Shown here piece by piece: positions 1-64,000 of a stretch of 64,000 nt of DNA; positions within the stretch are counted from its first letter, which is position 1, and each line of letters opens with the position of its first letter. The stretch spans positions 55,034-119,033 of the forward strand of contig JAPOHH010000001.1 of NCBI GenBank assembly GCA_029979505.1. The letters are read 5' to 3'. The position numbers and the translations under genes were made by a program. Origin of the DNA: a bacterium (lineage in GTDB: Bacteria; Pseudomonadota; Gammaproteobacteria; GCA-002705445; GCA-002716945). The notes below the pieces were generated by a model that was not told where the DNA came from, did not search any database, and saw nothing but the letters and a program-made list of their open reading frames with translations.

Positions 1-1
1 T

Positions 2-340
2 AATACATATGTAGGTCAAAACGGCATTCTTTTATCTGGTGGTCAAAAACAGAGAATCGCACTAGCCAGAGCTATATTAAAAGATTCACCAATTTTATTA
101 CTCGATGAGGCTACCAGTGCACTGGATTCCGAATCTGAATCAATTATCCAAGAATCTATAAATACACTTTCTACAAATAAAACTACCTTAGTTATTGCTC
201 ATAGACTATCTACTGTAATTAGTGCAGATAAAATTATAGTTATTGATAATGGTGAGATTATAGAAACAGGTACTCATGAAGATTTATTAAATAGTAATGG
301 CGTGTATTCCTCTTTGTTTAACTCACAATTTAAAAAATAA
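2..340 (+). CDS. msbA: Lipid A export ABC transporter MsbA, C-terminal fragment (5' end outside window)
   Basis: Frame-2 translation contains the ABC signature ...[16 protein letters not shown]... and Walker [13 protein letters not shown]. Stop at 338-340 abuts the lpxK start, matching msbA-lpxK-kdsB synteny. Confidence 0.8.
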
Positions 341-1291
341 ATGTATAGACTTATATTCTATATTTGGCATAAGTTACCCAAGATATTTCTTATTCCGTTT
401 CTTCCATTGTCATTAGTATTTTTTGTAATTATAACTATAAGAAAATTTTTATTTACAAAAATACTCTCTAGATATACAGCCTCAAGCAAAATAATCATAA
501 TTGGTAATATAGTTGTTGGTGGTTCAGGTAAAACACCATTTACTATTTGGTTATCTAATTATTTGTCTAGTAGAAAAAAGAATATTGCAATTGTATCATC
601 CGGATATGGTTCAGCTTCTAAAGAAGCAACAATAATTACACCTCAATCTAAAGCTAATAGAGTTGGTGATGAAGCTATAGTTTTACAACAGAACACGTCC
701 GCTAATATAGTTACTAGTAATAATCGAATCAAATCAACTATGCACATAGATAATAAAGATTTTGATTATATTATACATGATGATGGGTTACAGCATTATA
801 AAATGAACAGGAACTATGAATTCATAATATCAAAAATTAATAAATATCATAATAATTTCTTATTACCTTGTGGACCTTTCAGAGAGCCAAAATTCTTTCA
901 TTCTGACAAAAAGTACATCTATAGTAATTGTTATGATAATGAATTACCTGGATTTTATGTAAAAATTTCAAGGATAAGAAATGGTCAAAATCAGGACACC
1001 TTTTTTCTAGATGATAAAAGATTTACTAATTGTTATTTATTGACTGCAATTGCAGACAGCAGAGATTTGATAAATGATTTGAAAAAGAACAATATTAAAA
1101 TTGAATCATTGATATATCCTGATCATTATCAATTCTCTATAGATGATATTCCATTGACCAATAAACCCATACTTGTTACAGAAAAAGACTTCGCTAAGTT
1201 AAAAGAATATAAATTTGAAAATATTTATATTATTGAACAATCTGTTCTTCCGAATGATAAACTAATTAAAATGGTTGAGGAATTGATATGA
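341..1291 (+). CDS. lpxK: Tetraacyldisaccharide 4'-kinase
   Basis: P-loop IIIGNIVVGGSGKTP is typical of LpxK; sits between msbA and kdsB. Confidence 0.85.
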   Translation: MYRLIFYIWHKLPKIFLIPFLPLSLVFFVIITIRKFLFTKILSRYTASSKIIIIGNIVVGGSGKTPFTIWLSNYLSSRKKNIAIVSSGYGSASKEATIITPQSKANRVGDEAIVLQQNTSANIVTSNNRIKSTMHIDNKDFDYIIHDDGLQHYKMNRNYEFIISKINKYHNNFLLPCGPFREPKFFHSDKKYIYSNCYDNELPGFYVKISRIRNGQNQDTFFLDDKRFTNCYLLTAIADSRDLINDLKKNNIKIESLIYPDHYQFSIDDIPLTNKPILVTEKDFAKLKEYKFENIYIIEQSVLPNDKLIKMVEELI

Positions 1292-2007
1292 CAACGTTCA
1301 TAATAATACCAGCAAGGCTGGAATCATCTAGATTATCAAAAAAACTTATTCAAAACATCGGCGATAAAGCACTAATAGAGCACATGATTGTTTGTGCAAA
1401 AAAAATAACTGATGCAACCATTATTGTATCTACTGATTCTAAAATAATTCAAAAGTATGCACTTAAACATAATGTTCATGTAATCTTGTCAACCAAAAAA
1501 TTTAAAAATGGAACTGAACGCTGCTTTTATACTGCAAAAAAATTACAAGCTTCTAAGAGAGATATCATAGTTAATCTTCAAGCAGATGAGTTCAATATTA
1601 ATCCAAATGATATCAAAAAGCTTATCAGAGTTCTTAAGCTTTCAAGTAATATTAATGTAGCAACTTTGATATATGAAACAAATGATAAGAGAGAGTATAC
1701 AGATAACAATTTTGTAAAAGTTGTGGTTGATAAGGAGCTAAGAGCAATCACTTTCACCAGGAGGCCTATTACTTCAATTGGAGATAAATATCTAATTCAT
1801 CTAGGAGTATATGGTTTTACATATGAATTTCTGGAGATGTACTCTAAGCTAAAAGAATGTCATTATGAAAAAGAAGAGAGCCTTGAACAATTAAGAATGA
1901 TTTGGAATAATATACCGATACATTGTGTTCAAATTAAAGATAATAAATCTATTGGAATTAATTCTGCTAAAGACTTAAAAAGGGCCAGAGAAATATATGA
2001 ATATTAA
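1288..2007 (+). CDS. kdsB: 3-deoxy-manno-octulosonate cytidylyltransferase (CMP-Kdo synthetase)
   Basis: N-terminus IIIPARLESSRLSKK is the cytidylyltransferase fold; 4-nt overlap with lpxK. Confidence 0.85.
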   Translation: MTTFIIIPARLESSRLSKKLIQNIGDKALIEHMIVCAKKITDATIIVSTDSKIIQKYALKHNVHVILSTKKFKNGTERCFYTAKKLQASKRDIIVNLQADEFNINPNDIKKLIRVLKLSSNINVATLIYETNDKREYTDNNFVKVVVDKELRAITFTRRPITSIGDKYLIHLGVYGFTYEFLEMYSKLKECHYEKEESLEQLRMIWNNIPIHCVQIKDNKSIGINSAKDLKRAREIYEY

Positions 2008-2962
2008 AAATATATGCATAACTGGAGCAGCAGGAAATATAGCGTACTCGTTAATTTTTAGAATTTTAGCTAAATTACCTTTCAGTAACACAGATAAAAT
2101 AAATTTAAAATTATTAGATATTACGCAGTCACAAAAATCATTAATAGGTCTTCGTTATGAAATTGAAGACTGTGCGTTCTCAACATTAAATTCTATAGAA
2201 GTAACGGATAATGTCGAAAATGCATTTCAAGAGTCAGATTATATTATTATGGTTGGAGCTAAGCCCAGATCTAAAGGCATGGAAAGATCTGATTTAATTC
2301 TTGATAACGCGAATATTTTCAAATCTCAGGCATCAATAATAGATGACGTATGTTCATCATCTACAAAAGTAATTGTTGTGGGTAATCCAGCAAATACAAA
2401 TGCATTGATACTTAATTATAATACCCCTTCTATACCAAATGAAAATATAACATCTTTAATGAAACTCGATCAAAATAGAGCAAAAAGCATTTTAGCTTCT
2501 AAAATCGGTAAACAAGTAGAAGATATAGAACAAATGATAATATGGGGTAATCACTCTACTACACAAGTTCCAGATTTATCAAACTGTAAAATAAATTCTG
2601 TACAAATAAATGTTGATGAATCATGGATACAAAATACATTTATACCAAAAGTACAAAAAAGAGGTGGTGAAATTATTGAGTACAGAGGTTTATCAAGTGC
2701 AGCTTCAGCTGCATCTGCGATTTATGATCACATTCATGTCCTTGATTATGGTTCTGGCTCATGGGAATCTCTCGGAGTAATGACTGGTGGTGAATATGAA
2801 ATTTCATCCGGACTAATGTTTTCACTTCCATTGAATGTAACAAATAAAGGTTATAATGTTATTAAAGACTTAAATATCAATCCAGATATAGATTCGTTAA
2901 TTAAACTTTCTGAGCAAGAACTTCTCAAAGAGAGGGATATTGTTAAGTCTTTCCTTCCATAG
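1997..2962 (+). CDS. mdh: Malate dehydrogenase (LDH-like family)
   Basis: NAD-binding motif ITGAAGNIAYSLIFRI and an MDH-like catalytic region. Confidence 0.85.
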   Translation: MNIKNICITGAAGNIAYSLIFRILAKLPFSNTDKINLKLLDITQSQKSLIGLRYEIEDCAFSTLNSIEVTDNVENAFQESDYIIMVGAKPRSKGMERSDLILDNANIFKSQASIIDDVCSSSTKVIVVGNPANTNALILNYNTPSIPNENITSLMKLDQNRAKSILASKIGKQVEDIEQMIIWGNHSTTQVPDLSNCKINSVQINVDESWIQNTFIPKVQKRGGEIIEYRGLSSAASAASAIYDHIHVLDYGSGSWESLGVMTGGEYEISSGLMFSLPLNVTNKGYNVIKDLNINPDIDSLIKLSEQELLKERDIVKSFLP

Positions 2963-3845
2963 TAACAACCTCAATTTTATCTGATCCTAGATATAATTCA
3001 TTAAAATCACAACTATCTCTTAATATACAATGTGTTAATGTCTTATTATTATACTTATAAGTTTTACCAATTAATTCACCAACACTTTCACCATCATTGT
3101 TGATAATATTTTTTTCTATAATTTCTGAGCTATAAATGTTTACTAAATACATATGCTTTTTTACATTACCAAGATAATGCGTTCGAGCAATGACCTCTTG
3201 CCCTGTATAGCATCCTTTCTTATAGTTAATTGTTTCCAGCTTGTCAGCATTTAAAACTTGAGGGATATATTTCTCTGTATCTTCAGAATTTAATCTTGCA
3301 ATATTACCTAAAAGATCTATTAAAGATGTTTCAGTACTAATAACATTCAAAGGTAAGTCATTAGAATCTAAATATATACATCTACACATAGATATCTCTG
3401 GAAGTGACATATTTATATATATTTTACCACCTTCTACTTGTTTATAATTTTGTTTATTTTCTATACCTTGTTCATTTATTACTTCTTCTGCATCATTACC
3501 AACCATAGATAAAATAGCTATATTTTGATTAACTTCAAAGTTTACTTGAGACATTAAAATATATTTTGATATTTTTTCTATAAATATATCTACTAAATCT
3601 GTTTGTAATAGTATAAATATATCCGAGTTATATTGTATTAATTGAAGATTAGTAATTACTTTTCCTTGGTGAGTACAATAAGATGCTAATAAATATTTTT
3701 CATTTCCTAAACTTTCTATATCATTTGTTAATTGACCTTGGAGAAATTTATTTTTATCTTTACCACTCACTCTTATTGCAGAAAGACCTGTATCATGAAA
3801 TAAAATTTTTTCGTTTTCTAGTATTTCTGATATTAATTTATTCAT
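2943..3845 (-). CDS. ygfZ: Folate-binding Fe-S cluster repair/tRNA-modifying protein YgfZ (GcvT-like)
   Basis: Conserved C-terminal motif KKGCYTGQEVIARTHYLG. In E. coli ygfZ lies next to ygfY(sdhE), which fits the SDH context here. Confidence 0.7.
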   Translation of the reverse strand: MNKLISEILENEKILFHDTGLSAIRVSGKDKNKFLQGQLTNDIESLGNEKYLLASYCTHQGKVITNLQLIQYNSDIFILLQTDLVDIFIEKISKYILMSQVNFEVNQNIAILSMVGNDAEEVINEQGIENKQNYKQVEGGKIYINMSLPEISMCRCIYLDSNDLPLNVISTETSLIDLLGNIARLNSEDTEKYIPQVLNADKLETINYKKGCYTGQEVIARTHYLGNVKKHMYLVNIYSSEIIEKNIINNDGESVGELIGKTYKYNNKTLTHCILRDSCDFNELYLGSDKIEVVTMEGKT

Positions 3846-3979
3846 ATATCTAATTGATAATTATGATTATATGCAACTTATATTGACATAAAGACTCTAA
3901 CATAAGTATATCCTAATAAATAACTATTTATTTTAAAAATATTTTCATATAATAGGCATCAAAGTGAATAGGGATAATC

Positions 3980-4120
3980 ATGAATAATAAGACTAAAAAA
4001 AGTAAGTTAATAATCCCAGTTGATAAAAATAAAAAACCTAAAGAAATAGGTGGAAGAAAAGGCCCTGAACCTACCCGTTATGGCGATTGGGAAAAAAATG
4101 GACGTTGTATAGATTTTTAA
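3980..4120 (+). CDS. DUF1674 / SDHAF4-like small protein (46 aa), not in supplied ORF track
   Basis: Translation [46 protein letters not shown]. Its C-terminus matches the DUF1674/SDHAF4 signature [11 protein letters not shown](R/K)xGRxxDF. An AGGGA-type SD lies upstream, and the ORF sits immediately 5' of sdhC. Confidence 0.55.
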
Positions 4121-4122
4121 TT

Positions 4123-4506
4123 ATGAACACATCTAATAGGCCATTATCACCACACCTGCAAATATATAAGCCGCAGCTAACATCCGTCTTATCCATCTCA
4201 CATCGTATGACCGGTTTTGGTCTTAGTATTATTGTTCTATTTTCACCTGTAATAATCTACTTTTTAACAAAATCAGCTGAAACTCATCAAGTTGTTATAT
4301 CCTTTCTACAAAATACACTAATAAAGTTTATTTTTTCTTTAGCATTATTTGGGCTTTTATATCATTTATGTAACGGCATAAGACATCTCGCTTGGGATGC
4401 AGGATATGGGCTTGATTTAGATACGAGCTATAAATCTGGATATATTGTGCTGGCATCATCATTCTCTCTTACATTGCTTATTCTCTTCATCGCGGGGGCA
4501 TTCTAA
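4123..4506 (+). CDS. sdhC: Succinate dehydrogenase cytochrome b556 subunit
   Basis: MNTSNRPLSPHLQIYKPQ is the SdhC N-terminal motif. The track ORF starts at 4087 in the same frame, but that start would overlap the upstream micro-ORF, so the ATG at 4123 is preferred. Confidence 0.8.
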   Translation: MNTSNRPLSPHLQIYKPQLTSVLSISHRMTGFGLSIIVLFSPVIIYFLTKSAETHQVVISFLQNTLIKFIFSLALFGLLYHLCNGIRHLAWDAGYGLDLDTSYKSGYIVLASSFSLTLLILFIAGAF

Positions 4507-4817
4507 TGGAACACTGGAAACTTCAGCGCATCAGTGCAATTATAATGATTCCTATAGTTGTGCTCTCACTGATATATATAATCAATATTACATCTATTTC
4601 TTATCTTCAGCTTATTGAAGACTTAGGGTCTATATCTGGATTTCTTATAGCTGTATTGTTTGTAGGTTTTATACTGTTTCATAGCTCAATGGGTCTTGAA
4701 GTAATAATAGAGGATTATATTCATTCTGATAATCTTCAAAAAAATGTAATTTCATTGACTAAACTATTGCATATTACCTCATTCTTCTTAACAATATTAA
4801 CTTTAGCGAGTATATAA
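4506..4817 (+). CDS. sdhD: Succinate dehydrogenase hydrophobic membrane anchor subunit
   Basis: Small 3-TM protein sitting between sdhC and sdhA. Confidence 0.75.
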
Positions 4818-4821
4818 AAAA

Positions 4822-6588
4822 ATGGATTTAGTAAAACATGAACATGACGTTCTAGTAGTCGGCGCAGGAGGATCTGGATTAAGAGCTTCTATGGGATTAT
4901 CACAATCTGATTTATCAGTCGCATGTATTTCAAAAGTATTTCCTACAAGAAGCCATACGGTGGCTGCACAAGGTGGCATTAGTGGAGCATTAGGTAATAT
5001 GGGTGAAGATGATTGGAGATGGCATATGTATGACACTGTTAAAGGCTCTGATTGGTTAGGAGATCAAGATTCTATCGAATATATGTGTAAAAATGCTGTT
5101 GAATCAATAATTGAACTAGAGCACTATGGGGTTCCATTTTCACGTACAGAAGAAGGCAAAATATATCAAAGACCTTTTGGAGGTATGACAACCGAATATG
5201 GTAAAGGAATAGCTCAAAGAACTTGTGCTGCTGCAGATAGAACAGGTCATGCGATACTTCATACGTTGTACACACAGTCGCTTAAAAATGATGTAGATTT
5301 TTATATTGAATATTTTGTCATCGATCTTCTTTTTGAAGACGGTAAATGCGTTGGTGTACTAGCTTGGTGTCTAGAAGACGGAAAAATACACTTATTTCAA
5401 TCTCACATGGTCATATTAGCCACTGGTGGTTATGGAAGAGCATATTTATCATCTACCTCAGCACACACATGTACAGGTGATGGAAATGCAATGGTATTAA
5501 GAGCAAATTTACCTCTTCAAGATATGGAGTTTATACAATTTCATCCAACAGGAATATATGGTGCAGGCTGCCTAATAACCGAGGGTGCTAGAGGAGAGGG
5601 AGGATATCTTACAAACTCTGAGGGTGAGCGCTTTATGCCGAAATATGCACCTAATGCTAAAGATTTGGCATCAAGAGACGTCGTAAGTAGAGCAATACAA
5701 ATGGAAGTAAATGCTGGTAGAGGAGTAGGTTTAGAGAAAGACCATGCTCACCTTCATTTGGAACACCTTGGGCCTGAGACAATTAATGAAAGATTACCGG
5801 GTATTGCTGAAACCGCACAAATATTTGCTGGAGTAGATGTAAATAAAGAACCAATTCCTATTATACCAACTGTTCACTATAATATGGGAGGCACCCCAAC
5901 TAATTATAATACTGAAGTATTATCATCAGACAATACTGTGATACCAGGGTTAATGGCGGTTGGTGAGGGAGCATGTGTCTCTGTCCATGGCGCAAACAGA
6001 CTAGGCTCTAACTCTTTATTAGATCTGATTGTTTTTGGAAGATCTGCAGCAGATAGGGCTATTGAGGTTTTAAAAGATAAACCTGAATCTCATCCTAATA
6101 TTTCAAGATCATCAATAGATAAAATCCTCTCAAGATTTGATGCTATCAAAAATGCAAACGGAGACATAAATCCATATGAAATTAGAGACAAAATGCAAAG
6201 GGCTATGCAAAAATATGCACCTGTATACAGAGATCAACAAACAATGGATAAAGGCATTGAAATCATGAAAGGATTATTTGATGATTTTTCTAACATTAAA
6301 CTTACTGATTCATCGATGATTTGGAATACAGATCTCGCAGAAACATTAGAATTAAACAATCTATTATATCAATCACTAGCAACTCTATATTCTGCTTCTG
6401 CGAGAACTGAAAGTAGAGGAAGCCATGCTAGAGATGATTATCCTGAAAGAGACGATGATAATTGGCTAAAACATTCACTTGTGTCTGTAAATGACAAAGG
6501 GGAAGCTAGTTATGATTATAAAGATGTCGAACTAAAAACGCTCACAGATGAAATGGAAACCGTCGAACTTAAAGCGAGGACATACTAA
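4822..6588 (+). CDS. sdhA: Succinate dehydrogenase flavoprotein subunit
   Basis: FAD motifs [14 protein letters not shown] and [10 protein letters not shown] plus the flavoprotein active-site region. Confidence 0.95.
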
Positions 6589-7355
6589 TGGCTAAATTTA
6601 CTCTACCGATAAACTCTATTGTAAAAAAAGGTAAAACATTTTCAGACATTAATAAGTCAGAAAACATGCTAACTGTAGAAATATATAGATATAATCCAGA
6701 TAATAAAAGTAACCCTTACACAGATACATATCTATTAAATAAAGATAATTTTGGTCCTATGGCACTTGATGTTTTAATTTATATTAAAAGTAAAATTGAT
6801 TCTTCATTGACATTTAGAAGATCGTGCAGAGAAGGTATTTGTGGTTCTTGTTCAATGAATATAAATGGAACCAATAACCTTGCATGTATCACTGATATTT
6901 CCAATGAAAAAAAACTGAAGTTTTACCCTTTACCACATATGCCTGTGATAAAAGACTTAGTTCCAGATTTAAATAATTTCTATGCTCAGTATAAATCTAT
7001 CAAACCATGGCTAATTACTGATAAAAAACCTGAGCGTGAACATATTCAATCTCAAGAAGATCGAAGCAAACTTGACGGTCTATTTGAGTGCGTACTTTGC
7101 GCATGTTGTTCTACAAGCTGTCCAAGTTATTGGTGGAACTCTGATAAATATCTCGGTCCAGCTACACTCATGCACGCTTATAAATGGATTATAGATAGTA
7201 GAGATACTGCAAAAGAAGAGAGATTATCTAATTTAGCAGATAAATTTAAACTTTATAGATGTCACACAATTATGAATTGTACTAAGACGTGTCCTAAAAA
7301 TCTTAACCCAGCAAGAGCTATATCAGAAATAAAAAAAATGCTTGTAAAAGCCTAG
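6588..7355 (+). CDS. sdhB: Succinate dehydrogenase iron-sulfur subunit
   Basis: Three Fe-S cysteine clusters: [23 protein letters not shown] and [12 protein letters not shown]. Confidence 0.95.
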
Positions 7356-7356
7356 T

Positions 7357-7608
7357 ATGACTCTAAAAAAACTTCGTTGGAAATCAAGAAAAGGTATTAG
7401 AGAACTTGATATTCTCTTACAGAAATTCTTGCAATCAGAGTATGAAAACCTTGACCCTAATCAAAGAGATATATTTGAAGAAGTTCTTGATTTAGAAACT
7501 TACGATCTGCTAAATGCTATTACAGGAAAATCAAGTTACAATATAAAATATGAGACAATCATTAAAAAGTTATCCCAATTATCAGTGCTAACTAATGATA
7601 AAGCATAA
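7357..7608 (+). CDS. sdhE: FAD assembly factor SdhE (YgfY/SDHAF2 family)
   Basis: 83 aa with RWKSRKGIRELDILL...EEVLDLETYDLL, matching the SdhE RGxxE motif region; directly downstream of sdhB. Confidence 0.75.
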   Translation: MTLKKLRWKSRKGIRELDILLQKFLQSEYENLDPNQRDIFEEVLDLETYDLLNAITGKSSYNIKYETIIKKLSQLSVLTNDKA

Positions 7609-8335
7609 TAAAAGATTAGGAGTTAATATTGATCATATAGCAACTCTGAGAACTAATAGAAAAACAGATTATCCTTCACTTGTTCAGGCTGTCCATATAG
7701 CAGAAGAAAACGGTGCTGACTTAATAACAATTCATTTAAGAGAGGATAGAAGACATATTCAAGATCAGGATGTTATAGATATACGTGCACATGCTAGTGT
7801 TTTAAATCTTGAAATGGCATTAACTGATGAAATGATTAATATTTGCAATAATATTAAACCAGATTACTGTTGTATTGTTCCTGAAAAAAGAAAGGAGTTA
7901 ACCACTGAAGGAGGACTTGATTTATTAAATATGTCCAATAACCAATTTAATTTTTTAGTAGATTCCATCGACCGAATACATCAAAACGGTATTATAGTTT
8001 CTTTATTCATTGACCCCGAAATTAATCAAATAAAAAAATGTATTGAATCAGGAGCTAAATGTATTGAATTACATACAGGTTCTTATGCTAATGCTAAGAA
8101 TAGCATTGAGAAGAATGTTGAATTGCAGAGAATTAAAGATGCTGCTAATTTTGCAGCTAGTTGTAATCTGCAAGTACATGCTGGCCATGGTTTAAACCTA
8201 TCTAATTTGGCAGATATATGTAAAATATCTCCAATAGAAGAGCTTAATATTGGGCATGCTATAATTGCCGATTCAATTTTTAAGGGTTTTGAAAAAACTA
8301 TCAAAGATTACAGGAGTGCTATAAACAATGATTAA
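7595..8335 (+). CDS. pdxJ: Pyridoxine 5'-phosphate synthase
   Basis: LGVNIDHIATLRTNRK and TIHLREDRRHIQD motifs. Confidence 0.9.
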   Translation: MIKHNKRLGVNIDHIATLRTNRKTDYPSLVQAVHIAEENGADLITIHLREDRRHIQDQDVIDIRAHASVLNLEMALTDEMINICNNIKPDYCCIVPEKRKELTTEGGLDLLNMSNNQFNFLVDSIDRIHQNGIIVSLFIDPEINQIKKCIESGAKCIELHTGSYANAKNSIEKNVELQRIKDAANFAASCNLQVHAGHGLNLSNLADICKISPIEELNIGHAIIADSIFKGFEKTIKDYRSAINND

Positions 8336-8705
8336 GGGTATTGGTATAGATCTTATTGATAATCTAAGATTTAAAAATCTTATAAAAAAGTATGGAGACA
8401 AAATTGCATTAAAAATATTGTCATCTAATGAGTTTTATGAATATAAAGAATGTAAATATAAAAGCTCCTATTTATCAAAAAAATTTGCAGCAAAAGAAGC
8501 ACTGTCAAAAGCGTTAGGTTATGGTCTGTATAGAAATGGAGTTTTTCCAAAATCTATTAGTATTAAGCACACAAAATACGGTAAACCGTTTTTTGAATTT
8601 TCAGATTCGTTATTAGTTTTAGTAAAGAAAAATTGTAAAAACATTGAGCTATCAATTAGTGATACAGGTTCACAGTCAATTGCATTTGTTGTAATAGAGT
8701 CATGA
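8328..8705 (+). CDS. acpS: Holo-[acyl-carrier-protein] synthase
   Basis: MIKGIGIDLIDNLRF start; pdxJ-acpS synteny. Confidence 0.85.
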   Translation: MIKGIGIDLIDNLRFKNLIKKYGDKIALKILSSNEFYEYKECKYKSSYLSKKFAAKEALSKALGYGLYRNGVFPKSISIKHTKYGKPFFEFSDSLLVLVKKNCKNIELSISDTGSQSIAFVVIES

Positions 8706-9565
8706 GTGATATTGAAAACTATATAGGTAATACACCGTTAATTCTTATTGACGAGATTGGATCTAATAAGATTTATGGAAAGCTAGAGGGTAATAATCCT
8801 GCAGGTTCTATCAAAGATCGACCAGCTATTCGGATGATAAAAGATGCTGAACAAGCAGGTTATATAAAAAAAGGAGATACGCTTATTGAGGCTACAAGTG
8901 GGAATACGGGTATTGCTCTAGCAATGGCAGCATCTATACGTGGTTTTAAAATAAAACTTATTATGCCCGAAACTGCATCAGTCGAAAGAGTTAAAACGAT
9001 GAGAGCATATGGTGCTGAAGTTATACTTGTCTCTAAAGAGGAGGATATGGAAGGTGCGAGAGATCTTGCTAAAACTATGTCACAAGATAAAAAAGGTTAT
9101 GTGCTAGATCAATTTTCTAATAAATCAAATTATCTTGCTCATTTTGATACTACAGGTCCTGAGATTTGGGATCAAACACAGAATACTGTAACACATTTCA
9201 TTTCCGCTATGGGAACCACTGGTACTATAACTGGGGTATCTAGGTTTCTGAAAAAACAAAACCCAAATATTCAAATAATTGGTGTACAACCAAAAGAAGG
9301 GTCAAAAATACCAGGCATAAGAAGATGGAAGCCTGAATATACACCAACGATTTTTGAAAATGCAATTGTTGATAAAATAATCGATATTGACCAAGATGAT
9401 GCTGAAAAATCGATGATGTCACTATCTTCAAAAGAGGGTATATTTGTAGGTATGTCATCAGGGGCAAATGTATTTATTGCCAGAAAAATTGCTAAAGAGC
9501 TTAAAGAATCTACAATTGTTACAATACTTTGCGATAGAGGAGATAGATATCTATCAAAGATTTAA
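8702..9565 (+). CDS. Cysteine synthase (O-acetylserine sulfhydrylase, CysM/CysK family)
   Basis: PLP lysine motif NPAGSIKDRPA and Gly-rich loop SGNTGIALA. Confidence 0.85.
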   Translation: MSDIENYIGNTPLILIDEIGSNKIYGKLEGNNPAGSIKDRPAIRMIKDAEQAGYIKKGDTLIEATSGNTGIALAMAASIRGFKIKLIMPETASVERVKTMRAYGAEVILVSKEEDMEGARDLAKTMSQDKKGYVLDQFSNKSNYLAHFDTTGPEIWDQTQNTVTHFISAMGTTGTITGVSRFLKKQNPNIQIIGVQPKEGSKIPGIRRWKPEYTPTIFENAIVDKIIDIDQDDAEKSMMSLSSKEGIFVGMSSGANVFIARKIAKELKESTIVTILCDRGDRYLSKI

Positions 9566-11082
9566 TTCGAGTTAATAATTAAATTATCTCCTGCCGTCAG
9601 ATATTTCTTATTTTTAAGTTTATTGTCAGTAACAAGTTTGTCTTTACTTACTCCAAACCCCCTAACAATCTGATCATATCTCTCTCCAGAGTTAACTACA
9701 TATCTTAGTGACTGTACTTTTTTACTTTTACTTAAGATTGGTCCTTTAAGTTTTATTTTAACCAATGAATTAATTCTTAACTTAGTTTTCTTATTTGCAT
9801 CATTCCACAATAGTAACGTTTTCAAGGAAACATCATATTTTTTCGCAATTTTGTACCAATTATCATATCTTTTGACAATATGATTGTATGTAATTTCTTT
9901 TTTATTAATATAATATTTCTGATTATTAATAGTTATAAATTCTTTATTACTTACATTTAATTCAGATGGTATTTTTATATTTTGATTAATGTATATCGTA
10001 TTACCTGATATAGAATTAACTTTTTTTATTGAATCAATTTTTACATTATATATTCTTGATATTTTATAAAGACTATCACCTTTTTTAACTTTGTAGACTT
10101 TGTTTTCGTATATGATACTTGAGAGTTTTTTATATCTACTTTTAAATAGTTTTGATTCTTTATTGGGTAATAGTAATGTATTTTGTTGTGCTGGATCAAT
10201 AATCCACGTACTGTATCCAGGGTTTAGATTCATTAATTTCTCTTGAGGGAGCCCTGTAATTATGGCGAGAGTTTGGAAATCTATAGGATCATAAAATTTT
10301 ACCCTACTAGTTTGTTTCTTATTATTTAATTTAGGTAAATTGAAACCATATTTACTTGGATTTTTAATTATTTTTGCTAAAGCTAATAGTCTAGGAACAT
10401 ATAATTCTGTTTCTCTTGGTAAATCTAAATCCCAATATGATGGTTTAGTAAATATATTATTCGCTCTGTCAATTGCTTTACCAACATTTCCAGCTCCAGT
10501 ATTGTATGATGCAATAGCTAATAACCAGTTACCTCTAAAATGCCGATGCATATCTCCTAAAAAATAAGTAGCGGCTTTTGTTGATTCTAATACATCTCTT
10601 CTGCCGTCATATAGCCAATTCATCTTTAACCCATATTCTCTTGCAGTAGGTGGAATGAATTGCCATATACCTGCTGCTCGAGATGCTGAGTAAGCAAACG
10701 GTTGAAAACCACTTTCTACCATTGGCAGTAAAGATAGCTCATATGGGAGATTCCTCCTTTCAAGATGTCCAAGTATGTGAAATAGATATGGCCTTGCTCT
10801 TTCAATTGATCGATATACAAACTCTTTATTTCTTTTCATCCAATTAAGTTCTTTGTTAATCCTGCTTGAGTTTATATGATTAAAACATAGGCCAGATCTT
10901 ATTCGATGCCATATATCCTTAAAATCTTTATTAATTAATGTCTTAGTTTCGCAGGTACTTTTATTACTAAAGCTTGTAGTGTCAAGAGGAAATTGAGAAA
11001 GATTAGATATTGTAGATTGCTGACAGCCAGAAATGACGAAAACTGCTATTATAAAAATATATTTTTTATACACCACTAACAA
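9562..11082 (-). CDS. mltD: Membrane-bound lytic murein transglycosylase D (SLT domain plus LysM repeats), lipoprotein
   Basis: Lipobox ...ISGC; SLT catalytic region ESGFQPFAYSASRAAGIWQFIPPTA; C-terminal LysM-like repeats. Confidence 0.85.
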   Translation of the reverse strand: MLVVYKKYIFIIAVFVISGCQQSTISNLSQFPLDTTSFSNKSTCETKTLINKDFKDIWHRIRSGLCFNHINSSRINKELNWMKRNKEFVYRSIERARPYLFHILGHLERRNLPYELSLLPMVESGFQPFAYSASRAAGIWQFIPPTAREYGLKMNWLYDGRRDVLESTKAATYFLGDMHRHFRGNWLLAIASYNTGAGNVGKAIDRANNIFTKPSYWDLDLPRETELYVPRLLALAKIIKNPSKYGFNLPKLNNKKQTSRVKFYDPIDFQTLAIITGLPQEKLMNLNPGYSTWIIDPAQQNTLLLPNKESKLFKSRYKKLSSIIYENKVYKVKKGDSLYKISRIYNVKIDSIKKVNSISGNTIYINQNIKIPSELNVSNKEFITINNQKYYINKKEITYNHIVKRYDNWYKIAKKYDVSLKTLLLWNDANKKTKLRINSLVKIKLKGPILSKSKKVQSLRYVVNSGERYDQIVRGFGVSKDKLVTDNKLKNKKYLTAGDNLIINSN

Positions 11083-11090
11083 TTTATCAT

Positions 11091-11825
11091 ATGGTATTAT
11101 TTATTTCTATAGAGATGATTCTACAAGAGAATAACAATACTAAGATACAGCTAAAGCAATGGTATAAAAATCCTGCTGGTCAATACTTTAAAAAAATCAT
11201 AATTCATGAATTGGAGTCAACCAGAGATCTTTATCAGGGTAGACATACCTTGTTTTGTGGGTCTTCAGAATATAAAAAGCTTTTTCAAAAAACGAAAACA
11301 GGCACGTTTTTTAGTATTGATGAGGATGTTCTTATTTCAAGCGCAAATTTAGCAAAAAAATTGCCCTTTGAAGATAATTCTCACGATGTAATAATTTTAT
11401 CTCATGGTCTAGAGTATACACATAACCCTTATCTCTTAATGAGAGAAATAGACAGAATTGCCACTGATGATGCGACAATTGTTGTAATAGGTTTTAATAA
11501 GTATAGTTTATGGTCACTTGTAAAAATATTTTCTTCTAAACCACCATGGAATATTAACTTTCTTTCACCATATATAATTAAGGAGTGGTTCAAGCTATTA
11601 GAATATAAAACTAATTATCAAAAAACATTTGGCTTGTTACCATATCTCGGTAAAAGTATTGCATCATTTCTATCTAATATTTCCTTTCTTCATAAAATTA
11701 TTAGAAATAAATTTGGAGGTATCACTATTTTTACATATAGAAAGAGAGTAATACCTCTTACTCCTCAAAAAGTAGTATTTAATAAAACTTATAAAGTCTC
11801 AAACTTAGCGAAAAACAATATATGA
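11091..11825 (+). CDS. Class I SAM-dependent methyltransferase (YafS-like)
   Basis: Position matches E. coli mltD / yafS-rnhA-dnaQ synteny. Methyltransferase-type core around DVIILSHGLEY. Start is uncertain; an internal Met is possible. Confidence 0.5.
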   Translation: MVLFISIEMILQENNNTKIQLKQWYKNPAGQYFKKIIIHELESTRDLYQGRHTLFCGSSEYKKLFQKTKTGTFFSIDEDVLISSANLAKKLPFEDNSHDVIILSHGLEYTHNPYLLMREIDRIATDDATIVVIGFNKYSLWSLVKIFSSKPPWNINFLSPYIIKEWFKLLEYKTNYQKTFGLLPYLGKSIASFLSNISFLHKIIRNKFGGITIFTYRKRVIPLTPQKVVFNKTYKVSNLAKNNI

Positions 11826-12259
11826 TTAAGATATATACAGATGGAGCATGCAGCGGGAACCCAGGCCCTGGAGGCTGGGGTTTTGTAATTATAGACGGAA
11901 CAAACACGAAATCATTATCTGGAAGCGAATCATCGACAACAAATAATAGAATGGAACTGACTGCAGCAATTAAAGCAATAGAAACATTAGATGCTGCATC
12001 GACAGTTACACTGCATACAGATTCTACTTACTTACAAAAAGGAATTACTGAATGGATAATGAATTGGAAAAAAAATAACTGGGTTACTAGTAATAAGAAA
12101 CCAGTATCAAATAAAGATCTTTGGTTACAGCTTGATGAATATACACAATCACTCAATATCACTTGGGTCTGGGTAAAGGCGCATCAAACTAATGATGATG
12201 AAGATTCAATTTATAACAATATGGCTGACGAACTTGCAACAAAAGCAATCATTAAATGA
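11822..12259 (+). CDS. rnhA: Ribonuclease HI
   Basis: IYTDGACSGNPGPGGWG motif. Confidence 0.9.
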   Translation: MIKIYTDGACSGNPGPGGWGFVIIDGTNTKSLSGSESSTTNNRMELTAAIKAIETLDAASTVTLHTDSTYLQKGITEWIMNWKKNNWVTSNKKPVSNKDLWLQLDEYTQSLNITWVWVKAHQTNDDEDSIYNNMADELATKAIIK

Positions 12260-12906
12260 GATATATAGTTTTAGATACTGAGACTACTGGTCTTGACCCT
12301 GACGATGGTCATAAGATTATAGAGATTGGATGTATTGAAATTATTGATAGAAAAGTTACAGATAATACTTTTCATAAATACCTTAACCCAAAAAGAGAAA
12401 TAGATGTTGAAGCCTCTAAAGTACATGGTTTAACTGCAAGTAATTTAAGCGATAAGCCTGTATTCGAAGACATTTATTCAGAATTTCTTACTTACATATC
12501 TGATTCTCCATTAATCATACATAATGCACCATTCGATATTGGTTTTTTAAAAAAAGAATTTTCTTACATAAAATCTGCCAATAGTTTTTTTACCAACGAG
12601 ATAATCGATAGCCTAAAACTAGCAAGAAAGATAAGTCCGGGTAAAAAAAATACATTGGATGCACTTTGTGAAAGATACTCTGTAGATAATTCTGACAGAA
12701 ACCTTCATGGCGCTCTATTAGATGCAAGATTACTAGCTTTTGTATATTTAAAATTAACTATTGGTCAAAATGACTTTGCTGAATTAACATCTGAAAATAA
12801 TATTAATATCAGAAATGAGGTTAACTCTAGTGAAGAATTCAAGGTGATATATGCAAGCCCAGAAGATGTTGATTTACATGATAATTATTTTAAAAAATCA
12901 AACTAA
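12256..12906 (+). CDS. dnaQ: DNA polymerase III epsilon subunit (3'-5' exonuclease)
   Basis: Exo I motif VLDTETTGL. Confidence 0.9.
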   Translation: MRYIVLDTETTGLDPDDGHKIIEIGCIEIIDRKVTDNTFHKYLNPKREIDVEASKVHGLTASNLSDKPVFEDIYSEFLTYISDSPLIIHNAPFDIGFLKKEFSYIKSANSFFTNEIIDSLKLARKISPGKKNTLDALCERYSVDNSDRNLHGALLDARLLAFVYLKLTIGQNDFAELTSENNINIRNEVNSSEEFKVIYASPEDVDLHDNYFKKSN

Positions 12907-13344
12907 TTTTTTTAACCTATCTTTTTGTCGTTGCCAATCCTTATTTTTTTGATCTTCTCTTTTATCGTGTAGTTTTTTTCCTTTTGAGAGGGCAATTTCG
13001 ATTTTAATTAATCCATTTTTTGAGTAAATTTTCAAAGGTACTAATGTTAGTCCTTTTTGACTTATTTGCCCATCTAACATATTTATTTCTTTTCTATTCA
13101 AGAGTAGTTTCCTATTAGCTGTCGGATTCTGTAAATCCGAATAATTTTTAGCACTTAGTGGTTTTATATGTGCATTATTTAAATATACTTCACTTTTTTT
13201 GATGGAAATATAGCTCTCTGACAGTTGGCCGTTACCGGATTTGAGGCTTTTAACTTCCCATCCAGCAAGCATCATACCAGCTTCAATTTTCTTAATAAAA
13301 GCATATTTAAATGCTGCTTTCTTGTTGTTGCATAAGACATTCAT
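12898..13344 (-). CDS. smpB: SsrA-binding protein
   Basis: Conserved SmpB core GWEVKSLKSG...; 148 aa. Confidence 0.9.
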   Translation of the reverse strand: MNVLCNNKKAAFKYAFIKKIEAGMMLAGWEVKSLKSGNGQLSESYISIKKSEVYLNNAHIKPLSAKNYSDLQNPTANRKLLLNRKEINMLDGQISQKGLTLVPLKIYSKNGLIKIEIALSKGKKLHDKREDQKNKDWQRQKDRLKKLV

Positions 13345-13395
13345 AAAACTTTCTTCTTCAGGTATAATCTGATTATAGCATAAAGGAGTTGTGTC

Positions 13396-14826
13396 ATTTC
13401 TAATAAGAGACTTTCAATTCATGGCCAATGGTCATCAAAAATACTATTTATATTTGCTGCAACAGGCTCTGCTGTTGGTTTAGGTAATATTTGGAAATTC
13501 CCATGGATGACGGCTGAAAGTGGGGGAGGTGCATTTGTTCTTATCTATGTCTTGAGCGTTATTTTTCTTGCTTTGCCTATTATGGCAGCAGAAATCCTTA
13601 TTGGTAAAAGGGGTAAACAAAACCCAATTAATAGCATGAGAACATTATCATATGAATCTAGTTATTTTTATAAAAATCAAACTGATAAAAATCTCAAACG
13701 AACAATTAAAGTGAAAGAAAGCTTTAAAGATAAAGAAATATTTTCAAACTGGGAATTAGTTGGCTGGATGGGGATTTTAGCAGGCATATTTATCTTATCC
13801 TTTTATAGTGTAATTGCAGGCTGGACAATCTCTTATATCCTTAAATCGATAACTGGATCATTTACATTGATTACTGCAGCTGGATCAAGTTCAAAGTTCC
13901 AGGCATTTATTTCTGATCCTGAAAAGCTAATCTTGTGGCATACAATCTTTATGATTTTAACATGTTATATAGTATCAAAAGGTGTGAAAAGCGGCATAGA
14001 GAAAGCAATTAAATTCTTAATTCCGGGATTATTTTTAATATTAATAGGTTTGGCGATTTATGCATCTTCACTGTCTGGCTTTTCTGAGGCTATGACATAT
14101 TTTTTCATTGCAGATTTTGAAAAAATTAACAGCTCAGTTGTATTATCAGCCATGAGCATGGCTTTTTTTTCTTTAAGTATAGGAATGGGCTCCTTGATGG
14201 TTTACGGGTCATATCTCCCTGATGATACTTCCATATTTCAAGTTAGTTCCGCTGTAGCATTCTCTGACACGCTTGTAGCTATTTTGGCAGGTATAATAAT
14301 ATTTCCTATTGTTTTCACATATAATTTAGATCCTAATACTGCTGGTCCAGGACTGATATTTGAGACACTGCCTATTGCCTTTGGAGCTATGCACTACGGT
14401 TCAATTATATCAGCAGCTTTTTTCATATTATTGTTTTTTGCGGCTATAACATCATCTATTTCTCTAATTGAACCAGCAATTACTTTTGTTGTAGAAAAAT
14501 ATTATGTATCAAGATTATATGCAACGAATGTACTAGGTGTCGTCACATGGGTTCTAGGGATATTTACAGTACTTTCATTTAATAGCCTTTCAGATTTTAC
14601 ATTTTTTGGTATGACTATTTTTGATAACTTAGACTATTTAACTTCTAAAATTATGTTACCTCTTGGCGGGTTGCTAATGGCGTTATTTGTTGGCTATGTA
14701 GTAAAAAAATCATTTGTACTACAAGAATTAAATTCAAATACAATGCTCATTCAATTTTGGTTTATAATACTCAAAATATTATCACCTTTATTATTAGTCT
14801 TGATATTTATCCAAGGGATTTTATAA
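13396..14826 (+). CDS. Sodium-dependent transporter, SNF (neurotransmitter:sodium symporter) family; probable non-ATG (ATT) start
   Basis: TM1 motif QWSSKILFIFAATGSAVGLGNIWKFP lies upstream of the first in-frame ATG (13507). The frame is open back to TAA at 13381 with no ATG, GTG or TTG. AAGGAG (13383-13388) sits 7 nt before ATT at 13396. Confidence 0.75.
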   Translation: MSNKRLSIHGQWSSKILFIFAATGSAVGLGNIWKFPWMTAESGGGAFVLIYVLSVIFLALPIMAAEILIGKRGKQNPINSMRTLSYESSYFYKNQTDKNLKRTIKVKESFKDKEIFSNWELVGWMGILAGIFILSFYSVIAGWTISYILKSITGSFTLITAAGSSSKFQAFISDPEKLILWHTIFMILTCYIVSKGVKSGIEKAIKFLIPGLFLILIGLAIYASSLSGFSEAMTYFFIADFEKINSSVVLSAMSMAFFSLSIGMGSLMVYGSYLPDDTSIFQVSSAVAFSDTLVAILAGIIIFPIVFTYNLDPNTAGPGLIFETLPIAFGAMHYGSIISAAFFILLFFAAITSSISLIEPAITFVVEKYYVSRLYATNVLGVVTWVLGIFTVLSFNSLSDFTFFGMTIFDNLDYLTSKIMLPLGGLLMALFVGYVVKKSFVLQELNSNTMLIQFWFIILKILSPLLLVLIFIQGIL

Positions 14827-14828
14827 GT

Positions 14829-15266
14829 ATGAAAAAAATTTATAAAGAAGAAGAAATTAATGTCAGCGTCCCAATAATTTTTAATCTTATAAATAATATC
14901 GAGCAATACCCAAACTTCCTACCTTGGTGTACTAAAACTGAAGTTACTAATGAATTTGAGAATATTAATATTGGAAAAATCTTTATTTCAAAAAGTTTTA
15001 TTAATTGGAGCTTCTCTACAAAGAATACTGTGGAACAAAATAAATCTATTTCTTTGTCATTAATCGATGGACCTTTTGATGAGCTTGATGGACGATGGTT
15101 ATTCAAAAAGATAGATGATAACAATACACATGTCTCTCTTGAGATTAATTATAAATTTAAAAATTCCTTAATTGAATTATCAATTGAACCTATATTCACC
15201 ACTATTATGAATTCAATACTTGAATCTTTCATCGACCAAGCTTTTAAGATTAAATATAATGATTGA
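14829..15266 (+). CDS. ratA: RatA/YfjG-like SRPBCC (polyketide cyclase/COQ10-like) protein
   Basis: Conserved LPWC motif region (NIEQYPNFLPWCTKTEV). smpB / ratA-ratB synteny as in E. coli. Start placed at 14829, just after the transporter stop, rather than the track's 14757. Confidence 0.65.
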   Translation: MKKIYKEEEINVSVPIIFNLINNIEQYPNFLPWCTKTEVTNEFENINIGKIFISKSFINWSFSTKNTVEQNKSISLSLIDGPFDELDGRWLFKKIDDNNTHVSLEINYKFKNSLIELSIEPIFTTIMNSILESFIDQAFKIKYND

Positions 15267-15504
15267 AGTCATAGTTTGTAAAGCTACTAATGATTACCAT
15301 GCAGAGCACCTTATATTAAACGAAGGAACAACGCTTCATGAATTAATTACCAAGGTATTTAAAATGAATGCTGAGACCGTTAAAGTAGGTGTTTATGGAA
15401 AACTCAAAGAACTTAGTTATACACTTAAGGATAAAGATAGGGTAGAATTTTATGAGGACATAGTTACAAGTCCTAAAATTGCACGTAAAAAGAGAAAATT
15501 GTAA
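15259..15504 (+). CDS. ratB: RnfH/YfjF (RatB) family ubiquitin-like small protein
   Basis: MIEVIVCKA... N-terminus typical of the UPF0125/RnfH family. 8-nt overlap with ratA; same frame as the longer track ORF. Confidence 0.6.
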   Translation: MIEVIVCKATNDYHAEHLILNEGTTLHELITKVFKMNAETVKVGVYGKLKELSYTLKDKDRVEFYEDIVTSPKIARKKRKL

Positions 15505-15957
15505 ATGGCTGCTCAAAACACTAAAGATGATAATATTAACAAGCTCAAAGAGGCTGGGTTAAAAGTAACTCATTCTCGTTGTAAAATATTAGAACTCTTT
15601 CAATCCTCACCTGACGAGCATTATACGGCAGATAAACTCAAAGATATGTTATCAGATAGCGGGGAGACAATTGGTTTAGCAACCATATATAGAGTTCTTA
15701 CTCAGCTTGAAATGGCAGATTTAATTCAAAAAAATAATTTCGATGATAATCAGTCAGCATATGAAATAAAAAAATCACATCATGACCATTTGATATGCAC
15801 TAAATGTGGAAATATAATTGAATTTGTGAATTCTGATTTAGAAAAACTTCAGGAACGTATCTCAAAAGAATATAATTTTACATTAGAATCCCACGTGATG
15901 ACGCTTTTTGGCAATTGTAATAGTCAAAACTGCAAAAATCAAAATAAAACTAAATGA
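15505..15957 (+). CDS. fur: Ferric uptake regulator family transcriptional repressor
   Basis: Matches the Fur N-terminal DNA-binding region. Metal-site motif HHDHLICTKCGNIIEF. Confidence 0.8.
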   Translation: MAAQNTKDDNINKLKEAGLKVTHSRCKILELFQSSPDEHYTADKLKDMLSDSGETIGLATIYRVLTQLEMADLIQKNNFDDNQSAYEIKKSHHDHLICTKCGNIIEFVNSDLEKLQERISKEYNFTLESHVMTLFGNCNSQNCKNQNKTK

Positions 15958-15959
15958 AG

Positions 15960-16799
15960 CTAAGACTTGTTATCGTATCTTAGTTTTTTAGACAACATCT
16001 TAAAATAATCATAGTCATATGGATGTATAATTTGAAGTTGTCTTGAAGCTTTCTTTATCGAAATCGTATCTGGATTTTTTATCGTTAAATTATTGGCGCC
16101 ATCAAATGTCACTTGAGAATCTAAAATAGATTTTTTATTTAATTTAATTGTAATTTTGTCAGTATTATTAATTATAACAGATCTCTGTCCATATGAATGA
16201 GGAGCTATTGGTACTATACAGATAACATTTGATTGCGGACTGACGATAGGACAACCATTTGACATAGCATACGCTGTGGAACCAGTTGGTGTCGAAATAA
16301 TAATTCCATCGGATCTTTGTTTATTTATAAGATTCTGATTAACATAGATATCCATTTCTATCATTTTAAGTTTACCAAAATTATTTATAACAATATCATT
16401 CAATGAAATAGATTTATAACTAGAATTATTAGATATTACAGAACCAGATAACATTGTCCTTTTGTCTACAATATAATTACCATCAAGTATTTCAAGTATT
16501 TTTGACTGAAAATGTTTTTTATCTAGATCAGCTAAGAATCCGATTCTTCCAAAATTAAGGCCTAGTACAGGAAGAGCTTTTTTATAAGCGTATTTTGAAG
16601 CAGAGATAAAAACACCATCACCACCTATTGATAACACAAGATCGTATTTTTTTTTATTTGTGCTGTTACTTTTGAATTCAATAGCATGTATATCAACGCA
16701 AGAGCATTTCTTTGATAAATATTTTACAATATCTTTTGTCTCCTTTTTTTTAAGAAACGTAGATGATGTGTAGATTAAAATCTTTTTAAATTTTTTCAA
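15960..16799 (-). CDS. nadK: NAD kinase
   Basis: GGDG motif (LSIGGDGV) and conserved NAD-kinase motif DGIIISTPTGSTAYAMS. Confidence 0.9.
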   Translation of the reverse strand: MKKFKKILIYTSSTFLKKKETKDIVKYLSKKCSCVDIHAIEFKSNSTNKKKYDLVLSIGGDGVFISASKYAYKKALPVLGLNFGRIGFLADLDKKHFQSKILEILDGNYIVDKRTMLSGSVISNNSSYKSISLNDIVINNFGKLKMIEMDIYVNQNLINKQRSDGIIISTPTGSTAYAMSNGCPIVSPQSNVICIVPIAPHSYGQRSVIINNTDKITIKLNKKSILDSQVTFDGANNLTIKNPDTISIKKASRQLQIIHPYDYDYFKMLSKKLRYDNKS

Positions 16800-16842
16800 T
16801 ACTATCTCCCATGCGCATAATAGTAATGTATTATAAATACAT

Positions 16843-17337
16843 ATGTCTAACTTTACAGAAGAATTAAAAAAAATGCATGTTTTCTTTACAAAACATAAGC
16901 TCTCTCTTACTACAGCAGAGTCGTGTACAGGAGGTTTTATCTCTAAGTCAATAACTGATTTTTCAGGCTCATCAAAATACTATAAAGGCTCCATAATAGC
17001 TTACTCAAATGAGGTAAAAATAAATCTTTTGGGTATATCTGAAGATTTACTCCAGACCCATGGAGCTGTCTCTGAGAGAGTTTCAATTGAGATGGCATCT
17101 GGATTATTAAGAGTTTTGAAATCCGATGTTGCTTTATCAGTCACTGGTATAATGGAAAAAAACGATGACTATTCTCGCAAAGAACCTCAGGTATTCATCA
17201 CAGTAAAATCAGCACATAATCAAACGACTTCTTTTTATGAACTTAATGGAAATAGAGAAGATAATCGTGAAAAAACAGTATATTTTGCTTTTAATTGTTT
17301 AACCGATTTCATTAACAAAAATTACTTGCTATCATAG
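16843..17337 (+). CDS. pncC: NMN amidohydrolase PncC (CinA C-terminal domain)
   Basis: [10 protein letters not shown] motif; located upstream of recA as in E. coli ygaD-recA. Confidence 0.75.
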
Positions 17338-17366
17338 ATTATTCAAAAGTTCACCTGAGGAGAAAT

Positions 17367-18404
17367 ATGGAAGAGAATACACAAAAAGCATTAGATTCAG
17401 CTATAAGCCAAATCGAAAAAGAACACGGAAAAGGCGCATTAATGAAATTAGGTGCGGGATCTGCTTATCCTGACATCGAATCCATATCAACAGGTTCACT
17501 AACTTTGGATACAGCATTAGGAATAGGTGGATTACCTAAAGGAAGAGTTGTTGAAATATATGGTCCTGAATCATCTGGGAAAACAACTATGGCCTTACAA
17601 GTTATTGCTCAAGCACAAAAACAAGGTGGAACTGCTGCATTTATAGATGCTGAGCATGCATTAGACCCAAAGTATGCGGAAAATTTAGGCGTGAACATTG
17701 ATGAACTGTTATTATCTCAACCTGATTCTGGTGAGCAAGCTTTAGAAATTGCAGATACACTTGTTCGTTCAGGTGCTATATCTACGCTCGTGATAGATTC
17801 TGTTGCTGCACTTACACCTAAAGCAGAAATAGACGGAGATATGGGAGATTCTCATATGGGTTTGCAAGCTCGTTTAATGTCTCAAGCTCTAAGAAAATTG
17901 ACTGCTAATATTAAAAAATCAAACACATTATTAATATTTATTAATCAAATTAGAATGAAAATAGGTGTGATGTTTGGAAGTCCAGAGACCACAACAGGTG
18001 GAAATGCATTAAAATTCTATTCATCTGTAAGAATGGATATAAGAAGGGTAGGTGCAATTAAGCAAGGTGATGAAATAATTGGCAACGAAACAAGAGTCAA
18101 AGTTGTTAAGAATAAAGTTGCCCCACCATTTAAGATTGCAGAATTTGATATTTATTACGGACAAGGTGTTTCCAAAGAATCTGAATTAATTGATTTAGGC
18201 GTAAAGCATAACATCGTTGATAAGGCAGGCGCATGGTACAGCTACGGTAGCGAGAGAATTGGTCAAGGAAAAGAAAATTCTCGTATTTTCTTAAAAGATA
18301 ACCCAGAAATTGCTAAAGAAATTGAAGATAAAATTATTGCATCAACAACAGGCAAAGAGGTTATGAAAGAAGATAATAACGAAGATGCCAAAGAATCTGA
18401 ATAG
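17367..18404 (+). CDS. recA: Recombinase A
   Basis: Walker [10 protein letters not shown] and overall RecA sequence. Confidence 0.97.
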
Positions 18405-18846
18405 CGACATTACAAAACTTATTACAAAATATTTAAGCATCAGGGAACATTCAAAGTTAGAGCTTAAAACAAAACTCTCGTCTAAGGGTTTTGAAGATAG
18501 TGAAATAGTAGAATGTTTACATGAATTTTCCCTTAAAAATATTCAATCAGATGATAGATTTACAGAAGAGTTTATTAGATCACGATTAAAAAAGAATAAA
18601 GGTCCTAGATTGATTTCATCTGAATTATCAGCAAGAGGAATATCAGATACATTGATTAATGAAAAACTTTTTGAAATATCAGACGATATTTGGCTTAGTG
18701 GCGCCTTAAGCGCTCTAGAAAAAAAAATAAATAACGCACCACTTTTAGATATGAATGATAAAAAAATATATTCTTTTTTAATTGGTCGAGGCTTTGATCA
18801 TAAAATGATAAAATATGCCTTAAATGAATACAAAAATGAACGTTAA
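18385..18846 (+). CDS. recX: RecA regulator RecX
   Basis: Position after recA; helical-repeat protein of matching length. Confidence 0.7.
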
Positions 18847-21397
18847 AAAACTCTTTATAGATTATTTTAAAAATAAAGGACATATAGAGTATCCGTCTAG
18901 TCCTCTAATTCCAAATAATGATAAATCTTTATTATTTGTTAATTCAGGTATGGTTCAGTTTAAAGATATTTTTTTAGGCAACGTAAAACCAAAAGACAAA
19001 GCAATTGTATCTTGTCAGAAATGTATGAGAGCAGGTGGTAAACATAATGATTTAGATAATATTGGATTTACTACCAGACATCATTCTTTTTTTGAAATGC
19101 TAGGAAATTTTAGTTTTGGTGATTACTTTAAAGAGACTGCTATTGAGTATGCATGGGATTTCCTTACAAACCATCTTAATCTTGATAAAGAAAAACTCTA
19201 TGTGTCTGTTCACGAATCTGATGAAGAATCAAGGAAGATATGGATAGAAAAAATTAATATTCATCCTGAAAAAGTTCTTGTCTTAGGTGATGAAGACAAT
19301 TTTTGGCAAATGGGTGATACAGGACCTTGTGGACCCTGTTCTGAAATATACTATGATCTTGGTGACAAATACGATGGAGTACTTCCAACACATGGAGACC
19401 CTAAAGATCGATACATAGAAATATGGAATCTTGTATTTACACAATATAATAAAACCTCAGATGGTGAGCTTGAGGAGCTTCCTCAAAAGTGTGTTGACAC
19501 AGGAATGGGCTTAGAGAGAATACAAGCCATTGTAGAGGGTCTATCAGATAATTATGACTCCTCATTATTTTATGAATTAAATAAGTTTATTGATTCTAAA
19601 ATTAAACTTAATGGTAAATTAAAATATGTTAATAAAATATTATTGGATCACATACGCGCTTGCTGTCATCTTATAAATGATAACGTAATACCAGATAGGG
19701 AGGGTAGAGGTTATGTATTAAGAAGAATACTGAGAAGATCTTCTCGTTTCTTATATAAACATAATATTAAAGAGCCATTTTTATATGAATGTTCGGAAGT
19801 CGTCTGTAATATAAGTAATGATTTTCCTGATCTTAAAAAAAATATAAATAAGATTTCCGAAACTATCAAAACAGAAGAAATAAAATATCTCAAAACTCTA
19901 GGCAAAGGCATAGATATGATTGATGAACATTTAAAAAATAATAATAAACTTGATGCTGATATGATATTCACACTATATGATACCTATGGTTTTCCTTATG
20001 AAATTACAGAGGAGATAGCTTTAGAAAAGAAAATAACTCTCGATAAAGATGGTTATGAAAAATTAATGTTAGCTCAGAAAGAAAGAGCCAGAGGAAGTAA
20101 ATCATTTAAAGATAAGGTGGTTTTTAAATTAGATACTGATTATCAAACTAACTTCATTGGATATGATAAAAACAATGAAAAAGGGAAAGTTGTAGCAATT
20201 TATAATCATGATAATGAAGTTAAAATTGCTTCATCTATTGATGAAAAATACTCTATAATTTTGTCTGATACATGCCTTTACCCTGAAGGTGGTGGTCAAG
20301 TATCTGATATAGGATTTATATCATCAGCTAAATCTGTATTAAAGGTGTTAGACGTACAAAAAATTAATAATATTATTATTCATGAATGTCTTTTGATATC
20401 AGGTGAATTTCAATTAAATGATGATGTAATAACAAGTTATGATGAAGTTTATAGAAAGAAAGTTACATGTAATCATTCGTCGACACACCTTTTACATTAT
20501 TATCTTAGAAAATTTTTAGGATCCCATGTTCAACAAAGAGGATCATCAGTTTCAGAAACTGGATTCAGATTTGATTTTACTCACAACAACCCATTGACCC
20601 ACAATGAAATAAATAATATAGAACTATCAATTAATAATGAAATTAATCAATCATTTTCTACTAAATCTAGGATGCTAACTTACGATAAAGCTATTGAATC
20701 TGGAGCTCTCGCTTTTTTTGAAGAAAAATATGAGGATAATGTTAGAGTAATTAGTATTGGAAAAGATTCAGTTGAATTATGCGGTGGTACACATGTTAAA
20801 ACCACTTCTGAGATTGGTGCTTTTAAAATAGTGAATCAATCTAGTGTTGCAAATGGAATAAGACGAATTGAATGTGTAACTGGTCCATATGTAGTCAATT
20901 ATCTAAACCAAAATATTTCTATTCTAGATAAGGTATGCGAGGAGTTTCAAGCATCTCCTGATAATATTATTAATAAAATAAGTTCGTTTAAAAAAATTAA
21001 TAAAGAACTTAAGAAAAAAAATGCACTTTATTCAAAAGACTATTTAACTAATTTATTTTCAACATATAAAACTATACAAATAAAAGATAATCTCTCATTG
21101 TATATCGAAGAGCTTAATGATGTTGATGCTGATGAAGTAAAGCTGTTGTCAGATATAATCAAATCAAAAAATAATAAATGCATTTCTTTTTTGATTACCT
21201 CTTTAGAGAATGTCATTTATTGTTATATTTCTGTTTCTAAAAATATTCTTTCTAGATATAATGCGAAACGATTATCAAAAGATATCAATGATAAATTTTC
21301 AGGTAAAGGTGGAGGAAGTGAAACTTTTTCTACATGTATTCTCAATGATGTAAATATTGATAATCTTAAAGATTATTTAAAAAAAATAACACAATGA
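18824..21397 (+). CDS. alaS: Alanine--tRNA ligase
   Basis: Class II aaRS motifs (FTNSGM-like VNSGMVQF) and the editing-domain HxxxH motif (NHSSTHLLH), Cys at ELCGGTH. 857 aa. Confidence 0.95.
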   Translation: MNTKMNVKKLFIDYFKNKGHIEYPSSPLIPNNDKSLLFVNSGMVQFKDIFLGNVKPKDKAIVSCQKCMRAGGKHNDLDNIGFTTRHHSFFEMLGNFSFGDYFKETAIEYAWDFLTNHLNLDKEKLYVSVHESDEESRKIWIEKINIHPEKVLVLGDEDNFWQMGDTGPCGPCSEIYYDLGDKYDGVLPTHGDPKDRYIEIWNLVFTQYNKTSDGELEELPQKCVDTGMGLERIQAIVEGLSDNYDSSLFYELNKFIDSKIKLNGKLKYVNKILLDHIRACCHLINDNVIPDREGRGYVLRRILRRSSRFLYKHNIKEPFLYECSEVVCNISNDFPDLKKNINKISETIKTEEIKYLKTLGKGIDMIDEHLKNNNKLDADMIFTLYDTYGFPYEITEEIALEKKITLDKDGYEKLMLAQKERARGSKSFKDKVVFKLDTDYQTNFIGYDKNNEKGKVVAIYNHDNEVKIASSIDEKYSIILSDTCLYPEGGGQVSDIGFISSAKSVLKVLDVQKINNIIIHECLLISGEFQLNDDVITSYDEVYRKKVTCNHSSTHLLHYYLRKFLGSHVQQRGSSVSETGFRFDFTHNNPLTHNEINNIELSINNEINQSFSTKSRMLTYDKAIESGALAFFEEKYEDNVRVISIGKDSVELCGGTHVKTTSEIGAFKIVNQSSVANGIRRIECVTGPYVVNYLNQNISILDKVCEEFQASPDNIINKISSFKKINKELKKKNALYSKDYLTNLFSTYKTIQIKDNLSLYIEELNDVDADEVKLLSDIIKSKNNKCISFLITSLENVIYCYISVSKNILSRYNAKRLSKDINDKFSGKGGGSETFSTCILNDVNIDNLKDYLKKITQ

Positions 21398-22605
21398 AAC
21401 TAATTGTAAAAAAATTTGGAGGCACATCGGTTGCAACTCCTGCAAAAATAAAAAGAATTGCAAAAAAAATAGCATCAGAATCCGCAACACAAAAAATTAT
21501 TGTTGTTTTATCTGCAATGGGAAAAACAACTGATCATTTAGTTTCTCTTGCTAAAAAATGTTCAAGAAGTCCTGATTCAAGGGATTATGATTTATTAGTT
21601 TCGTCTGGTGAGCAAGTAAGTATATCTTTATTATCTATGGCCTTGAAGGATTTAGGTGTTGATTCAGTTGCATATACAGGATGGCAGGCTGGAATTAAAA
21701 CAGATAATTCACATACCTCAGCTAGAATAATGAGTATAAATGCAAATAAAATAAAAAAAGATTTAAGGAAAAAAAAGGTTGTTATTGTTGCAGGCTTTCA
21801 AGGTATCAATAATGGAGCAATTACCACACTAGGTAGAGGAGGTTCCGATACCTCTGCTGTTGCAATTGCTGCAGCTCTAAAAGCTGCTGAATGCCAAATA
21901 TTTACTGATGTAGATGGTGTATACACAACTGATCCAAGAGTGTGTGATACAGCAAGGAAAATTGATGTTGTTACCTATGAGGAAATGCTTGAAATGTCAG
22001 GTCTAGGATCAAAAGTGTTACAATTAAGATCAGTAGAGTTTGCAAGTAAATATAATGTCCCTGTTAGAGTTATGCATGCGCATAAAGAAGGAATAGGTAC
22101 TTTGATTAAAAAGGAGGATAAAAACGTGGAAGACGCATTAATATCGGGTCTAGCATTCACTAAAGATGAGTCAGAAATCATGATTAGAGGAGTTAAAGAT
22201 TCTCCTGGTATAGCTGCTTCTATACTTGGTCCAATTGGTGAAGCTGATATAGAAGTTGATATGATAGTTCAAAACGTTGGCTCAAATGGTCTAGCAGATT
22301 TTACATTTACAGTCAGTAGAAAAGACTTCAATAAAGCTATACAAGTTATTGAAAAAAATAAGAAAAAAATGAATTATGAAGAAGTATCTGCTACTAAAAA
22401 TATAGTTAAAGTTTCTTTAGTTGGCGTGGGCATGAGATCGCATGCAGGTATTGCAGGACAAATGTTTACATGTTTGGCCAAGAAAAAAATTAATATTAGG
22501 ATGATTTCAACATCTGAAATTAAAATTTCTGTTGTTATTGACCAAAAAAACCTAGAAAACGCTGTAAAGGCGTTACATAATGAATTTAAGCTAGAAAGGA
22601 AATAA
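21394..22605 (+). CDS. lysC: Aspartate kinase
   Basis: KFGGTSV start motif; ACT domains at the C-terminus. Confidence 0.9.
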   Translation: MKLIVKKFGGTSVATPAKIKRIAKKIASESATQKIIVVLSAMGKTTDHLVSLAKKCSRSPDSRDYDLLVSSGEQVSISLLSMALKDLGVDSVAYTGWQAGIKTDNSHTSARIMSINANKIKKDLRKKKVVIVAGFQGINNGAITTLGRGGSDTSAVAIAAALKAAECQIFTDVDGVYTTDPRVCDTARKIDVVTYEEMLEMSGLGSKVLQLRSVEFASKYNVPVRVMHAHKEGIGTLIKKEDKNVEDALISGLAFTKDESEIMIRGVKDSPGIAASILGPIGEADIEVDMIVQNVGSNGLADFTFTVSRKDFNKAIQVIEKNKKKMNYEEVSATKNIVKVSLVGVGMRSHAGIAGQMFTCLAKKKINIRMISTSEIKISVVIDQKNLENAVKALHNEFKLERK

Positions 22606-22630
22606 TCTGGCTACATAAGGAGGGGGTACC

Positions 22631-22816
22631 ATGCTTATCTTAACTAGGCGTGTAGGAGAGGCTTTAATGGTCGGAGATGATACTAAGATTGTTGTTTTAG
22701 GGGTAAAAGGCAGTCAAATTAGATTAGGTATCAATGCTCCAAAAGATGTTAAAGTTCATAGAGAAGAAATTTACGAAAAAATTAACGAAGATTCTTCTGA
22801 AACTGCTACAAAGTAA
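22631..22816 (+). CDS. csrA: Carbon storage regulator CsrA
   Basis: [12 protein letters not shown]...[13 protein letters not shown]; strong SD AAGGAGGGGG. Confidence 0.92.
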
Positions 22817-22831
22817 TCAAGGAAAATACAT

Positions 22832-22919
22832 GGAGAAGTGGCTGAGTGGCTGAAAGCGGCACCCTGCTAAGGTGTTATAGGGTTTTTCCCTATCGAGGGT
22901 TCGAATCCCTCCTTCTCCA
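22832..22919 (+). tRNA. tRNA-Ser (anticodon GCT), long variable arm
   Basis: Acceptor stem GGAGAAG/CTTCTCC, anticodon loop CTGCTAA, T-loop GGTTCGAATCC, long variable arm. CCA is not encoded. Confidence 0.85.
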
Positions 22920-22932
22920 TGTAGTTCATGAT

Positions 22933-22978
22933 ATAGTAGATTTTAAAAGGGAGATATAGTAGATTTTAAAAGGGAGAT
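22933..22978 (+). repeat. Perfect tandem duplication of a 23-bp unit (ATAGTAGATTTTAAAAGGGAGAT x2); second copy supplies the SD of the downstream gene
   Basis: Read directly: 22933-22955 is identical to 22956-22978. Confidence 0.9.
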
Positions 22979-22984
22979 AAGATT

Positions 22985-23884
22985 ATGAAGCAAATATTGA
23001 TAAAATATCTTAGTTTATTGTTTTTTATAGGATTTATTGTAAATACATCATACGCTGGAGGCAAAGAGAGCAAATCATCTAACTTAATGATGGCTTCAGA
23101 TTATTATGGATCATATTCAATATCATTGGGCCAGCTTGATTGGAACAAGAATAGTAATACAGCAGACACTGAACCTATGCTCTACCAACCTATTTCGGTA
23201 GACGGCTGGTTGGGGAAAAAACTTAGTCAATATACAGAAGGGGTATTAAGCTTTAAATATACTTATTATGGACGCTCTGGCAACACAGAGCAGGCAGAAG
23301 ACGATGCTCTAAGACAGGCTTTAAATGCCAATCTTTTACATCTTAGACATTACAATAGCTCTACAAGTTTTATTAACCTTGGGTATGTTTTTTCCGAAGA
23401 GAATGAAAACAACAGCTCTAATGGTAATATGAATAGTTATATAGCAAGTGGGGGTCTAGCAACTGAATCTATGATTTTTGAATTAGGCATTGCTTCTACA
23501 GCTACAGAAACTCTTAGCTTGTATGCTGATGAGATAGTTTATTACAATTTTAGTTTTAAATTACCAATAACAAACAGAATCAATTTAGTAGCTTCAAAGC
23601 ATTATTCAGAATATGAAAGAAAACTTCAAAACCTAACTTACGACGGTGAGGAAATGGATATATCAGGTCTAAAAGTTACTTATGACTTGAATAACTCATT
23701 TATTACTCTAGGTGGTGACAGATATACTGTTAAAAATGACTCAAGCCCTGAGAACACCGGCGGCAGCGTCTATTTTTCATGGACAGTACCTTTTGGTAAA
23801 TTGCCAAATAGTAGAACAAGCTTCATATTAGATAACCGACCAGCGGTAGACAGGGTAATAGGATTTGGTTCAGCGCTTAATTAA
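22985..23884 (+). CDS. Hypothetical exported protein (signal peptide, Ser/Asn/Tyr-rich, possible outer-membrane protein)
   Basis: N-terminal signal peptide MKQILIKYLSLLFFIGFIVNTSYA. No recognisable family motifs. Confidence 0.5.
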   Translation: MKQILIKYLSLLFFIGFIVNTSYAGGKESKSSNLMMASDYYGSYSISLGQLDWNKNSNTADTEPMLYQPISVDGWLGKKLSQYTEGVLSFKYTYYGRSGNTEQAEDDALRQALNANLLHLRHYNSSTSFINLGYVFSEENENNSSNGNMNSYIASGGLATESMIFELGIASTATETLSLYADEIVYYNFSFKLPITNRINLVASKHYSEYERKLQNLTYDGEEMDISGLKVTYDLNNSFITLGGDRYTVKNDSSPENTGGSVYFSWTVPFGKLPNSRTSFILDNRPAVDRVIGFGSALN

Positions 23885-25287
23885 GAAGTAGATTTTGAAA
23901 GTTTCTTAAAAGCGCTTAATGCTCTTTCTCTAGTAATAGATAAATCTACAATTGGATACGGATAATCACTACCAAGCTTAACTCCATATTCTATTAAACT
24001 TTTATCATCAAGTTCACTAGGTAAATGTATGTATTTATTAGGTATATTTTTTAATTCTGGAACATATTTTCTAATATAATCTCCATCTGGATCAAATTTT
24101 TTACTTTGTGTTACAGGATTAAATATCCTGAAGTAGGGGGCAGCATCTGCTCCAGTACCTGCCACCCATTGCCAACTTGCAGAATTACTTGCGATATCTG
24201 CATCAACAAGCGTGTCCCAGAACCATTCCTGACCATATTTCCAATGTATCAATAGGTTTTTTACAAGAAAAGACCCAACTATCATCCTTACTCTATTATG
24301 CATATAACCTGTTTCATATAGCTGCCTCATGCCTGCATCAATTATTGGGTATCCAGTCATACCTTTTTGCCAGCTTTTTAGATGATCCTGATTATCTAAC
24401 CATTTAAAATTATCAAATTTTTTTTGAAGGTTTGTATCCACCAAATGAGGGAAGTGGTAGAGTAAATGGTAAGAGAATTCTCTCCAAACAAGTTCTTTAT
24501 AAAAAACTTCCGCATCTTCTGTTTTTATTTTTTCAACAGATTTAGCAATTTCTCTAATTGATATTTCACCAAATCGTATATGTGCGGATAACATTGATGT
24601 ATGCTGCTTATCAGGCCTGTTTCTTCCTTCTGAGTATCCATTCAGCCCATCTGACAGAAAAACTTTTAATTTTTTCTGAGCGCCAGCTTCCCCTGGAGTC
24701 CATTCACTAAGCAGTTTTTGATGCCATTTTTCTGTCTTTATAGTTGAATCCAAAATTTTTGAGATTTGTTCGTTATACTTACAATCAATAAAATCAATTT
24801 CTTCAGTATTATAGTTAAATAATTCATACGTCATGTCCTGATATTGTTGTTTATAAAATGGGGTATAAACTTTAAATGGAGTAGCATCTTTTTTAAGTGT
24901 ATTCTGTGGATTTTTTAGTAAGCATGAATGAAATGTTATGCAATTAACATCATGATTTTTAACAATATTTTTAATATCATTATCTTGATTTATATCATCT
25001 TTTAAATAACGTGCATTCCAAAGAATTTCTTTGATTCCATGATTGTTCACTAAATCTAACAATACCTTGTTAGGTTCGCCCTCAAATAATGCCAGGCTAC
25101 CTTTTAACGATTTATCCAATGATATTAAGCTTTGTTTAAGCCACCATTTGCTTGCAGAGCCTAATGAAGTAAAGGGGTCATAGATATAAATAGGAAGGAC
25201 TTTGCGTTTATTTTCTATACAGTAATTTATGACTGCATTATCAGATACCCTAAGATCATTTCTAAACCAAATGATACTCTTTACCAT
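23881..25287 (-). CDS. phrB: Deoxyribodipyrimidine photolyase (class I CPD photolyase)
   Basis: FAD-binding region WQWVAGTGADAAPYFRIFNP and the N-terminal photolyase domain. Confidence 0.9.
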   Translation of the reverse strand: MVKSIIWFRNDLRVSDNAVINYCIENKRKVLPIYIYDPFTSLGSASKWWLKQSLISLDKSLKGSLALFEGEPNKVLLDLVNNHGIKEILWNARYLKDDINQDNDIKNIVKNHDVNCITFHSCLLKNPQNTLKKDATPFKVYTPFYKQQYQDMTYELFNYNTEEIDFIDCKYNEQISKILDSTIKTEKWHQKLLSEWTPGEAGAQKKLKVFLSDGLNGYSEGRNRPDKQHTSMLSAHIRFGEISIREIAKSVEKIKTEDAEVFYKELVWREFSYHLLYHFPHLVDTNLQKKFDNFKWLDNQDHLKSWQKGMTGYPIIDAGMRQLYETGYMHNRVRMIVGSFLVKNLLIHWKYGQEWFWDTLVDADIASNSASWQWVAGTGADAAPYFRIFNPVTQSKKFDPDGDYIRKYVPELKNIPNKYIHLPSELDDKSLIEYGVKLGSDYPYPIVDLSITRERALSAFKKLSKSTS

Positions 25288-25391
25288 ACATATTCTCCTT
25301 AATTAAAGACTCGTAAATCATTTACTAAAATAAAGATTATCAAAGCTATTAAGGATTATCATCTATTTTATTGTTAGGTGTATAATAAGGC

Positions 25392-26324
25392 ATGACTATA
25401 AATCTAGAATATTTAGCGCTAATTGTCCTCATATCTATAAACCTTTATTTATTGTTTAAACTTACTAAAAACACAAAAGAAAACAATAATTTAAATAATA
25501 ATTATGATAAATCACTTGAGAATTTAAAAGACTCTATTTTACAACTTGAGCAGACAACATGTAAAAGCTCAGACAACATGAATGAGATGTATACTTTGCT
25601 CACAAAAGGAGGCTCGGTAGCTGGTAAATTTGGTGAAATTAATTTAAAAGTTATCCTTGAAAGCGCTGGATTTAAAAAGGGTGTGAACTATGATGAGCAG
25701 AAAGGTATAGGCGGATCTATACCTGATGTAATTGTGAAATTGCCTGATGGCAAGAAAGTAGTAATTGATTCTAAAGTATCCTTATCTGATTATAGCGAGT
25801 ATTTGAAGGCAAATGATCAATTAAACAAAGATAACTTCTTCAAAAAGCATCAAAACTCTGTTAAAAATCATTTAAAGTCATTAAGTTCGTCTAATTATAG
25901 GACTTTATTTAATGATGAATCTCTTGACCTCATTGTAATGTTCATGCCAATTGAAGGTGCATATATTCTTGCATGTGACGAAGATATGATTAAAAAAGCA
26001 GCTAATGAAAAAATTGCTATTGTTGGACCCACAACTTTAATTGCTATTTTGCAGATAATTTCAAGAGTATGGAGCAGTAAAAAACAATCTGAAGCAACTA
26101 ATCTCATCATTTCAGCTGCCACCGAAATCTACGATAAAACAAGATTAGTTGGAGATGCATTTGAAGATCTTGAGAAGTCATTGGAGTTAGCAAATAAGTC
26201 GATTGATTCAGGCAAAAAGAGAACGCAAAATCTTGTTAACAAAGTTGAGAAAATGCGTACAATAGGTGGCTTAGAACCAACTAAGAATATTTCTGATAAA
26301 CTCAGAGTTATTGATAAGGATTAA
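25392..26324 (+). CDS. rmuC: DNA recombination protein RmuC family
   Basis: RmuC-like region PDVIVKLPDGKKVVIDSKVSL...EGAY; short N-terminal coiled-coil region compared with E. coli RmuC. Confidence 0.7.
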   Translation: MTINLEYLALIVLISINLYLLFKLTKNTKENNNLNNNYDKSLENLKDSILQLEQTTCKSSDNMNEMYTLLTKGGSVAGKFGEINLKVILESAGFKKGVNYDEQKGIGGSIPDVIVKLPDGKKVVIDSKVSLSDYSEYLKANDQLNKDNFFKKHQNSVKNHLKSLSSSNYRTLFNDESLDLIVMFMPIEGAYILACDEDMIKKAANEKIAIVGPTTLIAILQIISRVWSSKKQSEATNLIISAATEIYDKTRLVGDAFEDLEKSLELANKSIDSGKKRTQNLVNKVEKMRTIGGLEPTKNISDKLRVIDKD

Positions 26325-26325
26325 T

Positions 26326-26399
26326 GCGCTGATAGCTCAGTTGGATAGAGCACGAGCCTTCTAAGCTTGGGGTCGGGGGTTCGAATCCTCCTCAGCGCG
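26326..26399 (+). tRNA. tRNA-Arg (anticodon TCT)
   Basis: Acceptor GCGCTGA/TCAGCGC, D-arm GCTCAGTTGGATAGAGC, anticodon loop CTTCTAA, T-loop GGTTCGAATCC. Confidence 0.85.
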
Positions 26400-26459
26400 A
26401 TAGTTTTACAAAATAAAATATGACATCGTTACAGTATATTAAGACATTGGAGGTCTAAA

Positions 26460-26858
26460 ATGAGTATAAGTCCAATTCTAGTTATTATTTCCGTATGGAG
26501 TGGAATAATAATTTTTTTCTCAGCAGTTGTTGCTCCTACAGTTTTTAAATCTTTGGGTGAGAGAGAAGCAGGAGTTTTTCTAAGAGCATTCTTTCCCAAA
26601 TATTATAACTTCGGTATTTTCCTTGGAATAATAGGCTTAATTTATATATATTTCATGAGTGAAAAAGATTCATTGCTATTAATTATGATAGCGATTATGA
26701 CAATACTCACAATCTCAGGAAAACTGATGATTCCCATAATCAATAATGCGAGAGATTCATCAAATGAAAAGTCGTTTAAAACATATCATTTAATCAGTGT
26801 ATTAATGAATGTTGTAACACTTATCATTGGAGTAATCCTCATAGGAATATATATATAA
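26460..26858 (+). CDS. Small integral membrane protein (DUF4149-like, 4 TM)
   Basis: Hydrophobic 132-aa ORF; family assignment is from memory only. Confidence 0.45.
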   Translation: MSISPILVIISVWSGIIIFFSAVVAPTVFKSLGEREAGVFLRAFFPKYYNFGIFLGIIGLIYIYFMSEKDSLLLIMIAIMTILTISGKLMIPIINNARDSSNEKSFKTYHLISVLMNVVTLIIGVILIGIYI

Positions 26859-27712
26859 TGTCATATAAAACAATTATTTCAGAGAAAGACCTAAAAAATA
26901 ATATTACTAACAAAGATTTTATTATTTTTGATACTCGTTGTGACATCAAAGATAGAGGCTACGGCATTGACTCATATACTGAGGGACATATAGAGAACTC
27001 GATCTTTGTGGATGTAGATACTGATTTGGCAAGTGAAAAGCAACAAGGTACCGGTCGTCATCCTTTGCCTGATGTAGAAACATTCTGTGAAAAGCTATCA
27101 CATTGGGGAATGGATAATAACAAGCAAGTTGTTGTTTATGACGATGCAGGTGGTGCGTTTGCTGGAAGATTATGGTGGATGATGAAATGGTTAGGCCACG
27201 ATAATGTTGCTGTCTTAGATGGAGGACTAAACTCATGGGTTAAAAATGGCAATAAATTGATTACTTCACCAACAATCTTTGAAAAATCATATTTTGAACC
27301 CAAGGTGAATAATCAGTTAATTGCATCTTTAAAAGATGTAGAGGAAGCTCAATATGCAATGAATACCATCCTTATAGATGCTCGCTCAAAAGAGCGATAT
27401 GAGGGAATAAGCGATCCTGTTGATCCAATTGCTGGTCATGTTCCTGGTGCAATATCGCATCCATTAGGCACTAACTTGGATAGAAAAGGAAACTTCAAAA
27501 CAAAACAGGAGTTGAAGCATAATTTTGACAAGATTTCTAATGAGTTAAAACAAAAACATATTATATCAATGTGCGGATCAGGTATAACTGCATGCCATAA
27601 CATTCTAGCTCTTGAGTTGATAGGTGTAAAAAACGTTAAATTATATGTCGGTTCTTGGAGTGAATGGATTACTGATCCCGAAAGAAGCGTTGTAACAATT
27701 AAACCTAGCTAA
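26858..27712 (+). CDS. sseA: 3-mercaptopyruvate/thiosulfate sulfurtransferase (tandem rhodanese domains)
   Basis: Two rhodanese domains; catalytic Cys in ISMCGSGITAC. Confidence 0.8.
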   Translation: MSYKTIISEKDLKNNITNKDFIIFDTRCDIKDRGYGIDSYTEGHIENSIFVDVDTDLASEKQQGTGRHPLPDVETFCEKLSHWGMDNNKQVVVYDDAGGAFAGRLWWMMKWLGHDNVAVLDGGLNSWVKNGNKLITSPTIFEKSYFEPKVNNQLIASLKDVEEAQYAMNTILIDARSKERYEGISDPVDPIAGHVPGAISHPLGTNLDRKGNFKTKQELKHNFDKISNELKQKHIISMCGSGITACHNILALELIGVKNVKLYVGSWSEWITDPERSVVTIKPS

Positions 27713-28931
27713 CCTTTTTGTATTTTTTTGAAATATATTCCTCTATTAACCTTATAAAGTCATCTCTAATTCGATCACCTTTTAATGTAGTTACCTTCTT
27801 CCCGTCTATGAAAACAGGTGCGCTTGGCGATTCATTCGTTCCAGGTAAACTTATGCCTATATTTGCATGTCTTGATTCTCCGGGTCCATTTACTATACAG
27901 CCCATGACAGCAATGTTAATATTTTCCACACCAATATATTTAGTTTTCCACTCTATCATATTGTTATCTATATGATTATTTATGTCTTTTGTAAGTTCAA
28001 TAAAGTAGTTACTTGAAGTCCTACCGCATCCTGGGCATGAAATGACTTTAGGCTTGAATTGTTTTAAATTTAAGCTAGATAGAATATCTTTACAAACTTC
28101 TACTTCTTTTGTTCGAACACCCATTTTATCCGGTGTTAAAGATACCCTGATCGTATCGCCTATACCCTTATTTAGCAATATAGATAATGCAGCTACGGAA
28201 GAAACTACAGCGTTATCTCCCATTCCCGCTTCAGTTAGTCCTAAGTGAAGAGGGTATTTACATTTTGTGGCTATATCGCTGTATACATCAACTAACTGAG
28301 ATACAGATGAAACCTTGCAAGATAATATAATTTTATCGGAACGCAATCCTAACTTTTCAGCATACTTTGCAGATTTTAGGACAGATTGTATTAAGCCTTC
28401 TTTAATTAAACTCTCATAATTATCACTTTTTTTACCATTGATAATGGTATCCTCAAGATACTGTTTACTCAAACTACCCCAGTTACCACCTATACGAATT
28501 GGTTTGTCGTTCTTTATTGCAATTTCTATAATCTCTGCAAAGTTATCATTAAATTTATTTGAACTACCAACATTACCAGGGTTTAGACGATACTTGTCTA
28601 GTATTGCAGCAGTCTCAGGATAAGACGACAATAACGTGTGAGCGTTATAATGAAAGTCTCCAATAATAGGTAAAATATAATTAGATTTATATAATATATC
28701 TTTGATTTTTATGATATTTTCAGCACTTTTTTCGTTATTTACTGTTACACGAACCAATTCTGAGCCAGAATCATACAATGCCTTTATCTGATTAGCCGTA
28801 GCTGTAATATCCTCAGTCGGCGTATTAGTCATGGATTGGATTCTTATTGGTTCTGTTGAACCTATAATTACACCTCCCACGTTAACGTTATATGTATCTC
28901 GTCTTTGTTTCATTGATGTTATTATAGTCAA
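27705..28931 (-). CDS. ispG: 4-hydroxy-3-methylbut-2-enyl diphosphate synthase
   Basis: Conserved IspG core and Fe-S cysteine motif ISCPGCGRT. Confidence 0.95.
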   Translation of the reverse strand: MTIITSMKQRRDTYNVNVGGVIIGSTEPIRIQSMTNTPTEDITATANQIKALYDSGSELVRVTVNNEKSAENIIKIKDILYKSNYILPIIGDFHYNAHTLLSSYPETAAILDKYRLNPGNVGSSNKFNDNFAEIIEIAIKNDKPIRIGGNWGSLSKQYLEDTIINGKKSDNYESLIKEGLIQSVLKSAKYAEKLGLRSDKIILSCKVSSVSQLVDVYSDIATKCKYPLHLGLTEAGMGDNAVVSSVAALSILLNKGIGDTIRVSLTPDKMGVRTKEVEVCKDILSSLNLKQFKPKVISCPGCGRTSSNYFIELTKDINNHIDNNMIEWKTKYIGVENINIAVMGCIVNGPGESRHANIGISLPGTNESPSAPVFIDGKKVTTLKGDRIRDDFIRLIEEYISKKYKKVS

Positions 28932-28940
28932 TAGTAGTTC

Positions 28941-29933
28941 ATGTTTACAGATAGAGAAAAAATAATAATTAATAGCCTTGTGGAAGAGTATATATCCACA
29001 GGTGAGCCTGTTAGCTCAGAAAAATTACTGTCAAAATCAAAATTGAACTGCAGCACTGCTACTATTAGAAAAGATCTTAATAACCTCGAATCAGTTGGAT
29101 TTTTAGAAGCAACGCATACTTCATCTGGACGGATACCAACTGTTAGAGGATATAGATACTATATTGATCATAGTCTTATTAGAAAACCTTTATCTATTGA
29201 AGAGCAAACTGCTATCAAAAATTTAATAAATTCCGATATAGATAAAAACAATATATTATCTTCCACCACTGAACTAATATCAGAAATTTCTGATTTTGCC
29301 GCTGTTATTGGGTCGTTAGATATCGATAAAAAAATATTTCTAAAATTAGAAGTACATAAACTCTCATCCACAAAGGCATTAGCAGTTGTTATCATGGATA
29401 ATAATCACATCGATAATAAAATTATTGATATAAGTAATTTTAAACTTAGTAAACTTCATACTTGCGTTAACTACCTTAATGAAAACTTTTCAGGTATTGA
29501 GCTTAAAAGTATCCCTAAAATGCTTACAAATAGCTTGGAACGTATACGAGGCGAGATAGATACTGCACTAAAAGTGCTCAACAACTTCATGTATCCAGAT
29601 GTAGATGATTTTCTTATTAGGGGGCAGAGAAAATTAGTTGACTCAAAAGAGTTTTATGACATCGATAAAGTAAAAAATTTAGTTGAATTATTTGAGAAAA
29701 AACAAACTCTTAGAGAAATATTAACAAATTGTTTATCTAATGAAAGTATCCAGATATATATCGGGAACGAGTCAGGTAGTGAGTTATTAGCGGATTGCAG
29801 TGTGATATCTGCCCCATACAAAAAAAATAATGAAACAGTCGGAGTTCTTGGGGTAATAGGACCAAAGAGAATGAATTATCAAAGAATTGTGGAGATTGTG
29901 GATTTTACTGCTAAAATATTCTCGAAAATCTAA
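28941..29933 (+). CDS. hrcA: Heat-inducible transcription repressor HrcA
   Basis: N-terminal wHTH IINSLVEEYISTGEPVSS; sits at the head of the grpE-dnaK-dnaJ cluster. Confidence 0.85.
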   Translation: MFTDREKIIINSLVEEYISTGEPVSSEKLLSKSKLNCSTATIRKDLNNLESVGFLEATHTSSGRIPTVRGYRYYIDHSLIRKPLSIEEQTAIKNLINSDIDKNNILSSTTELISEISDFAAVIGSLDIDKKIFLKLEVHKLSSTKALAVVIMDNNHIDNKIIDISNFKLSKLHTCVNYLNENFSGIELKSIPKMLTNSLERIRGEIDTALKVLNNFMYPDVDDFLIRGQRKLVDSKEFYDIDKVKNLVELFEKKQTLREILTNCLSNESIQIYIGNESGSELLADCSVISAPYKKNNETVGVLGVIGPKRMNYQRIVEIVDFTAKIFSKI

Positions 29934-29942
29934 GAGGGTGAT

Positions 29943-30482
29943 ATGTCAGATAAAAACAAGATGAAAAATGAAGATAATTCAGAAGAGAAGGTTTCTAAAG
30001 TTAATGATGAGGATGATTCATTAAAAGATGAGCCAATCGAGAAATCATTCGAAGAAAAATATGCTGAAACTTACGATGCTCTTTTAAGAGCAAAGGCAGA
30101 AGTAGAAAATATAAAAAAAAGATCAGAAAAAGAAATAAGCAATGCATACAAATTTAGTACTGAAGGAATTTTTCTTGACCTAATACCTATTTTTGAATCT
30201 CTTGATATTGCTGTTATGCAAGATAGCAAAAATAGTAGTCTTGAGAGTCTTCAAGAAGGCAATAAGCTTCTTAAAAATATGTTTGACACATTTCTAGAAA
30301 AAAACTCACTCGAAGTAATAGATCCTATAAATCAAAAATTTGATCCAAACCTCCATCAAGCTATCAAAACTGTTACAAATGAAAAGAAAGATAACAATAC
30401 AATTGATGAAGTGCTTCAAAAAGGATACAAGCTTCTAGATAGAGTTATCAAACCTGCTCTTGTCGTAGTGATTAAAAATTAA
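29943..30482 (+). CDS. grpE: Nucleotide exchange factor GrpE
   Basis: Acidic N-terminus, coiled coil, and C-terminal region of GrpE type. Confidence 0.85.
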   Translation: MSDKNKMKNEDNSEEKVSKVNDEDDSLKDEPIEKSFEEKYAETYDALLRAKAEVENIKKRSEKEISNAYKFSTEGIFLDLIPIFESLDIAVMQDSKNSSLESLQEGNKLLKNMFDTFLEKNSLEVIDPINQKFDPNLHQAIKTVTNEKKDNNTIDEVLQKGYKLLDRVIKPALVVVIKN

Positions 30483-30545
30483 TTACTTGAAAAAATACAT
30501 TTAGTACATATATTACGGGTGTATTAATATCACGGGAGACAAAAA

Positions 30546-32492
30546 GTGGCAATTATAGGTATAGATTTAGGAACAACTAACTCATGTGTTTCCATCATGG
30601 ATGGAGATAAAACAAAAGTAATCGAAAACAGTGAAGGGGATAGAACCACTCCATCATATGTTGCTTTTACTGATGATAATGAGACTCTTGTAGGTCAATC
30701 TGCAAAGAGACAAGCTGTAACTAACCCATCGAATACACTTTACGCCATCAAAAGATTAATTGGTAGAAAATTTGACGAGGATGCTGTTCAGAAAGATATT
30801 AATCTAGTCCCTTATTCGATTGTTAAGAACACAAATGGAGATGCATGGGTAGAGGCTAATGGTAAAAAAATAGCTCCGCCTGAGGTGTCTGCTAAGATAC
30901 TTATGAAAATGAAACAAACAGCTGAAGATTATCTCGGTACAGATGTAAAAGAAGCTGTAATTACAGTACCCGCATACTTCAATGACTCTCAAAGACAAGC
31001 AACAAAAGATGCCGGAAAAATTGCTGGCTTAGACGTCAAAAGGATTATTAACGAACCAACCGCAGCAGCTTTAGCATATGGACTAGATAAAAACACAAAT
31101 GAAAAAAAGGTTGTCGTTTATGACCTTGGTGGAGGAACATTTGATGTTTCAATCATTGAAATGACAAAAATAGATGACGAGCAGCAATTTGAAGTTTTAT
31201 CAACAAGCGGAGATACTTTTTTAGGTGGTGAGGATTTTGATCTCAGACTTATTGATTACCTTGTAGATGAATTCAAAAAAGACCAAGGCATCGATCTTAA
31301 ACAAGATCCTTTAGCAATACAAAGACTTAAAGAAGCAGCTGAGAAAGCAAAGATTGAATTGTCATCAAGCTCACAAACAGATATTAATCTTCCATATGTT
31401 ACAGCAGATGCATCTGGACCTAAGCATATGAATCTTAAATTAAGTAGAGCTAAATTAGAGTCTTTAGTGGATGACCTCGTTCAAAAAACTTTAGAACCTT
31501 GCAAAACAGCTTTGAAAGACGCGGGAATTTCTGTCAGTGATATTGGAGAAGTTATTCTTGTTGGTGGGCAAACTCGTATGCCTAAAGTCCAAGAGACTGT
31601 CAAAGACTTTTTTAATAGAGAGCCTAAAAAAGATGTTAACCCTGATGAGGCAGTTGCAATGGGAGCTGCTATACAGGCAGGTGTTTTAGGTGGAGATGTT
31701 AAGGATGTGTTGTTACTGGATGTAACCCCACTTACACTTGGTATTGAGACAATGGGCGGAGTTAGAACTCCACTAATTGACAAAAATACCACCATACCAA
31801 CTAAAAAATCTCAGGTATTTTCTACAGCAGAAGATAATCAGCCTGCTGTTACCGTACATGTTCTTCAAGGCGAGAGAGAAGTTGCTTCCGGAAATAAATC
31901 ATTAGGCAAATTTGATTTATCAGACATACCTCCCGCTCCAAGAGGCACACCTCAGATTGAGGTTACTTTTGATATTGATGCAAACGGTATATTGAATGTC
32001 TCTGCAAAAGATAAAGCAACAGGTAAAGAACAGTCCATCATTATCAAAGCTTCTAGCGGTCTCAGTGAAGAAGAAATAAATAATATGGTTAAGGATGCTG
32101 AAAAACATGCAGAAGAAGATAAGAAAGTTAAAGAGCTTGTTGAAACAAAAAATCAAGCAGAAGCGATGATAAATGGTTCTGAAAAAGCTATTAAAGATCT
32201 CGGTGACAAAGCAGATAAGGGTGATGTAGAAGCTACAAATAAAGCTATTGAAGATTTAAAAGAAGCGATTAAATCTGATGATGTAGAAAAAATCAAAGAA
32301 CTAACCATGAAGTTGACTGAAGTTGCAGGTAAGATTGCTCAACAAGCATATCAAGAGCAAGCTCAAGCAGATGGTAGTACGTCTCAAGCTGACACTGGGG
32401 ATAACTCATCCAACACATCTAAAGATGCTGTAGATGCTGAATTTGAAGAGGTTGATGATAATAAAGATGAACCTAAAGAAAATTCTAAATAA
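30546..32492 (+). CDS. dnaK: Chaperone DnaK (Hsp70), GTG start
   Basis: [11 protein letters not shown] and DLGGGTFD motifs. GGGAG SD lies 7 nt upstream of the GTG. Confidence 0.97.
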
Positions 32493-33610
32493 TGGCAAAA
32501 GCTGATTATTATACGCTTCTAGGCGTTTCTCGAGATGCATCAGATCAAGAGTTAAAAAAAGCTTACAAAAAGTTAGCTATGAAATATCACCCGGATCGAA
32601 ATCAGGGTGATAAAGAAGCTGAAGCCAAATTTAAGGAAGTTTCAGAAGCATATGAAGTCTTAACTGACCAAAGTAAGAGACAAGCGTATGATCAATTTGG
32701 CCATGAAGGACTTGATCAGAGATTTGGTCAAAATGGAGGTTTTCAAGGAGGATCATTTAATGATATTTTCGGTGACGTATTCGGGGATATTTTTGGTGGC
32801 GGTTCAAGATCTCAAAGCCAACCAAGAAGAGGTTCAGATTTAGAGTATAGAATTGAAATTGCATTAGAAGAAGCCATCAAAGGTAAAGAGGTAAAAATGA
32901 GTGTACCTCGAAAAATTAATTGTAAGTCATGCAAAGGTACCGGAGCAAAGGACGGCACCTCAATGAAATCATGCAGCCATTGTAATGGTCAAGGGCAGGT
33001 TCGGGTTAGTCAAGGTTTTTTCTCGGTGCAACAAACATGTCCAGTTTGCAAGGGAAGAGGTTCTGTGATTGAGGAGCGCTGTACTGATTGTGGCGGTTCC
33101 GGATTTAAACAAGAAACAAAAAAACTTGCAGTAAAAATACCAGCTGGCGTTGATACCGGTGATCAAATCAGGCTTTCAGGTGAAGGTGAGGCTGGACCCA
33201 ATAACGGTGTATCAGGAGATCTCTATGTAACTGTTAAAGTAAAGCCACATAAAATCTTTCAAAGAGATGGAGATGATATCTTGTGTGAAGCTCCAGTAAG
33301 TTTCACTAAAGCAACGCTTGGAGGGAAAATTATTTTACCTACATTGGATGGTAAAGTGGAGTTGACAGTTCCAGCTGGCACACAAAGTGGCAGAGCATTT
33401 AGAATTAAAAATAAAGGAGTTAAGTCGGTAAGATCATCGTATAAAGGAGATTTATACTGTAAAGTAAATATTGAAACACCTGTCAACCTAACTAAGGAAC
33501 AGAAGGAATTATTGAATAAACTTGATGAATCTTTTTCTAAAAGCAAATCTAAACATAGGCCAAATGAAAAATCATGGTTAGATAGCATTAAGGAATTTTT
33601 TGACAAATGA
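32492..33610 (+). CDS. dnaJ: Chaperone DnaJ
   Basis: J-domain HPD motif (YHPDRN), Gly/Phe-rich linker, four CxxCxGxG zinc-finger repeats. Confidence 0.95.
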
Positions 33611-34326
33611 ACAGTAAGATTGCTATAAACGGATTCTTTGGAAGAATGGGGCAGTCTATTTATAATCTTTCAAAGAAAAATAAATTTAATGTCACAGTAG
33701 GTTGTGATAAGAAAGAGAAAATATCTCAAGAATCTGAAATACTATTACTGAGCGATCTATCTAGTAATCCAGAATCTTTTGATGTAGTAATAGATTTTAC
33801 TCTACCTGAACCTAGCATAGATGCCGTTAAGATTTGCGAATCATTATCCAAACCAATCACTATTGGAACTACAGGATTTAATAAAAATCAGAAAGAGTAT
33901 TTATTATCTGCAAGTAAAAATATTCCTCTGTTACTAGCTCCTAATATGAGCCTTGGAGTAAATGCAACTTTGAAATCAATATCTGAACTATCAAAATTAT
34001 TGCCAAACTATGAGATATCTATAGAAGAAACACATCATAAAAATAAAATTGATTCCCCATCAGGTACAGCACTTAAAATAGCAGAAGTAGTTGCTGAATC
34101 ACGCGATATCAAGCCAGCAGATATTAATATTAAATCATATAGAGAAGATGGTGAAATTGGCGTTCACAAAACTATATTTAAATCAGATGATGATGAAATA
34201 ATAATTTATCACAATGCATATAATAGAGAAATATTTGCTCTAGGTGCTTTGGAGACCTCACAGTGGATTGCTAAACAAAAGCCAGGTTTTTATACATATC
34301 AAAATTATATGGAAGATGGCTCATGA
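33607..34326 (+). CDS. dapB: 4-hydroxy-tetrahydrodipicolinate reductase
   Basis: N-terminal Rossmann motif INGFFGRMG. Downstream of dnaJ, as in Pseudomonas-type synteny. Confidence 0.85.
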
Positions 34327-35246
34327 ATATAGGTGTAGTATTTCCTGGTCAAGGCTCTCAAAATAAATCCATGTTAGATACATTTGAAGACTCTGTAATA
34401 TTCAATGACACTATCGATGAAGGCTCTAATATATTAGGATATGAGATTCGAAGTGTCATAACTGAAGATGATAAAATAAACAATACTATATACACACAAC
34501 CTCTGATGTTGGCAGTTTCATATGCAATGTGGAAGACTTTGATAAATGAAGTAAATTTAAAAATTTCATTAGGAGCAGGACATAGTCTTGGGGAGTACAC
34601 AGCACTCGTAGCTAATGGAACACTAGGGTTTAAAGAAGGCCTTTTATTAGTCAAGAAACGTGCAGAACTTATGTCAAAGGCTATGGAGAATGTAAATGGA
34701 GCAATGGCTGCAGTAATTGGACTAGACGGTTCAGAAGTTGAGCAATTATGTAAAGAAATATCAACAGATGATGCAGTTGTAGAAGCAGTAAATTATAATT
34801 GTCCAGGTCAAACTGTTATAGCTGGGCATGCATCTGCGATTGATAATATTACAACTGTATTAAAAAATGCTGGTGCAAAAATTGTTAAGAAATTACCAGT
34901 GTCACTAGCTGCCCATACAAGTTTATTACAAGATGTTTCTGGACAATTAGAAGATGAATTAAAAAATATAAAACTTTCACAAAGCTCTTTTGACATAGTA
35001 CATAATTTTGATTTATCTCGAGGAGGTACACATGACGATCTTCACAAAGTTTTATCTCAGCAAGTTTGTTCACCTGTTAGATGGATAGAAACTATGGAAA
35101 TATTCAAATCAAATAATATAACTCATATTATTGAAATTGGACCTGGGAACGTTCTGTCAGGTCTGATTAAACGATTTGACAAATCTGTAAATACGTACTC
35201 AACAAAAACAATTGAAGATATCAAATTAACTGCACAAGCATTATAA
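34323..35246 (+). CDS. fabD: Malonyl CoA-ACP transacylase
   Basis: VFPGQGSQ and GHSLGEY active-site motifs. Confidence 0.92.
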   Translation: MNIGVVFPGQGSQNKSMLDTFEDSVIFNDTIDEGSNILGYEIRSVITEDDKINNTIYTQPLMLAVSYAMWKTLINEVNLKISLGAGHSLGEYTALVANGTLGFKEGLLLVKKRAELMSKAMENVNGAMAAVIGLDGSEVEQLCKEISTDDAVVEAVNYNCPGQTVIAGHASAIDNITTVLKNAGAKIVKKLPVSLAAHTSLLQDVSGQLEDELKNIKLSQSSFDIVHNFDLSRGGTHDDLHKVLSQQVCSPVRWIETMEIFKSNNITHIIEIGPGNVLSGLIKRFDKSVNTYSTKTIEDIKLTAQAL

Positions 35247-35255
35247 TAATTTTAT

Positions 35256-35984
35256 ATGAAAGATAAAATAATATTAATAACAGGTGCTAATCGAGGTATA
35301 GGTCTTAACATACTTGATAAAATCTCAAAATGTGGTTATACAGTCATTGGTACTTCGCGTTCTGAGTCAGGCTTAGATGTAATATCCAATACTCTAGAAA
35401 ATTCAAATGGTGAAGGTATCATTATGGATGTCACTAATCAAGATTCTATAGATAAAGCAGTAAGTATCATTAGAGATAAGTATGGTGCAGTTTATGGGCT
35501 AGTTAATAACGCAGGTATTACTCAAGATAATCTTTTAATGCGCATGTCAGAAGAAGAATGGTCTTCAGTAATTGAGACCAACTTAACGTCTTTATACAGA
35601 GTTACAAAGTCTGTTGTTAAAGACATGATGAAAGCTAGAGTTGGAAGAATAGTTAATATTGGTTCAATTGTAGGTTTAATGGGTAATGCTGGGCAATCAA
35701 ATTATTCTGCAACCAAAGCAGGACTTCTAGGTTTTACTAAATCACTAGCTCGAGAACTCTCATCAAGAAATATTAATGTAAATTCTGTTTCACCAGGATT
35801 TATTGAAACAGATATGACTAAAGCGTTATCTCCAGAACAGATTGAAGCGCTAACTAAAAACATCCCTCTAGGAAGAATTGCATCGCCAGAAGAAGTATCT
35901 AATGTAATTACTTTTTTACTATCTGACGAATCATCTTACATCACAGGTGAAAATATTAATGTAAATGGCGGCTTATATATGTAA
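35256..35984 (+). CDS. fabG: 3-oxoacyl-[ACP] reductase
   Basis: SDR motifs TGANRGIG and YSATKAG. Confidence 0.9.
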   Translation: MKDKIILITGANRGIGLNILDKISKCGYTVIGTSRSESGLDVISNTLENSNGEGIIMDVTNQDSIDKAVSIIRDKYGAVYGLVNNAGITQDNLLMRMSEEEWSSVIETNLTSLYRVTKSVVKDMMKARVGRIVNIGSIVGLMGNAGQSNYSATKAGLLGFTKSLARELSSRNINVNSVSPGFIETDMTKALSPEQIEALTKNIPLGRIASPEEVSNVITFLLSDESSYITGENINVNGGLYM

Positions 35985-36041
35985 AAATACATATTATTTT
36001 AACTTAATCTAATTTAATTTTTCGGTAAGGAGAAAACAATA

Positions 36042-36275
36042 ATGAGCAGTATAGAAGAAAGAGTAAAAGGTATCATTGTTACTCAGTTGGGGGTAAAAGC
36101 GGAAGAGGTGAAAAATGAGTCAAAATTTATAGATGATTTAGGCGCAGATTCGCTTGATACTGTTGAATTAGTGATGGCATTAGAAGAAGAATTTGAGACT
36201 GAAATTCCTGATGAAGATGCTGAAAAAATAACCTCTGTTCAAGAAGCCATAGATTACGTAAACTCAAATCAATAA
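36042..36275 (+). CDS. acpP: Acyl carrier protein
   Basis: Phosphopantetheine attachment motif [19 protein letters not shown]. Confidence 0.95.
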
Positions 36276-37519
36276 TGACTAAAAGACGCGTTGTAGTCAC
36301 AGGTATAGGGTGCTTAACTTCTATCGGCTGCTCAAAAGATAGTTTTTGGGATTCTCTTATGAAAGGTAAGTCTGGTGCCCAAACTATTGATTTTTTAGAC
36401 ACAGAAAAACTTCCCGTAAAGTTTTCAGCATCAGTAAAAGATTTTGACTCTGATAAATATTTTGATAGAAAAGAACTAAAAAAAATGGATCTTTTCATGC
36501 AGTATGGTATGGCGGCTGGTATAGACGCAGTACAAGATTCAAAGATTTTAGAGTCTAATGTTGATCATAACCGCATAGGTGTTTCTATAGGTTCTGGGAT
36601 AGGTGGATTACCAAATATAGAAACAACCAGGGACACCTTCCAAAAAAGCGGATCTAGAAGAATATCTCCATTTTTTGTTCCAGCAACAATTATCAATATG
36701 ATATCAGGTAATCTCTCTATCAAATATGGCTTTAAAGGCCCTAATCTATCCATAGTTACTGCATGCACCACTGGAACACACAATATAGGGGAGGGTTTTC
36801 GACAAATTCAATATTCTCATGCTGACGTAATGATTTGTGGTGGTGCTGAGATGGCAACATCAGACCTAGGAATAGGAGGCTTTGCTGCAGCTAGAGCATT
36901 ATCTACAAGAAATGATTCCCCAGAGACTGCAAGTAGACCTTGGGACACAGATCGAGATGGTTTCGTTCTTGGTGATGGGGCAGGTGTATTAGTATTAGAA
37001 GAACTTGAACACGCAAAAAGCAGAGGCGCAACTATTTATGCTGAATTAAATGGCTATGGAATGAGTGCTGATGCATTTCATATGACTCTACCATCAGAGA
37101 CAGGTGAAGGGGCTTCTAGATGCATGACTTTAGCTTTGAGTGATGCAGAACTAAATCCTAGCGAAATTAATTACATCAATGCACATGGAACATCTACTCC
37201 TGCGGGAGATATACTAGAACTCAAAGCAGTAAAGAAAACATTTGGTGATCATTCTAAAAATATAGTAATTAATTCATCAAAATCAATGATAGGACACCTT
37301 TTGGGTGCAGCTGGCGGTGTTGAAGCGATTGTTTGTATATTATCTATAATGAACAAATCTATTCACCAAACAATTAATGTATCAAACCTTGATAATGAAT
37401 GTGATCTTAATGTTAATCACAAGTCAGCTGTTGATTGTGATATCAACTATGCGTTATCAAATTCATTTGGATTTGGTGGTACAAATGGATCTTTGATTTT
37501 CTCAAAATTTAAAGATTAA
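36275..37519 (+). CDS. fabF: 3-oxoacyl-[ACP] synthase II
   Basis: KAS II core with active-site Cys in VTACTTG and His residues in NAHGTSTPAGD and GHLLGAAG. Confidence 0.95.
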   Translation: MTKRRVVVTGIGCLTSIGCSKDSFWDSLMKGKSGAQTIDFLDTEKLPVKFSASVKDFDSDKYFDRKELKKMDLFMQYGMAAGIDAVQDSKILESNVDHNRIGVSIGSGIGGLPNIETTRDTFQKSGSRRISPFFVPATIINMISGNLSIKYGFKGPNLSIVTACTTGTHNIGEGFRQIQYSHADVMICGGAEMATSDLGIGGFAAARALSTRNDSPETASRPWDTDRDGFVLGDGAGVLVLEELEHAKSRGATIYAELNGYGMSADAFHMTLPSETGEGASRCMTLALSDAELNPSEINYINAHGTSTPAGDILELKAVKKTFGDHSKNIVINSSKSMIGHLLGAAGGVEAIVCILSIMNKSIHQTINVSNLDNECDLNVNHKSAVDCDINYALSNSFGFGGTNGSLIFSKFKD

Positions 37520-37527
37520 TTTCTAGC

Positions 37528-38334
37528 TTGAAAATTCAAGTACACATAAATAAAAAAACTGTTTCTATAAATGATAGAGCATTTAATTACGGTGATGGAA
37601 TATTTGAAACTATTCTAGTAAAAAACAATAAACCTGAGTTAATTAATCAACATATTAATAGACTTGCGATAGGATGTGAAAGATTAAATATTAGATTTCC
37701 AGGTATAAAAATTTTAAAAGACTCTATTAAAAAATCAATAGGATTAACTAATGAGTGTATTATAAAAATTATTTATACTAGAGGGATAAGTGAGCATGGA
37801 TACGGATATGATTTGTCAATTATTCCTCAACTTTACATAATTAAGAAAAAGAGAAATCTTAACATCATTAAAAAATTTATTACCCTTGGGTACTCTAAAT
37901 ACAATCTCTCAGATAATAGTCGTCTATCTAAAATTAAACATAATAATCGTTTAGAACAAGTATTGGGATATGCTCACAAAGAAAAAGGTGTTTATGATAA
38001 CTACATCATGATGACTAAAAATCAGGAAATCATAGAATGTATAAATTCAAATATCTTCTTTTATACATATAATGGTAACTTTATTGTATACACACCTTTA
38101 TTGAATTCATCAGGTGTGGACGGCATAGTCAAACAAGAAATTATACATATGTTAAAAAAGAAAAAAATTATTGTTAAAAATATAAAAATAAAAAAATCTG
38201 AAATTAACTTATTTGACGGATGCTTTATTTGTAACTCTGTAAACGGTGTTCAATTTGTTAATAAAATAAATAATCAGAGTATGAATCATGTTGAACATTT
38301 GGAAGAATTGGTAGATAAATATATATATGAATAA
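37528..38334 (+). CDS. pabC: Aminodeoxychorismate lyase (class IV aminotransferase fold)
   Basis: Position after fabF; N-terminus NYGDGIFETILV is typical of PabC/IlvE-fold enzymes. Confidence 0.7.
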   Translation: MKIQVHINKKTVSINDRAFNYGDGIFETILVKNNKPELINQHINRLAIGCERLNIRFPGIKILKDSIKKSIGLTNECIIKIIYTRGISEHGYGYDLSIIPQLYIIKKKRNLNIIKKFITLGYSKYNLSDNSRLSKIKHNNRLEQVLGYAHKEKGVYDNYIMMTKNQEIIECINSNIFFYTYNGNFIVYTPLLNSSGVDGIVKQEIIHMLKKKKIIVKNIKIKKSEINLFDGCFICNSVNGVQFVNKINNQSMNHVEHLEELVDKYIYE

Positions 38335-38950
38335 TAAATTTATTATAGTTGAAGGAAGTGAAGGTGTTGGCAAATCATCACAAATAAAAACTATCGAAAA
38401 TTATCTAATCAGTAATAAAATTGATTATATTCTTACTCGAGAACCTGGCGGAACTCAAACAGGTGAGCAAATTAGAAAAATCATATTAGATAAAAATAAT
38501 GATACAAATGAGTTGTCAGACGCTTTACTTTTTTACGCTTCCAGATATGAAAATTATACTAAAAATATTTTACCTGCTCTTGATTCTGGAAAAACAGTTG
38601 TATGTGATAGATTCCACTATTCAACTTTAGTTTATCAAGGGATAGTTGGGGATAATTCTACCGTAAGAGACCTACATCATATATTCAATGAGATTTATAA
38701 AAAGACTATAGATCATGTAATATATTTTTATACAGACCCAGATGAAAGTTTGAAAAGAATTTCAAGACGATCAGTTACAGATAAATTTGAAAGTAAAGGT
38801 TTAAGCTTTCTAGAAAATATATCTAATGCATACGAAGTAGTATTCAGAAATATGAAAAATATTACAAAGATTGAAACAACCGGAAATAAAAGTGCTACAG
38901 AAAAGATTCTAGTAAAATCATTAGATGAAATATTTTTTACAAATGATTAA
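38327..38950 (+). CDS. tmk: Thymidylate kinase
   Basis: P-loop FIIVEGSEGVGKSS; DRF motif. Confidence 0.85.
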   Translation: MNNKFIIVEGSEGVGKSSQIKTIENYLISNKIDYILTREPGGTQTGEQIRKIILDKNNDTNELSDALLFYASRYENYTKNILPALDSGKTVVCDRFHYSTLVYQGIVGDNSTVRDLHHIFNEIYKKTIDHVIYFYTDPDESLKRISRRSVTDKFESKGLSFLENISNAYEVVFRNMKNITKIETTGNKSATEKILVKSLDEIFFTND

Positions 38951-39842
38951 CCAGCTTATAATTGATAATGTATCCAGAAACTATTTGATAATATCTATGA
39001 ATAAAAATGATAGATATTTATCTGTGATTAATAAAATTTGTAGTGATTTAGATATAACTGTTGATTCAATAATTAATAATCCAGATATTAAATACGTTGC
39101 ATTGCCCATAGTTGATAAAATCGGAAAAATTATTGATTCAGTATCTAACGAAAATATTTTACTCAATTCATATGGATTAATTGATAAAATTGATTCTAAT
39201 AAAATTGGAACTGAAATTACTATCAGCCAAATACGAGAATTAATTTCTTTTACTCAGATATCAGCACACAAAAATAAAAAAATTGTAATTATTAATGATG
39301 CATCTAAAATGAACAAAGAAGCATCTTCTGCCTTGTTAAAAACTCTTGAGGAGGTCTCTTCTAATTGTACTTTTATTTTAATTTCTGATTCCTGCAACGG
39401 GATAGATGCGACAATACAAAGCAGATGCCAAAAAATCTTTATAGAAGAAAATACTAATCAAGATTATAATAATTTTAAAGATTTCTTCTACTTGAATCAT
39501 TCTTTTTTGAAAAGTATTGAGTCTGAATATAATATAAGCAATCTTATAGATGATACAGTAAAACAAATTGAAGGATTACTGGGTAATACAATTGATCCCG
39601 TTGACACCTCAATCTCGTGGAGCAAGTTGTCACCAAAACTGATATTAGAGATAGTTTCACTATACGTAGTTTATGTAGTTAAAAATATATTATCATCCAG
39701 TAAAAAGATTAAAATATCTGAAAAGAATCTTAAAAAACTTAATCATATATATGAATTAATTCCTGATATTAAACAAAATATCAATATGAATATTAATTCA
39801 AAATACATCCTCAATAACTTAGCAATTGAATTAGCAAGTTAA
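38925..39842 (+). CDS. holB: DNA polymerase III delta' subunit (divergent)
   Basis: Position after tmk; motif KIVIINDASKMNKEASSALLKTLEE resembles the delta' sensor region. Confidence 0.6.
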   Translation: MKYFLQMINQLIIDNVSRNYLIISMNKNDRYLSVINKICSDLDITVDSIINNPDIKYVALPIVDKIGKIIDSVSNENILLNSYGLIDKIDSNKIGTEITISQIRELISFTQISAHKNKKIVIINDASKMNKEASSALLKTLEEVSSNCTFILISDSCNGIDATIQSRCQKIFIEENTNQDYNNFKDFFYLNHSFLKSIESEYNISNLIDDTVKQIEGLLGNTIDPVDTSISWSKLSPKLILEIVSLYVVYVVKNILSSSKKIKISEKNLKKLNHIYELIPDIKQNINMNINSKYILNNLAIELAS

Positions 39843-39860
39843 TCATAATACTATCCACAT

Positions 39861-41015
39861 ATGCAGAAAACTGATAACAATATTGTCAATTTATTTGAAA
39901 AATCAAATCCAGGATTTCATAAATTTAAGATTGCAGAATCTATGAATTTGAAAAGGGGAGGAAGTCTTTCGAATGTTGTTTTAGCATACGAGACATGGGG
40001 TAGACTGTCTAAAACTAAAGATAATGTTATAGTTATCGTTACATGCCTTAGTGCAAGTTCACATGTAGCATCAAGCTCCTCTAATCCTGCTCCGGGATGG
40101 TGGGAAGGTATGGTCGGCAATAATAAAGCCTTTGATACAGAGAAATACTATATTATCTGTATAAATTCACTAGGAAGTTGCTTTGGCTCAACGGGACCTG
40201 CATCTGTAAATGAACTTACTGGTGAACCGTACAGGCTAACTTTTCCTGAATTAACAATTGATGACATGGCGCAAGCAACAAAATTGTTACTCGATAAATT
40301 GCAGATTGATAAAGTTCATACCCTTGTAGGACCTTCTATGGGTGGCATGCATGCATTAGCACTTCTTGTGCAGAGTAGTAACTTAGTTACAAACTTAATC
40401 GCAATATCGACAGCAAGACAATCTTTGCCATATTCGATAGCAATTAGATCTCTTCAAAGAGAGGTTATAAGAAAGGATCCACTATGGAAAAATGGATATT
40501 ATTCACATGAAAATCCTCCACTAAATGGTGTAAGAATAGCTAGAAAACTAGGCATGTTATCATATAGATCTGCAGATGAGTGGGCTCAACGATTTGGAAG
40601 AAAGAAATCTTCTAAAACAGAGATTACTCAAAATACATTTGGTATAGAAAATACTGGCTTTGAATTTGAAATTGAATCTTACTTGGAACATCTAGCTATA
40701 AAGTTTCAAGATGTATTTGATGCTAATTCATACTTGTATTTATCTAGAGCGATAGACTGGTTTGACTTAATTGAATATGGCTCTTCGCCTGATAAAGTTT
40801 TAGGAAATACAAGTCTTAATAACGCATTAGTATTAGGCGTAAAAACTGATACATTATTTCCCATTAATCAACAAAAAGAACTTGCAGAATGTTTGTCAAA
40901 TGGGCCTACCAAAGTAATTTATAAAAGTTTAGATTGTATTCAAGGTCATGATTCTTTCCTTGTTGATATTGAAACATTTACAAAAGAAATAAAATGTTTT
41001 CTAGAAAATATTTAA
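39861..41015 (+). CDS. metX: Homoserine O-acyltransferase (MetX family alpha/beta hydrolase)
   Basis: Nucleophile elbow GPSMGGMHA within an alpha/beta-hydrolase MetX-like sequence. Confidence 0.85.
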   Translation: MQKTDNNIVNLFEKSNPGFHKFKIAESMNLKRGGSLSNVVLAYETWGRLSKTKDNVIVIVTCLSASSHVASSSSNPAPGWWEGMVGNNKAFDTEKYYIICINSLGSCFGSTGPASVNELTGEPYRLTFPELTIDDMAQATKLLLDKLQIDKVHTLVGPSMGGMHALALLVQSSNLVTNLIAISTARQSLPYSIAIRSLQREVIRKDPLWKNGYYSHENPPLNGVRIARKLGMLSYRSADEWAQRFGRKKSSKTEITQNTFGIENTGFEFEIESYLEHLAIKFQDVFDANSYLYLSRAIDWFDLIEYGSSPDKVLGNTSLNNALVLGVKTDTLFPINQQKELAECLSNGPTKVIYKSLDCIQGHDSFLVDIETFTKEIKCFLENI

Positions 41016-41470
41016 TTTTCTTACTTTTCATAATTGTAAATCCTGTATTTGCTGAACAATATACTGCTAATGTAATAAAAGTAATCGATGGCGACACAAT
41101 TTGGGTTAAAAAAGATAACAAACATATCAAAATAAGATTAAGCTATATAGATGCACCTGAACTAAAACAAAATTTTGGCATACGAAGTAGAGATTTTTTA
41201 TCTACTCTTATTCTTAATAAAAATGTCGAAGTAAATACAAATAAAAAAGATCGATACAATAGACATCTTGGTGAAATTTATATTCATAGTGCTAAGGAAT
41301 CAATATTTGTAAATGCAAAAATGATAAAAAGTGGTAACGCATGGATATATAAAACATATAAAAAAAATCCTTATCTGAATAATCTTGAGAACTATGCTAG
41401 AGTAAACAAAAAAGGCTTATGGAATGAAGAAAAAATTATAGAGCCTTGGAAATTTCGGAGAAAACAGTGA
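40994..41470 (+). CDS. Secreted thermonuclease (SNase/micrococcal nuclease family)
   Basis: Signal peptide followed by the SNase core VIDGDTIWV...IRLSYIDAPE. Confidence 0.8.
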   Translation: MFSRKYLIFLLFIIVNPVFAEQYTANVIKVIDGDTIWVKKDNKHIKIRLSYIDAPELKQNFGIRSRDFLSTLILNKNVEVNTNKKDRYNRHLGEIYIHSAKESIFVNAKMIKSGNAWIYKTYKKNPYLNNLENYARVNKKGLWNEEKIIEPWKFRRKQ

Positions 41471-42042
41471 TTAATATAAAAAATTTATTAACTATATTTA
41501 TTTTATCAATTTCATCAATTGCTCTAGCCGGCGAACCTCAAGTAAATCATAAAGAATCAAAATATTTTATTGGAATTGGGACAGGAGATGGAGGTGGTGC
41601 TCATGGCGGTAGTTTTAATGCATATAGAATTTCATATCAAAGTTTTCTTTCAAAGAATCATAAATATGGTTTTGATTACTTATCGGATGTAGGTTTAAAT
41701 TTTTGGAAGGATGATTCTAGGCTTAGTGCTTCAGATAAATCTACTGCTACTTCAAGCTTAGATTCTTCCAATTTCTCAATATCATATTCAAGAATCATCA
41801 GGAAATATTTAAATCAAAATACTTTCTTTGATATAGGAGTAGGGCTATCCATTCATAATAATGACTCAATGGGTGGTTCTGACCTAGGATCATATTATCA
41901 ATTTGAAAATAGGTTAGGTGTTGGGTATGAGCGAGGCACTTATCGTTCTGTCTTCAACTTATTCCATTATTCAAATGGCGGTTTAGAAGGTAAAAATGAT
42001 GGAGTGGATATCCTGATGTTATCTATTTCTAAGTATTTTTAA
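41467..42042 (+). CDS. PagL-like lipid A deacylase / acyloxyacyl-hydrolase family outer-membrane protein (putative)
   Basis: Signal peptide from the GTG at 41467 (in frame with the longer track ORF). About 190 aa with a C-terminal aromatic residue (KYF). Motif FHYSNGG resembles the PagL His-x-Ser-Asn active-site motif as I recall it. Confidence 0.45.
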
Positions 42043-42169
42043 TCTTATTTTTTTTACATTTTTTAGAACAATATAGAACATTGTCCCAATCTTTTTGCCA
42101 TTTTTTTCTCCAGCTAAATGGCAATTTACATACGGGACATATTTTTTCTGGAAGATTATTCTTTTTCAT
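42029..42169 (-). CDS. DUF2256 zinc-ribbon micro-protein (46 aa), not in supplied ORF track
   Basis: Minus-strand translation [46 protein letters not shown] matches the DUF2256 pattern C-x2-C...F-W-R-K-K-W...W-D...Y-C-S. The ATG overlaps the stop region of the upstream DUF393 gene, consistent with translational coupling. Confidence 0.6.
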
Positions 42170-42509
42170 CTAGTTGATGTTTATTTTTATAGAATAAAAA
42201 AAGTGCTATCACTTCATAAAAGATAACACTTACTTGATATATTATTGGAGTAGAGATTATATGGGCAATCCATCTATATTTTGGAATGTTTTCCCACATT
42301 ATAATGAATGCACTTACTCCAGAATAAACTTTTTCATCTTTTATCACGTGTAATCGTCTAAGCAGCTCTCTATGACTTCTACCTGATAATTTAGTAGATA
42401 TTTCTAAGTCATTGATATCTAACCAATTAATATTATTTTCTAAAGATTTATAATGATTTATTTCCTTTGAGCATATTGGGCAACTATCATTAAATAATAC
42501 TTTAATCAT
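42156..42509 (-). CDS. Thiol-disulfide oxidoreductase DCC family (DUF393)
   Basis: N-terminal FNDSCPICS (CxxC) and size of about 117 aa; overlaps the upstream cryptochrome-like gene by 8 nt. Confidence 0.55.
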
Positions 42510-43980
42510 AAGTATTCTCTGCTAAAAATTCATTTGCTTTAGATAGAATAGTATCTTTTCTATCTTTTCTCATTTTATCAAATAAGTTAACCATCATATT
42601 TAATCGTGGATTTTTCTTAAAAAAAAGTCGGTTTTTGTCAATAAATCTCCAATATAATCCATCAAATGTATCGCACCAAGTACCTTTTTTAAAATCCATC
42701 ATTTTTAATATATAGTTAGATCCACAAATATAAGGCTTAGTAGCCATAATTCCACCATCAGCAAAAAGGCCCATACTGTAGACATTTGGAGTCATTACCC
42801 AGTCTGATGAATCTATATACAACTCCATAAACCATTTATAAGCATTTTTTGGCTCTATTTCACATAAATTCATTAGGTTGACTTGAATCATGAGTCTTTC
42901 AATATGGTGAGAATATGCATGTCTAATCGTACTTTTTATGCTTATATCTAATGGATCCAGACCTGTATCACCTGTGTACCAGGACTCCTTTAATGTCCTT
43001 TTGTGGTTAAAGAAATTTCTTTTCTCTATCTCATCACCTTCATGGTGATATATGCATCTCATAAATTCACGCCAACCAATAATTTGTCTTACAAATCCTT
43101 CATATGAATTAATAGGAATATTTTTTATACTTTTGATATTCTTGAGTATTTCATATGGAGTAATCAAGCCAATATTGAGAGATGAACTTAAGTTGGAGTG
43201 GAACCAAAGATGTGATCTTTGGTCAACAGAATCCTCGAAATCACCAAAGTTTTTGAATTTACTCTTTATAAAGTAGTCTAAGTTTTGTAATGCTTGTTTA
43301 CGTGTAGTGGGATAATTAAAGTCTTTTTCATTACCATAGTGATCTTTAAACTCATCAGAGACCAACTTTAAAATATCTTTAGTATTTTGTGTGTGTTTAA
43401 AGATAGGCGAAGAGGGTGGTTCTAAATTTTTTGGTATTTTTTTTCTATTTTCACTATCATATGTCCATTTTCCACCAATCGGCTTACCATCTTTTAATAA
43501 TATATTTAACTTTTTTCTCTGATTTATATAAAAATCGGTCATCTTATACTTTGGTGCTTTTCTGGATGGACACATATCGAAAAACTCCTCTTTTTTTGTA
43601 AGAAACATAGGAGACTGATACTCTTTTAACTCTTCGATATATTTTTTGACTTTTCTAATATTGCTGTAAAACCATTTATCCTCTATTTCCCAAATACTTA
43701 TCTTTCTTATGTCATTTTCCTTAATATATTTAATCAAGGAATCTTCGTAAGTGTATGAATCATATCCTAATTCTTGATATTCTATATCTATTTTATTTTT
43801 TTTAAGTTCATCCCTATAAGATCTCATTGCAGATAAAAATAAAATTATTTTATGTTTATGGTGTCTCTCATAAGTGCATAGACCCATATCTTCCCGCATA
43901 AAAACTTTTGTAGGTTGTATCTTCTTGATTTGATCTATAGGAAATAGTTGATTCCCAAGCACTATATGTAAATCTGTCAT
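42502..43980 (-). CDS. Photolyase-related protein of the FeS-BCP/CryPro family (PhrB/CryB-like (6-4) photolyase lineage), apparently lacking the Fe-S cysteine ligands
   Basis: Motifs HHKHKIILFLSAMR, GGKWTYDSENR, EGFVRQIIGWREFMRCIY, SHHIERLMI and ADGGIMATKPY parallel Agrobacterium PhrB as I recall it. The C-terminal region has only one Cys where the C-x2-C-x12-C cluster is expected. Confidence 0.8.
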   Translation of the reverse strand: MTDLHIVLGNQLFPIDQIKKIQPTKVFMREDMGLCTYERHHKHKIILFLSAMRSYRDELKKNKIDIEYQELGYDSYTYEDSLIKYIKENDIRKISIWEIEDKWFYSNIRKVKKYIEELKEYQSPMFLTKKEEFFDMCPSRKAPKYKMTDFYINQRKKLNILLKDGKPIGGKWTYDSENRKKIPKNLEPPSSPIFKHTQNTKDILKLVSDEFKDHYGNEKDFNYPTTRKQALQNLDYFIKSKFKNFGDFEDSVDQRSHLWFHSNLSSSLNIGLITPYEILKNIKSIKNIPINSYEGFVRQIIGWREFMRCIYHHEGDEIEKRNFFNHKRTLKESWYTGDTGLDPLDISIKSTIRHAYSHHIERLMIQVNLMNLCEIEPKNAYKWFMELYIDSSDWVMTPNVYSMGLFADGGIMATKPYICGSNYILKMMDFKKGTWCDTFDGLYWRFIDKNRLFFKKNPRLNMMVNLFDKMRKDRKDTILSKANEFLAENTYD

Positions 43981-44071
43981 ATCACGGATATCCTTATCAA
44001 TAATAGAAGGATAGGTTATATATTATAATATTTCTAGATATATATATGTTCGTATAATATATATTATGTAA

Positions 44072-44866
44072 TTAATCTATATAAAAAACATTAGAATTCA
44101 TTATTTTATAAGATTTAATCAATGAGGCTGCATTGTCTGATGAAAGCCAATTAAAGAGTTTCTCTGCAGGAGCAAATTCTAAATTATTACATCTGTTATG
44201 ATTGACAAGAATCATTCCATAACTATTTTTAAGTTCAGTTGGATTTTCATACAAAATGGTATGATTAGATTTATTATTAAAACGCAACCAAGAAGATCTA
44301 TCAGTGAAAATATACCCGTCTAGTGATATAGCTATATTAAGGGACTGTCCCATACCTTGACCAGTCTCAAGGTACCAATCTCCGCTATGTATACCAGGTT
44401 TCAGCGATACATTCTTCCAAATGTCCATTTCAGCTGAATGAGTACCACTAGAATCGGATCGTGATATGAATTTATGCTGGTATTTGTAGATTTTTGAAAA
44501 AGCTTCGTGTATTGATTCAGAAGTTGATACTTCCGCCTTATCCATTTTAGGCCCAACTAGTATAAAATCATTATACATTAATTCGTGCCTTTTAAGTCCA
44601 AAACCATTATCCATAAACATTTTTTCACGTTTTTGATCATGTACAATTAGTATATTTCCATCACAATTTCTTGCATTCATAATTGCTTGACCAGTTCCTA
44701 CAGCAATAACTTTAATTTTAACGGTATTAAAGTCTGGATAAAATGGTAATAAGTATTTATATAAACCAGAGTCTCTTGTTGAGGTAGTTGATTGAATGAT
44801 TAACGTATCGCTAAAAACAATTTGGTAAGAAAATAAAAGTATGAAGGTAAATAATTTTTTAAACAT
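44072..44866 (-). CDS. tupA: Tungstate ABC transporter substrate-binding protein (TupA type)
   Basis: Signal peptide; anion-binding motif STTSTRDSGL and VIAVGTGQA...ILIVHD...MYNDFILVGP, matching TupA-type binding proteins as I recall them. Confidence 0.65.
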   Translation of the reverse strand: MFKKLFTFILLFSYQIVFSDTLIIQSTTSTRDSGLYKYLLPFYPDFNTVKIKVIAVGTGQAIMNARNCDGNILIVHDQKREKMFMDNGFGLKRHELMYNDFILVGPKMDKAEVSTSESIHEAFSKIYKYQHKFISRSDSSGTHSAEMDIWKNVSLKPGIHSGDWYLETGQGMGQSLNIAISLDGYIFTDRSSWLRFNNKSNHTILYENPTELKNSYGMILVNHNRCNNLEFAPAEKLFNWLSSDNAASLIKSYKIMNSNVFYID

Positions 44867-45485
44867 TTAAAATTCTTCCTTTTTCCATTATCAACTCTTG
44901 ATGGTTTAAATTCTTAAGGAGTAACTCATCGTGACTTACCATAATTATGGTACTACCCTCTTTTAAATATTTATTAAGTATATTTGATATTAGTTTTACA
45001 TTTTTAGTGTCAAGATTATTTGTTGGCTCATCATAAAATAAAATATTAGGCGTTACCAAAGAGCTTCTTAATAAAGATACTAATTGTAATTCCCCACCAG
45101 ATAATAATCTAATATCAATATCTAAAAAATCGTTCAATATAAATTCATTTACTTTTTTTTCTATAATTGAGTTCCACTTAGATTTGCATATATCTTTACA
45201 GTATAGAGCGTGGCGAAGGTTTTCTCTAACGGTTCTATTTAGAAAGATTGGATTTTGAAAAATATAGGCTATTTCTATATTATTTTGATCAAAATTACGA
45301 ATGATTTTTCCTGATGATGGTTGTATTAAACCAAAAACTAATTTTAATAAAGTTGTTTTCCCAGCTCCATTAGGTCCTTTTATTACAGAGATACAGCCAC
45401 GTTTAATATCACAAGAAATATTCGTAATTATTTCATTGCTATCAAGTCTATATGATAAATTATTTATACTATATATATTCTTCAT
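44859..45485 (-). CDS. ABC transporter ATP-binding protein (tungstate transporter ATPase component)
   Basis: Walker A GPNGAGKTT, ABC signature LSGGELQ, Walker B LFYDEPT. Confidence 0.8.
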   Translation of the reverse strand: MKNIYSINNLSYRLDSNEIITNISCDIKRGCISVIKGPNGAGKTTLLKLVFGLIQPSSGKIIRNFDQNNIEIAYIFQNPIFLNRTVRENLRHALYCKDICKSKWNSIIEKKVNEFILNDFLDIDIRLLSGGELQLVSLLRSSLVTPNILFYDEPTNNLDTKNVKLISNILNKYLKEGSTIIMVSHDELLLKNLNHQELIMEKGRILNV

Positions 45486-46162
45486 AAGAATTTTTTTTTC
45501 AAAATTAAAATTAAAACATTCATAACTAATGCAATTAATATTAATGATATTCCTAAGCTTAGTGCTAAGGATAATTCACCCCTAGATGTTTCCAATACAA
45601 TACTTGTAGTCATAACTCTAGTAAGGTTATCAATATTTCCTCCTACAATAATTACTGCACCAACCTCAGATAATGCCCTACTTAGACCTGTAATAAATGC
45701 AATAACTACATCATATCTTGTCTCATATATAATTGTATTTCTCGTTTTATATTTAGTGGTATTTAATGATGATAATAACTCACTTAAATACATATACTTA
45801 TCTGTAAAACATTTAAGCAACAAAGACATAATAATTGGAGTGACAATGATAAATTGAGCTAATATCATAATCGCTGGAGAGTATAAAATATCCATAAATC
45901 CAAGAATTCCCGATGCAGAAAAAATAATATATAAAACTAGACCTACGACAACGGGAGGAAGGCTCATAAGTGAATTGATAATAATAGTTATCATTTCTTT
46001 ACCAATAAAGTTAGTCGTAGAAATATAACTAGCAATAATTATCGATAGTATTCCAGACAATAATGTCGCAAATATAGATACATATAGAGACAAAACAACT
46101 ATTTCAAGATAGCTTTGATTAAGCTCAAAAATATTTTTAAATGATTCGAGTAAAAGTTCCAC
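45482..46162 (-). CDS. ABC transporter permease (TupB-like, BPD_transp_1)
   Basis: Six-TM protein with EAA-like loop LSRALSEVGAVIIVGGN. Confidence 0.75.
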   Translation of the reverse strand: MELLLESFKNIFELNQSYLEIVVLSLYVSIFATLLSGILSIIIASYISTTNFIGKEMITIIINSLMSLPPVVVGLVLYIIFSASGILGFMDILYSPAIMILAQFIIVTPIIMSLLLKCFTDKYMYLSELLSSLNTTKYKTRNTIIYETRYDVVIAFITGLSRALSEVGAVIIVGGNIDNLTRVMTTSIVLETSRGELSLALSLGISLILIALVMNVLILILKKKFL

Positions 46163-46227
46163 AGAGAACTATATTACTACATTTATTTGACAGCTTATAG
46201 ATTGATAAAATAATATCAATTTGATTA

Positions 46228-47901
46228 TTAGAATAACCCTATAATATTACCATCTTCATCAATATCTATTCTTTCCGCTGCAGGTACTTTTGGCAAGCCT
46301 GGCATCGTCATAATATCTCCACAGACCATTACAATGAATTCTGCGCCTGCTGATAGTCTGACTTCTCTAATTGGAATTTCATGATTAGATGGAGCACCGC
46401 GTAGTGATGGATCTGTTGAAAATGAGTATTGAGTCTTAGCTACACATACTGGAAAACTTCCATAACCATTTACTTGCAACTCATCAATTTGTTTTTTCAC
46501 ATTGGCAGGAGCAGATATTGATGATGCCCCGTATATTTTTTTGGCTATTGTCTCCATTTTATCCCATAGACTCATTTCGTCTGGGTACAAATAGTTAAAG
46601 TTATTTTCAGAATTATCAATTGTATTTACAACTGTCTCTGCAAGCTCTTTTGCGCCTGCACCACCATCTGCCCAATGTGTTGATGATACTATTGGAACAT
46701 TTAATTCATCTGATTTTGCTTTCAATAAATCTTTTTCTTTTTCAGTATCAAAACTAAATCCGTTTATACCTACTACCACCGGCAAGCCATAATGATTCTT
46801 TAGATTATTGACATGCCTTTCTAAATTAGTTAAACCTTTTGATAAATAGTCTGTACTCTCTTTATTTAAATCTTCTAAAGAACAACCACCATGATATTTA
46901 AGAGCTCGAATCGTAGCTACTAGGACAACAACAGAAGGTTTTAAATTCGCTTTCCTACATTTGATATCTAAAAATTTTTCAGCACCTAAATCTGCACCAA
47001 AACCAGCTTCAGTAACTACATAATCTGCAAGTTTAAGAGATGCCTTTGTAGCTATTACAGAATTACAACCATGTGCAATATTTGCAAATGGCCCACCATG
47101 AATCATAGCTGGATTATTTTCTAAAGTCTGAACGAGATTTGGCTTCATAGCATCCTTTAAAAGTACCGTCATTGCGCCGTGAGCATTAATATCTTTGGCA
47201 AGAATTGGTTTACGATCTCGAGTATAAGCTACAACTATTTTTCCAAGTCTTTCTTTAAGGTCCGTAATTGATGTAGCCAAGCAAAATATAGCCATAATTT
47301 CTGAAGCTACCACAATATCAAATCCGTCTTGTCGTGGGAAACCATTACCAACAGAACCCAAAGAACAAACTGTACTCCTTAAAGCTCTATCATTCATGTC
47401 TAGAACTCTTTTCCAAGCAACTCTTCTTACGTCAATTTCTAATTTATTACCATGATGTATGTGATTATCCAGCATCGCTGCTAATAGATTATTAGCTAAT
47501 TGTATAGCGTTAAAATCACCTGTGAAATGAAGATTTATATCTTCCATTGGGATTACTTGCGCCATACCTCCTCCTGCTGCACCACCTTTCATACCAAAAA
47601 CTGGGCCTAATGATGGTTCTCTAATTGTTACCAATGCTTTTTTACCGATTTTATTAAGAGCATCTCCTAATCCAACTGATGTTGTAGTTTTGCCCTCACC
47701 TGCTGGTGTTGGACTAATCGCAGTAACAAGTATCAGTTTACCATCCGGCTTTGATTCTAAAGAGTTAAGATAATCCAGTGAAATTTTTGCCTTATAATGG
47801 CCAAATGGCTCTAGTGAATCTTCGGGTATGTCGAGTTTACCTGCAATTTTTGATATTTTTTCTAGCTTTGCGGCTTGTGCGATTTCTATATCCGACTTCA
47901 T
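46228..47901 (-). CDS. fhs: Formate--tetrahydrofolate ligase
   Basis: P-loop [15 protein letters not shown]; overall conserved FTHFS sequence. Confidence 0.95.
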
Positions 47902-47951
47902 TTTATACCCCTTAAATCAATTTATTACAAAGATTATGGTAATATAAATTA

Positions 47952-49133
47952 CTATATTTTTCTATCATTTAATTGAGACATAAATATATATGTCATGAAA
48001 ACTAAAAATATAATCGCCTGGTGATGAGCAAATAGAGATTGAGTCATCATATAGCCAAAGCCTGAAATAACTGTTATCACTCCTAAATGTGCAAACACAG
48101 TTTTATTTCTAAGAAAAATTACAAGAATATATATAAATACTAACAAGAAAGAGGAAAATACAAACACTCCATATTTAACAAAAATATCCAGATATTCATT
48201 ATGTGCATGATCATGATTGGTAATGTTAATTTTATCTCTCGCAATTTTATTAGTAATTTCTTTTTTAAAATTTTGTGCTCCAATACCTAGATACATATAT
48301 TTTTCAATTTGATTAAGTGAGAATTTAAAATAATATAATCTTTCATTTTCTGATACATTATCATCCGTAGAATTTTCAATATTATTAAAATCAATAGTTC
48401 TTACAGATTCAAACAAAAGGTAAATACGGTCCGATATTGGTGTGGTAGTAATAAGAGCTGAGCTAATAATTAATATAGAAAATATAAATATCTTACTTTT
48501 TTTATTAAAAAGTATTATGAAAGGTAAGCAGAAAAATAAACCTACTAACGCCCCTCTTGTTCCAGTATAAAATACTAAGTACAAAGAAAGTAAAACAAAA
48601 AAAGTTAAAAGTATCTTATGTAAATATCTTTTTTGATAATTATAAATCACCAAAAGGTATAGAGCCAATGTCATCAACATATTCCCATATGTTAAGACTA
48701 CACTTGAGGATCCGGCAAACCGTAAATCTAAGTTACCTGTAAAGACATGCGCTATAAACAACGCAGAACCAAGTAGAACAGATAAATAGATTGCATATTT
48801 TAAGTCATCAAGAGTTATCTTAAATTGTTTCATTAAGAGGTATATTGGAAACAATAAGAGAGGACGAGTATAATTATCAATTTCATGGAGAGGTGTACTA
48901 TGAATTATCGAGCTAATAATGATAAATGATGTAAATAGAAGTAAGAATGATAGTAAGTATTTATCACTATCATATAAGGTATACTTACCTCTTAGTAAAT
49001 AAAATATACTAATCAGTAGAAGTAATATAAGCAAGAAATTAGCTATTTCTCTTACAAAAAATGTAGCCGGAATAAATGATAAGATTAATAATTTTAAGAC
49101 ATTCGAATAAGTTAATGATGGAATTTTATTCAT
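47952..49133 (-). CDS. O-antigen ligase/polymerase family membrane protein (Wzy_C-like)
   Basis: Polytopic membrane protein with FYTGTRGALVG in a periplasmic loop, typical of the O-antigen ligase family. Confidence 0.5.
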   Translation of the reverse strand: MNKIPSLTYSNVLKLLILSFIPATFFVREIANFLLILLLLISIFYLLRGKYTLYDSDKYLLSFLLLFTSFIIISSIIHSTPLHEIDNYTRPLLLFPIYLLMKQFKITLDDLKYAIYLSVLLGSALFIAHVFTGNLDLRFAGSSSVVLTYGNMLMTLALYLLVIYNYQKRYLHKILLTFFVLLSLYLVFYTGTRGALVGLFFCLPFIILFNKKSKIFIFSILIISSALITTTPISDRIYLLFESVRTIDFNNIENSTDDNVSENERLYYFKFSLNQIEKYMYLGIGAQNFKKEITNKIARDKINITNHDHAHNEYLDIFVKYGVFVFSSFLLVFIYILVIFLRNKTVFAHLGVITVISGFGYMMTQSLFAHHQAIIFLVFMTYIFMSQLNDRKI

Positions 49134-49168
49134 TTTCTAATTATATACTATAATATTAAATTGATTTT

Positions 49169-50311
49169 ATGAAAAAGATCTTGCACTTGTCGAAATTCAA
49201 TGCTCCTCATTATGGCGGTATTGAGCGTGTAGTTGAGACTATAACTAATGGGTTATCCTGTAGATATAAGCATATAATTATCTCTTTTAAAAAATCATTA
49301 CAAGAAGACTCAATAAAAATAAAGAATGTAGAAAATATAAGTGAAAGAAGTTTAATAACAATTTTATCTCAACCAATAAATATTAATTATTTTCTTCACG
49401 TAAAGCAATATATCAATAATGTTGATTTAGTACATATTCATGCTCCAAATCTGGTTGCTTTCTTAGCTATGATAATGTTCAGGAAGAATACAAAATTTAT
49501 TGTACATTGGCATAGTGATATTATTAAGAATTCAACTATAACTTTTTTTACTAAATTTTTAGAAAAATATATACTTAATAAGTCTTATAAAATAATTGCA
49601 ACTTCAGAAAACTATGCTAAACATTCAGCATCACTCAGCAAGTACCAAGATAAAATAAAAATAATTCCAATAGGTGTGGCAAAAGATAAATTTAACTCTG
49701 AAGTTGATATAGAAAATCTATCTAATAAATCTATCTATAAAAAGAATAAAAATAAAAAAATAGCGTTATATGTAGGGAGATTTGTAAAATATAAATCATT
49801 AATCAATTTTATTAAATCTGCGGTTAATCTAACTGATGAAGCTGTAATATATTTAGTTGGAAATGGCCCTGAAAAGAAAAAAATGGTTGAAACAATTAAA
49901 AATTGCAAGCTGAGCAATAAGGTATATATTCTTGATGGAGTTGATGACCAAGAACTAAATTATCTATATAAAAAAGCAAGAGTGTTTTGCTTACCATCAA
50001 CTACAAAAGCTGAAGCCTTTGGTGTAGTCTTAGCAGAAGCATTGATGAATAAAATACCATTAGTTGTTTATAACATCCCAGGCTCAGGTGTTAACTGGGT
50101 AAATGAAAATAATATTACTGGCTATAATATTGAAAATTATCAAAAAGATATTTTTATAAAAAAAGTAAATGAAATAATATTATCTGATGAACTTCATAGA
50201 AAACTTTCATCTGGTGCGGAAAAAAGATACGAAAGATATTTTACAGCGGATTCTTTTATTGATTCTATAGAAAAAATCTACGAAGAAATAATTAATTCAA
50301 ATAATTTATAA
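49169..50311 (+). CDS. Glycosyltransferase family 4
   Basis: GT-B C-terminal motif EAFGVVLAEALMNKIPLV. Confidence 0.75.
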   Translation: MKKILHLSKFNAPHYGGIERVVETITNGLSCRYKHIIISFKKSLQEDSIKIKNVENISERSLITILSQPININYFLHVKQYINNVDLVHIHAPNLVAFLAMIMFRKNTKFIVHWHSDIIKNSTITFFTKFLEKYILNKSYKIIATSENYAKHSASLSKYQDKIKIIPIGVAKDKFNSEVDIENLSNKSIYKKNKNKKIALYVGRFVKYKSLINFIKSAVNLTDEAVIYLVGNGPEKKKMVETIKNCKLSNKVYILDGVDDQELNYLYKKARVFCLPSTTKAEAFGVVLAEALMNKIPLVVYNIPGSGVNWVNENNITGYNIENYQKDIFIKKVNEIILSDELHRKLSSGAEKRYERYFTADSFIDSIEKIYEEIINSNNL

Positions 50312-51362
50312 ATTCATAAATAAAATTATCTTCACTAAATTTTTTTGAATTCTCTTTACAATCATAAAACATATTTTTAGCTTTTTGAGAATCAAGATTT
50401 TCGACGGCAATTTTAATATCTTTAATTGTTGGTTCCTCATCTAGAATTATACCAGTTACTTCATGCTTTATAATCTCAACAATACCTCCGCTTTTAGAAA
50501 TTATTACTGGTTTTCCATGAGCATTAGCTTCTGCTGCTGACATACCAAAATCTTCATTTTTTGGTATATAAACGCAAGCAATTGATTGATTAATCAGTTC
50601 TTGTAATTCGTTATCTACAAGCCATCCAGTAAATTTAATATTTTCTTTTGCAATTCTCTTAAGAGTTGAAAGTTCTGATCCACCAGATGCAACAATAAGT
50701 TGTTTATCTGGCATTTCATTAAATGCTTTAATAATTAGATCTACTCTCTTATACTTTTCAAGTCTTCCAATGGATAAATAATATCCTTTATTATCATTTT
50801 TTAAATTATTAGACTGTTTGATAGGTGGATATAAAACATGAGCATCAAGGTTAGTATGTTCTTTTATAGTTCTTTTAGAATGCATGGAATTTGTAAGTAT
50901 ACAGTCCATCTTATGTAGATTTAGTAAATATAATCTTTTATATATAGAAAAGGCTAATTTAACAAAAGGTCTTAGTAAATAATTGAATCTATTGAGATAG
51001 TTTTCATTCATTTTATATATAAATCTTGGGAGTGTATGGCAATAATAAATCTTTTTACCTTTTTTTTGATATACAGAATTTAAGATTGAGAAAACGCCAC
51101 TATAGATGACTACATCATAATTATTTATATTTTTTATTTTAAATAAAAATCTTAAAAATACTTGTATAACCCTAGGTATTAACGGCAGGTTACATAATAC
51201 ATCTACTTTATCGAGACCATCTGAGTATATATAGTTTTTATTTATCCATCCAACAATTATTTTTGCTTGAATTTTATTTTTCAAGATTGTAACAAGTTTT
51301 TCTGCTCCTCCATTAACGTGAAAGTAATCATGAAGAATAAGAACATTTTTAATTTTATTCAT
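50292..51362 (-). CDS. Glycosyltransferase family 4
   Basis: EDFGMSAAEANAHGKPVI motif. Confidence 0.75.
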   Translation of the reverse strand: MNKIKNVLILHDYFHVNGGAEKLVTILKNKIQAKIIVGWINKNYIYSDGLDKVDVLCNLPLIPRVIQVFLRFLFKIKNINNYDVVIYSGVFSILNSVYQKKGKKIYYCHTLPRFIYKMNENYLNRFNYLLRPFVKLAFSIYKRLYLLNLHKMDCILTNSMHSKRTIKEHTNLDAHVLYPPIKQSNNLKNDNKGYYLSIGRLEKYKRVDLIIKAFNEMPDKQLIVASGGSELSTLKRIAKENIKFTGWLVDNELQELINQSIACVYIPKNEDFGMSAAEANAHGKPVIISKSGGIVEIIKHEVTGIILDEEPTIKDIKIAVENLDSQKAKNMFYDCKENSKKFSEDNFIYEFINYLN

Positions 51363-52944
51363 TTTCTTGAATAAACTCTTTTTTATTTATTATGCCCTCG
51401 CATATTAAATCTAATCCATTATCATTTCCGGGTAATAATTCGCTAGTTTTAGTGACATTTAGACCAAACGGAGAAAAGTATTTCGAGTACTTAATTGATT
51501 TAAGTTTTATCATTCTTTGAAAGAAAATATAGTATGCAAATTTTTTTGCTTTAATAATTAAATCGTCACTCAATATTTTACTATATGGTAGCATATCTAG
51601 CTGTTTTTTATATTCATTAACCGAATCCACATCTATTGTAAATCCTTTATTACGCGCCCAAGATTCTCCTGCTACAATAACTGGTTTACCTGTACAGGAA
51701 ATTTCTATTGCCATTTTTGTACCATAAACAATACAACTATCACTTATTTCAACAAGATTATATGTTGAAATATTACTTGATGCTTGAACTATAAATATAT
51801 TCTTTGGAATCGTTTTATATTTTTTTATGATTTCTTCATATACACTTTGATTCGATGGGACGGTACCTAAAATCTCTCCGGGGTGTATCCTTATAACTAG
51901 TTGAGTCTTCTCATTTTTTTTAAAATAATCAATAGTATAAAAAAGCCAATCAAGCATCGATTTAAATATATGTCCTTTGAAATGCAGTTGAGCATCCCAC
52001 AAAACATTCGTAAGAAGTGTTACGATTGGTTTTTTTTGATCAATACCAAGAGAACTATACATATCTTTATTTAGGGATTTATTTTGAAAGGAAATCCAAT
52101 CATTTGTTCCTGTTTTTCTGCTATTTAGATAATTCATAAGCTTTATGTTCTTTTCTAAGCACCATTTCATTCGAGTCCAATTATTATCATCAGTAAGAAT
52201 TGTTCTGTGATATGTATCATTATGACTAAATAAAACAGTTCCTTTTCTATAAGATGGTCCCCAATTAATCACATGAATATTTTTCTTTCTACATACGTCT
52301 CCAATTATTCCTTGAGGAACATAAATTCCATGATGAAATACTACGCTTGTGAAATTGTATGTATTGGTTATATTATCAATAACTCTTTTTGTTAGTTCAG
52401 ATGCTTTCTTATATTTTTTTAATATTTGATTATGTATAGGGCCATTAAGTGTACCTCTTCCGAGATATCTCAGTGCACCAGCTCGTGCATGTTCATCAAT
52501 ACTGATATTTATTTCATGATTACTGTGATAATTATAATCACTATATTTTAAAACTTCTATACCAAGAGAATCATACATTTTTTTTGAATGATGGTATGAT
52601 GAACTACATATCGATTTGTTTCCTTCTAAAAGAAATCTTTTTTCATTTAACCAGTAAGATTCACATTCTTGACATGCATCAATAAGACCATCATTTAAAA
52701 GAATTTTTACTGATACACCTCTTAATGTTAATGCAATTGCTAATAAACTTTCAAAAGAGCTACATGGCCATAACCCACCGGTACTTGTTGCTATAAGAAT
52801 TTTTGATTCAGAAGAATTAACTACCCCCGCATCTTTGATAACTTTATCCCAATTAAATCTTGCAGATGTATAAGGCCTTATTTTTCTTAAAACAAATTCA
52901 TATAAAAAACTTTTTCTTATTTTTTTTGTTATTGAATTAGACAT
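51355..52944 (-). CDS. Putative polysaccharide biosynthesis transferase with R-x-HP motif (capsule KpsS/KpsC-like or TagF-like GT-B; family uncertain)
   Basis: VIRIHPGE followed by ...ISDSCIVYGTKMAIEISCTGKPVI, resembling the HP motif and C-terminal region of Capsule_synth/Glyphos_transf families (from memory). Confidence 0.35.
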   Translation of the reverse strand: MSNSITKKIRKSFLYEFVLRKIRPYTSARFNWDKVIKDAGVVNSSESKILIATSTGGLWPCSSFESLLAIALTLRGVSVKILLNDGLIDACQECESYWLNEKRFLLEGNKSICSSSYHHSKKMYDSLGIEVLKYSDYNYHSNHEINISIDEHARAGALRYLGRGTLNGPIHNQILKKYKKASELTKRVIDNITNTYNFTSVVFHHGIYVPQGIIGDVCRKKNIHVINWGPSYRKGTVLFSHNDTYHRTILTDDNNWTRMKWCLEKNIKLMNYLNSRKTGTNDWISFQNKSLNKDMYSSLGIDQKKPIVTLLTNVLWDAQLHFKGHIFKSMLDWLFYTIDYFKKNEKTQLVIRIHPGEILGTVPSNQSVYEEIIKKYKTIPKNIFIVQASSNISTYNLVEISDSCIVYGTKMAIEISCTGKPVIVAGESWARNKGFTIDVDSVNEYKKQLDMLPYSKILSDDLIIKAKKFAYYIFFQRMIKLKSIKYSKYFSPFGLNVTKTSELLPGNDNGLDLICEGIINKKEFIQENE

Positions 52945-52962
52945 TTATGTATAGTCTATTTT

Positions 52963-54030
52963 TTATTTAAAAAGATAAGTATCAATTTGTTTATTACATA
53001 ATTCAGAAATATCAACTTTATCAATATAACCTTTATGCCAATTAACAATATTTTCAATAGTCTTTTTTAATTTCCATTTTGGATGCCACTGCAAATATTT
53101 TTTTGCTTTTTCATTATTTAACATCAACAATGATGCTTCGTGCGGATGCTTACCATCCTGATTACATATTTCAATTTCAGCCCCGTATGATTTAACTATC
53201 AAAGATGCCAACTCATATACAGAACAGTTATTCTCATCATCAGGACCAAAGTTCCACCCGCCTGAAAATTTTTTAGGATCTTTATATAACTTTTCTGCTA
53301 ATTTTAAGTATCCCGATAAAGGTTCTAGTACATGTTGCCAAGGTCTTGTTGAATTAGGATTTCTTATATCCAACGAATTATTTTTTTGACATGATTGTAA
53401 AATATCAGGTACTAGACGGTCATCAGACCAATCACCGCCACCTATTACATTACCTGCTCTAGCAGATGCAAGACCTACTTCATTGATACTATAATAAGAT
53501 TTCCAAAATGAATTTGTTATTAATTCAGAACAAGCTTTGCTGCAGCTATACGGGTCGTGTCCACCCATCCTGTCGTTTTCAGTATATGGAACATTAGTTT
53601 CATGATTTTCATAGCATTTATCAGATGTAATATTTATAAATGCTTTCAGTGATTTACACGACATAGATGTTTCTAGTAGATTAACTGTTCCCATGATATT
53701 AGTTGAATACGTGCTTACAGGATCTTGATATGATTTCCTGACAATTGCTTGTGCTGCCATATGAATAATGATTTCAGGCTTTGTATCGCTAATAAGATTC
53801 TTTACAGATTCATAGTTTGATAAATCACCAATATAGGAATTTATTTTTTTACCAATCAGGGATAGTTCATATAAATTAGGTTTTTTAATTGGATTCAAAG
53901 AAAATCCAGATACATTAGCTTCAAGTTTATTAAGAAGAATTGTTAACCATGAACCTTTAAATCCCGTATGACCAGTTATTAAAACATTTTTATTTTTCCA
54001 AAAGTCTTTATCTACTACCATACTTTCCAT
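52963..54030 (-). CDS. rfbG: CDP-glucose 4,6-dehydratase
   Basis: VLITGHTGFKGSWL Rossmann motif, YxxxK in DPYSCSKAC, and overall RfbG-like sequence. Confidence 0.85.
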   Translation of the reverse strand: MESMVVDKDFWKNKNVLITGHTGFKGSWLTILLNKLEANVSGFSLNPIKKPNLYELSLIGKKINSYIGDLSNYESVKNLISDTKPEIIIHMAAQAIVRKSYQDPVSTYSTNIMGTVNLLETSMSCKSLKAFINITSDKCYENHETNVPYTENDRMGGHDPYSCSKACSELITNSFWKSYYSINEVGLASARAGNVIGGGDWSDDRLVPDILQSCQKNNSLDIRNPNSTRPWQHVLEPLSGYLKLAEKLYKDPKKFSGGWNFGPDDENNCSVYELASLIVKSYGAEIEICNQDGKHPHEASLLMLNNEKAKKYLQWHPKWKLKKTIENIVNWHKGYIDKVDISELCNKQIDTYLFK

Positions 54031-54827
54031 TTAGCTTTTCTATTATCCCACATGTTGTCTAGTAAGTTTTTATCTCTTAGAGTGTCCATTGGCTGCCAAA
54101 AATCTTTATGTATATATGCGGATAATTGTCCTTCACTTGCAATTTTTTCTAATGGCTCCTTTTCCCAGATTATCTGATCACCGTCAATATAGTCTAGCAC
54201 TTTTGGTTTGAGAACAAAGAAACCGCCATTGATGTAACCATTATCAGAAACAGGTTTTTCAATAAACGATTCAACTTTATCGCTATCAATTTTTAAAGAT
54301 CCAAATCGTCCTGGTGGATTTACTGCGGTAACTGTTGCTAACCTATTTGACTTAGTATGAAAATCAATTAATTTTGAAATATCTACATTTGATAAACCGT
54401 CACCATATGTAAAGCAGAAGTCATCATCACCTATAAATTTTTTTACAGCTTTAAGCCGACCGCCAGTTAATGTAGATTCGCCTGTATCTACTAAAGTAAT
54501 TTTCCAAGGTTCACTCTTATGGGCATGTATATTATGACTGTTATTTTCTAAATCAATTGTTAAATCAGAGACATGAAGAAAATAATTAAAAAAATATTCC
54601 TTAATTTGATATCCCTTATATCCACAACAAATAATAAATTCATTGATTCCATAATGGGAATATATTTTCATGATATGCCACAGGATGGGTTTTCCTCCTA
54701 TTTCTATCATAGGTTTAGGCTTGAGATTACTCTCTTCAGAGATTCTAGTCCCTAGACCACCAGCTAAAATAACGCATTTTTTAACGTGATTTGACAAAAG
54801 AGTACCCCTCTTGATGTTGCTCTGCAT
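54015..54827 (-). CDS. rfbF: Glucose-1-phosphate cytidylyltransferase
   Basis: KCVILAGGLGTRISEE matches the RfbF N-terminus. The true start may be the TTG about 14 codons in (AAGAGGGG SD upstream) rather than the first ATG. Confidence 0.85.
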   Translation of the reverse strand: MQSNIKRGTLLSNHVKKCVILAGGLGTRISEESNLKPKPMIEIGGKPILWHIMKIYSHYGINEFIICCGYKGYQIKEYFFNYFLHVSDLTIDLENNSHNIHAHKSEPWKITLVDTGESTLTGGRLKAVKKFIGDDDFCFTYGDGLSNVDISKLIDFHTKSNRLATVTAVNPPGRFGSLKIDSDKVESFIEKPVSDNGYINGGFFVLKPKVLDYIDGDQIIWEKEPLEKIASEGQLSAYIHKDFWQPMDTLRDKNLLDNMWDNRKAKWKVW

Positions 54828-54897
54828 ATGCAGTTCATCACGATTATAGACTAAATTATCAGTAAATAGTACGGAAAATGACTGTGATTAAATATAA

Positions 54898-55905
54898 TTA
54901 GAAAATATAACCATTTTCATTATGAATTTTTTTTAAAAAATTGATTTGTTGATCTTCTATATTTGCATCCCTATGAATATTCTTAACAGTTCTCATATGT
55001 AAGGCAAAAGGCTTCTTATTATATAGAATTTCTTCTGGACGCATGTATTCATACTCTTTTGGATATATTTTTTTTATAAATGAGTATGTATTTTGATAAT
55101 TAATTCTTGGGATAACACCTAATATTTCTGGTAGCCAATTTCTTAATATTCTTGGAAATGTTTTTCTAACCTTACACAAATCATTATAATTAAATATATT
55201 CAATTGATTATTAAATAGAAAGACAGGGATATTATTACTCTTAGTATAATCTCTCAAATAGGATAAAGTATCCTTAGAAATATTTAATTTATAAATTGTA
55301 AACAATGGTACTAATAGAAGACTAGCTGGATATCTAAGAATAGTTTTTTGTAGATTAATAATGAGATATTTTAATTTCATTGCTAATTTACGTTTTTTTT
55401 CACTTACATTTAATTCAGGGGAAAATGATAGAAGGTCACGATTGATATTTGCAAAATTTATTGAAAAGAAATGGGGAGCAACAAAATCCTTCCATTTACT
55501 TGTTGAAGATAAATCCCATCGCATTCCTACTACTGGATAATTATTGTGAAGATTTAAAATAATATTTGAAAAATTCATATCAATAAATAAAAAATCAGGA
55601 TCTATAAATGTAACTACCTTGTTTTTATGATTAATTGAATCTAATCCAAAAAGTAAATTCGCAGAGTGATGATATGATCCCTCATCGTAGGGAGTAAAAA
55701 AAGAAGATATTCCTCTAATGAAAGTTATTTTTATATTATCTTGATTATTTATTAAGACTTTTGCATGTTCATATAATTCAGGATTAATTATTAAATTAAA
55801 TATAAGCTCATTATCAAATTTACAGTTAGCAAGAGAGCTAAGATGGAAATTAACTAAATTCAACTCAGATTTTTTATATATTGAAATAATAAAATTATGC
55901 TTCAT
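54898..55905 (-). CDS. Uncharacterised putative transferase, paralogue A (no recognisable family)
   Basis: Clear paralogue of 57099-58136: shared motifs SFFTPYDxGSYHH, IDPDFxFI, DFVAPHFFSI, FALHMRTVKN. Confidence 0.5.
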   Translation of the reverse strand: MKHNFIISIYKKSELNLVNFHLSSLANCKFDNELIFNLIINPELYEHAKVLINNQDNIKITFIRGISSFFTPYDEGSYHHSANLLFGLDSINHKNKVVTFIDPDFLFIDMNFSNIILNLHNNYPVVGMRWDLSSTSKWKDFVAPHFFSINFANINRDLLSFSPELNVSEKKRKLAMKLKYLIINLQKTILRYPASLLLVPLFTIYKLNISKDTLSYLRDYTKSNNIPVFLFNNQLNIFNYNDLCKVRKTFPRILRNWLPEILGVIPRINYQNTYSFIKKIYPKEYEYMRPEEILYNKKPFALHMRTVKNIHRDANIEDQQINFLKKIHNENGYIF

Positions 55906-57133
55906 TTAATGTCATCAATACTCTATCAGCTTGATCTTTCAATAAATTATTTATATAAGCAGGATCAAACCATATACGATTATTTATTTCATATTCTATT
56001 TGGTAAATATTAATATCTTTCTCACAATATACAATATAAGGATGAAGTGCGAGTGGAACTCTTAATGCAATCTCTGGTCTCATGATAACGTAACAACCTG
56101 CCATGATTGCTTCTAGAATTTTTGTTTTAAAACCCCAACCAGAACTATCTAGTACAAATAATGCTGTATATGAATGAAGTATAGATAATGGAGATTTAAG
56201 ATCACCTACATTCAGCATCCTTTCTTTACTTTTAAGGTGTTTAATATAAGGACCTGTATAAGATATTTTTATATCTTTAGGAAATTTATCAACAAACCCT
56301 GATAGATACATTATTTCTTGGTCAAGTCTTTCATTTTGAATATATGATGATCCATAAATAAGGTATTTTTGATTTGAACCATTATGCTCTCTTGGCTGAA
56401 TTTCTGACAGAAGCTCTTCAGTGATATAATATGGTACGTACTTAATTTTTCTCATTCGTACGTCATGAGAGCTAAAATGTAACTTATTCCAATAATTCAC
56501 AATATCATATTCACTTATTGAATGGATTTCATCAGCATATTTCAGTGCAATACAATCAGAAATATAGCATTTTAGACCAGTATAGTACTGCATCTTCCAT
56601 TCAAATCTATGAAAACCCTCTGCATTATGTGACCTGAAAATAATTTTTACATCCGGATAAGCTTTTTTTAGATACTTTATTGTTAATCCGTATGACCCTG
56701 GAACATCAAGGTATATCGTATGTATAGATAAATTATTCTCTTTTATTAATTTAAGAAATACAACTTTTAAAAGAGCTTTAAGTATTCGATCTCCTCGAAT
56801 TGTTTTAAGAGATATAAAAGATATATTATTTCTCTTAAAATAATCTACTCTAGTTTTTATGTCTTTTGAACTACCAAGATAGTTCAATGATGGTACAGAG
56901 GTATTTTCAGGGACAATATGTAAGATATATTTTTTTGAACTTCCATTGAATTTTTCCCAACACTTCTTTTTCTTATAAAACCACATGGCTTTGATAGAGG
57001 TAGGTAAAAAATATTTTAATCTAAATAGTATTGGATTATGACTTATACTTAAGAATTTATAAATTTCATATAATAGACGTCTAATTTTACCTACAATGCT
57101 AGAAATCATGTAATTCACCCTCAAAAATACCAT
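55895..57133 (-). CDS. GT-B fold glycosyltransferase (GT4-like C-terminal domain)
   Basis: C-terminal GWGFKTKILEAIMAGCYVI resembles the GT-B nucleotide-sugar binding E-x7-E region. Confidence 0.5.
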   Translation of the reverse strand: MVFLRVNYMISSIVGKIRRLLYEIYKFLSISHNPILFRLKYFLPTSIKAMWFYKKKKCWEKFNGSSKKYILHIVPENTSVPSLNYLGSSKDIKTRVDYFKRNNISFISLKTIRGDRILKALLKVVFLKLIKENNLSIHTIYLDVPGSYGLTIKYLKKAYPDVKIIFRSHNAEGFHRFEWKMQYYTGLKCYISDCIALKYADEIHSISEYDIVNYWNKLHFSSHDVRMRKIKYVPYYITEELLSEIQPREHNGSNQKYLIYGSSYIQNERLDQEIMYLSGFVDKFPKDIKISYTGPYIKHLKSKERMLNVGDLKSPLSILHSYTALFVLDSSGWGFKTKILEAIMAGCYVIMRPEIALRVPLALHPYIVYCEKDINIYQIEYEINNRIWFDPAYINNLLKDQADRVLMTLNEA

Positions 57134-58136
57134 TTAAAGAAAAATAGTTTTTTAAAAAATTTAATTGAATTTCTCCAGTACCATCTTTACCTATTATTTT
57201 ATAAAAATTTTTTACAGTTCTCATGTGTAAAGCAAATAGTTTATTATCATAACTGATTTCTTCAGGTCTCATTAGTTTGTATTCACCTGGATTTGTATGT
57301 TTAATAAACGAGTGTTCTCTTGATTTTGTTTCTTTTGGAATATATCCAATTAATTTTGGCAACCAAAATCTAGAATAAATTGGAAATGCCTCTTTCATCT
57401 TGTCTAAAGAATTCAAATCAAATTCATTTATATTATTTTTGAATAGAAATATTGGAATATTATTCTTCTTAATATAATTTCGCAATACTGAAAGTGTATC
57501 ATAAGAAGATTTGATTCTTAGCCATGCATAAATTGGTAGAATGAGTAAATTTGATATTTTTCTCAGTAAATAGTTCTGCTTAAATTGATTAATTATATGT
57601 TCTAGATATTCATATTTAATTCTTTTTTTATTTGTAATTTCTAATTGTGGATTAAATATAACCCCGTCTGGACTAAGTTTTCTAAAATCTATTGAAAAGA
57701 AATGTGGAGCAACGAAATCCTTATGCTTATTATAATTAATATGTCCCCATTCCATACCTACTATATTATATCCACTGTCATGGAGTTTAGAAATTATCTC
57801 AGAGAAGTTTGTGTTTATAAAAAAAAAGTCAGGATCTATATAAGTAACAATCTTATTTTTTACATTTGCCTGCAATGTTCCAATTCTAAGATTTGCTGCA
57901 TGGTGATATGATCCTACATCGTATGGAGTAAAAAATGACGCAACACCTTTAATAGTCTCAATATTATCAATTTGATTAAGTTCATTATAAGCAAAGTCAA
58001 ATATTTCAGGATTAGCAACAATAAAAAACTTTAATTTTTTTTTTGTTTCAATTAAATTTAAATAATTAACATGAAACCTTATCAAAGGTATTTCTGATTT
58101 TTTATAAGTTGAAATTATTATATAATGGTCGCTCAT
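57099..58136 (-). CDS. Uncharacterised putative transferase, paralogue B
   Basis: Same conserved blocks as 54898-55905. Confidence 0.5.
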   Translation of the reverse strand: MSDHYIIISTYKKSEIPLIRFHVNYLNLIETKKKLKFFIVANPEIFDFAYNELNQIDNIETIKGVASFFTPYDVGSYHHAANLRIGTLQANVKNKIVTYIDPDFFFINTNFSEIISKLHDSGYNIVGMEWGHINYNKHKDFVAPHFFSIDFRKLSPDGVIFNPQLEITNKKRIKYEYLEHIINQFKQNYLLRKISNLLILPIYAWLRIKSSYDTLSVLRNYIKKNNIPIFLFKNNINEFDLNSLDKMKEAFPIYSRFWLPKLIGYIPKETKSREHSFIKHTNPGEYKLMRPEEISYDNKLFALHMRTVKNFYKIIGKDGTGEIQLNFLKNYFSLNGIFEGELHDF

Positions 58137-58153
58137 GGTTATTGAAAACCATA

Positions 58154-59413
58154 CTACTGTATAACAATATTTGATTCAATTATTTCTGAAGGACGTCTAT
58201 TTTTTAAAAATATTGATGATCTGTCAACATCCTCCTTATTTGCCATAGAATTTAGCAAATCAATAAGGTTTTCAGGTTTTACAGGAGCTATAATGCTCTC
58301 GTCAATCATTTGCTTAAAATGAGGTGCATTTGATTGTGTTTGATCAATACTATTATCAATAATTGCTATAGATTTTACACCTAAAGCATAACTGTCAATC
58401 ATTGCTGATGTGTTTAGTCCAAAAACTAAGTAAGATTTCAAAATTATCTCTGACAAATAAAGCTCAGATTGCTCGCTATGTGTTAATCCAACATTATCAT
58501 TATCAAATATAATTGACTTTGGTAGTCGTTCTTTAGAAATTAATTTAGCTGGATGAGAACGCACAATTAAACTGTATTCAGATAATTTACTCTTCTTGAT
58601 TGTTTCATATAAAAATAAAATATTTTTATTTTCATTACTTTTAATATTAGCTGAGGAACCAATATAAAGAATTTGTTTATCTTTTTTTATATCAATATTA
58701 TGCGAAATCCATTTTTCAAAAAATAATGATCCAGATATTATAATCTTTTCATTATTAATATGATGAATCTTCTTACAATATTCTTGTTGAAGTTTATTCC
58801 AAACATATACATAGTCAATTTGATTTAAAACCAGAGATTTAGTTGTTAAATTATCCCAAGTGAGTATCGGGTAATGAACTTTTAATCCTAAACATTTTGC
58901 AGCTAAAATATATTCATTCTCATTAGAAAATCTAAGATTAGCAGCTGTTGATATCATACAGTCATAGTTCATTGTTTTAATTCTCTCTTTAATAGATTTA
59001 TCGACAGGCAGGAGAAGATATAAATTATAAAATAAGCTGAATAGTATTTTTGATTTTAAAATCCTCTCGAATGTCTTATATTTACACAGGTATCTAATTA
59101 TTTTAGGCTGGTACAATATCCATCTCGTAATATAGAATTTCGTCGTTTCCTTTCTTCTTAAATATGACATCAATGTGATAAATTCGAATAAATATTTTTT
59201 CATATTGAAAAACAATCCACTACCAGAAATCATGGAATCATATTTAATTCTAAGCCCTTTTAAAAGTTTATGTTTTTTTAATTCAGTTATGTTTTTGGAT
59301 GACCAGGTTTCATCTAGATAAAGCGTACAGTCATTATTTATCGAAAGTTTACTTATCAGTTTGTATACATATGGTACATGGTCATATGATCTGATTGTAA
59401 TAAGTATTTTCAT
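58154..59413 (-). CDS. Putative TagF/KpsS-like transferase with R-x-HP motif
   Basis: VRSHPAKL followed by ...SYLVFGLNTSAMIDSYALGVKSIAI, resembling the Glyphos_transf/Capsule_synth catalytic region (from memory). Confidence 0.35.
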   Translation of the reverse strand: MKILITIRSYDHVPYVYKLISKLSINNDCTLYLDETWSSKNITELKKHKLLKGLRIKYDSMISGSGLFFNMKKYLFEFITLMSYLRRKETTKFYITRWILYQPKIIRYLCKYKTFERILKSKILFSLFYNLYLLLPVDKSIKERIKTMNYDCMISTAANLRFSNENEYILAAKCLGLKVHYPILTWDNLTTKSLVLNQIDYVYVWNKLQQEYCKKIHHINNEKIIISGSLFFEKWISHNIDIKKDKQILYIGSSANIKSNENKNILFLYETIKKSKLSEYSLIVRSHPAKLISKERLPKSIIFDNDNVGLTHSEQSELYLSEIILKSYLVFGLNTSAMIDSYALGVKSIAIIDNSIDQTQSNAPHFKQMIDESIIAPVKPENLIDLLNSMANKEDVDRSSIFLKNRRPSEIIESNIVIQ

Positions 59414-59419
59414 TTAATA

Positions 59420-60562
59420 TTAAGATTCGGTTACGGTAACAGACGAACCTACAAAACCATCTGGAGGAACGCTACCAATACTTCTTTCATTCATACATGA
59501 TCGATCATTAGTCATTATCATAGGTACGGGTACCTTCCATACTTTTATATCATCAACAAATAATGTCAGAAACAAATAATAATTAATTTTTCTAAATTTT
59601 ATGTCATCAACATTGAATGAAAATGTTGTTGGTTTTGATAGTAAAAATTCATGATTATAAGAAAATAATCTAAAGTGACCAAGATTTTTTCGATCATGCG
59701 CTAGAGACCACCCAAGAGAACATTTTGTGTTTTTAAGTCCGTTGTTATCAATTAATATTGATAGGGATAAATTTGCATGTTCAATGTCAATGTCAGTAAA
59801 CGAATAAGAGATATCACTAATAGTAGGTGTAGCATTATTATCTCTAGCTGAATCATTATAAATAGGTGCATTAACTCTCTTTAAAAAAGGAATTATCGGC
59901 AGTGAGACCTCTTCATTATCTGGGTTAATGATAGATATAGTCTGAAAACCATATAGTTCATTGTTATGAACATTTTGATCAAGGTTTGATAATAATATAT
60001 ATTTATTATCCTTATTAAGCTTATCTAAATGTCTAGAATCAAAACCTGTTAGTATTATTGTTTTATTAGGTATACTTAAAGATAATATAAAAAATAATAA
60101 ATCACGATACAATTTCTTCTGATCAACATCTGCAGCTTTAGTACTGTAATCAAATTCTTTTTTTAATTTTTGTATATATTGTTCAACTTCATCAGGAATT
60201 TCATCAAAAATATCTTTCACTATGTAATCAAGCATGACATGTTCCCTATAAAGGGGTCTGAAAAATTTTGGCGCTTTAGCATGTATTGATATATATTCAA
60301 AATTTATATTTTTTTTATAATGCCCTGCTCTATCATGAATAGCATTGACAACTAAATCATAATATGACTTGTTTTTCATAACATATATTTTATTACTATC
60401 ACTTGGTAGGTTAATTTTGTAAGTTAAAAAGTCTTTATGGTAAATGTCTTTTGTAAATAAAGAATTAAAAAGTATATTTCTTCTTCTTTTGTGGATTTTG
60501 AGTTTTTTTGTTTCAAATAACTCTACTGACAATGTATCAGACGATTGAATCTTTATAGGCAT
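59420..60562 (-). CDS. Hypothetical protein (380 aa), no recognisable motifs
   Basis: Long ORF embedded in the polysaccharide operon with 26-nt overlap onto the upstream gene. No Walker motifs seen. Confidence 0.5.
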   Translation of the reverse strand: MPIKIQSSDTLSVELFETKKLKIHKRRRNILFNSLFTKDIYHKDFLTYKINLPSDSNKIYVMKNKSYYDLVVNAIHDRAGHYKKNINFEYISIHAKAPKFFRPLYREHVMLDYIVKDIFDEIPDEVEQYIQKLKKEFDYSTKAADVDQKKLYRDLLFFILSLSIPNKTIILTGFDSRHLDKLNKDNKYILLSNLDQNVHNNELYGFQTISIINPDNEEVSLPIIPFLKRVNAPIYNDSARDNNATPTISDISYSFTDIDIEHANLSLSILIDNNGLKNTKCSLGWSLAHDRKNLGHFRLFSYNHEFLLSKPTTFSFNVDDIKFRKINYYLFLTLFVDDIKVWKVPVPMIMTNDRSCMNERSIGSVPPDGFVGSSVTVTES

Positions 60563-61268
60563 ATTTAATTTCCTTATCTACTGATTTATAAAAGTATAAC
60601 GATAGAGCTATTAATATAATAGTGTGAATTTTAAGAATCATCAGCTTCTCAAGAAAAGCTATGTCATAAAAGAATATAATCTCTATAAAATTAAAGATAG
60701 AAAAAAAGGCAAAACTATCAGATATTAAAATATTTATTTTCAAGAAAAGCAAAAGTATTATTGGAACAAACTGAGGTGCATTTACAAAATCTATAGCATT
60801 TATAGACAATGTCCCTATCTTTACGAAAATTGGCATGGTAATTACATACAATAAAAGTGGATAAAATAAATGGTCTGTGTATGAAACATCTACAAATATA
60901 GAAAGAAGTACATATAGGATATTCAAAAAGAACAAACTTAGAATAAAATCACATAAATTATAAATTAGTGCGTCATTAATTGAAAATGATGTTAGTTTAA
61001 TATACCTTCGCATTCTACGAGCATTAGTTACAATATTAATTGTACAGTACCAATAAATAGTCCATCCAAATGTCATAGTTAGCAAAGTATTAATGTTCTC
61101 AATATCAGGAAATACACCTTGTATCATAAGAAAATATGACCCAAACATAAGGAGTGGCTTGAAAATATACCAAAACCATCCAGAAATTGTTAGGTCATTC
61201 CAATAAAATGTTTCAAGTTTATAAGCTATAAATCCTTTATTTGTCATTTTCGTGTAAATATTTTTCAA
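60537..61268 (-). CDS. Putative ABC-2 type (Wzm/KpsM-like) polysaccharide-export permease
   Basis: 243 aa, about 6 TM. N-terminal block LTISGWFWYIFKPLLMFGSYFLMIQGVF resembles the KpsM/TagG signature region. Confidence 0.4.
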   Translation of the reverse strand: MKNIYTKMTNKGFIAYKLETFYWNDLTISGWFWYIFKPLLMFGSYFLMIQGVFPDIENINTLLTMTFGWTIYWYCTINIVTNARRMRRYIKLTSFSINDALIYNLCDFILSLFFLNILYVLLSIFVDVSYTDHLFYPLLLYVITMPIFVKIGTLSINAIDFVNAPQFVPIILLLFLKINILISDSFAFFSIFNFIEIIFFYDIAFLEKLMILKIHTIILIALSLYFYKSVDKEIKYAYKDSIV

Positions 61269-63183
61269 TACAAAAAGTTAAATTAAAGCTGTCTAGATTT
61301 GCATGTTTTAAGACTAGTTCATTTTCTCCACATTTAGGGAAATCATCTAATCCAATAGCTTCAATTCTTGGGGCATTTGCTCCCCAATCAATAGATGTTA
61401 TCCGATCTCTTAATCCACCAATTAGATAATGATTTTCAAGGACAATAATAAATTTTATATTTTCAGTATAATTTTTTAACCATGGTCGTTTTACTTCATT
61501 TAACCATGGGAAATTTATAACTTTAATATTAATATGTCTTTCAGTTTTATACTTGATTGCTACAGAATGCGCAAGATTACATGCTATTGGGCCATATGCA
61601 ATTATTGCGATTTCTTCACCATCATCTATAACTAATCCTTTACCTGCATTCAGTCTAATATCTTTTGGATAGTCAAAGTTAATTTCTATTGGCAGAGAAC
61701 AAAGTCTAATATAAGTACTATATTCTGTTTCTGGACTGATTGCCCAATTTAAAACATTATTTAATTCTTCTTCACAACATGGTTCAACTATTCTGAGACC
61801 TGGGATTGCTGCAAGCGATGATATGTCTCGAACCGCTTGATGAGAGTGTCCTGGCCCTCCTGGTAAAACTCCAGCTAGAGAACCTACATAGATAATTTTT
61901 TTTCTTTCAGTTGCATTGTTATAAATTTGTTCGTTAGGTCTTGTAGATAAAAAGCAAGAAAAAGAATGTACAATAGGCAAATAACCACTTAAGGATAGTC
62001 CACCAGCTGTTGAGACCATATCTTGCTCTGCAATACCACACTCAATAAATCTTTCTGGAAATTTATTTTTAAATGGGATGAGACCCGTATCAAGAATTAA
62101 ATCTGCATCTAAAGCTACAATCTTATTATTTTTTTTTGCATGCTCAACTAATTGTTCACTGTATGCTGCAATTAAATTATCCGGTTTTTTTTGCGTAACA
62201 GTGTTCTTTTTTTTCTTTTCTGTTGAACTAATAGAGATTTTATCTAGATTGAATTGATCTTGATAGTGTTCTACTGTTTCTATAAGTTCATTAGCAGCAT
62301 TTAAATATTCTTCAGGTGTTGGTGCTCCGCTGTGATATTGATAATATTTATCATTAGGTTTTGCAGTGTGCTCCATGAATGAAACACCCTTGCCTTTAAT
62401 TGTATTCGCGAGTAAAAATTTTGGTCCTGACTTTTCTTTTAATCTATCTATAGCATTTTCTAGTGATTCTAAGTCATTCCCATCACATTGATCTACATTC
62501 CAACCAAAAGATTTTACTTTTGATAAAATATCACCAAGATCAGAAACTTCGCTAAGTAAAGTGTCAGATTGCAGTTTATTATGATCAACAATTACAAATA
62601 GTTCATCCATATTATAATTCACAGCTGAAACTAAGGATTCCCAAAATTGACCCTCTTGAAGCTCGCCATCGCCTGTAAGTACAAATACTCTGCCAGAGAT
62701 TTTAGATAGCCTTCTTGCAAAAATCATACCCTTAGCTTTAGATATACCCATTCCCAACGATCCAGTATTTGTTGCTATACAGGGTGTGTTGATGTCTGGA
62801 TGTCCAGGCAGACCATTAATTTTACGGAGTTTATCAATTAGATGGAAATCAAGATAACCATGAGCAATTAGCATTGAATAGAATCCAGGTGCATCATGTC
62901 CCTTAGAACTAAAGAATATATCTCCGTCGACTGTCGGGTTATTGTTATGGAAATTAAGCTCTTTTAGAAACAACCAAGAAAATATATCTAAACTACTAAA
63001 GCTACTACCTATATGGCCTGAGCCAGAATTTGAAATCATATACAATGTGTTGAGTCTACAAAGGTCAGCTATAATTTTTGCTTTTAATCTTAGGTCAATC
63101 TTTTGTGAGAGAATGTATTGAAATATATTTTCTCCAATAAAATATAATGTTCCGTCAATTGCTTTTCCTATTTTATCTCCCAT
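61237..63183 (-). CDS. Transketolase, fused N-terminal (ThDP-binding) and C-terminal (Pyr/TKC) halves
   Basis: N-terminal half has SKGHDAPGFY, GLPGHPD and GDGELQEGQFWE; C-terminal half has FIECGIAEQDMVSTAGGLS. Both halves lie in a single 648-aa ORF. Confidence 0.85.
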   Translation of the reverse strand: MGDKIGKAIDGTLYFIGENIFQYILSQKIDLRLKAKIIADLCRLNTLYMISNSGSGHIGSSFSSLDIFSWLFLKELNFHNNNPTVDGDIFFSSKGHDAPGFYSMLIAHGYLDFHLIDKLRKINGLPGHPDINTPCIATNTGSLGMGISKAKGMIFARRLSKISGRVFVLTGDGELQEGQFWESLVSAVNYNMDELFVIVDHNKLQSDTLLSEVSDLGDILSKVKSFGWNVDQCDGNDLESLENAIDRLKEKSGPKFLLANTIKGKGVSFMEHTAKPNDKYYQYHSGAPTPEEYLNAANELIETVEHYQDQFNLDKISISSTEKKKKNTVTQKKPDNLIAAYSEQLVEHAKKNNKIVALDADLILDTGLIPFKNKFPERFIECGIAEQDMVSTAGGLSLSGYLPIVHSFSCFLSTRPNEQIYNNATERKKIIYVGSLAGVLPGGPGHSHQAVRDISSLAAIPGLRIVEPCCEEELNNVLNWAISPETEYSTYIRLCSLPIEINFDYPKDIRLNAGKGLVIDDGEEIAIIAYGPIACNLAHSVAIKYKTERHINIKVINFPWLNEVKRPWLKNYTENIKFIIVLENHYLIGGLRDRITSIDWGANAPRIEAIGLDDFPKCGENELVLKHANLDSFNLTFCIEKYLHENDK

Positions 63184-63931
63184 TACAACTCCTATGTTTT
63201 TTAAATTTAGGCAAAATTACATGTTTTGTGCGAATATAATGTTCAGCTAATAACCAGTCTTCGTGAGTATTTATATCAAAACCTTCAAGAGCTTTTGTAA
63301 TAAATGGCAAAATTAATGATCCAGAAATACTTTTTTTAACAACAAGAGTTTTAAGCCATGCAATCTCAAGACTAGCATTTTGAACATAGATTTTTGGAAG
63401 TAGTGCATATTGATTGCTATGCCATGGTGTCCCATTAATAGTTTTATTTAAAATTGGAGTCATATACTTCTTACCAAGTGACCACATTTTTCCTGGATGT
63501 TGTCCACATAGTTCAACAGCCCTAAGAGAATCAAATTTTAAACTTTTATTAAATAATTTAAATGCTCTTTTAATAGTTTTTTCTGTTCTAAATGGACTGG
63601 TAGGTCTTAATATACTATACACATTAAAGTCATATCCTTCGTTTTGTAAAACATCTGTAGTAAATTTTACCCATTCATAATCAGGTGAAGTTGATGATGC
63701 TATTTTTTTTGGTCTAAAAATAACTTCAGCACCATATTGGCTGGCGATATCAGCATAATATTCGGAGTCAGTTGAACAGATAACACGATTAAAACATTTA
63801 CATTCTAATGCAGAGTAAATGGTATAGGCGAGCAATGGACGGTTCTTTAGTAATTTTATATTTTTATCAATAATTCTTTTTGATCCTGATCTTGCAGGAA
63901 TAAGTGCTATCGCTTTTATGTTTTTACTCAT
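63173..63931 (-). CDS. CMP-sugar (acylneuraminate/nonulosonate/Kdo-type) cytidylyltransferase, NeuA/KdsB superfamily
   Basis: AIALIPARSGSKRIIDKNIKLL...ILRPTSPFR is typical of NeuA/PseF-type cytidylyltransferases. Confidence 0.8.
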   Translation of the reverse strand: MSKNIKAIALIPARSGSKRIIDKNIKLLKNRPLLAYTIYSALECKCFNRVICSTDSEYYADIASQYGAEVIFRPKKIASSTSPDYEWVKFTTDVLQNEGYDFNVYSILRPTSPFRTEKTIKRAFKLFNKSLKFDSLRAVELCGQHPGKMWSLGKKYMTPILNKTINGTPWHSNQYALLPKIYVQNASLEIAWLKTLVVKKSISGSLILPFITKALEGFDINTHEDWLLAEHYIRTKHVILPKFKKHRSCNGR

Positions 63932-64000
63932 GTCTAATTGTTTTCATAAAAAAATGAAATATTTTTTATTTCTGTATATACATCTAGTGCTTCCAATCCA

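Follow-up and report, generated by a model that had tools for sequence, protein, structure and literature searches.

Gene content of the succinate dehydrogenase locus

The window, i.e., the whole stretch of 64,000 nucleotides analyzed here, carries the genes for succinate dehydrogenase close to its start. The cytochrome b556 subunit is encoded by sdhC at 4123-4506 (+ strand; Pfam Sdh_cyt 109 bits, TIGR02970 106 bits), followed on the same strand by sdhD at 4506-4817 (+), encoding the membrane anchor (TIGR02968 58 bits, Pfam Sdh_cyt/CybS), sdhA at 4822-6588 (+), encoding the flavoprotein (Pfam FAD_binding_2 408 bits), and sdhB at 6588-7355 (+), encoding the iron-sulfur subunit (Pfam Fer2_3 and Fer4 families). 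The last sdh-related cistron is sdhE at 7357-7608 (+; Pfam Sdh5 61.6 bits), which encodes a flavinylation factor of the Sdh5/SDHAF2 type and finds its PDB matches in E. coli SdhE/YgfY and Neisseria 1PUZ. The RGxxE motif of SdhE reads KGIRE in the window and RGMRE in E. coli, and one public source names the protein by its old name, antitoxin CptB. The 3' end of sdhE is overlapped by 14 nt by pdxJ (7595-8335, +; Pfam/NCBIfam assignment), and no ygfX/cptA is present after sdhE.

Upstream, the sdh genes are flanked by the divergent gene ygfZ at 2943-3845 (- strand), encoding a folate-binding protein of Fe-S cluster maturation within the CAF17/IBA57 family (Pfam GCV_T; TIGR03317 CAF17_like_YgfZ 79.2 bits with a cut-off of 49). 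Beyond ygfZ lies a convergent malate dehydrogenase gene (Ldh_1_N/Ldh_1_C; 1997-2962) that overlaps it by 20 nt, so that two enzymes of the TCA cycle are grouped with three maturation factors. The host, an uncultured marine gammaproteobacterium, has a streamlined, compact genome of ~30% GC, with contigs of ~1 Mb, and makes weak use of Shine-Dalgarno (SD) sequences. Genes within the window are packed, either overlapping or separated by gaps of 1-4 nt, and two tRNAs, Ser-GCT and Arg-TCT, are found among them.

Between ygfZ and sdhC lies a short open reading frame (ORF) at 3980-4120 (+), identified as a DUF1674/SDHAF4-family gene by HMM, alignment to PDB sequences, substitution pattern, and alignment of homologs. 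Translation of the window shows an ATG start and 46 codons followed by TAA at 4118-4120, with a protein ending in CIDF. Only the two nucleotides TT separate this TAA from the ATG of sdhC at 4123. The first-pass annotation had proposed a micro-ORF of exactly this extent, stopping 2 nt before sdhC, and such an ORF is indeed present; its absence from the six-frame track, as noted there, is presumably due to a length threshold. The first-pass annotation had also credited the ORF with an SD of its own, which can be recognized as the SD-like AGGGA at 3970-3974 (+), located 5 nt before the ATG and kept in relatives as AGGGA, AAGGA, or GGAGAG. Taken alone, however, this is weak evidence, as an SD-like 4-mer at -18 to -4 precedes only 15 of the 55 window ORFs of at least 150 amino acids (background 11%).

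The region upstream of the ORF contains a promoter/operator-like block of ~55 bp (3902-3956, +) that hardly differs among 12 relatives with coding DNA of 65-88% identity. An inverted-repeat search found a perfect 8+8 palindrome, AATAAATA-AC-TATTTATT, at 3915-3932 within the block, and a perfect and conserved -10 element, TATAAT, is located at 3948-3953. The block is probably the sdh promoter together with a regulator site. Transcription would then start near 3960, and the ORF would be the first cistron. A consensus promoter scan of the window returned 25 promoter-like sites compared with 34 expected, made no significant call, and was thus uninformative, missing the TATAAT at 3948-3953 because it has no good -35. 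The palindrome was also considered as a regulon motif and rejected, as its single occurrence in the window is at chance level.

Coding evidence and selection

The exact protein encoded by the ORF is on record on many contigs, and gene callers have recognized it, with PF07896, in each of the six public contigs inspected (6/6). In addition, NCBI labels relatives "DUF1674 domain-containing protein" and one of them "succinate dehydrogenase assembly factor 4". The view of the first-pass annotation that the ORF is unannotated, and such genes rarely annotated, was therefore overstated. Several public gene calls (L095 2338-2574; P0014, P0017, P0019-P0021, and P0028) lengthen the ORF to 78-80 amino acids by starting at an upstream in-frame ATG and reading through the conserved promoter block. 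These starts are probably mis-called, since the conserved SD and ATG lie internal to the lengthened calls.

Five contigs encoding the identical peptide (L002-L006) show ~81% DNA identity to the window overall, with 94-95% identity across the ORF and 77-88% across the neighboring genes. As these loci had been retrieved by exact protein identity, the comparison was circular and was dropped as coding evidence, and loci were therefore re-chosen through SdhC. This unbiased sample comprised 80 metagenome loci retrieved through SdhC and not through the ORF. At an SdhC identity of 53% or more, all 14 loci had an intact DUF1674 ORF immediately before sdhC; the start context was kept in these loci, and the stop-TT-ATG junction was kept in the closest clade. 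Compared with the window copy, the ORFs of the SdhC-chosen relatives display a dN/dS of 0.05-0.13 (NG86), and the differences fall mostly on the third codon position, e.g., 6/4/24 across the three positions (chi-square p = 2e-5). The constraint is unevenly distributed along the ORF: codons 21-46 show a dN of 0-0.03 at a dS ranging from 0.3 to saturation, with differences such as 1/0/16, while the Lys-rich N-terminal 21 residues show a dN of 0.1-0.3.

The stretch at 3980-4120 is thus a genuine protein-coding gene under purifying selection. The first-pass annotation had suggested checking the ORF for conservation in syntenic relatives and for a coding-like pattern at synonymous sites, and both checks came out in its favor: every syntenic relative that was selected without regard to the ORF has an intact copy of it, and the substitutions are dominated by third positions. 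That a streamlined genome has kept the gene under such strong constraint speaks for its importance. The length of the ORF is not significant in itself, because many ORFs of 30-77 amino acids occur in the window at 30.6% GC. Rather, its significance lies in the homology to PF07896 and human SDHAF4 and in the coding-type substitutions among relatives.

Family membership and conserved residues

The ORF product matches Pfam PF07896 (DUF1674) with 72.6 bits and an E-value of 3.3e-20 across profile positions 15-50 of 50, well above the gathering cut-off of 23.5 bits, and NCBIfam models gave no match to the ORF product. A search of PDB sequences aligned residues 12-46 to positions 74-108 of human SDHAF4 (8DYD/8DYE chain C; E 1.9e-11), which lie within the part ordered in these structures, and residues 19-46 to RhR2 of Rhodobacter sphaeroides (2K5K; E 4.8e-10). 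Both the HMM search that the first-pass annotation had recommended and the alignment to crystallized human SDHAF4 thus bear out its assignment to the DUF1674/SDHAF4 family. In general, the C-terminal ~35 residues of human SDHAF4, yeast Sdh8, and plant SDHAF4 (PF07896; 8DYD, 8DYE) are homologous to the ORF product, and RhR2 and other alphaproteobacterial DUF1674 proteins belong to the same family and carry the same C-terminal motif.

Family-wide, 6357 members at E <= 0.001 emerged from 1.84 billion cluster representatives searched with a profile, and the match reaches the exact C-terminus of the protein in 148 of the best 150 representatives. With its 46 residues, the ORF product is about as short as the DUF1674 family gets. 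It consists of a variable, Lys-rich N-terminal part of 21 amino acids and an invariant C-terminal part of 26 amino acids ending in Asp-Phe-stop, and is essentially the segment ordered on SDHA (human positions 66-108) and nothing more. Like human SDHAF4, it has a variable N-terminus and ends exactly at Asp-Phe. Unlike human SDHAF4, it lacks a mitochondrial presequence, is only 46 residues long, and carries an unrelated Lys-rich N-terminal tail. Its N-terminus is presumably disordered.

Numbered from the shared C-terminus, window positions equal human SDHAF4 positions minus 62. Ten residues, E84, E92, R95, Y96, D98, G103, R104, C105, D107, and F108 in human numbering, are identical in human SDHAF4 and the ORF product. 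Among these, E84, E92, D107, and F108 of the human protein proved necessary to bind SDHA-SDHAF2 or to displace SDHAF2 (Sharma et al. 2024, PMC10784507). D107 and F108, strictly conserved across SDHAF4 homologs, insert in the dicarboxylate site at SDHA H407 and R451 (PMC10784507), while SDHA R171 is clamped by the acidic residues E84 and E92 (PMC10784507, supplementary tables 2 and 4). All four residues are kept in the ORF product as E22, E30, D45, and F46. In an alignment of 24 diverse homologs, E22, D45, and F46 are invariant, and position 30 is either E or D. The residues making side-chain contacts in human SDHAF4 (R95, Y96, D98, and R104) and those making backbone contacts (G86, G103, and C105) are likewise identical in the ORF product, and human R101 and K102 correspond to K39 and N40.

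SdhE/SDHAF2 (Sdh5) is also a small SdhA-binding assembly factor and is encoded in the same operon as the ORF. Yet it is unrelated to SDHAF4 in fold and sequence and differs in its task, as it promotes covalent flavinylation, whereas SDHAF4 acts afterwards.

Conservation of the locus among gammaproteobacteria

Scanning genomes with the DUF1674 alignment yielded 80 species-level loci. The arrangement in which ygfZ is divergent from DUF1674-sdhC-sdhD-sdhA-sdhB, usually followed by sdhE, was found in 60 of the 61 gammaproteobacterial loci chosen via DUF1674, and ygfZ is likewise placed divergently in 60 gammaproteobacterial loci. Such loci are present in Xanthomonas, Stenotrophomonas, Pseudoxanthomonas, Lysobacter, Luteimonas, Rudaea, and Tahibacter, and further in Steroidobacteraceae, Woeseiaceae, Salinisphaera, Alkalilimnicola, Spiribacter, Wenzhouxiangella, and Competibacterales. 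The Xanthomonadales/Lysobacterales, Steroidobacterales, Woeseiales, Salinisphaerales, and Ectothiorhodospirales share the locus architecture of the window together with an identical C-terminal core of 26 residues. Their DUF1674 proteins are 50-100 amino acids long with acidic or Pro/Ala-rich N-termini, compared with 46 amino acids and a Lys-rich N-terminus in the window, and the gap between DUF1674 and sdhC spans 19-250 nt in other gammaproteobacteria compared with 2 nt in the window. An unusually long gap of ~590 nt is seen in an Ectothiorhodospiraceae MAG (L053, 4247-4834). A gamma-type DUF1674, 93% identical over residues 20-46, is encoded by a 6.7 kb contig assigned to a CPR MAG binned as "Candidatus Paceibacterota" (L024, JASGCE010000135.1); the contig is most likely mis-binned.

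Alphaproteobacterial DUF1674 genes were not adjacent to sdh in any of the 16 loci sampled (0/16), unlike in the window; in three of these loci (L035, L073, and L085), DUF1674 lies divergently beside rsmB, encoding the 16S rRNA methyltransferase RsmB (PF01189). In human, yeast, and plants, SDHAF4 is encoded by a separate nuclear gene, whereas the window gene opens the sdh operon as its first cistron.

In E. coli K-12 (NC_000913.3), ygfZ is divergent from sdhE-ygfX (L167, 3040416-3042293) and gltA is divergent from sdhCDAB. The ygfZ-sdhE part equals the layout of the window at 2943-7608 minus DUF1674-sdhCDAB, i.e., E. coli has kept divergent ygfZ and sdhE without a DUF1674 gene there. No DUF1674 remnant was found in the 242-bp intergenic region between ygfZ and sdhE of E. 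coli, and no DUF1674 gene is annotated upstream of sdhC in the gltA-sdhC region, judged by the annotation only. A Lysobacterales MAG (L075, JASJDM010000046.1, 5900-6400) looks like an intermediate between the two layouts: divergent ygfZ is followed by DUF1674 (58 bits) and then, without intervening sdhCDAB, directly by sdhE (Sdh5, 83 bits), so that the two genes for SdhA assembly factors are paired.

The placement of the ORF as first gene of the sdh operon, as the first-pass annotation had suggested, is supported by the synteny in 60 of 61 loci, the upstream TATAAT, and the 2-nt gap to sdhC. Judged from the sequence, the operon would read DUF1674-sdhC-sdhD-sdhA-sdhB-sdhE, and the ORF and sdhCDAB would be co-transcribed on one mRNA; no terminator was found between the ORF and sdhC.

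Proposed role on SdhA

The SdhA encoded in the window includes the motif HGANRLG, the FAD-linking His45, and the active-site residues His352 and Arg393, corresponding to human H407 and R451. Its best PDB matches are mitochondrial SDHA structures with 750-820 bits, compared with 656 bits and 53% identity for E. coli SdhA. The 16 residues of human SDHA contacting SDHAF4 are the same in the window SdhA, except for A454, a backbone contact, which is replaced by S. As a control, the same 16 positions were inspected in SdhA from E. coli and from loci lacking DUF1674 upstream, where they are equally conserved. Since they are conserved also where DUF1674 is absent, as in E. coli, an organism without SDHAF4, the contact residues indicate compatibility but do not discriminate, and they were rejected as a discriminating test.

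By analogy with the human system, the ORF product is likely a minimal bacterial SDHAF4 (yeast Sdh8) that heads the sdh operon and acts on SdhA as in humans. The conserved first-cistron position in many gammaproteobacteria adds strong guilt-by-association support for a role in complex II. In this model, the free peptide would be disordered, and once FAD has been covalently attached to His45 of SdhA with the assistance of SdhE, the C-terminal 26 residues would fold onto SdhA. Glu22 and Glu30 would then clamp an arginine of SdhA (R117 in the window, R171 in humans), and the terminal Asp45-Phe46-COOH would mimic a substrate by entering the dicarboxylate site with its His352 and Arg393. As a consequence, the flavin would be shielded, off-pathway catalysis and the generation of reactive oxygen species (ROS) would be blocked, release of SdhE may be helped, and holo-SdhA would be held until the peptide gives way to SdhB and the SdhCD anchor. 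Both binding to SdhA and the chaperone role are deduced from the human structures.

Bacterial SdhA-SdhE complexes reportedly dissociate readily (PMC10238741), and a role in displacing SdhE, as seen for the human protein, may therefore be unnecessary for the ORF product. According to the literature, the N-terminal region of human SDHAF4 aids the displacement of SDHAF2, and the N-terminal segment of the ORF product is not similar to that region in sequence.

The reported unaided dissociation of SdhA-SdhE (PMC10238741) is also compatible with a rather different role, in which the ORF product serves as a stable regulator, inhibitor, or accessory subunit and not as a transient assembly chaperone. 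Here, the peptide would cap free or assembled SdhA and thereby tune its activity or limit ROS, with no handover from SdhE to SdhB. The terminal Asp-Phe, which acts as a dicarboxylate mimic blocking the active site in the human complex (PMC10784507), would suit such an inhibitor, and since the peptide is the product of the first cistron, its synthesis could match or exceed that of the subunits. However, the position of human SDHAF4 clashes with the binding site of SDHB (PMC10784507), which makes permanent residence in the assembled enzyme unlikely, and both partners carry the contact residues of the human pair. A stable regulator is considered an unlikely alternative to a transient chaperone.

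The close junction between the ORF and sdhC raises the question of whether translation of the ORF, and not its product, is what counts, with the ORF acting as a leader or uORF that controls sdhC via termination-reinitiation at TAA-TT-ATG. The 2-nt gap, the lack of an SD-like sequence before sdhC, and the preservation of the junction in the close clade all speak for such a leader. Yet a leader peptide is expected to be unconstrained, or constrained only at regulatory codons, and the opposite is seen here: the amino acid sequence is conserved as far as human, dN/dS is ~0.1, and the C-terminal 26 amino acids are invariant across orders. Moreover, DUF1674 is unlinked to sdh in alphaproteobacteria, stands directly before sdhE in the Lysobacterales MAG, and is separated from sdhC by 19-250 nt in other gammaproteobacteria, while most genes of the window are without an SD and tightly packed anyway. 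Because SD-poor, tightly packed genes are the norm of the window and the gaps are wider elsewhere, translational coupling to sdhC was weakened as specific evidence and given little weight, and a leader function is highly improbable. Finally, short ORFs of such length are common in the window, but a functionless chance ORF or annotation artifact is virtually discounted and already refuted by the HMM E-value of 3e-20, the 6357 family cluster representatives, and the intact frame with third-position-dominated substitutions in all close relatives.

Implications for bacterial complex II assembly

Loss of SDHAF4 causes complex II deficiency. To our knowledge, studies resolving the mechanism of SDHAF4 were confined to proteins from human, fly, yeast, and plants. 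In 2018, the Iverson and Cecchini groups reported that no bacterial SDHAF4 homolog had been identified, and in 2023-24, the same groups pointed to putative alpha- and gammaproteobacterial homologs, occurring in organisms not used as models (PMC10784507, PMC10238741). The remark of the first-pass annotation that the family is functionally untested in gammaproteobacteria agrees with the searchable literature, in which neither a functional test of DUF1674/SDHAF4 in any bacterium nor a description of its conserved first-cistron placement before sdhCDAB-sdhE in gammaproteobacteria was found. While the family and its eukaryotic function were already known, the operon linkage in gammaproteobacteria is apparently undescribed. 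Overall, this is a sound result of use to annotation, and only modestly surprising.

More tentatively, it could be speculated that an SDHAF4 homolog, sdhCDAB, sdhE, and divergent ygfZ formed a self-contained locus of complex II plus its maturation factors in basal gammaproteobacteria, which was split later in enterobacteria, leaving ygfZ divergent from sdhE. Where SdhA and SdhE dissociate by themselves, the original job of SDHAF4 may have been to protect free holo-SdhA from ROS and futile catalysis by capping its flavin and dicarboxylate site, and displacement of SDHAF2 may be a later, mitochondrial elaboration. This ancestral scenario is a possibility rather than an expectation, but if true, Xanthomonas or Stenotrophomonas would provide the first genetically tractable bacterial model of SDHAF4.

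For annotation, it follows that gene calling should include the ORFs of 45-60 codons upstream of sdhC and name them as members of the SDHAF4 family, instead of missing them or labeling them "hypothetical". As the same operon is found in culturable and genetically tractable genera, the role of the bacterial protein in complex II is open to simple genetics.

What the first reader, a model, noticed from the sequence alone, without database searches (positions are those of the whole stretch)
42029..42509. Cryptochrome-like gene co-transcribed with a DUF393 (DCC thiol-disulfide oxidoreductase) gene and an unannotated DUF2256 zinc-ribbon micro-ORF
Three minus-strand genes overlap head-to-tail (8-nt and about 14-nt overlaps), implying translational coupling: FeS-BCP-like, then DUF393 (CPxC), then a 46-aa DUF2256 protein (C-x2-C...FSWRKKW...WD.V.YCS..C) that is missing from the ORF track. 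I recall both small families being genomically associated with photolyase/cryptochrome genes elsewhere, but their function is unknown. This compact operon is a clean candidate for a light-linked redox or zinc-ribbon partner module.
Basis: partly seen in the sequence, partly recalled or inferred. Interest (0 to 1): 0.5.

Follow-up and report, generated by a model that had tools for sequence, protein, structure and literature searches.

The report
Photolyase operon with zinc-finger microgene
A marine bacterium's light-driven DNA-repair gene (a (6-4)-type photolyase) is followed by a small redox gene and an unannotated 46-codon zinc-finger gene, and that zinc-finger family sits next to photolyase genes across many bacterial phyla, so it is probably an undescribed helper of these enzymes.

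Summary
Three minus-strand genes overlap by 8 and 14 nt. They are a 492-aa prokaryotic (6-4) photolyase homologue (E 1e-77 to PhrB), a 117-aa DCC1-like CxxC protein and a 46-aa DUF2256 protein (73 bits). The DUF2256 gene is not called in the source genome.

The photolyase lacks three of the four [4Fe-4S] cysteines, so it is of the known FeS-less (PromaPL-like) type.

The micro-ORF is real. In 69 metagenomic relatives it keeps its position, its four Cys and three Trp, with dN/dS about 0.18.

In 80 genomes from several phyla, DUF2256 lies directly beside a photolyase-family gene in 44. The partners are (6-4) photolyases, Cry-DASH, a divergent class and short photolyase-like proteins, never canonical CPD photolyases, and gene order varies.

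The DCC link is lineage-specific (1 of 80). DCC persists where the photolyase and DUF2256 are both absent.

Overlaps are the norm in this genome (30 of 49 same-strand pairs), so they prove little.

DUF2256 is a +11-charged FCS/YacG-like zinc finger. It most likely acts as an accessory subunit on the enzyme and/or DNA, but this mechanism is inferred. No paper found links DUF2256 to photolyases.

The parts
42502..43980 (-). Prokaryotic (6-4) photolyase-family gene (492 aa), FeS-less subtype
   Evidence: Pfam DPRP 1.1e-57 plus FAD_binding_7. Full-length match to PhrB 4dja, CryB 3zxs and other 6-4 photolyases, E 1e-75 to 1e-77. H365, H366, R369, W390 and Y424 (PhrB numbering) are kept. C350 is replaced by P, and a 10-residue deletion removes C438 and C441. 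W342 is Y and Y391 is F.
42156..42509 (-). DCC1-like (DUF393) thioredoxin-fold CxxC protein (117 aa)
42029..42169 (-). Unannotated DUF2256 micro-gene (46 aa, net charge +11), a C-x2-C-x19-C-x3-C zinc finger
42502..42509 (-). 8-nt stop/start overlap between the photolyase and DCC (ATGATTAA)
   Evidence: In relatives the overlap is mostly 4 nt.
42156..42169 (-). 14-nt overlap between DCC and DUF2256 (ATGAAAAAGAATAA), coding in two frames
   Evidence: The same 14-nt overlap is kept in the metagenomic relatives.
44048..44071 (-). Conserved upstream element TTACATAATATATATTATACGAAC with a 16-bp near-palindromic core; putative operator overlapping the promoter of the transcription unit
   Evidence: Unique in the window, with 0 matches expected by chance. 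The 22-mer is exact in 41 related loci. It sits upstream of whichever gene is first in the unit, including DCC alone in photolyase-less relatives. A promoter-like hit overlaps it at 44085..44056, although that scan found no more hits than chance overall.

Best explanation
The locus is one transcription unit in a streamlined, AT-rich marine gammaproteobacterium. Relatives are labelled 'Gammaproteobacteria bacterium'; SAR86-like is my inference. The unit encodes three proteins:
1. An FeS-less prokaryotic (6-4) photolyase.
2. A DCC1-like thioredoxin-fold CxxC protein.
3. A 46-aa, strongly basic Cys4 zinc finger of family DUF2256.

Shown:
- All three genes are real.
- DUF2256 is under purifying selection.
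- Across phyla it is embedded in clusters of non-CPD photolyase-family genes.
- In this clade it is present or absent together with the photolyase.
- The unit is preceded by a strictly conserved palindromic element.

Inferred:
- DUF2256 is an accessory subunit made together with the photolyase. It would use its invariant Trp/Lys/Arg face to dock on the flavoenzyme and/or on the DNA substrate, and so modulate lesion binding or repair. The analogy is the related zinc finger YacG, which docks on gyrase.
- DCC is a lineage-specific addition that supplies thiol-based reducing or protective capacity under the same promoter. It is not an obligate part of the pair.
For: Family assignments.

The micro-ORF is real:
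- 69 of 75 related loci keep it at the same overlap.
- There are 61 distinct sequences and dN/dS is 0.18.
- The family has 6603 clusters at 90% identity and 2439 representatives at 50% identity. Members are almost all 45-120 aa and stand-alone.

Link to photolyases:
- Of 80 genome loci (Bacteroidota, Balneola, Alpha- and Gammaproteobacteria, Verrucomicrobiota, Chloroflexota), 46 have a photolyase-family gene within 8 kb.
- 44 are directly adjacent, 41 on the same strand, and 34 with a gap of 20 nt or less.
- Gene order varies (z-D-F, F-z-D-X, D-X-z-F, X-z-f, S-z-f, divergent f/z), which argues against simple inheritance of one arrangement.
- Directly adjacent classes: Cry-DASH 17, divergent class 13, FeS-less 6-4 11, FeS 6-4 9, short photolyase-like 3, class I-like 0.
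- In the window itself, the class III CPD photolyase at 23881..25287 has no DUF2256 next to it.

Independent annotated records: the same adjacency appears in Ralstonia, Acinetobacter and Salinivibrio replicons.

Co-absence: relatives with DCC at the same syntenic site lack both the photolyase and DUF2256.

One in-frame DUF2256-Cry-DASH fusion fragment exists (P0324).

Fold:
- Cys4 spacing is C-x2-C-x19-C-x3-C, and net charge is +7 to +12.
- Pfam gives sub-threshold YacG, MYND and HIT hits.
- Pfam places DUF2256 in the TRASH clan with YacG/DUF329 (PMC4047054).

Shared control: the conserved operator-like element.
Against: - No direct evidence of physical interaction, metal content or DNA binding.
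- 34 of 80 genome loci, and Pantoea, Agrobacterium and Deinococcus plasmids, carry DUF2256 with unrelated neighbours. Adjacency is therefore not obligatory, and a photolyase-independent role is possible.
- The 80 loci are the ones most similar to the query, not a random or phylogenetically independent sample.
- The single fusion could be a frameshift artefact.
- Gene overlaps are uninformative in this genome.
- DCC occurs without the photolyase.
Confidence: 0.5

Rival explanations
1. Redox relay. The Cys4 site of DUF2256 binds iron, as in rubredoxin. The micro-protein would pass electrons, perhaps along its three invariant Trp, from a partner reductase to the photolyase, keeping or restoring FADH- in vivo. 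The partner reductase would be the flavin-reductase-like protein in Bacteroidota and DCC in this clade.
For: - A Flavin_Reduct-domain gene lies in 20 of the 80 loci. In 14 it sits immediately upstream of DUF2256, abutting or overlapping it.
- Here a thiol-disulfide oxidoreductase occupies the neighbouring slot.
- SDR and glutathione peroxidase genes recur in these clusters.
- From memory: a flavin-reductase domain is fused to a rubredoxin domain in Moorella Hrb, and photolyases need an external reductant for photoactivation in vitro.
Against: - The Cys spacing is the TRASH/FCS type, not the rubredoxin knuckle pair.
- The host photolyase has dispensed with its Fe-S cluster, which sits oddly with adding an iron protein.
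- Many clusters have no reductase gene.
Confidence: 0.15
2. Regulator or signalling output. DUF2256 is a nucleic-acid-binding zinc finger that controls expression of the light/UV gene cluster, or transmits the signal of cryptochrome-like members (Cry-DASH, CryB-type), rather than assisting repair chemistry.
For: - Very basic small zinc finger.
- It is associated with Cry-DASH and with divergent, possibly non-repair family members more often than with any single repair enzyme.
- The operon has a strictly conserved palindromic operator, so some DNA-binding regulator exists.
- Orphan copies fit a regulator better than an enzyme subunit.
- From memory: FCS fingers bind RNA.
Against: - A monomeric 46-aa finger is an unlikely reader of a 16-bp palindrome.
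- The palindrome is confined to this clade (no exact match in L001-L080), whereas DUF2256 is nearly invariant across phyla.
- DUF2256 is absent from relatives that keep the palindrome upstream of DCC.
Confidence: 0.15
3. No functional module. The three genes are merely packed together in a streamlined genome, and DCC, and possibly DUF2256, work independently of the photolyase.
For: - 30 of 49 same-strand pairs overlap in this window, including functionally unrelated neighbours such as metX, a nuclease and PagL.
- DCC is retained alone at the same site in relatives and occurs in unrelated contexts.
- DCC is found in only 1 of 80 DUF2256 loci.
Against: - For DUF2256, 44 of 80 direct adjacencies across phyla with shuffled gene orders cannot be chance. 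With about 5 photolyase-family genes per roughly 3000 genes (my assumption), under 1% adjacency is expected.
- For DCC, three independent contexts link it to photolyase-family genes: this clade, DCC-PsiE-short photolyase-like, and alphaproteobacterial locus L074, where DCC overlaps DUF2256 inside a photolyase cluster.
Confidence: 0.1

Closest known systems
YacG (Pfam PF03884, DUF329), the zinc-finger inhibitor of DNA gyrase (PDB 4tma)
   Different: DUF2256 is a separate family with its own invariant W-x3-W-x3-W and Lys/Arg-rich motif, and lacks the acidic C-terminal tail of YacG. Its genomic partner is a photolyase, not gyrase. Membership is not supported (13.8 bits against a cutoff of 25.5). 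Only the working analogy is proposed.
FeS-BCP / prokaryotic (6-4) photolyases: PhrB of Agrobacterium (4dja), CryB of Rhodobacter (3zxs)
   Same: Full-length homology, E 1e-75 to 1e-77. DPRP plus FAD-binding domains. Catalytic His-His, Arg, W390 and Y424 are conserved.
   Different: Three of the four [4Fe-4S] cysteine ligands are missing, with a 10-residue deletion. W342 is Y and Y391 is F.
FeS-less 'subgroup M' prokaryotic 6-4 photolyases, e.g. Prochlorococcus PromaPL (described in PMC9178010)
   Same: Same family, and also lacking the four conserved cysteines. The same signature is shared by 13 neighbours of DUF2256 in other genomes.
   Different: Phylogenetic placement within subgroup M was not tested here. 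No accessory genes are mentioned for these enzymes in the passages of that paper that I searched.
DCC family thiol-disulfide oxidoreductases (PF04134; plant DCC1 is described in reviews as a thioredoxin, e.g. PMC7598583 and PMC6603150, listed but not read)
   Same: Pfam hit above threshold, invariant CxxC, and a predicted thioredoxin-like fold with a helical C-terminal part.
   Different: In this clade the residue three positions before the first Cys is Asn (N7), with Asp at -2. L074 has the DxxCxxC form. No link to photolyase was found in the searched literature.

Membership tests
Prokaryotic (6-4) photolyase / FeS-BCP (CryPro) | DPRP-type N-terminal domain plus photolyase FAD-binding domain, with full-length similarity to PhrB/CryB | tested here: met
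   Pfam DPRP 1.1e-57 and FAD_binding_7 2.6e-6. PhrB, CryB and other 6-4 photolyases match at E 1e-75 to 1e-77 over residues 1-487.
Prokaryotic (6-4) photolyase / FeS-BCP (CryPro) | Four cysteines ligating the [4Fe-4S] cluster (C350, C438, C441, C454 in PhrB); this defines the FeS-BCP subtype | tested here: not met
   P at position 350. A 10-residue deletion removes 438 and 441. Only one Cys remains, one position away from 454. The protein is therefore not an FeS-BCP in the strict sense, but is consistent with the FeS-less subtype described in PMC9178010.
Prokaryotic (6-4) photolyase / FeS-BCP (CryPro) | Catalytic His-His and neighbouring residues of the lesion/FAD site (H365, H366, R369, W390, Y424) | tested here: met
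   All are conserved in the alignment with PhrB. W342 is Y and Y391 is F, as in all 13 FeS-less homologues.
Prokaryotic (6-4) photolyase / FeS-BCP (CryPro) | Light-dependent repair of (6-4) photoproducts | not testable with these tools
   Requires an enzyme assay.
DCC1-like thiol-disulfide oxidoreductase (PF04134, DUF393) | Profile match above the curated threshold | tested here: met
   66.3 bits against a cutoff of 27.8, covering profile positions 1-104 of 113.
DCC1-like thiol-disulfide oxidoreductase (PF04134, DUF393) | N-terminal DxxCxxC motif (motif definition from memory) | tested here: inconclusive
   The CxxC (C10, C13) is invariant in 35 homologues. Position -3 is Asn and Asp is at -2 (NDSCPIC). 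L074 has DGKCGLC.
DCC1-like thiol-disulfide oxidoreductase (PF04134, DUF393) | Thioredoxin-like fold with CxxC at the start of helix 1 | tested here: met
DUF2256 (PF10013) | Profile match above the curated threshold over the whole 40-position model | tested here: met
   73.4 bits against a cutoff of 25, profile positions 1-40 of 40.
DUF2256 (PF10013) | Family signature C-x2-C-x19-C-x3-C with FxW(R)KKW...W and YCS | tested here: met
   Invariant columns in 74 sequences. The spacing and W-x3-W-x3-W are present in 80 of 80 genome homologues.
DUF2256 (PF10013) | Metal (zinc) binding | not testable with these tools
   AlphaFold2 gives a hairpin-plus-helix finger but does not model metal.
YacG / FCS-type zinc fingers (TRASH clan) | Significant profile or fold similarity | tested here: inconclusive
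Translationally coupled operon | Stop/start overlaps conserved among relatives, and one upstream control region | tested here: met
   Overlaps are kept in about 70 related loci. A conserved upstream element precedes the first gene. Actual coupling or co-transcription cannot be tested here, and overlaps are common genome-wide.

The most novel reading that the evidence does not exclude
DUF2256 is a dedicated protein partner of bacterial non-CPD photolyase-family enzymes ((6-4) photolyases, Cry-DASH and related classes). It would be a small zinc (or iron) finger that binds the enzyme directly, and is needed in vivo for lesion handling or for delivering electrons to the flavin. To my knowledge no dedicated accessory protein of bacterial photolyases has been described.
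Probability: 0.3. Interest if true: 0.75.

Novelty: new variant of a known kind. Interest (0 to 1): 0.55.

Why it matters
To my knowledge, bacterial photolyases and cryptochromes are treated as single-polypeptide enzymes. How their flavin is kept reduced in vivo, and what bacterial Cry-DASH and related divergent family members do, remain open as far as I know.

A tiny, almost invariant zinc-finger protein is one of the commonest unexplained micro-proteins in bacterial genomes (noted as frequent in sORFdb). It sits beside these genes in many phyla. That gives a concrete, cheap experimental handle: pull-downs, repair assays with and without the protein, and deletion mutants.

It also shows that a conserved gene of this system is missed by automatic annotation in streamlined marine genomes.

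The strictly conserved palindromic element upstream offers a route to the regulator of the operon in an uncultured lineage (SAR86-like, by my inference).

Tried and rejected
1. Gene overlap as evidence of a module. Rejected as uninformative: 30 of 49 same-strand pairs overlap in the window.
2. A general DCC/DUF393-photolyase association. Only 1 of 80 DUF2256 loci has a DCC gene, so the link is lineage-specific.
3. An alternative conserved partner in the 34 photolyase-less DUF2256 loci. Pfam on 119 neighbours gave only miscellaneous families.
4. Domain fusions as 'Rosetta stones'.
   - The top 120 and top 150 homologues are stand-alone.
   - P0153 (DCC+DUF2256) is an internal-deletion chimera lacking the first CxxC.
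   - P0333 looks like a chimera with a glutathione peroxidase C-terminus.
   - P0273 is a spurious hit to a giant C2H2 array.
   - Only P0324 (DUF2256 joined in frame to a Cry-DASH N-terminus) is suggestive, and it is a single truncated sequence.
5. Solved structures by sequence: none for DUF2256 or this DCC.
6. Promoter and terminator consensus scans: no more hits than chance.
7. Rfam on the leader: nothing. No second copy of the palindrome in the window.
8. Literature searches found no paper on the function of DUF2256 or linking it to photolyase. Terms tried: DUF2256, COG4338, DUF393+photolyase, SAR86+photolyase, DUF2805/TIGR03643.
9. Long ORFs that seemed to fuse DUF2256 to upstream sequence in high-GC loci (L002, L015, L066) were set aside, without a test, as likely start-codon artefacts of my crude ORF caller.

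Full report
**Observation**

The minus strand carries three ORFs:
- 42502..43980 (492 aa)
- 42156..42509 (117 aa)
- 42029..42169 (46 aa)

The stop/start overlaps are 8 nt (ATGATTAA) and 14 nt (ATGAAAAAGAATAA), read directly.

Pfam assigns them to DPRP plus FAD_binding_7 (1.1e-57), DCC1-like (66.3 bits) and DUF2256 (73.4 bits, full model). NCBIfam has no model for the two small proteins.

The exact 46-aa product is not on record in the protein collection. The four neighbouring proteins looked up are all on record from an NCBI contig of 230,597 bp, so the micro-gene was not called in the source genome. Close relatives of a neighbouring protein are labelled 'MAG: Gammaproteobacteria bacterium'. 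The window has 30.6% G+C. I infer a SAR86-like streamlined marine lineage but did not prove it.

**Is the arrangement more than chance?**

Overlap itself is not informative. With a simple longest-ORF gene call, 30 of 49 same-strand neighbour pairs in the window overlap, the median gap is -4, and about 97% is coding. Functionally unrelated neighbours overlap too, for example homoserine O-acetyltransferase, a nuclease and PagL. The evidence must therefore come from comparison.

A metagenome scan with DCC homologues returned 80 loci. In the 75 loci whose DCC is 63-79% identical to the window's:
- The photolyase gene lies directly upstream in 68. In 5 the contig is too short to tell, and in 2 it is truly absent.
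- DUF2256 lies downstream at the same 14-nt overlap in 69.

The six loci without a detected DUF2256 break down as follows:
- A one-base frameshift (L119).
- Two contig ends (L160, L164).
- One real absence with the photolyase kept (L142).
- Two loci (L168, L169) that lack both the photolyase and DUF2256.

The 70 micro-ORF copies give 61 different protein sequences. All keep four Cys and W-x3-W-x3-W. Median pairwise dN/dS is 0.18 over 903 pairs. The micro-ORF is a real, constrained gene.

**The photolyase**

Three of the four cluster ligands of PhrB are missing: C350 is replaced by Pro, and a 10-residue deletion removes C438 and C441. The catalytic H365/H366, R369, W390 and Y424 are kept. W342 is Tyr and Y391 is Phe.

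Exactly this signature recurs in 13 of the 38 homologues found next to DUF2256 in other genomes. The other 25 have all four Cys.

FeS-less members of this family (subgroup M, including Prochlorococcus PromaPL) are already described (PMC9178010). So this is a known subtype, and 'FeS-BCP-like' needs that qualification.

**DUF2256 and photolyase genes across genomes**

A scan of one genome per species with a DUF2256 alignment found at least 585 relatives. The 80 most similar loci were fetched with 8 kb on each side. They come from Bacteroidota, Balneola, Alpha- and Gammaproteobacteria, Verrucomicrobiota, Chloroflexota, Actinomycetota and others.

- 46 loci contain at least one photolyase-family gene.
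- In 44 it is the immediate neighbour of DUF2256.
- In 41 it is on the same strand.
- In 34 the gap is 20 nt or less.

I clustered the hits and checked representatives against Pfam and the PDB. The classes, by number of loci, are:

| Class | Loci |
|---|---|
| Prokaryotic (6-4) photolyases | 38 |
| Cry-DASH (E 1e-126 to 1np7) | 26 |
| Divergent ~490-aa class | 21 |
| Short FAD-domain-only proteins (~370 aa) | 7 |
| Class I-like CPD photolyases | 3 (never adjacent) |

Gene orders differ between lineages. Writing z for DUF2256, D for Cry-DASH, F and f for (6-4) photolyase with and without the FeS cysteines, X for the divergent class and S for the short class, the observed orders are z-D-F, F-z-D-X, D-X-z-F, X-z-f, S-z-f and a divergent f/z pair.

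If a genome has about five such genes among a few thousand (my assumption), adjacency by chance would be well under 1%.

Independently annotated replicons show the same thing:
- Ralstonia: two photolyase-family genes, then an uncalled DUF2256 overlapping the start of a 'DASH family cryptochrome'.
- Acinetobacter: a cryptochrome/photolyase family protein followed by DUF2256.
- Salinivibrio: photolyase and DUF2256 overlapping.
- Pantoea, an Agrobacterium pAt plasmid and Deinococcus: orphan copies.

In the window itself a second photolyase (23881..25287, class III CPD type, E 2e-129 to 4u63) has no DUF2256 or DCC beside it.

The 34 genome loci without a photolyase neighbour show no alternative recurrent partner.

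**DCC**

Only one of the 80 DUF2256 loci has a DCC gene. This is L074, an alphaproteobacterial MAG, where DCC overlaps the end of DUF2256 inside a photolyase cluster.

In the SAR86-like clade the trio is conserved. A sister group has DCC, PsiE and a short photolyase-like gene.

However, relatives at 60-66% identity keep DCC at the same syntenic place, directly after the PBP_like_2/ABC transporter genes, with neither the photolyase nor DUF2256. More distant ones sit in unrelated contexts.

So DCC is linked to photolyase genes in a few lineages but is not dependent on them. The photolyase and DUF2256 come and go together around it.

**What DUF2256 looks like**

- It is 45-62 aa, with net charge +7 to +12 (+11 here), and an invariant C-x2-C-x19-C-x3-C and W-x3-W-x3-W.
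- The family is large: 6603 clusters at 90% identity and 2439 representatives at 50% identity. Members are almost always stand-alone.
- AlphaFold2 gives a zinc-ribbon hairpin, short turns carrying the Trp residues, and a C-terminal helix (pLDDT 81).
- Pfam gives sub-threshold YacG, MYND and HIT hits.
- Pfam places DUF2256 in the TRASH clan with these families (PMC4047054).
- There is no solved structure by sequence.

**Mechanism**

Shown: co-location, co-orientation, tight spacing, co-absence with the photolyase in this clade, purifying selection, and a zinc-finger-like fold.

Inferred: DUF2256 is an accessory protein of non-CPD photolyase-family enzymes. I favour a YacG-like mode, in which a small finger docks on the enzyme and/or contacts the DNA backbone through its basic, Trp-rich face and modulates lesion binding or repair.

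A redox-relay alternative is not excluded. In it, a Cys4-Fe centre with a Trp wire would be fed by the neighbouring reductase. It is prompted by the flavin-reductase-like gene found in 20 of the 80 loci and immediately upstream of DUF2256 in 14 of them, and by DCC here. The fold matches do not favour rubredoxin.

A regulatory role is a third option.

One truncated sequence (P0324) joins DUF2256 in frame to a Cry-DASH N-terminus. This is suggestive of physical association, but it is a single case.

**Upstream control**

Directly after the stop of the preceding PBP_like_2 gene lies TTACATAATATATATTATACGAAC (44048..44071, minus strand).
- It is unique in the window, with none expected by chance.
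- The 22-mer is identical in 41 related loci, although the proteins there have diverged by 20-35%.
- Its core is a 16-bp near-palindrome.
- It precedes whichever gene is first in the unit: the photolyase, an extra ~290-aa gene (L142, L149, L153, L155), or DCC alone in the photolyase-less relatives, where the palindrome is perfect.
- A promoter-like hit overlaps it, but that scan found no more hits than chance overall.
- No Rfam family matches.

I read it as an operator overlapping the promoter. The regulator is unknown.

**Comparison, novelty and limits**

All three genes are members of known families, and the FeS-less photolyase subtype is published.

What I could not find in the searchable literature is any functional statement about DUF2256 or any link to photolyases.

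I therefore rate the locus as a new variant of a known kind, a photolyase repair unit with conserved accessory genes, and of moderate interest.

Limits:
- The 80 loci are the closest relatives of the query, not an unbiased sample.
- My gene calls are crude.
- No whole-genome co-occurrence test, complex prediction or expression data could be obtained.

Noticed in passing
window 23881-25287 (-): A second photolyase gene (468 aa), class III CPD-photolyase type: E 2e-129 to A. tumefaciens PhrA (4u63), with DNA_photolyase plus FAD_binding_7 domains. It has no DUF2256 or DCC gene beside it. Its neighbours are an unknown 299-aa protein and RmuC.
   Followed up: yes
window 44048-44071 (-) and loci L098-L170, L091, L168, L169, L185, L186: A strictly conserved 22-24-nt element with a 16-bp (near-)palindrome CATAATATATATTAT(A/G) lies upstream of the operon. 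It is exact in 41 relatives. It is also present upstream of DCC alone where the photolyase is absent. A second conserved box, RACCTATYCTAC, lies about 55 nt downstream. The regulator is unknown.
   Followed up: partly
window 42502-43980 (-); L004, L009, L010, L022, L026, L040, L046, L049, L055, L060, L061, L069, L071: A coherent FeS-less signature in the (6-4) photolyase family: C350P (Ala in L009), a 10-residue deletion removing C438 and C441, W342Y and Y391F. It is shared by the window protein and 13 homologues, mostly from Bacteroidota.
   Followed up: yes
L001 7351-8001, L009, L010, L011, L023, L027, L040, L046, L054, L059, L060, L064, L075, L077 (directly upstream of DUF2256); L022, L037, L052, L057, L058, L080 (nearby): A flavin-reductase-like gene (Pfam Flavin_Reduct, about 215 aa) abuts or overlaps the start of DUF2256 in 14 loci, giving the order flavin reductase, DUF2256, then Cry-DASH and/or (6-4) photolyase.
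   Followed up: partly
L180 5150-5404 (Acinetobacter schindleri plasmid); neighbours in A2/A3: Another small uncharacterised family, TIGR03643/DUF2805 (about 84 aa), recurs next to these photolyase clusters. It was found in 6 of 127 neighbours in photolyase-containing loci and 2 of 119 in the others.
   Followed up: no
P0324 (103 aa, from the 50% representative library): An in-frame fusion fragment: a complete DUF2256 domain runs straight into the N-terminus of a DNA_photolyase (Cry-DASH-like) domain and is cut at 103 aa. It could be a natural fusion or a frameshift artefact.
   Followed up: partly
P0274 (120 aa), P0167 (92 aa), P0406 (274 aa): Tandem duplications of the DUF2256 finger in one protein (P0274, P0167). 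P0406 has a long low-complexity, hydrophobic N-terminal extension before the finger, possibly a eukaryotic or organelle-targeted form.
   Followed up: no
window 42029-42042: The 3' end of the DUF2256 gene overlaps, convergently and by 14 nt, the 3' end of a PagL-like lipid A deacylase gene (41446-42042, +). This leaves no room for a terminator, and none was found by the scan.
   Followed up: partly
whole window: Extreme gene packing: about 97% coding, and 30 of 49 same-strand neighbouring genes overlap (median gap -4 nt).
   Followed up: yes
L094-L096, L173-L177: A sister DCC lineage (about 55-59% identity) is arranged as DCC, PsiE and a 392-aa FAD_binding_7-only (short photolyase-like) protein. 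This is a second, different DCC-photolyase-family linkage without DUF2256.
   Followed up: partly
L142, L149, L153, L155 (about 870-900 nt between the palindrome and the photolyase start): Some relatives carry an additional gene of about 290 aa, ending ...GR(L/M)IIKK, between the conserved upstream element and the photolyase. It is part of the same unit and was not identified.
   Followed up: no

What the first reader, a model, noticed from the sequence alone, without database searches (positions are those of the whole stretch)
42502..43980. FeS-BCP/CryPro-family photolyase homologue that appears to have lost its [4Fe-4S] cysteine ligands
The protein carries the family's conserved blocks (HHK.KI..F.SAMR, GG.W.(F/Y)D.ENR, EGF.RQIIGWRE(F/Y)MR, HHI.RLMI, ADGG...TKPY). 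In Agrobacterium PhrB/Rhodobacter CryB (as I recall) the Fe-S cluster is held by one Cys after the WYTG region plus a C-x2-C-x12-C motif near the C-terminus. Here the first position reads ...LDISIKSTI (no Cys). The C-terminal segment reads KGTWCDTFDGLYW, a single Cys with the loop deleted. A naturally cluster-less member of this lineage, encoded alongside a canonical class I CPD photolyase (23881-25287), would be informative for the debated role of the Fe-S cluster in (6-4) repair. A repair-inactive photoreceptor is the alternative.
Basis: partly seen in the sequence, partly recalled or inferred. Interest (0 to 1): 0.6.

Follow-up and report, generated by a model that had tools for sequence, protein, structure and literature searches.

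The report
Iron-sulfur-free bacterial (6-4) photolyase gene
This gene encodes a light-driven DNA-repair enzyme of the bacterial (6-4) photolyase family that has lost its iron-sulfur cluster, but such cluster-free versions are already described and are common in ocean bacteria, so this is an ordinary new member of a known subgroup.

Summary
ORF 42502-43980 (-) encodes a 492-aa protein of the prokaryotic (6-4) photolyase / FeS-BCP / CryPro family (Pfam DPRP E 1e-57; PhrB 4DJA E 1e-77; AF2 model TM 0.86-0.90 to every solved family member). Three independent alignments put none of the four [4Fe-4S] ligands in place. PhrB C350 is Pro343, C438 and C441 fall in a 10-residue loop deletion, and C454 is Asp437. 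The lone Cys436 sits one residue before the C454 position.

The interpretation (natural cluster loss) is right, but it is not new. Ma et al. (bioRxiv 2018 / FEBS J 2019) reported that about 30% of the family lacks the Cys, that these proteins form one clade, and that Prochlorococcus PromaPL repairs (6-4) lesions. Chen et al. (NAR 2022) named the clade 'subgroup M'. Haney et al. (mBio 2022) showed that the Synechococcus orthologue protects against UV.

All catalytic, lesion-binding and Mg2+-site residues are kept, so an active (6-4) photolyase is the most likely function. Relatives abound in SAR11, SAR86, Actinomarina, Planctomycetota and picocyanobacteria.

Two corrections or additions: the second photolyase (23881-25287) is class III (PhrA-like), not class I. 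The gene heads a three-gene overlapping operon with a DCC1-like thiol oxidoreductase and a 46-aa four-Cys DUF2256 protein. DUF2256 neighbours both cluster-free and cluster-bearing family members.

The parts
42502..43980 (-). Cluster-less prokaryotic (6-4) photolyase homologue ('subgroup M' / PromaPL-type), 492 aa
   Evidence: ORF. Pfam DPRP E 1e-57 plus weak FAD_binding_7. PhrB/CryB E 1e-75 to 1e-78. AF2 model plus Foldseek TM 0.86-0.90. Falls in the cluster-less side of a clean 148 vs 13 bipartition.
42952..42954 (-). Pro343 codon at the position of [4Fe-4S] ligand PhrB Cys350
   Evidence: HMMER, MAFFT and hhalign. Pro in 137 of 150 cluster-less representatives, Cys in 13 of 13 cluster-bearing ones. 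Codon checked.
42670..42699 (-). Shortened loop M428-D437. A 10-residue deletion removes the C438-x2-C441 segment. Cys436 aligns with PhrB Ala453, and Asp437 sits at the ligand C454 position.
   Evidence: The same deletion is present in all 150 cluster-less representatives.
42892..42909 (-). His358-His359-Ile-Glu-Arg-Leu363, the active-site motif equivalent to PhrB H365-H366...L370
   Evidence: Conserved in the query and in 145-149 of 150 cluster-less representatives. Coordinates.
42793..42795 (-). Met396 at the position next to FAD N5 (PhrB Glu403)
   Evidence: Met in 143 of 150 cluster-less representatives. This matches the pattern reported for subgroups Chl, HC, Ac and M (PMC9178010).
42156..42509 (-). 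DCC1-like (DUF393) thiol-disulfide oxidoreductase, 117 aa. Its start overlaps the photolyase stop by 8 nt (ATGATTAA).
   Evidence: Pfam PF04134 E 7e-18. Overlap read. A homologue is found in the flanks of 18 of 80 cluster-less loci, directly downstream in most of them, and of 4 of 80 cluster-bearing loci.
42029..42169 (-). DUF2256 small protein, 46 aa, four Cys (CPVC...CSKKC). Its start overlaps the DCC1-like stop by 14 nt.
   Evidence: ORF. Pfam PF10013 E 1.6e-20. Adjacent to the photolyase in 45 of 80 cluster-less loci and in 16 of 67 evaluable cluster-bearing loci.
23881..25287 (-). Second photolyase: class III-type CPD photolyase (PhrA-like), 468 aa
   Evidence: Pfam DNA_photolyase plus FAD_binding_7. 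Best PDB relative 4u63 (Agrobacterium class III) E 2e-129 and 435 bits, against E. coli 1dnp at 250 bits.

Best explanation
The gene encodes a functional, naturally [4Fe-4S]-free member of the prokaryotic (6-4) photolyase family, the PromaPL-type 'subgroup M'. Inferred mechanism, by homology with PhrB: the protein binds FAD and the flavin is photoreduced to FADH-. The enzyme binds UV-damaged DNA with help from Mg2+ held by Asp175 and Asp250. After blue or near-UV excitation it transfers an electron to the flipped-out (6-4) lesion, and His359 (PhrB His366) assists catalysis. The cluster-binding loop has been deleted and the remaining ligand positions replaced by Pro343 and Asp437, so the enzyme needs no iron. 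It works alongside a class III CPD photolyase encoded 17 kb away, so both major UV lesion types would be covered. It is co-transcribed, and probably translationally coupled, with a DCC1-like thiol oxidoreductase and a DUF2256 four-Cys mini-protein. Shown here: family membership, fold, absence of ligands, conservation of catalytic residues, clade structure and operon layout. Inferred: FAD binding, (6-4) specificity, Mg2+ dependence, iron economy as the selective driver, and any role for the two small partners.
For: Family and fold. No ligand at any of the four positions by three methods. The deletion is shared by all 150 cluster-less representatives. An NJ tree built without the cluster columns separates 148 cluster-less from 13 CCCC sequences cleanly, which agrees with the single clade reported in 10.1101/366252 and with 'subgroup M' in PMC9178010. 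Residues equivalent to PhrB D179, D254, H365, H366, R369, L370, D397, N406, Y424 and Y430 are all identical in the query, and each is conserved in at least 144 of 150 cluster-less representatives. The query has Met at the N5-proximal site and an incomplete Trp/Tyr chain (W342 is Tyr335, Y391 is Phe384), exactly as described for subgroup M. PromaPL, a cluster-less member, repairs (6-4) lesions in vitro with Mg2+. The cluster-less Phr2 of Synechococcus RS9916 contributes to UV survival and protects E. coli. The gene has many relatives at 54-79% identity, and base composition like its surroundings (29.5% vs 30.6% GC). Homologues occur in SAR11, SAR86, Actinomarina, OM43-like, SUP05, SAR116, Planctomycetota and cyanobacterial genomes. 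That distribution is consistent with the iron-economy argument of Ma et al..
Against: There is no biochemical evidence for this protein. PromaPL's measured activity was very low (0.012 vs 405 min^-1 for PhrB), and its authors could not rule out misfolding. Haney et al. speculated that cluster-less Phr2 proteins are CPD photolyases. I could not obtain the PromaPL sequence, so co-clustering with it was not tested directly. The AF2 model is poorly defined at residues 407-420, the conserved ADGG...TKPYICG segment. The antenna pocket differs from PhrB (E37 is Leu34, R108 is Trp103), so the antenna chromophore is unknown.
Confidence: 0.8

Rival explanations
1. It is a CPD photolyase rather than a (6-4) photolyase. 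On this view, loss of the cluster marks a change of substrate, as Haney et al. proposed for cluster-less Phr2 of marine picocyanobacteria.
For: PMC9426592: loss of Phr2 lowered survival after UV-B, and phr2 protected E. coli from both UV-B and UV-C. The authors predicted CPD activity because the Fe-S Cys are missing.
Against: The His-His-x-x-Arg-Leu motif and Tyr417/Tyr423, needed for (6-4) repair in PhrB, are strictly kept. PromaPL repaired a (6-4) oligonucleotide in vitro. The genome already carries a dedicated CPD photolyase in this window. The CPD proposal rested on inference only, not on an assay.
Confidence: 0.08
2. It is mainly a blue-light photoreceptor or regulator (a cryptochrome-like role, as described for R. 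sphaeroides CryB) with little or no repair activity.
For: CryB has regulatory functions (stated in PMC9178010). PromaPL's in vitro activity was about 30,000-fold lower than PhrB's. The photoreduction chain is altered (Tyr335 and Phe384).
Against: Lesion-binding, Mg2+-site and catalytic residues are under strong conservation across 150 divergent representatives, which is unexpected for a pure sensor. There is no C-terminal extension and no regulator gene in the operon. None of subgroups Chl, HC, Ac or M has the intact chain, yet SePhrB (subgroup HC) is an active enzyme.
Confidence: 0.07
3. A metal centre is still present, either assembled from other cysteines (C35, C373, C419 and C436 are conserved in the close clade) or supplied in trans by the co-encoded four-Cys DUF2256 protein.
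For: C373 and C419 are invariant, and C35 and C436 at least 90% conserved, among 120 homologues of 54% identity or more. C419 and C436 co-occur more often than expected (37 both, 35 C436 only, 11 C419 only, 67 neither). DUF2256 belongs to the Cys-coordinated metal-binding TRASH clan (PMC4047054) and is adjacent in 45 of 80 cluster-less loci.
Against: Across the whole cluster-less clade these Cys are present in only 43-81 of 150 representatives, so there is no conserved four-Cys site. C35 lies in the N-terminal antenna domain. DUF2256 is also adjacent to 16 of 67 cluster-bearing (CCCC) homologues, so the linkage is not specific to proteins that lost the cluster.
Confidence: 0.05

Closest known systems
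PromaPL (Prochlorococcus marinus MED4, Q7V2P7) and 'subgroup M' of prokaryotic 6-4 photolyases (Ma et al. 2018/2019; Chen et al. NAR 2022)
   Same: DPRP-type N-terminal domain plus FAD domain. All four Fe-S Cys are absent. The photoreduction chain is incomplete and Met sits next to FAD N5. The Mg2+-site aspartates are kept. The hosts are marine bacterioplankton.
   Different: The host is different: an uncultured AT-rich gammaproteobacterium. Identity to PromaPL itself was not measured. Cyanobacterial cluster-less homologues are about 48-49% identical. The operon with DCC1-like and DUF2256 genes is not mentioned in those papers.
Agrobacterium PhrB (PDB 4DJA) and Rhodobacter CryB (3ZXS), FeS-BCP sensu stricto
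   Same: Same fold (TM 0.88-0.89) at 30-32% identity. Identical catalytic and lesion-binding residues: H365/H366, L370, Y424, Y430, D179 and D254.
   Different: No [4Fe-4S] ligands and a 10-residue loop deletion. W342 is Tyr, Y391 is Phe and E403 is Met. The DMRL 'ceiling' salt bridge E37-R108 is replaced by Leu34 and Trp103.
Phr2 of marine Synechococcus RS9916 (Haney et al. mBio 2022)
   Same: A cluster-less PhrB-like protein co-existing with other photolyases in a surface-ocean bacterium. Genetic evidence shows that the type contributes to UV survival.
   Different: The host is a cyanobacterium. Substrate specificity there was only predicted (as CPD). The genome studied there carries four to five photolyase genes.
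Synechococcus elongatus SePhrB (PDB 8IJY), subgroup HC
   Same: Met next to FAD N5, an incomplete electron-transfer chain and an antenna pocket unlike the DMRL type.
   Different: SePhrB keeps the four Cys and the cluster, and it binds 8-HDF.

Membership tests
Prokaryotic (6-4) photolyases (FeS-BCP/CryPro group in the broad sense) | PhrB-like N-terminal domain (Pfam DPRP / IPR007357) followed by a photolyase FAD domain | tested here: met
   PF04244 E 1.1e-57 over residues 6-223. PF03441 at 27.4 bits (cut-off 27) over residues 301-392.
Prokaryotic (6-4) photolyases (FeS-BCP/CryPro group in the broad sense) | Full-length sequence and fold similarity to solved members (PhrB, CryB, SePhrB, CcPhrB, VcPhrB), clearly above other photolyase classes | tested here: met
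   phmmer E 1e-62 to 1e-78, against 8e-05 for class III. Foldseek TM 0.86-0.90, against 0.57 for class II.
Prokaryotic (6-4) photolyases (FeS-BCP/CryPro group in the broad sense) | Catalytic, lesion-binding and Mg2+-site residues (PhrB H365, H366, L370, Y424, Y430, D179, D254) | tested here: met
   All are identical in the query: H358, H359, L363, Y417, Y423, D175 and D250.
Prokaryotic (6-4) photolyases (FeS-BCP/CryPro group in the broad sense) | Light-dependent repair of (6-4) photoproducts, with FAD as cofactor | not testable with these tools
   Needs purified protein. Inferred from PromaPL.
[quoted passage not shown] | Four conserved Cys coordinating a [4Fe-4S] cluster (PhrB C350, C438, C441, C454) | tested here: not met
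   The query has Pro343, deletion, deletion and Asp437 at these positions, by HMMER, MAFFT and hhalign.
Subgroup M / PromaPL-type cluster-less prokaryotic 6-4 photolyases | Belongs to the prokaryotic 6-4 group but lacks all four Cys | tested here: met
   The definition comes from PMC9178010.
Subgroup M / PromaPL-type cluster-less prokaryotic 6-4 photolyases | Cluster-less sequences form one clade distinct from Cys-bearing ones | tested here: met
   An NJ tree on 161 sequences, with the cluster columns removed, gives a clean 148 vs 13 split. All cluster-less sequences share the loop deletion.
Subgroup M / PromaPL-type cluster-less prokaryotic 6-4 photolyases | Groups with PromaPL itself in a phylogeny | not tested
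Cyanobacterial cluster-less homologues L022 and L028 are 48-49% identical and carry the same deletion.
Subgroup M / PromaPL-type cluster-less prokaryotic 6-4 photolyases | Incomplete Trp/Tyr photoreduction chain, and usually Met next to FAD N5 | tested here: met
   Tyr335, Trp383, Phe384 and Met396. The pattern is described in PMC9178010.
Class I CPD photolyase (claimed for the neighbour at 23881-25287) | Closest relatives are class I enzymes (E. coli Phr, A. nidulans PhrA) | tested here: not met
   The best solved relative is the class III PhrA 4u63 (435 bits), followed by plant cryptochromes (about 270-285 bits), E. coli 1dnp (250 bits) and A. nidulans 1owl (234 bits). NCBIfam class I models score below their cut-offs.

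The most novel reading that the evidence does not exclude
The conserved, translationally coupled trio of prokaryotic (6-4) photolyase, DCC1-like thiol oxidoreductase and DUF2256 four-Cys mini-protein is a functional unit. On this reading DUF2256, a TRASH-clan metal-binding peptide of unknown function, is a dedicated accessory factor of bacterial (6-4) photolyases. It might act in DNA or lesion recognition, or in keeping the flavin reduced. Its linkage is tighter in lineages that discarded the [4Fe-4S] cluster (56% of cluster-less loci against 24% of cluster-bearing loci).
Probability: 0.25. Interest if true: 0.55.

Novelty: new member of a known kind. Interest (0 to 1): 0.22.

Why it matters
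The role of the [4Fe-4S] cluster in bacterial (6-4) photolyases is still called unknown (abstract of PMC12082625), and natural cluster-free enzymes are the obvious comparison. That comparison was recognised and begun years ago with PromaPL and subgroup M, so this gene does not open the question. It does add three things. First, it is another well-conserved candidate from an abundant marine gammaproteobacterial lineage. PromaPL expressed poorly, and no cluster-less member appears among the solved structures in the PDB copy searched, so a better-behaved orthologue would be useful. Second, it supports the view that the iron-free form is the standard (6-4) photolyase of streamlined surface-ocean bacteria. 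Third, it points to an unstudied gene linkage with DUF2256 and DCC1-like proteins.

Tried and rejected
1. Retrieving the PromaPL sequence for a direct comparison failed. It was not in the supplements of PMC9178010 or PMC9426592. A homologue search seeded with a cyanobacterial cluster-less protein returned no Prochlorococcus-named entries.

2. Naming the source organism failed. AlaRS and photolyase homologues are labelled only 'Gammaproteobacteria bacterium'.

3. I tested the hypothesis that DUF2256 is a substitute, in trans, for the lost cluster. It was rejected as a specific explanation, because 16 of 67 evaluable cluster-bearing loci also have an adjacent DUF2256.

4. I tested the hypothesis of an alternative four-Cys site within the protein. 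The query's six Cys are not conserved across the cluster-less clade (43-81 of 150 for the best four).

5. Measuring the C419-C436 distance and identifying cavity-filling residues was not possible, because the model coordinates are not exposed.

6. The promoter and terminator scan around the operon found no more sites than in shuffled sequence.

7. NCBIfam has no model matching the protein.

8. Literature searches for DUF2256 and for DUF393 together with photolyase found no functional study.
Full report
**The object.** Window 42502-43980 (minus strand) is a single ATG-initiated ORF of 492 aa. Pfam assigns the N-terminal half to DPRP / PhrB-like (PF04244, E 1.1e-57). It also gives a marginal FAD_binding_7 hit (27.4 bits, cut-off 27). 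Against PDB sequences the best hits are all prokaryotic (6-4) photolyases: Agrobacterium PhrB (4dja and its mutants, E about 1e-77), S. elongatus SePhrB (8ijy), Caulobacter (9hnk), Rhodobacter CryB (3zxs) and Vibrio (7ykn). The next photolyase class scores only 8e-05. An AlphaFold2 model built on 120 homologues has pLDDT 88.6 and pTM 0.90, with one poorly defined segment at residues 407-420. Foldseek against the PDB returns the same proteins at TM 0.86-0.90, followed by class II photolyases at 0.57. Family and fold are therefore secure.

**The cysteines.** I reconstructed PhrB residues 1-504 from the HMMER output and confirmed that C350, C438, C441 and C454 are Cys in it. Three alignment methods then agree:
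- pairwise HMMER
- a 163-sequence MAFFT alignment
- an hhalign comparison of a 46-sequence cluster-less profile with a 13-sequence Cys-bearing profile

Position C350 is Pro343. The C438-x2-C441 segment lies in a 10-residue deletion; hhalign places Lys431 opposite C438 and the others place a gap there. Position C454 is Asp437. The lone Cys in 'GTWCDTF' is Cys436 and aligns with PhrB Ala453, one residue before the ligand.

**Is it a lineage or an accident?** A full HMMER scan of 1.84 billion representatives found 4,129 relatives. I aligned the full-length members (at least 420 aa) of the 150 best together with 20 closer homologues and PhrB, 163 sequences in all. Of these, 150 lack the Cys and all of them share the same loop deletion, while 13 (including PhrB) have CCCC. 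A neighbour-joining tree made after removing the cluster columns splits 148 cluster-less from 13 CCCC sequences without exception. A scan of GTDB species genomes found cluster-less homologues at 44-54% identity in many lineages:
- numerous Pelagibacterales (SAR11)
- SAR86
- Candidatus Actinomarina
- Porticoccaceae
- Methylophilaceae
- Thioglobus
- Puniceispirillales
- Planctomycetota
- Marinamargulisbacteria
- cyanobacterial MAGs

The window's own host can be named only as an uncultured, AT-rich (30.6% GC) gammaproteobacterium. The gene's composition matches its surroundings, and the neighbourhood is ordinary chromosomal housekeeping.

**Function.** Residues equivalent to PhrB D179 and D254 (Mg2+ site), H365/H366, R369, L370, D397, N406, Y424 and Y430 are all identical in the query. 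Each is conserved in at least 144 of 150 cluster-less representatives. This argues for an active enzyme using the PhrB mechanism, and against a decayed or purely sensory protein. Differences lie elsewhere:
- The photoreduction chain is altered: W342 becomes Tyr335 (with Trp334 next to it), W390 is kept as Trp383, and Y391 becomes Phe384.
- The residue beside FAD N5 is Met396 instead of Glu.
- The E37-R108 salt bridge over the DMRL antenna is replaced by Leu34 and Trp103.

The first two differences are exactly what Chen et al. describe for subgroups Chl, HC, Ac and M. The antenna chromophore remains unknown.

**What is already known.** Ma et al. (bioRxiv 10.1101/366252, published in FEBS J 2019) state that about 30% of FeS-BCP-group proteins lack the four Cys and that these form a single clade. 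They also showed that PromaPL from Prochlorococcus MED4 repairs a (6-4) oligonucleotide only with Mg2+, although weakly, and they discuss marine iron limitation as the driver. Chen et al. (NAR 2022, PMC9178010) renamed the whole group 'prokaryotic 6-4 photolyases'. They defined subgroup M (20 members from multiple lineages, PromaPL included) as the only subgroup without the Cys. Haney et al. (mBio 2022, PMC9426592) identified cluster-less Phr2 in all marine Synechococcus subcluster 5.1 strains. They showed that it contributes to UV survival, and they speculated that it might be a CPD enzyme. I classify the finding as a new member of a known kind. I could not obtain the PromaPL sequence to confirm direct co-clustering. 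No cluster-less member appears among the solved structures in the PDB copy searched, where the closest matching chain is 32% identical and cluster-bearing.

**Corrections and additions.**
- The second photolyase at 23881-25287 is closest to Agrobacterium PhrA, a class III CPD photolyase (4u63, 435 bits), then to plant cryptochromes, then to E. coli class I (250 bits). The organism thus mirrors the Agrobacterium PhrA/PhrB pair, minus the cluster.
- The photolyase stop overlaps by 8 nt the start of a DCC1-like (DUF393) thiol-disulfide oxidoreductase at 42156-42509.
- The stop of that gene overlaps by 14 nt the start of a 46-aa ORF at 42029-42169. This ORF is a clear DUF2256 protein (PF10013, E 1.6e-20) with a CxxC...CSxxC signature.
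- DUF2256 lies on the same strand within 600 nt of the photolyase in 42 of 80 cluster-less genome loci, and somewhere in the flank in 45 of 80.

**Control for DUF2256.** Because a four-Cys partner next to a protein that lost four Cys is suggestive, I ran a control. I recovered 80 metagenomic loci with a Cys-bearing (CCCC) profile. Of the 67 that are evaluable, 16 also have DUF2256 in the flank, and in 13 of these it lies within 150 nt of the photolyase gene. The linkage is therefore a property of the whole prokaryotic (6-4) photolyase family, perhaps tighter in the cluster-less branch, and not a replacement for the cluster. The DCC1-like gene is found in the flanks of 18 of 80 cluster-less and 4 of 80 cluster-bearing loci. 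The paper library holds no functional study of DUF2256. One paper places it in the Cys-coordinated metal-binding TRASH clan.

**Verdict.** The most likely function is an iron-free, Mg2+-assisted (6-4) photolyase (confidence about 0.8). The rivals are a CPD photolyase, a photoreceptor, or an alternative metal site, and none is favoured by the residue evidence. Interest is low for the finding as stated. The DUF2256 and DCC1-like operon is the only element here that looks unexplored.

Noticed in passing
window 42029-42169 (-): A 46-aa DUF2256 ORF (PF10013, four Cys) overlaps the end of the DCC1-like gene. DUF2256 is adjacent to prokaryotic (6-4) photolyase genes in 45 of 80 cluster-less and 16 of 67 cluster-bearing loci. 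No functional literature was found.
   Followed up: yes
window 42156-42509 (-): A DCC1-like (DUF393) thiol-disulfide oxidoreductase with a CPIC motif, translationally coupled to the photolyase by an 8-nt overlap. The same arrangement recurs in about 17 SAR11 loci and one Nitrosomonadales locus (L072); in the Methylophilaceae locus L065 the homologue lies upstream of the photolyase.
   Followed up: partly
It is flanked by RmuC, tRNA-Ser and tRNA-Arg.
   Followed up: yes
window 42724-42726 and 42673-42675 (Cys419, Cys436): Two Cys near the former cluster region are conserved in the close clade (C419 invariant, C436 at least 90% in 120 homologues) and co-occur across the wider clade (37 both, 67 neither, 46 one only). 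A disulfide or residual metal contact cannot be judged without model coordinates.
   Followed up: partly
loci L002-L060 (SAR11), about 1-5 kb downstream of the photolyase, opposite strand: Many SAR11 loci carry a second, divergent photolyase-family gene close to the cluster-less (6-4) photolyase. It shows about 30% identity to the window's CPD enzyme over about 200 aa.
   Followed up: no
window 44072-46162 (-): A TupA-like tungstate or oxyanion ABC transporter (substrate-binding protein, ATPase and permease) lies directly upstream on the same strand, separated from the photolyase start by a 91-bp AT-rich spacer. The TupA score is below the NCBIfam cut-off (209 vs 400 bits).
   Followed up: no
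window 42502-43980 compared with L001-L080: The window's gammaproteobacterial protein is more similar to SAR11 (alphaproteobacterial) homologues (51-54%) than to SAR86 or other gammaproteobacterial ones (45-50%). This hints at horizontal exchange of the gene among surface-ocean bacteria.
   Followed up: no
AF2 model residues 407-420 (window about 42721-42762): The most conserved motif of the family (ADGGIMATKPYICG) is the only segment modelled with pLDDT below 50. It probably needs FAD or DNA to be ordered.
   Followed up: no

What the first reader, a model, noticed from the sequence alone, without database searches (positions are those of the whole stretch)
47952..64000. Very AT-rich, mosaic cell-surface polysaccharide locus (at least 16 kb, continues past the window)
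From the ligase-like gene to the window end almost every gene is polysaccharide-related, nearly all on the minus strand with short overlaps. The sequence is visibly more A/T-biased than the flanking housekeeping DNA. The locus mixes O-antigen-type (ligase, GT4s, rfbFG), capsule/teichoic-type (ABC-2 permease, R-x-HP transferases) and nonulosonate-type (NeuA-like) components. This is a typical signature of a horizontally exchanged, strain-variable surface-glycan island and the most likely place for novel enzymology in this window.
Basis: partly seen in the sequence, partly recalled or inferred. Interest (0 to 1): 0.5.

Follow-up and report, generated by a model that had tools for sequence, protein, structure and literature searches.

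The report
Clade-specific surface polysaccharide gene cassette
A 26-kb block of 24 sugar-building genes sits next to a housekeeping gene in one lineage of an uncultured marine bacterium; it is an ordinary kind of cell-surface polysaccharide locus, and it looks stably inherited rather than strain-variable, but it carries a widespread six-gene pathway for an unidentified acidic sugar for which I found no published description.

Summary
Window 47952-64000 is a co-directional, overlapping polysaccharide gene cluster that runs past the window. Public contigs with identical proteins show the whole cassette: 24 genes, 26,081 bp, between gmhA and fhs.

The AT bias is real but small (28.1-28.8% vs 31.5% GC). 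Codon usage and dinucleotide signature match the rest of the window.

The "horizontally exchanged, strain-variable" reading is only partly supported.
- Five sister lineages have gmhA directly next to fhs, so this is a lineage-specific insertion.
- Inside the clade, relatives at 99.9%, about 97% and about 83-85% nucleotide identity all keep the cassette, and it diverges in step with its flanks.
- There are no mobility genes or border repeats.
- Island genes occur on as many public contigs as the flanking genes.

Content:
- a CDP-3,6-dideoxyhexose route (RfbF, RfbG, an E1-like dehydrase without Fe-S cysteines, an RmlC-like epimerase, a reductase);
- ManC;
- at least seven glycosyltransferases, including an orphan GT-A pair and two or three KpsC-like R-x-HP enzymes;
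- a very divergent Wzm-fold permease with no ATPase in the cassette;
- a Wzy_C-family protein;
- a module NeuB-KdsC-SDR-ALDH-cytidylyltransferase-transketolase-like, colinear in many unrelated environmental bacteria. Its product is unknown.

The parts
46228..47901 (-). fhs (formate-tetrahydrofolate ligase). This conserved core gene marks the proximal border of the cassette.
   Evidence: Pfam FTHFS, E 2.4e-267. It is syntenic in all relatives.
47902..47951 (.). Junction between the cassette and fhs. It lacks the inverted-repeat element that is conserved upstream of fhs in lineages with an empty site.
   Evidence: Sequence comparison of filled and empty sites.
47952..49133 (-). Wzy_C-family membrane protein, 393 aa, about 10-12 hydrophobic segments. 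It could be an O-antigen ligase (WaaL), a polymerase or a PglL-type transferase; the sub-type is not resolved.
   Evidence: Pfam Wzy_C, E 2.4e-20. Hydropathy profile. No PDB sequence match.
49169..50311 (+). GT4 glycosyltransferase, 380 aa. It is the only plus-strand gene of the cassette.
   Evidence: Pfam Glycos_transf_1, E 7.5e-33, and Glyco_transf_4. No NCBIfam equivalog reaches its cutoff.
50292..51362 (-). GT4 glycosyltransferase, 356 aa.
   Evidence: Pfam Glycos_transf_1, E 1.7e-26.
51355..52944 (-). KpsC/KpsS-like R-x-HP transferase, 529 aa. It is the candidate transferase for the CMP-sugar made by the transketolase module. A 512-aa paralogue lies beyond the window.
   Evidence: Pfam Capsule_synth, E 0.0018, 18.2 bits, below the cutoff of 20. 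A family profile (A2, with R352/H354/P355 invariant) hits only KpsC chains in the PDB, best E 0.0035. A homologue lies on the same contig as the transketolase-like gene in 15 of 46 metagenome loci, usually just downstream. A 42%-identical orthologue is in the Methylobacter locus.
52963..54030 (-). RfbG, CDP-glucose 4,6-dehydratase.
   Evidence: NCBIfam TIGR02622, 478.8 bits against a cutoff of 278.
54015..54827 (-). RfbF, glucose-1-phosphate cytidylyltransferase.
   Evidence: NCBIfam TIGR02623, 448.1 bits against a cutoff of 300.
54898..55905 (-). Orphan GT-A-fold glycosyltransferase, 335 aa, with a D-P-D motif. It is a paralogue of 57099-58136.
55895..57133 (-). 412-aa protein, possibly a divergent GT-B glycosyltransferase.
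   Evidence: Only a faint Pfam Glyco_trans_1_4 match, E 0.048, at residues 304-351. This assignment is an inference.
57099..58136 (-). Second orphan GT-A-fold protein, 345 aa, 48% identical to 54898-55905.
   Evidence: Alignment A3. Direct DNA repeats D1-D4, spaced about 2.2 kb apart.
58154..59413 (-). 419-aa R-S-HP protein, possibly a third KpsC-like or 'surface carbohydrate biosynthesis' type transferase.
   Evidence: NCBIfam TIGR04396, E 1.1e-5, 24.8 bits, far below the cutoff of 125. RSHP motif at 285. hhalign against A2 aligns the motif region, but only at E 0.053.
59420..60562 (-). 380-aa protein of unknown function. Its gene overlaps the permease gene by 26 nt.
   Evidence: No Pfam match even at E 1. 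No Walker A motif. Not related to an ABC ATPase by hhalign or to a Wzt by BLASTP.
60537..61268 (-). Very divergent permease with the Wzm/TarG fold (ABC-2 type), 243 aa. Public gene calls start it at an internal ATG, giving 236 aa.
   Evidence: Only 7 representatives in 1.84 billion proteins. AlphaFold pLDDT 71.5, pTM 0.72. The nine best Foldseek PDB matches are Wzm (6oih, 7k2t, 6m96), TarG (9cfl, 6jbh) and M. abscessus Wzm, with TM about 0.5 and probability 0.54-1.0. An N-terminal 'G-x-x-W-x-x-x-x-P-L-L-M' stretch aligns with a Methylobacter Wzm.
61237..63183 (-). Transketolase-like ThDP enzyme, 648 aa, with fused N-terminal, pyrimidine-binding and C-terminal domains and a remodelled substrate channel.
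   Evidence: Pfam Transketolase_N, Transket_pyr and Transketolase_C. Below every NCBIfam cutoff: 343.5 bits against 488. Closest PDB relatives are human and split-chain transketolases. Family-invariant replacements at human Arg318, Ser345, His416, Asp424 and Arg474.
63173..63931 (-). CMP-ulosonate-type cytidylyltransferase, 252 aa.
   Evidence: Pfam CTP_transf_3, E 2.1e-24. The best NCBIfam model is PseF at 120 bits, below the cutoff of 206. A separate KdsB-like gene lies at 1288-2007.
63934..64000 (-). 3' end of the aldehyde dehydrogenase gene (482 aa). The rest of the gene lies beyond the window.
   Evidence: L110 and L081 match the window over their overlaps (L110 100% over 1,729 nt; L082 99.9% over 10.8 kb), and their proteins are found on the NCBI 230,597-bp contig that also carries the window's proteins.

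Best explanation
Window 47952-64000 is the fhs-proximal 16 kb of a 26,081-bp, 24-gene surface-glycan biosynthesis cassette. The host is an uncultured marine gammaproteobacterium with about 31% GC.

Origin. The cassette lies between gmhA and fhs. Sister lineages have gmhA directly next to fhs. An ancestor of this clade acquired the cassette, it has since been inherited vertically, and its composition now matches the genome.

Proposed working (inferred from gene content):
1. Three activated sugars are made.
   (a) A CDP-3,6-dideoxyhexose, via RfbF, RfbG, an E1-like PMP/PLP 3-dehydrase that lacks the Fe-S cluster (ColD-like), an RmlC-like epimerase and a 277-aa reductase.
   (b) GDP-mannose, via ManC/PMI.
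   (c) A CMP-activated 3-deoxy-2-ulosonic acid derivative, via the conserved module NeuB-like synthase, KdsC-like phosphatase, SDR, aldehyde dehydrogenase, cytidylyltransferase and transketolase-like ThDP enzyme.
2. The backbone phosphoglycosyl transferase (Bac_transf, upstream of gmhA) starts the chain on undecaprenyl phosphate.
3. Two GT4 enzymes, two orphan GT-A enzymes and a probable GT-B enzyme extend the chain on the cytoplasmic face.
4. Two or three KpsC-like R-x-HP enzymes add the ulosonate, possibly as a chain cap, and a methyltransferase may modify it.
5. The glycan crosses the inner membrane by an ABC-type route that uses the Wzm-fold permease.
6. The Wzy_C-family protein ligates it to its final acceptor.
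For: Extent and borders.
- Contigs L081-L084 and L110-L113 encode proteins identical to the window's. These proteins are on the NCBI 230,597-bp contig that also carries the window's proteins.
- The contigs give the order Bac_transf, 47 aa, 255 aa, GmhA, then [RfbH-like ... Wzy_C], then fhs.

Insertion.
- In five other fhs lineages (P0091, P0148, P0125, P0110, P0107) GmhA is 63-67 nt from fhs.
- Synteny is complete on both sides.

Vertical inheritance.
- Cassette identity tracks flank identity at three depths of divergence.
- Composition is native.
- Prevalence equals that of the flanks.

Acquisition.
- Transketolase-like homologues drop from 92% to 57% identity with nothing in between.
- The GT-A pair and the permease are near-orphans.

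Sugar pathways.
- RfbF, RfbG and ManC score above their equivalog cutoffs.
- The dehydrase is closest to E1 (3bcx, E 1.4e-59). It has His at the position of E1 His220 but none of the Fe-S cysteines, and no E3 gene is present.
- The RmlC-like protein scores 144 bits against a cutoff of 156.

The module.
- All six genes are colinear in at least 16 metagenome loci and in Methylobacter sp. GCA_004322395.1.
- A homologue of the KpsC-like gene is on the same contig as the transketolase-like gene in 15 of 46 loci.

Transferases.
- KpsC is the only PDB family hit by the A2 profile.

Export.
- The permease has the Wzm/TarG fold.
- No Wzx-type family was detected in any cassette gene.
- The Methylobacter locus couples the same module and the same KpsC-like gene with ABC2_membrane and ABC_tran/Wzt_C.
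Against: - No ABC ATPase (Wzt) is encoded in the cassette. There is no Walker A motif, and the adjacent 380-aa protein is not an NBD. The export step is therefore incomplete as read.
- Only 4 of 30 long loci around the transketolase-like gene have a Wzt-like gene within reach.
- The permease assignment rests on a medium-confidence model built from 6 sequences, with Foldseek E-values of 0.017-1.6.
- The KpsC-like assignment is sub-threshold by sequence, and I could not model the protein.
- The product of the module is unknown.
- The Wzy_C protein could be a polymerase or a protein O-oligosaccharyltransferase instead of a ligase.
- The diverged contigs used for comparison are polished assemblies with many frameshifts. 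I take them to be long-read assemblies (the records end in '_pilon'), so their identity values are approximate.
- The taxon is known only from NCBI labels of sister MAGs ('Gammaproteobacteria bacterium'). 'SAR86-like' is my guess.
Confidence: 0.6

Rival explanations
1. One reading: a recently and repeatedly exchanged, strain-variable glycan island. On this view co-occurring strains of one species carry different cassettes at this site, as in the hypervariable surface-glycan regions of other marine bacteria.
For: - The general region is a hotspot. L102 and L099 are 96.4% identical over 13.2 kb and encode the same fhs protein, yet they differ completely upstream of the 256-aa gene. One has Bac_transf plus core genes. 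The other has GT1, Epimerase_2, Polysacc_synt_2, HisF/HisH-like and Asn_synthase genes.
- The cassette is absent from five sister lineages.
- GC3 is slightly lower than in the core (0.186 against 0.211, p 0.002).
Against: - Every junction-spanning contig of the window's own clade has the same cassette, from TARA samples, BPAM samples, contigs with Great Barrier Reef site names and other samples. L130 keeps the same gene order across 22 kb of the cassette interior.
- Cassette divergence equals flank divergence at 99.9%, about 97% and about 83-85% identity.
- Codon usage and dinucleotide signature cannot be told apart from the core.
- There are no mobility genes, tRNA or border repeats.
- Island genes are as prevalent in public assemblies as flank genes.
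Confidence: 0.12
2. The cassette makes a capsule-like or lipid-anchored glycan rather than an O-antigen. The KpsC/KpsS-like enzymes would build an ulosonate linker or polymer on a lipid acceptor, as in group 2 capsules. Alternatively the glycosyltransferases would extend the lipid A core directly (LOS-type), with MsbA doing the flipping. In either case the Wzy_C protein and the Wzm-like protein play other roles.
For: - Two or three KpsC-like R-x-HP proteins are present.
- The permease fold is shared with KpsM, which ranks 11th.
- No Wzt, Wzx or Wzz was detected.
- LpxK, KdsB and PagL are in the same window.
Against: - No KpsT, KpsE or KpsD homologues are in the cassette.
- A phosphoglycosyl transferase and a Wzy_C-family protein bracket the locus, which points to an undecaprenyl-linked intermediate.
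- In Methylobacter the same module and the same KpsC-like gene sit with rml genes and Wzm/Wzt_C, an O-antigen-type arrangement.
Confidence: 0.18
3. The cassette serves general protein O-glycosylation. The Wzy_C-family protein would be a PglL-type oligosaccharyltransferase that moves an undecaprenyl-linked oligosaccharide onto periplasmic or surface proteins.
For: - From my own knowledge, Pfam Wzy_C covers PglL/PilO enzymes as well as WaaL and Wzy. The present match does not discriminate between them.
- An ulosonate-containing short glycan with a defined set of about 7 glycosyltransferases would fit an oligosaccharide.
Against: - No target protein or pilin gene is nearby.
- A Wzm-fold permease is typical of polymer export.
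- No flippase of the PglK or Wzx type was detected.
Confidence: 0.07

Closest known systems
ABC-transporter-dependent O-antigen loci with a terminal beta-Kdo cap (Klebsiella O12 / Raoultella terrigena WbbB with Wzm and Wzt-CBM; recalled from my own knowledge)
   Same: - The chain is assembled in the cytoplasm by several glycosyltransferases.
- A dedicated CMP-ulosonate transferase is present.
- The permease has the Wzm fold.
- A separate Wzy_C-family ligase is present, and there is no Wzx, Wzy or Wzz.
- The Methylobacter counterpart of the module sits with ABC2_membrane and ABC_tran/Wzt_C.
   Different: - No Wzt ATPase is in the cassette.
- The ulosonate transferases resemble KpsC (GT107-like), not WbbB.
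- The sugar is not plain Kdo: it has its own NeuB-type synthase plus SDR, ALDH and a transketolase-like enzyme.
- Initiation appears to use a Bac_transf phosphoglycosyl transferase.
E. coli group 2 capsule system (KpsC/KpsS beta-Kdo transferases, KpsMT, KpsED)
   Same: - R-x-HP proteins related to Capsule_synth are present, and KpsC is their only PDB sequence relative.
- The permease is of the ABC-2 type.
   Different: - The match is below Pfam's threshold.
- The proteins have a single module of 512-529 aa.
- There is no KpsT, KpsE or KpsD.
- The locus is bracketed by a phosphoglycosyl transferase and a Wzy_C protein.
CDP-3,6-dideoxyhexose pathways of Yersinia pseudotuberculosis and Salmonella (asc/ddh/rfb: RfbF, RfbG, E1 = RfbH, E3 = RfbI, epimerase, reductase)
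   Same: - RfbF and RfbG are equivalogs.
- The dehydrase is closest to E1 (3bcx) and has the His that replaces the PLP lysine.
- RmlC-like and reductase genes follow it, as AscE and AscF do.
   Different: - The E1-like protein lacks the [2Fe-2S] cysteines, and no E3 reductase gene is present. The mechanism is therefore more likely ColD-like.
- The genes are split between the two ends of the cassette.
Kdn / Kdo / nonulosonic acid pathways (NeuB-type synthase, KdsC-type phosphatase, CMP-synthetase; for example Bacteroides thetaiotaomicron Kdn-9-P synthase and phosphatase)
   Same: - The same three core steps are encoded.
- The phosphatase also matches the Kdn-9-P phosphatase model at 84 bits, below its cutoff of 180, and just misses the KdsC family cutoff (104.8 against 106.95).
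- PMI, which could supply mannose-6-P, is encoded nearby.
   Different: - NeuB, the phosphatase and the cytidylyltransferase all score below their equivalog cutoffs.
- Three further enzymes (SDR, a KGSADH-like ALDH, a transketolase-like enzyme) are fixed members of the module.
- None of the aminotransferase, acetyltransferase or dehydratase genes of the Leg/Pse routes is present.
Flexible 'glycotype' genomic islands of marine bacteria (for example SAR11 HVR2; metagenomic islands)
   Same: - It is a large surface-glycan gene block at a fixed chromosomal site with conserved flanks.
- Its content differs between lineages.
- It is slightly AT-richer than the core.
   Different: - Here the content is fixed within the clade across roughly 83-100% nucleotide identity.
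- It is as prevalent as the flanks.
- Within-species replacement was seen only in a sister lineage, at a neighbouring position (L102 against L099).

Membership tests
Strain-variable (flexible) genomic island | Different or absent content at the same site in genomes of the same species | tested here: not met
   L091 (99.9%), L092, L094-L096 (about 98%) and L093 (about 97%) all carry the same cassette junction or genes. The sample is about 6 contigs, so the test has limited power.
Strain-variable (flexible) genomic island | Absent from the homologous site in more distant relatives, with conserved flanks | tested here: met
   Five fhs lineages have GmhA directly next to fhs, with full synteny on both sides.
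Strain-variable (flexible) genomic island | Atypical composition or codon usage | tested here: inconclusive
   GC is 28.8% against 31.5%, and GC3 is 0.186 against 0.211 (p 0.002). Codon-usage correlation is r = 0.994 (permutation p 0.07), and the dinucleotide distance of 21 lies within the core range of 12-30.
Strain-variable (flexible) genomic island | Mobility signatures at the borders (tRNA, integrase, IS elements, direct repeats) | tested here: not met
   The only tRNAs are at 22.8 and 26.3 kb. There are no integrase or transposase domains. There are no border repeats.
Strain-variable (flexible) genomic island | Under-representation in metagenomes relative to the flanks | tested here: not met
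   Proxy only: contigs per 90%-identity protein cluster. Flank genes are on 7-29 contigs (median about 25). Island genes are on 15-38 contigs (median about 24). True read recruitment could not be run.
ABC-transporter-dependent O-polysaccharide pathway | Wzm-type (ABC-2) permease | tested here: inconclusive
   No Pfam ABC2_membrane match. The nine best Foldseek matches of the model are Wzm or TarG, with TM about 0.5.
ABC-transporter-dependent O-polysaccharide pathway | Wzt ATPase encoded next to the permease | tested here: not met
   No ABC_tran domain or Walker A motif in any of the 24 cassette genes or the 3 backbone genes. The 380-aa neighbour is not an NBD.
ABC-transporter-dependent O-polysaccharide pathway | No Wzx flippase or Wzz; a ligase is present | tested here: met
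   No MOP or Polysacc_synt flippase family and no Wzz family was hit. A Wzy_C-family protein is present.
KpsC/KpsS beta-Kdo transferases (Pfam Capsule_synth, GT107) | Pfam gathering score; conserved HP motif; fold | tested here: inconclusive
   18.2 bits against a cutoff of 20. R-x-H-P is invariant in 15 family members. The family profile hits only KpsC in the PDB, E 0.0035.
Transketolase (EC 2.2.1.1) | ThDP-binding GDG...N motif, activating Glu and catalytic His residues | tested here: met
   GDGE171-174, N202, H57, H96, H128, H284 and E386 are invariant in the family, and I read them as aligning with human His37, His77, His110, His258 and Glu366.
Transketolase (EC 2.2.1.1) | Substrate-channel residues that bind the sugar phosphate and set stereochemistry (human Arg318, Ser345, His416, Asp424, Arg474) | tested here: not met
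   The family-invariant states are: Arg318 deleted, then Asp365, Leu436, Pro444 and Ser496 in place of the other four. The residue list comes from PMC8016368; their roles come from my own knowledge. The protein is also below all NCBIfam transketolase and DXS cutoffs.
N-acetylneuraminate / pseudaminate synthase (NeuB / PseI) | Equivalog score | tested here: not met
   247.8 bits against 399.65 (NeuB) and 205.2 against 340.25 (PseI). The Pfam NeuB domain is present. The protein belongs to the NeuB superfamily, with substrate unknown.
CDP-4-keto-6-deoxyglucose 3-dehydrase E1 (RfbH/DdhC/AscC) | His in place of the PLP lysine; [2Fe-2S] cysteines; an E3 partner | tested here: not met
   The His is present (SFYGSH aligned with SFYPAH). 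The cysteine-rich segment of E1 (WGRDCYCAPGCDNTC) is WGRSSSIFGEDSESI here. No E3-type gene is present. NCBIfam scores 309.8 bits against 423. The first feature is met; the other two are not.
RfbF / RfbG | Equivalog score | tested here: met
   448.1 bits against 300.25, and 478.8 against 278.45.
GT-A fold glycosyltransferase (335-aa and 345-aa paralogues) | GT-A fold with a DxD motif | tested here: met
O-antigen ligase WaaL, as opposed to Wzy or PglL | Ligase-specific periplasmic-loop residues or activity | not tested
   Only membership in the Pfam Wzy_C family is shown. No PDB relative was found by sequence.

The most novel reading that the evidence does not exclude
The colinear module NeuB-like synthase, KdsC-like phosphatase, SDR, KGSADH-like aldehyde dehydrogenase, cytidylyltransferase and transketolase-like ThDP enzyme may be an undescribed pathway to a CMP-activated, oxidised or chain-shortened ulosonic acid. 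Its dedicated KpsC-like transferase often accompanies it.

One chemically coherent route:
1. PEP and an aldose phosphate (for example mannose-6-P from the adjacent PMI) are condensed to an ulosonate phosphate.
2. The phosphate is removed.
3. The SDR oxidises the penultimate carbon, giving a terminal ketol.
4. The transketolase-like enzyme cleaves off the C2 unit. Its phosphate-binding residues are all replaced, which fits a non-phosphorylated substrate.
5. The aldehyde dehydrogenase turns the new aldehyde into a second carboxylate.

The product would be a 3-deoxy-2-ulosaric acid, the class of sugar to which Dha of plant rhamnogalacturonan-II and prasinophyte walls belongs. The biosynthesis and nucleotide form of Dha are still unknown (PMC3355719; PMC12168206).

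I found no description of this module in the searchable literature.
Probability: 0.15. Interest if true: 0.75.

Novelty: new member of a known kind. Interest (0 to 1): 0.4.

Why it matters
As a surface-polysaccharide locus it is ordinary. Its value is as a corrective and as a lead.

Corrective. A large, AT-leaning, mosaic glycan cluster beside housekeeping genes need not be a strain-variable island. Here it is a clade marker that has been stable across roughly 83-100% nucleotide identity. This matters when phage-host or 'glycotype' diversity is inferred from single genomes.

Lead. The cassette exposes a six-gene module built around a transketolase-like enzyme. The module is widespread in freshwater, soil and marine bacteria and has no assigned product. 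If it makes a new CMP-activated acidic sugar, that would add a building block to bacterial glycobiology. It could also give a testable route to ulosaric acids.

The cassette also holds:
- an E1-like 3-dehydrase without an Fe-S cluster;
- an orphan GT-A family;
- a Wzm-fold permease that profile methods cannot detect.

Tried and rejected
1. A scan of genome contigs with fhs returned only hits of 74% identity or less (Burkholderiales and others), none syntenic. My first guess of SAR11 was dropped: Pelagibacteraceae fhs genes are only 63-66% identical.
2. Literature look-ups gave nothing usable for taxonomy. The terms were the sample project (PRJEB22097), the sister MAG accession and a guessed Tara Oceans MAG project.
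3. Promoter and terminator scans were uninformative in this AT-rich DNA: 129 promoter-like sites against 124 expected, and 2 terminator-like sites against 4.8 expected.
4. Rfam found only two tRNAs, far from the locus.
5. Single-sequence PDB searches for the 529-aa, 419-aa and Wzy_C proteins found nothing meaningful.
6. I rejected the idea that the 380-aa protein is a degenerate Wzt ATPase or carries a Wzt_C domain.
7. Consistent linkage of the module to Wzm/Wzt is not supported: 4 of 30 loci.
8. The afdb50 fold library was not available.
9. Repeat search found only the paralogy of the two GT-A genes; the other matches are short, AT-rich and look like chance.
I got round this with ids from the listing of cluster members.

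Full report
**1. The observation**

The window is uniformly AT-rich (30.6% GC). From 47952 to 63931 there are 14 ORFs. Thirteen are on the minus strand and one (49169-50311) is on the plus strand. Neighbours overlap by 8-35 nt.

The stretch 47952-64000 has 28.1% GC, against 31.5% for 1-47951.
- Per-gene GC is 0.280 against 0.308 (Mann-Whitney p 0.0095).
- GC3 is 0.189 against 0.211 (p 0.023).
- The locus proteins are richer in the amino acids F, Y, M, I, N and K (0.412 against 0.369).
- Part of the bias is therefore amino-acid composition.
- Core stretches reach the same values, for example 26.1% at 38-40 kb.

The bias exists but is modest.

**2. Gene content inside the window**

Sequence families:
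- a Wzy_C protein at 47952-49133;
- two GT4 glycosyltransferases;
- a 529-aa protein with a sub-threshold Capsule_synth match;
- RfbG and RfbF, both far above their equivalog cutoffs;
- a fused transketolase-like protein, below every NCBIfam cutoff;
- a CTP_transf_3 cytidylyltransferase whose best model is PseF, also below cutoff.

Six ORFs between 54898 and 61268 have no Pfam match. One of them, the 419-aa protein, has a far-sub-threshold NCBIfam hit.

The 335-aa and 345-aa proteins:
- They are 48% identical paralogues.
- They are near-orphans. There are four clusters in 5.8 billion proteins, and at least three of them are this cassette's own genes.
- A medium-confidence model (pLDDT 69, pTM 0.72) has the GT-A glycosyltransferase fold.
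- A D-P-D motif is invariant.

The 243-aa membrane protein:
- It has 7 representatives in 1.84 billion proteins.
- Its model (pLDDT 71.5, pTM 0.72) finds Wzm and TarG permeases as its nine best PDB matches, with TM about 0.5.

The R-x-HP motif:
- It is present in the 529-aa and 419-aa proteins, and in a 512-aa paralogue beyond the window.
- A 15-member family profile (R352, H354 and P355 invariant) hits only KpsC chains in the whole PDB, best E 0.0035.

The remaining two ORFs:
- The 412-aa protein has only a faint GT-B-type match.
- The 380-aa protein remains unknown and is not an ABC ATPase.

**3. Beyond the window**

Exact-sequence look-ups found the same locus on public contigs.
- Their upstream proteins are also on an NCBI contig of 230,597 bp.
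- That contig carries the window's own proteins as well, so I take it to be the window's source.

In the direction of transcription the order is:
- Bac_transf phosphoglycosyl transferase (419 aa), a 47-aa ORF, a 255-aa unknown and GmhA;
- then the cassette: RfbH-like, RmlC-like, a 277-aa reductase, ManC/PMI, the 512-aa KpsC-like protein, a methyltransferase, NeuB-like, KdsC-like, SDR, aldehyde dehydrogenase;
- then the window genes, ending with Wzy_C;
- then fhs.

The cassette is 26,081 bp and 24 genes long (window-equivalent 47952-74032) and has 28.8% GC. No further export genes were found.

**4. Is it a horizontally exchanged, strain-variable island?**

Close relatives of fhs are abundant: 93-98% amino-acid identity, with some contigs up to 1 Mb.

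Evidence for a lineage-specific insertion:
- In five other fhs lineages, GmhA lies 63-67 nt from fhs.
- The upstream genes in those lineages are pgsA, uvrC, udg, fabH, plsX, rpmF, maf, thiL and nusB.
- The downstream side is syntenic with the window as far as acpP.
- These lineages are only about 66-80% identical to the window in flank DNA.

Evidence for stability inside the clade that has the cassette:

| Contig | Cassette identity | Flank identity |
|---|---|---|
| L091 | 99.9% overall (one alignment across cassette and flank) | same alignment |
| L093 (TARA) | 95.5-98.6% | 97-98% |
| L107, L108 | 81-90% | 82-89% (DPRP and DCC1-like 73-75%) |
| L130 | 84.7-85.3% over 22 kb | not covered |

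- Short junction contigs (L092, L094-L096, L109) all continue into Wzy_C.
- The cassette therefore diverges in step with its flanks, which is the pattern of vertical inheritance.

Composition and borders:
- Codon usage correlates with the core at r = 0.994, against 0.996 between two halves of the core (permutation p 0.07).
- The dinucleotide distance is 21, against 12-30 for core controls.
- No tRNA, integrase, IS element or border repeat is present.

Prevalence:
- As a crude stand-in for read recruitment I counted contigs per 90%-identity protein cluster.
- Flank genes are on 7-29 contigs and island genes on 15-38.
- There is no deficit for the island.

Evidence that the cassette was acquired:
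- Sister lineages have no orthologue of the transketolase-like gene. Homologues drop from 92% to 57% identity.
- Several cassette proteins are near-orphans.

True within-species replacement does occur nearby in a sister species. L102 and L099 are 96.4% identical over 13.2 kb and then unrelated upstream of the 256-aa gene.

Verdict: an old, clade-fixed acquisition at a glycan hotspot. No strain variability was seen in the window's own lineage.

**5. Sugar pathways**

(a) CDP route
- RfbF and RfbG make CDP-4-keto-6-deoxyglucose.
- The DegT-family protein is closest to the E1 3-dehydrase (3bcx, E 1.4e-59).
- It has His where E1 has His220, in place of the PLP lysine.
- It has no cysteines where E1 has its cysteine-rich segment, and no E3 gene is present.
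- I infer a ColD-like 3-deoxygenation, followed by the RmlC-like epimerase and the 277-aa reductase.
- The product would be a CDP-3,6-dideoxy-hexose of the ascarylose type.

(b) GDP-mannose
- ManC/PMI scores above its equivalog cutoff.

(c) The ulosonate module
- NeuB-like: 248 bits against a cutoff of 400.
- KdsC-like: 105 against 107.
- The SDR's best models are PRK09186 (a generic 'oxidoreductase') and the flagellin-modification protein PtmA.
- The ALDH's best model is alpha-ketoglutaric semialdehyde dehydrogenase.
- The cytidylyltransferase is PseF-like.
- The sixth gene is the transketolase-like enzyme.

A separate KdsB-like gene at 1288-2007 shows that ordinary CMP-Kdo synthesis is provided elsewhere.

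**6. The module is a conserved unit**

I scanned metagenome contigs with an alignment of the transketolase-like family and then ran tblastn with the cassette proteins.

Among the 46 loci of at least 8 kb:

| Gene present | Loci |
|---|---|
| cytidylyltransferase | 37 |
| SDR | 35 |
| ALDH | 31 |
| NeuB | 30 |
| KdsC | 20 |

- At least 16 loci show all six genes in the same order and on the same strand. Many of the rest are cut off by contig ends.
- A homologue of the 529-aa KpsC-like protein is on the same contig in 15 loci, usually just downstream of the transketolase-like gene.
- In Methylobacter sp. GCA_004322395.1 the same module sits in an O-antigen-type locus. That locus also has rmlBDAC-type genes, a 42%-identical KpsC-like orthologue, GT2 and GT1 glycosyltransferases, and ABC2_membrane plus ABC_tran/Wzt_C.

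Aligned to human transketolase, the family keeps the ThDP-binding and catalytic residues. It replaces, invariantly, the substrate-channel residues: Arg318 is deleted, Ser345 becomes Asp, His416 becomes Leu, Asp424 becomes Pro and Arg474 becomes Ser. The residue set is taken from PMC8016368. That these residues bind the phosphate and set stereochemistry is from my own knowledge.

So this is not a canonical transketolase, and it probably acts on a non-phosphorylated substrate.

I found no description of this module in the searchable literature.

**7. How the locus most likely works**

Shown:
- the gene families;
- the borders of the cassette;
- its distribution among lineages;
- the conservation of the module.

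Inferred:
- Initiation is on undecaprenyl phosphate by the backbone phosphoglycosyl transferase.
- Extension is cytoplasmic, by GT4, GT-A and GT-B enzymes.
- The KpsC-like enzymes add the ulosonate, perhaps as a chain cap.
- Export uses an ABC-type route through the Wzm-fold permease.
- The Wzy_C protein performs the transfer to the final acceptor.

The weakest link is the missing ATPase: none is encoded in the cassette. A capsule-like or LOS-like product and protein O-glycosylation remain open rivals.

**8. Novelty**

The locus is a new member of a well-known kind.

The most novel reading not excluded is that the module makes a CMP-activated ulosaric or otherwise chain-modified ulosonic acid. 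The route would be SDR oxidation, transketolase-type C2 cleavage and ALDH oxidation. I give this about 15%. It would be of real interest because no biosynthetic route to ulosaric acids such as Dha is known (PMC3355719; PMC12168206).

**9. Caveats**

- The diverged comparison contigs are polished assemblies with frameshifts. I take them to be long-read assemblies, so identities are approximate.
- Both structure models rest on six-sequence alignments.
- The taxon is known only as 'Gammaproteobacteria bacterium', from the labels of sister MAGs. 'SAR86-like' is my unverified guess.
- The strain-level sample of the window's own species is small.

Noticed in passing
L099:9938-10000, L114:2992-3058, L124-L126 and L102 (same position); compare window 47902-47951: In all lineages with an empty site, the GmhA-fhs intergenic region carries a conserved element with an inverted repeat (TTGATGTTT, 7-9 nt, AAACATTATATTTA) about 30 nt upstream of the fhs start. 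It could be an operator, a terminator or a small regulatory RNA for fhs. In the window's clade it is absent and is replaced by unrelated sequence after Wzy_C.
   Followed up: partly
L102:1-8487 compared with L099:1-8487: Two contigs that encode the identical fhs protein and are 96.4% identical over 13.2 kb differ completely upstream of the 256-aa gene. L102 has a second type of glycan cassette where L099 has Bac_transf plus core genes. The L102 cassette holds GT1, UDP-GlcNAc 2-epimerase-like, Polysacc_synt_2, HisF/HisH-like and two Asn_synthase-like genes. This is a genuine within-species replacement in a sister lineage.
   Followed up: partly
window 54898-58136: The two orphan GT-A genes flank the 412-aa gene. 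Their DNA repeats are spaced about 2.2 kb apart and are 71-76% identical. This is an old local duplication of a family seen almost nowhere else.
   Followed up: yes
window 341-2007: LpxK (341-1291) and a KdsB-like CTP_transf_3 gene (1288-2007) open the window. Lipid A / Kdo core functions are therefore encoded 46 kb from the cassette, and the cassette's cytidylyltransferase is a second, specialised copy.
   Followed up: partly
window 41446-42042; L114:8818-8978: A PagL-like lipid A deacylase gene lies between the DCC1-like and SNase genes in the window and in most sister lineages. It is missing from the P0148 lineage (L114-L116). Two lineages (L124, L125) have an extra DUF2256 mini-ORF there. 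This looks like a small second variable spot that touches LPS.
   Followed up: no
window 37528-39842: The core genes Aminotran_4, tmk and holB have 24-27% GC, as AT-rich as the cassette. Low GC alone does not mark foreign DNA in this genome.
   Followed up: yes
window 23881-25287 and 42502-43980: There are two photolyase-family genes: a classical DNA photolyase and a DPRP/cryptochrome-like protein. This fits a sunlit surface-ocean organism.
   Followed up: no
window 44072-46162: The ABC transporter next to fhs is labelled a tungstate transport system by JGI annotations of near-identical proteins. The pairing with the folate enzyme fhs is conserved in all lineages examined.
   Followed up: no
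L110:1515-2422 and homologues (L099:8435-9342, L114:1356-2401): A 46-47-aa ORF and a 255-302-aa protein with no detectable family lie between the phosphoglycosyl transferase and GmhA in every lineage. They form a conserved backbone pair of unknown role in glycan synthesis.
   Followed up: no
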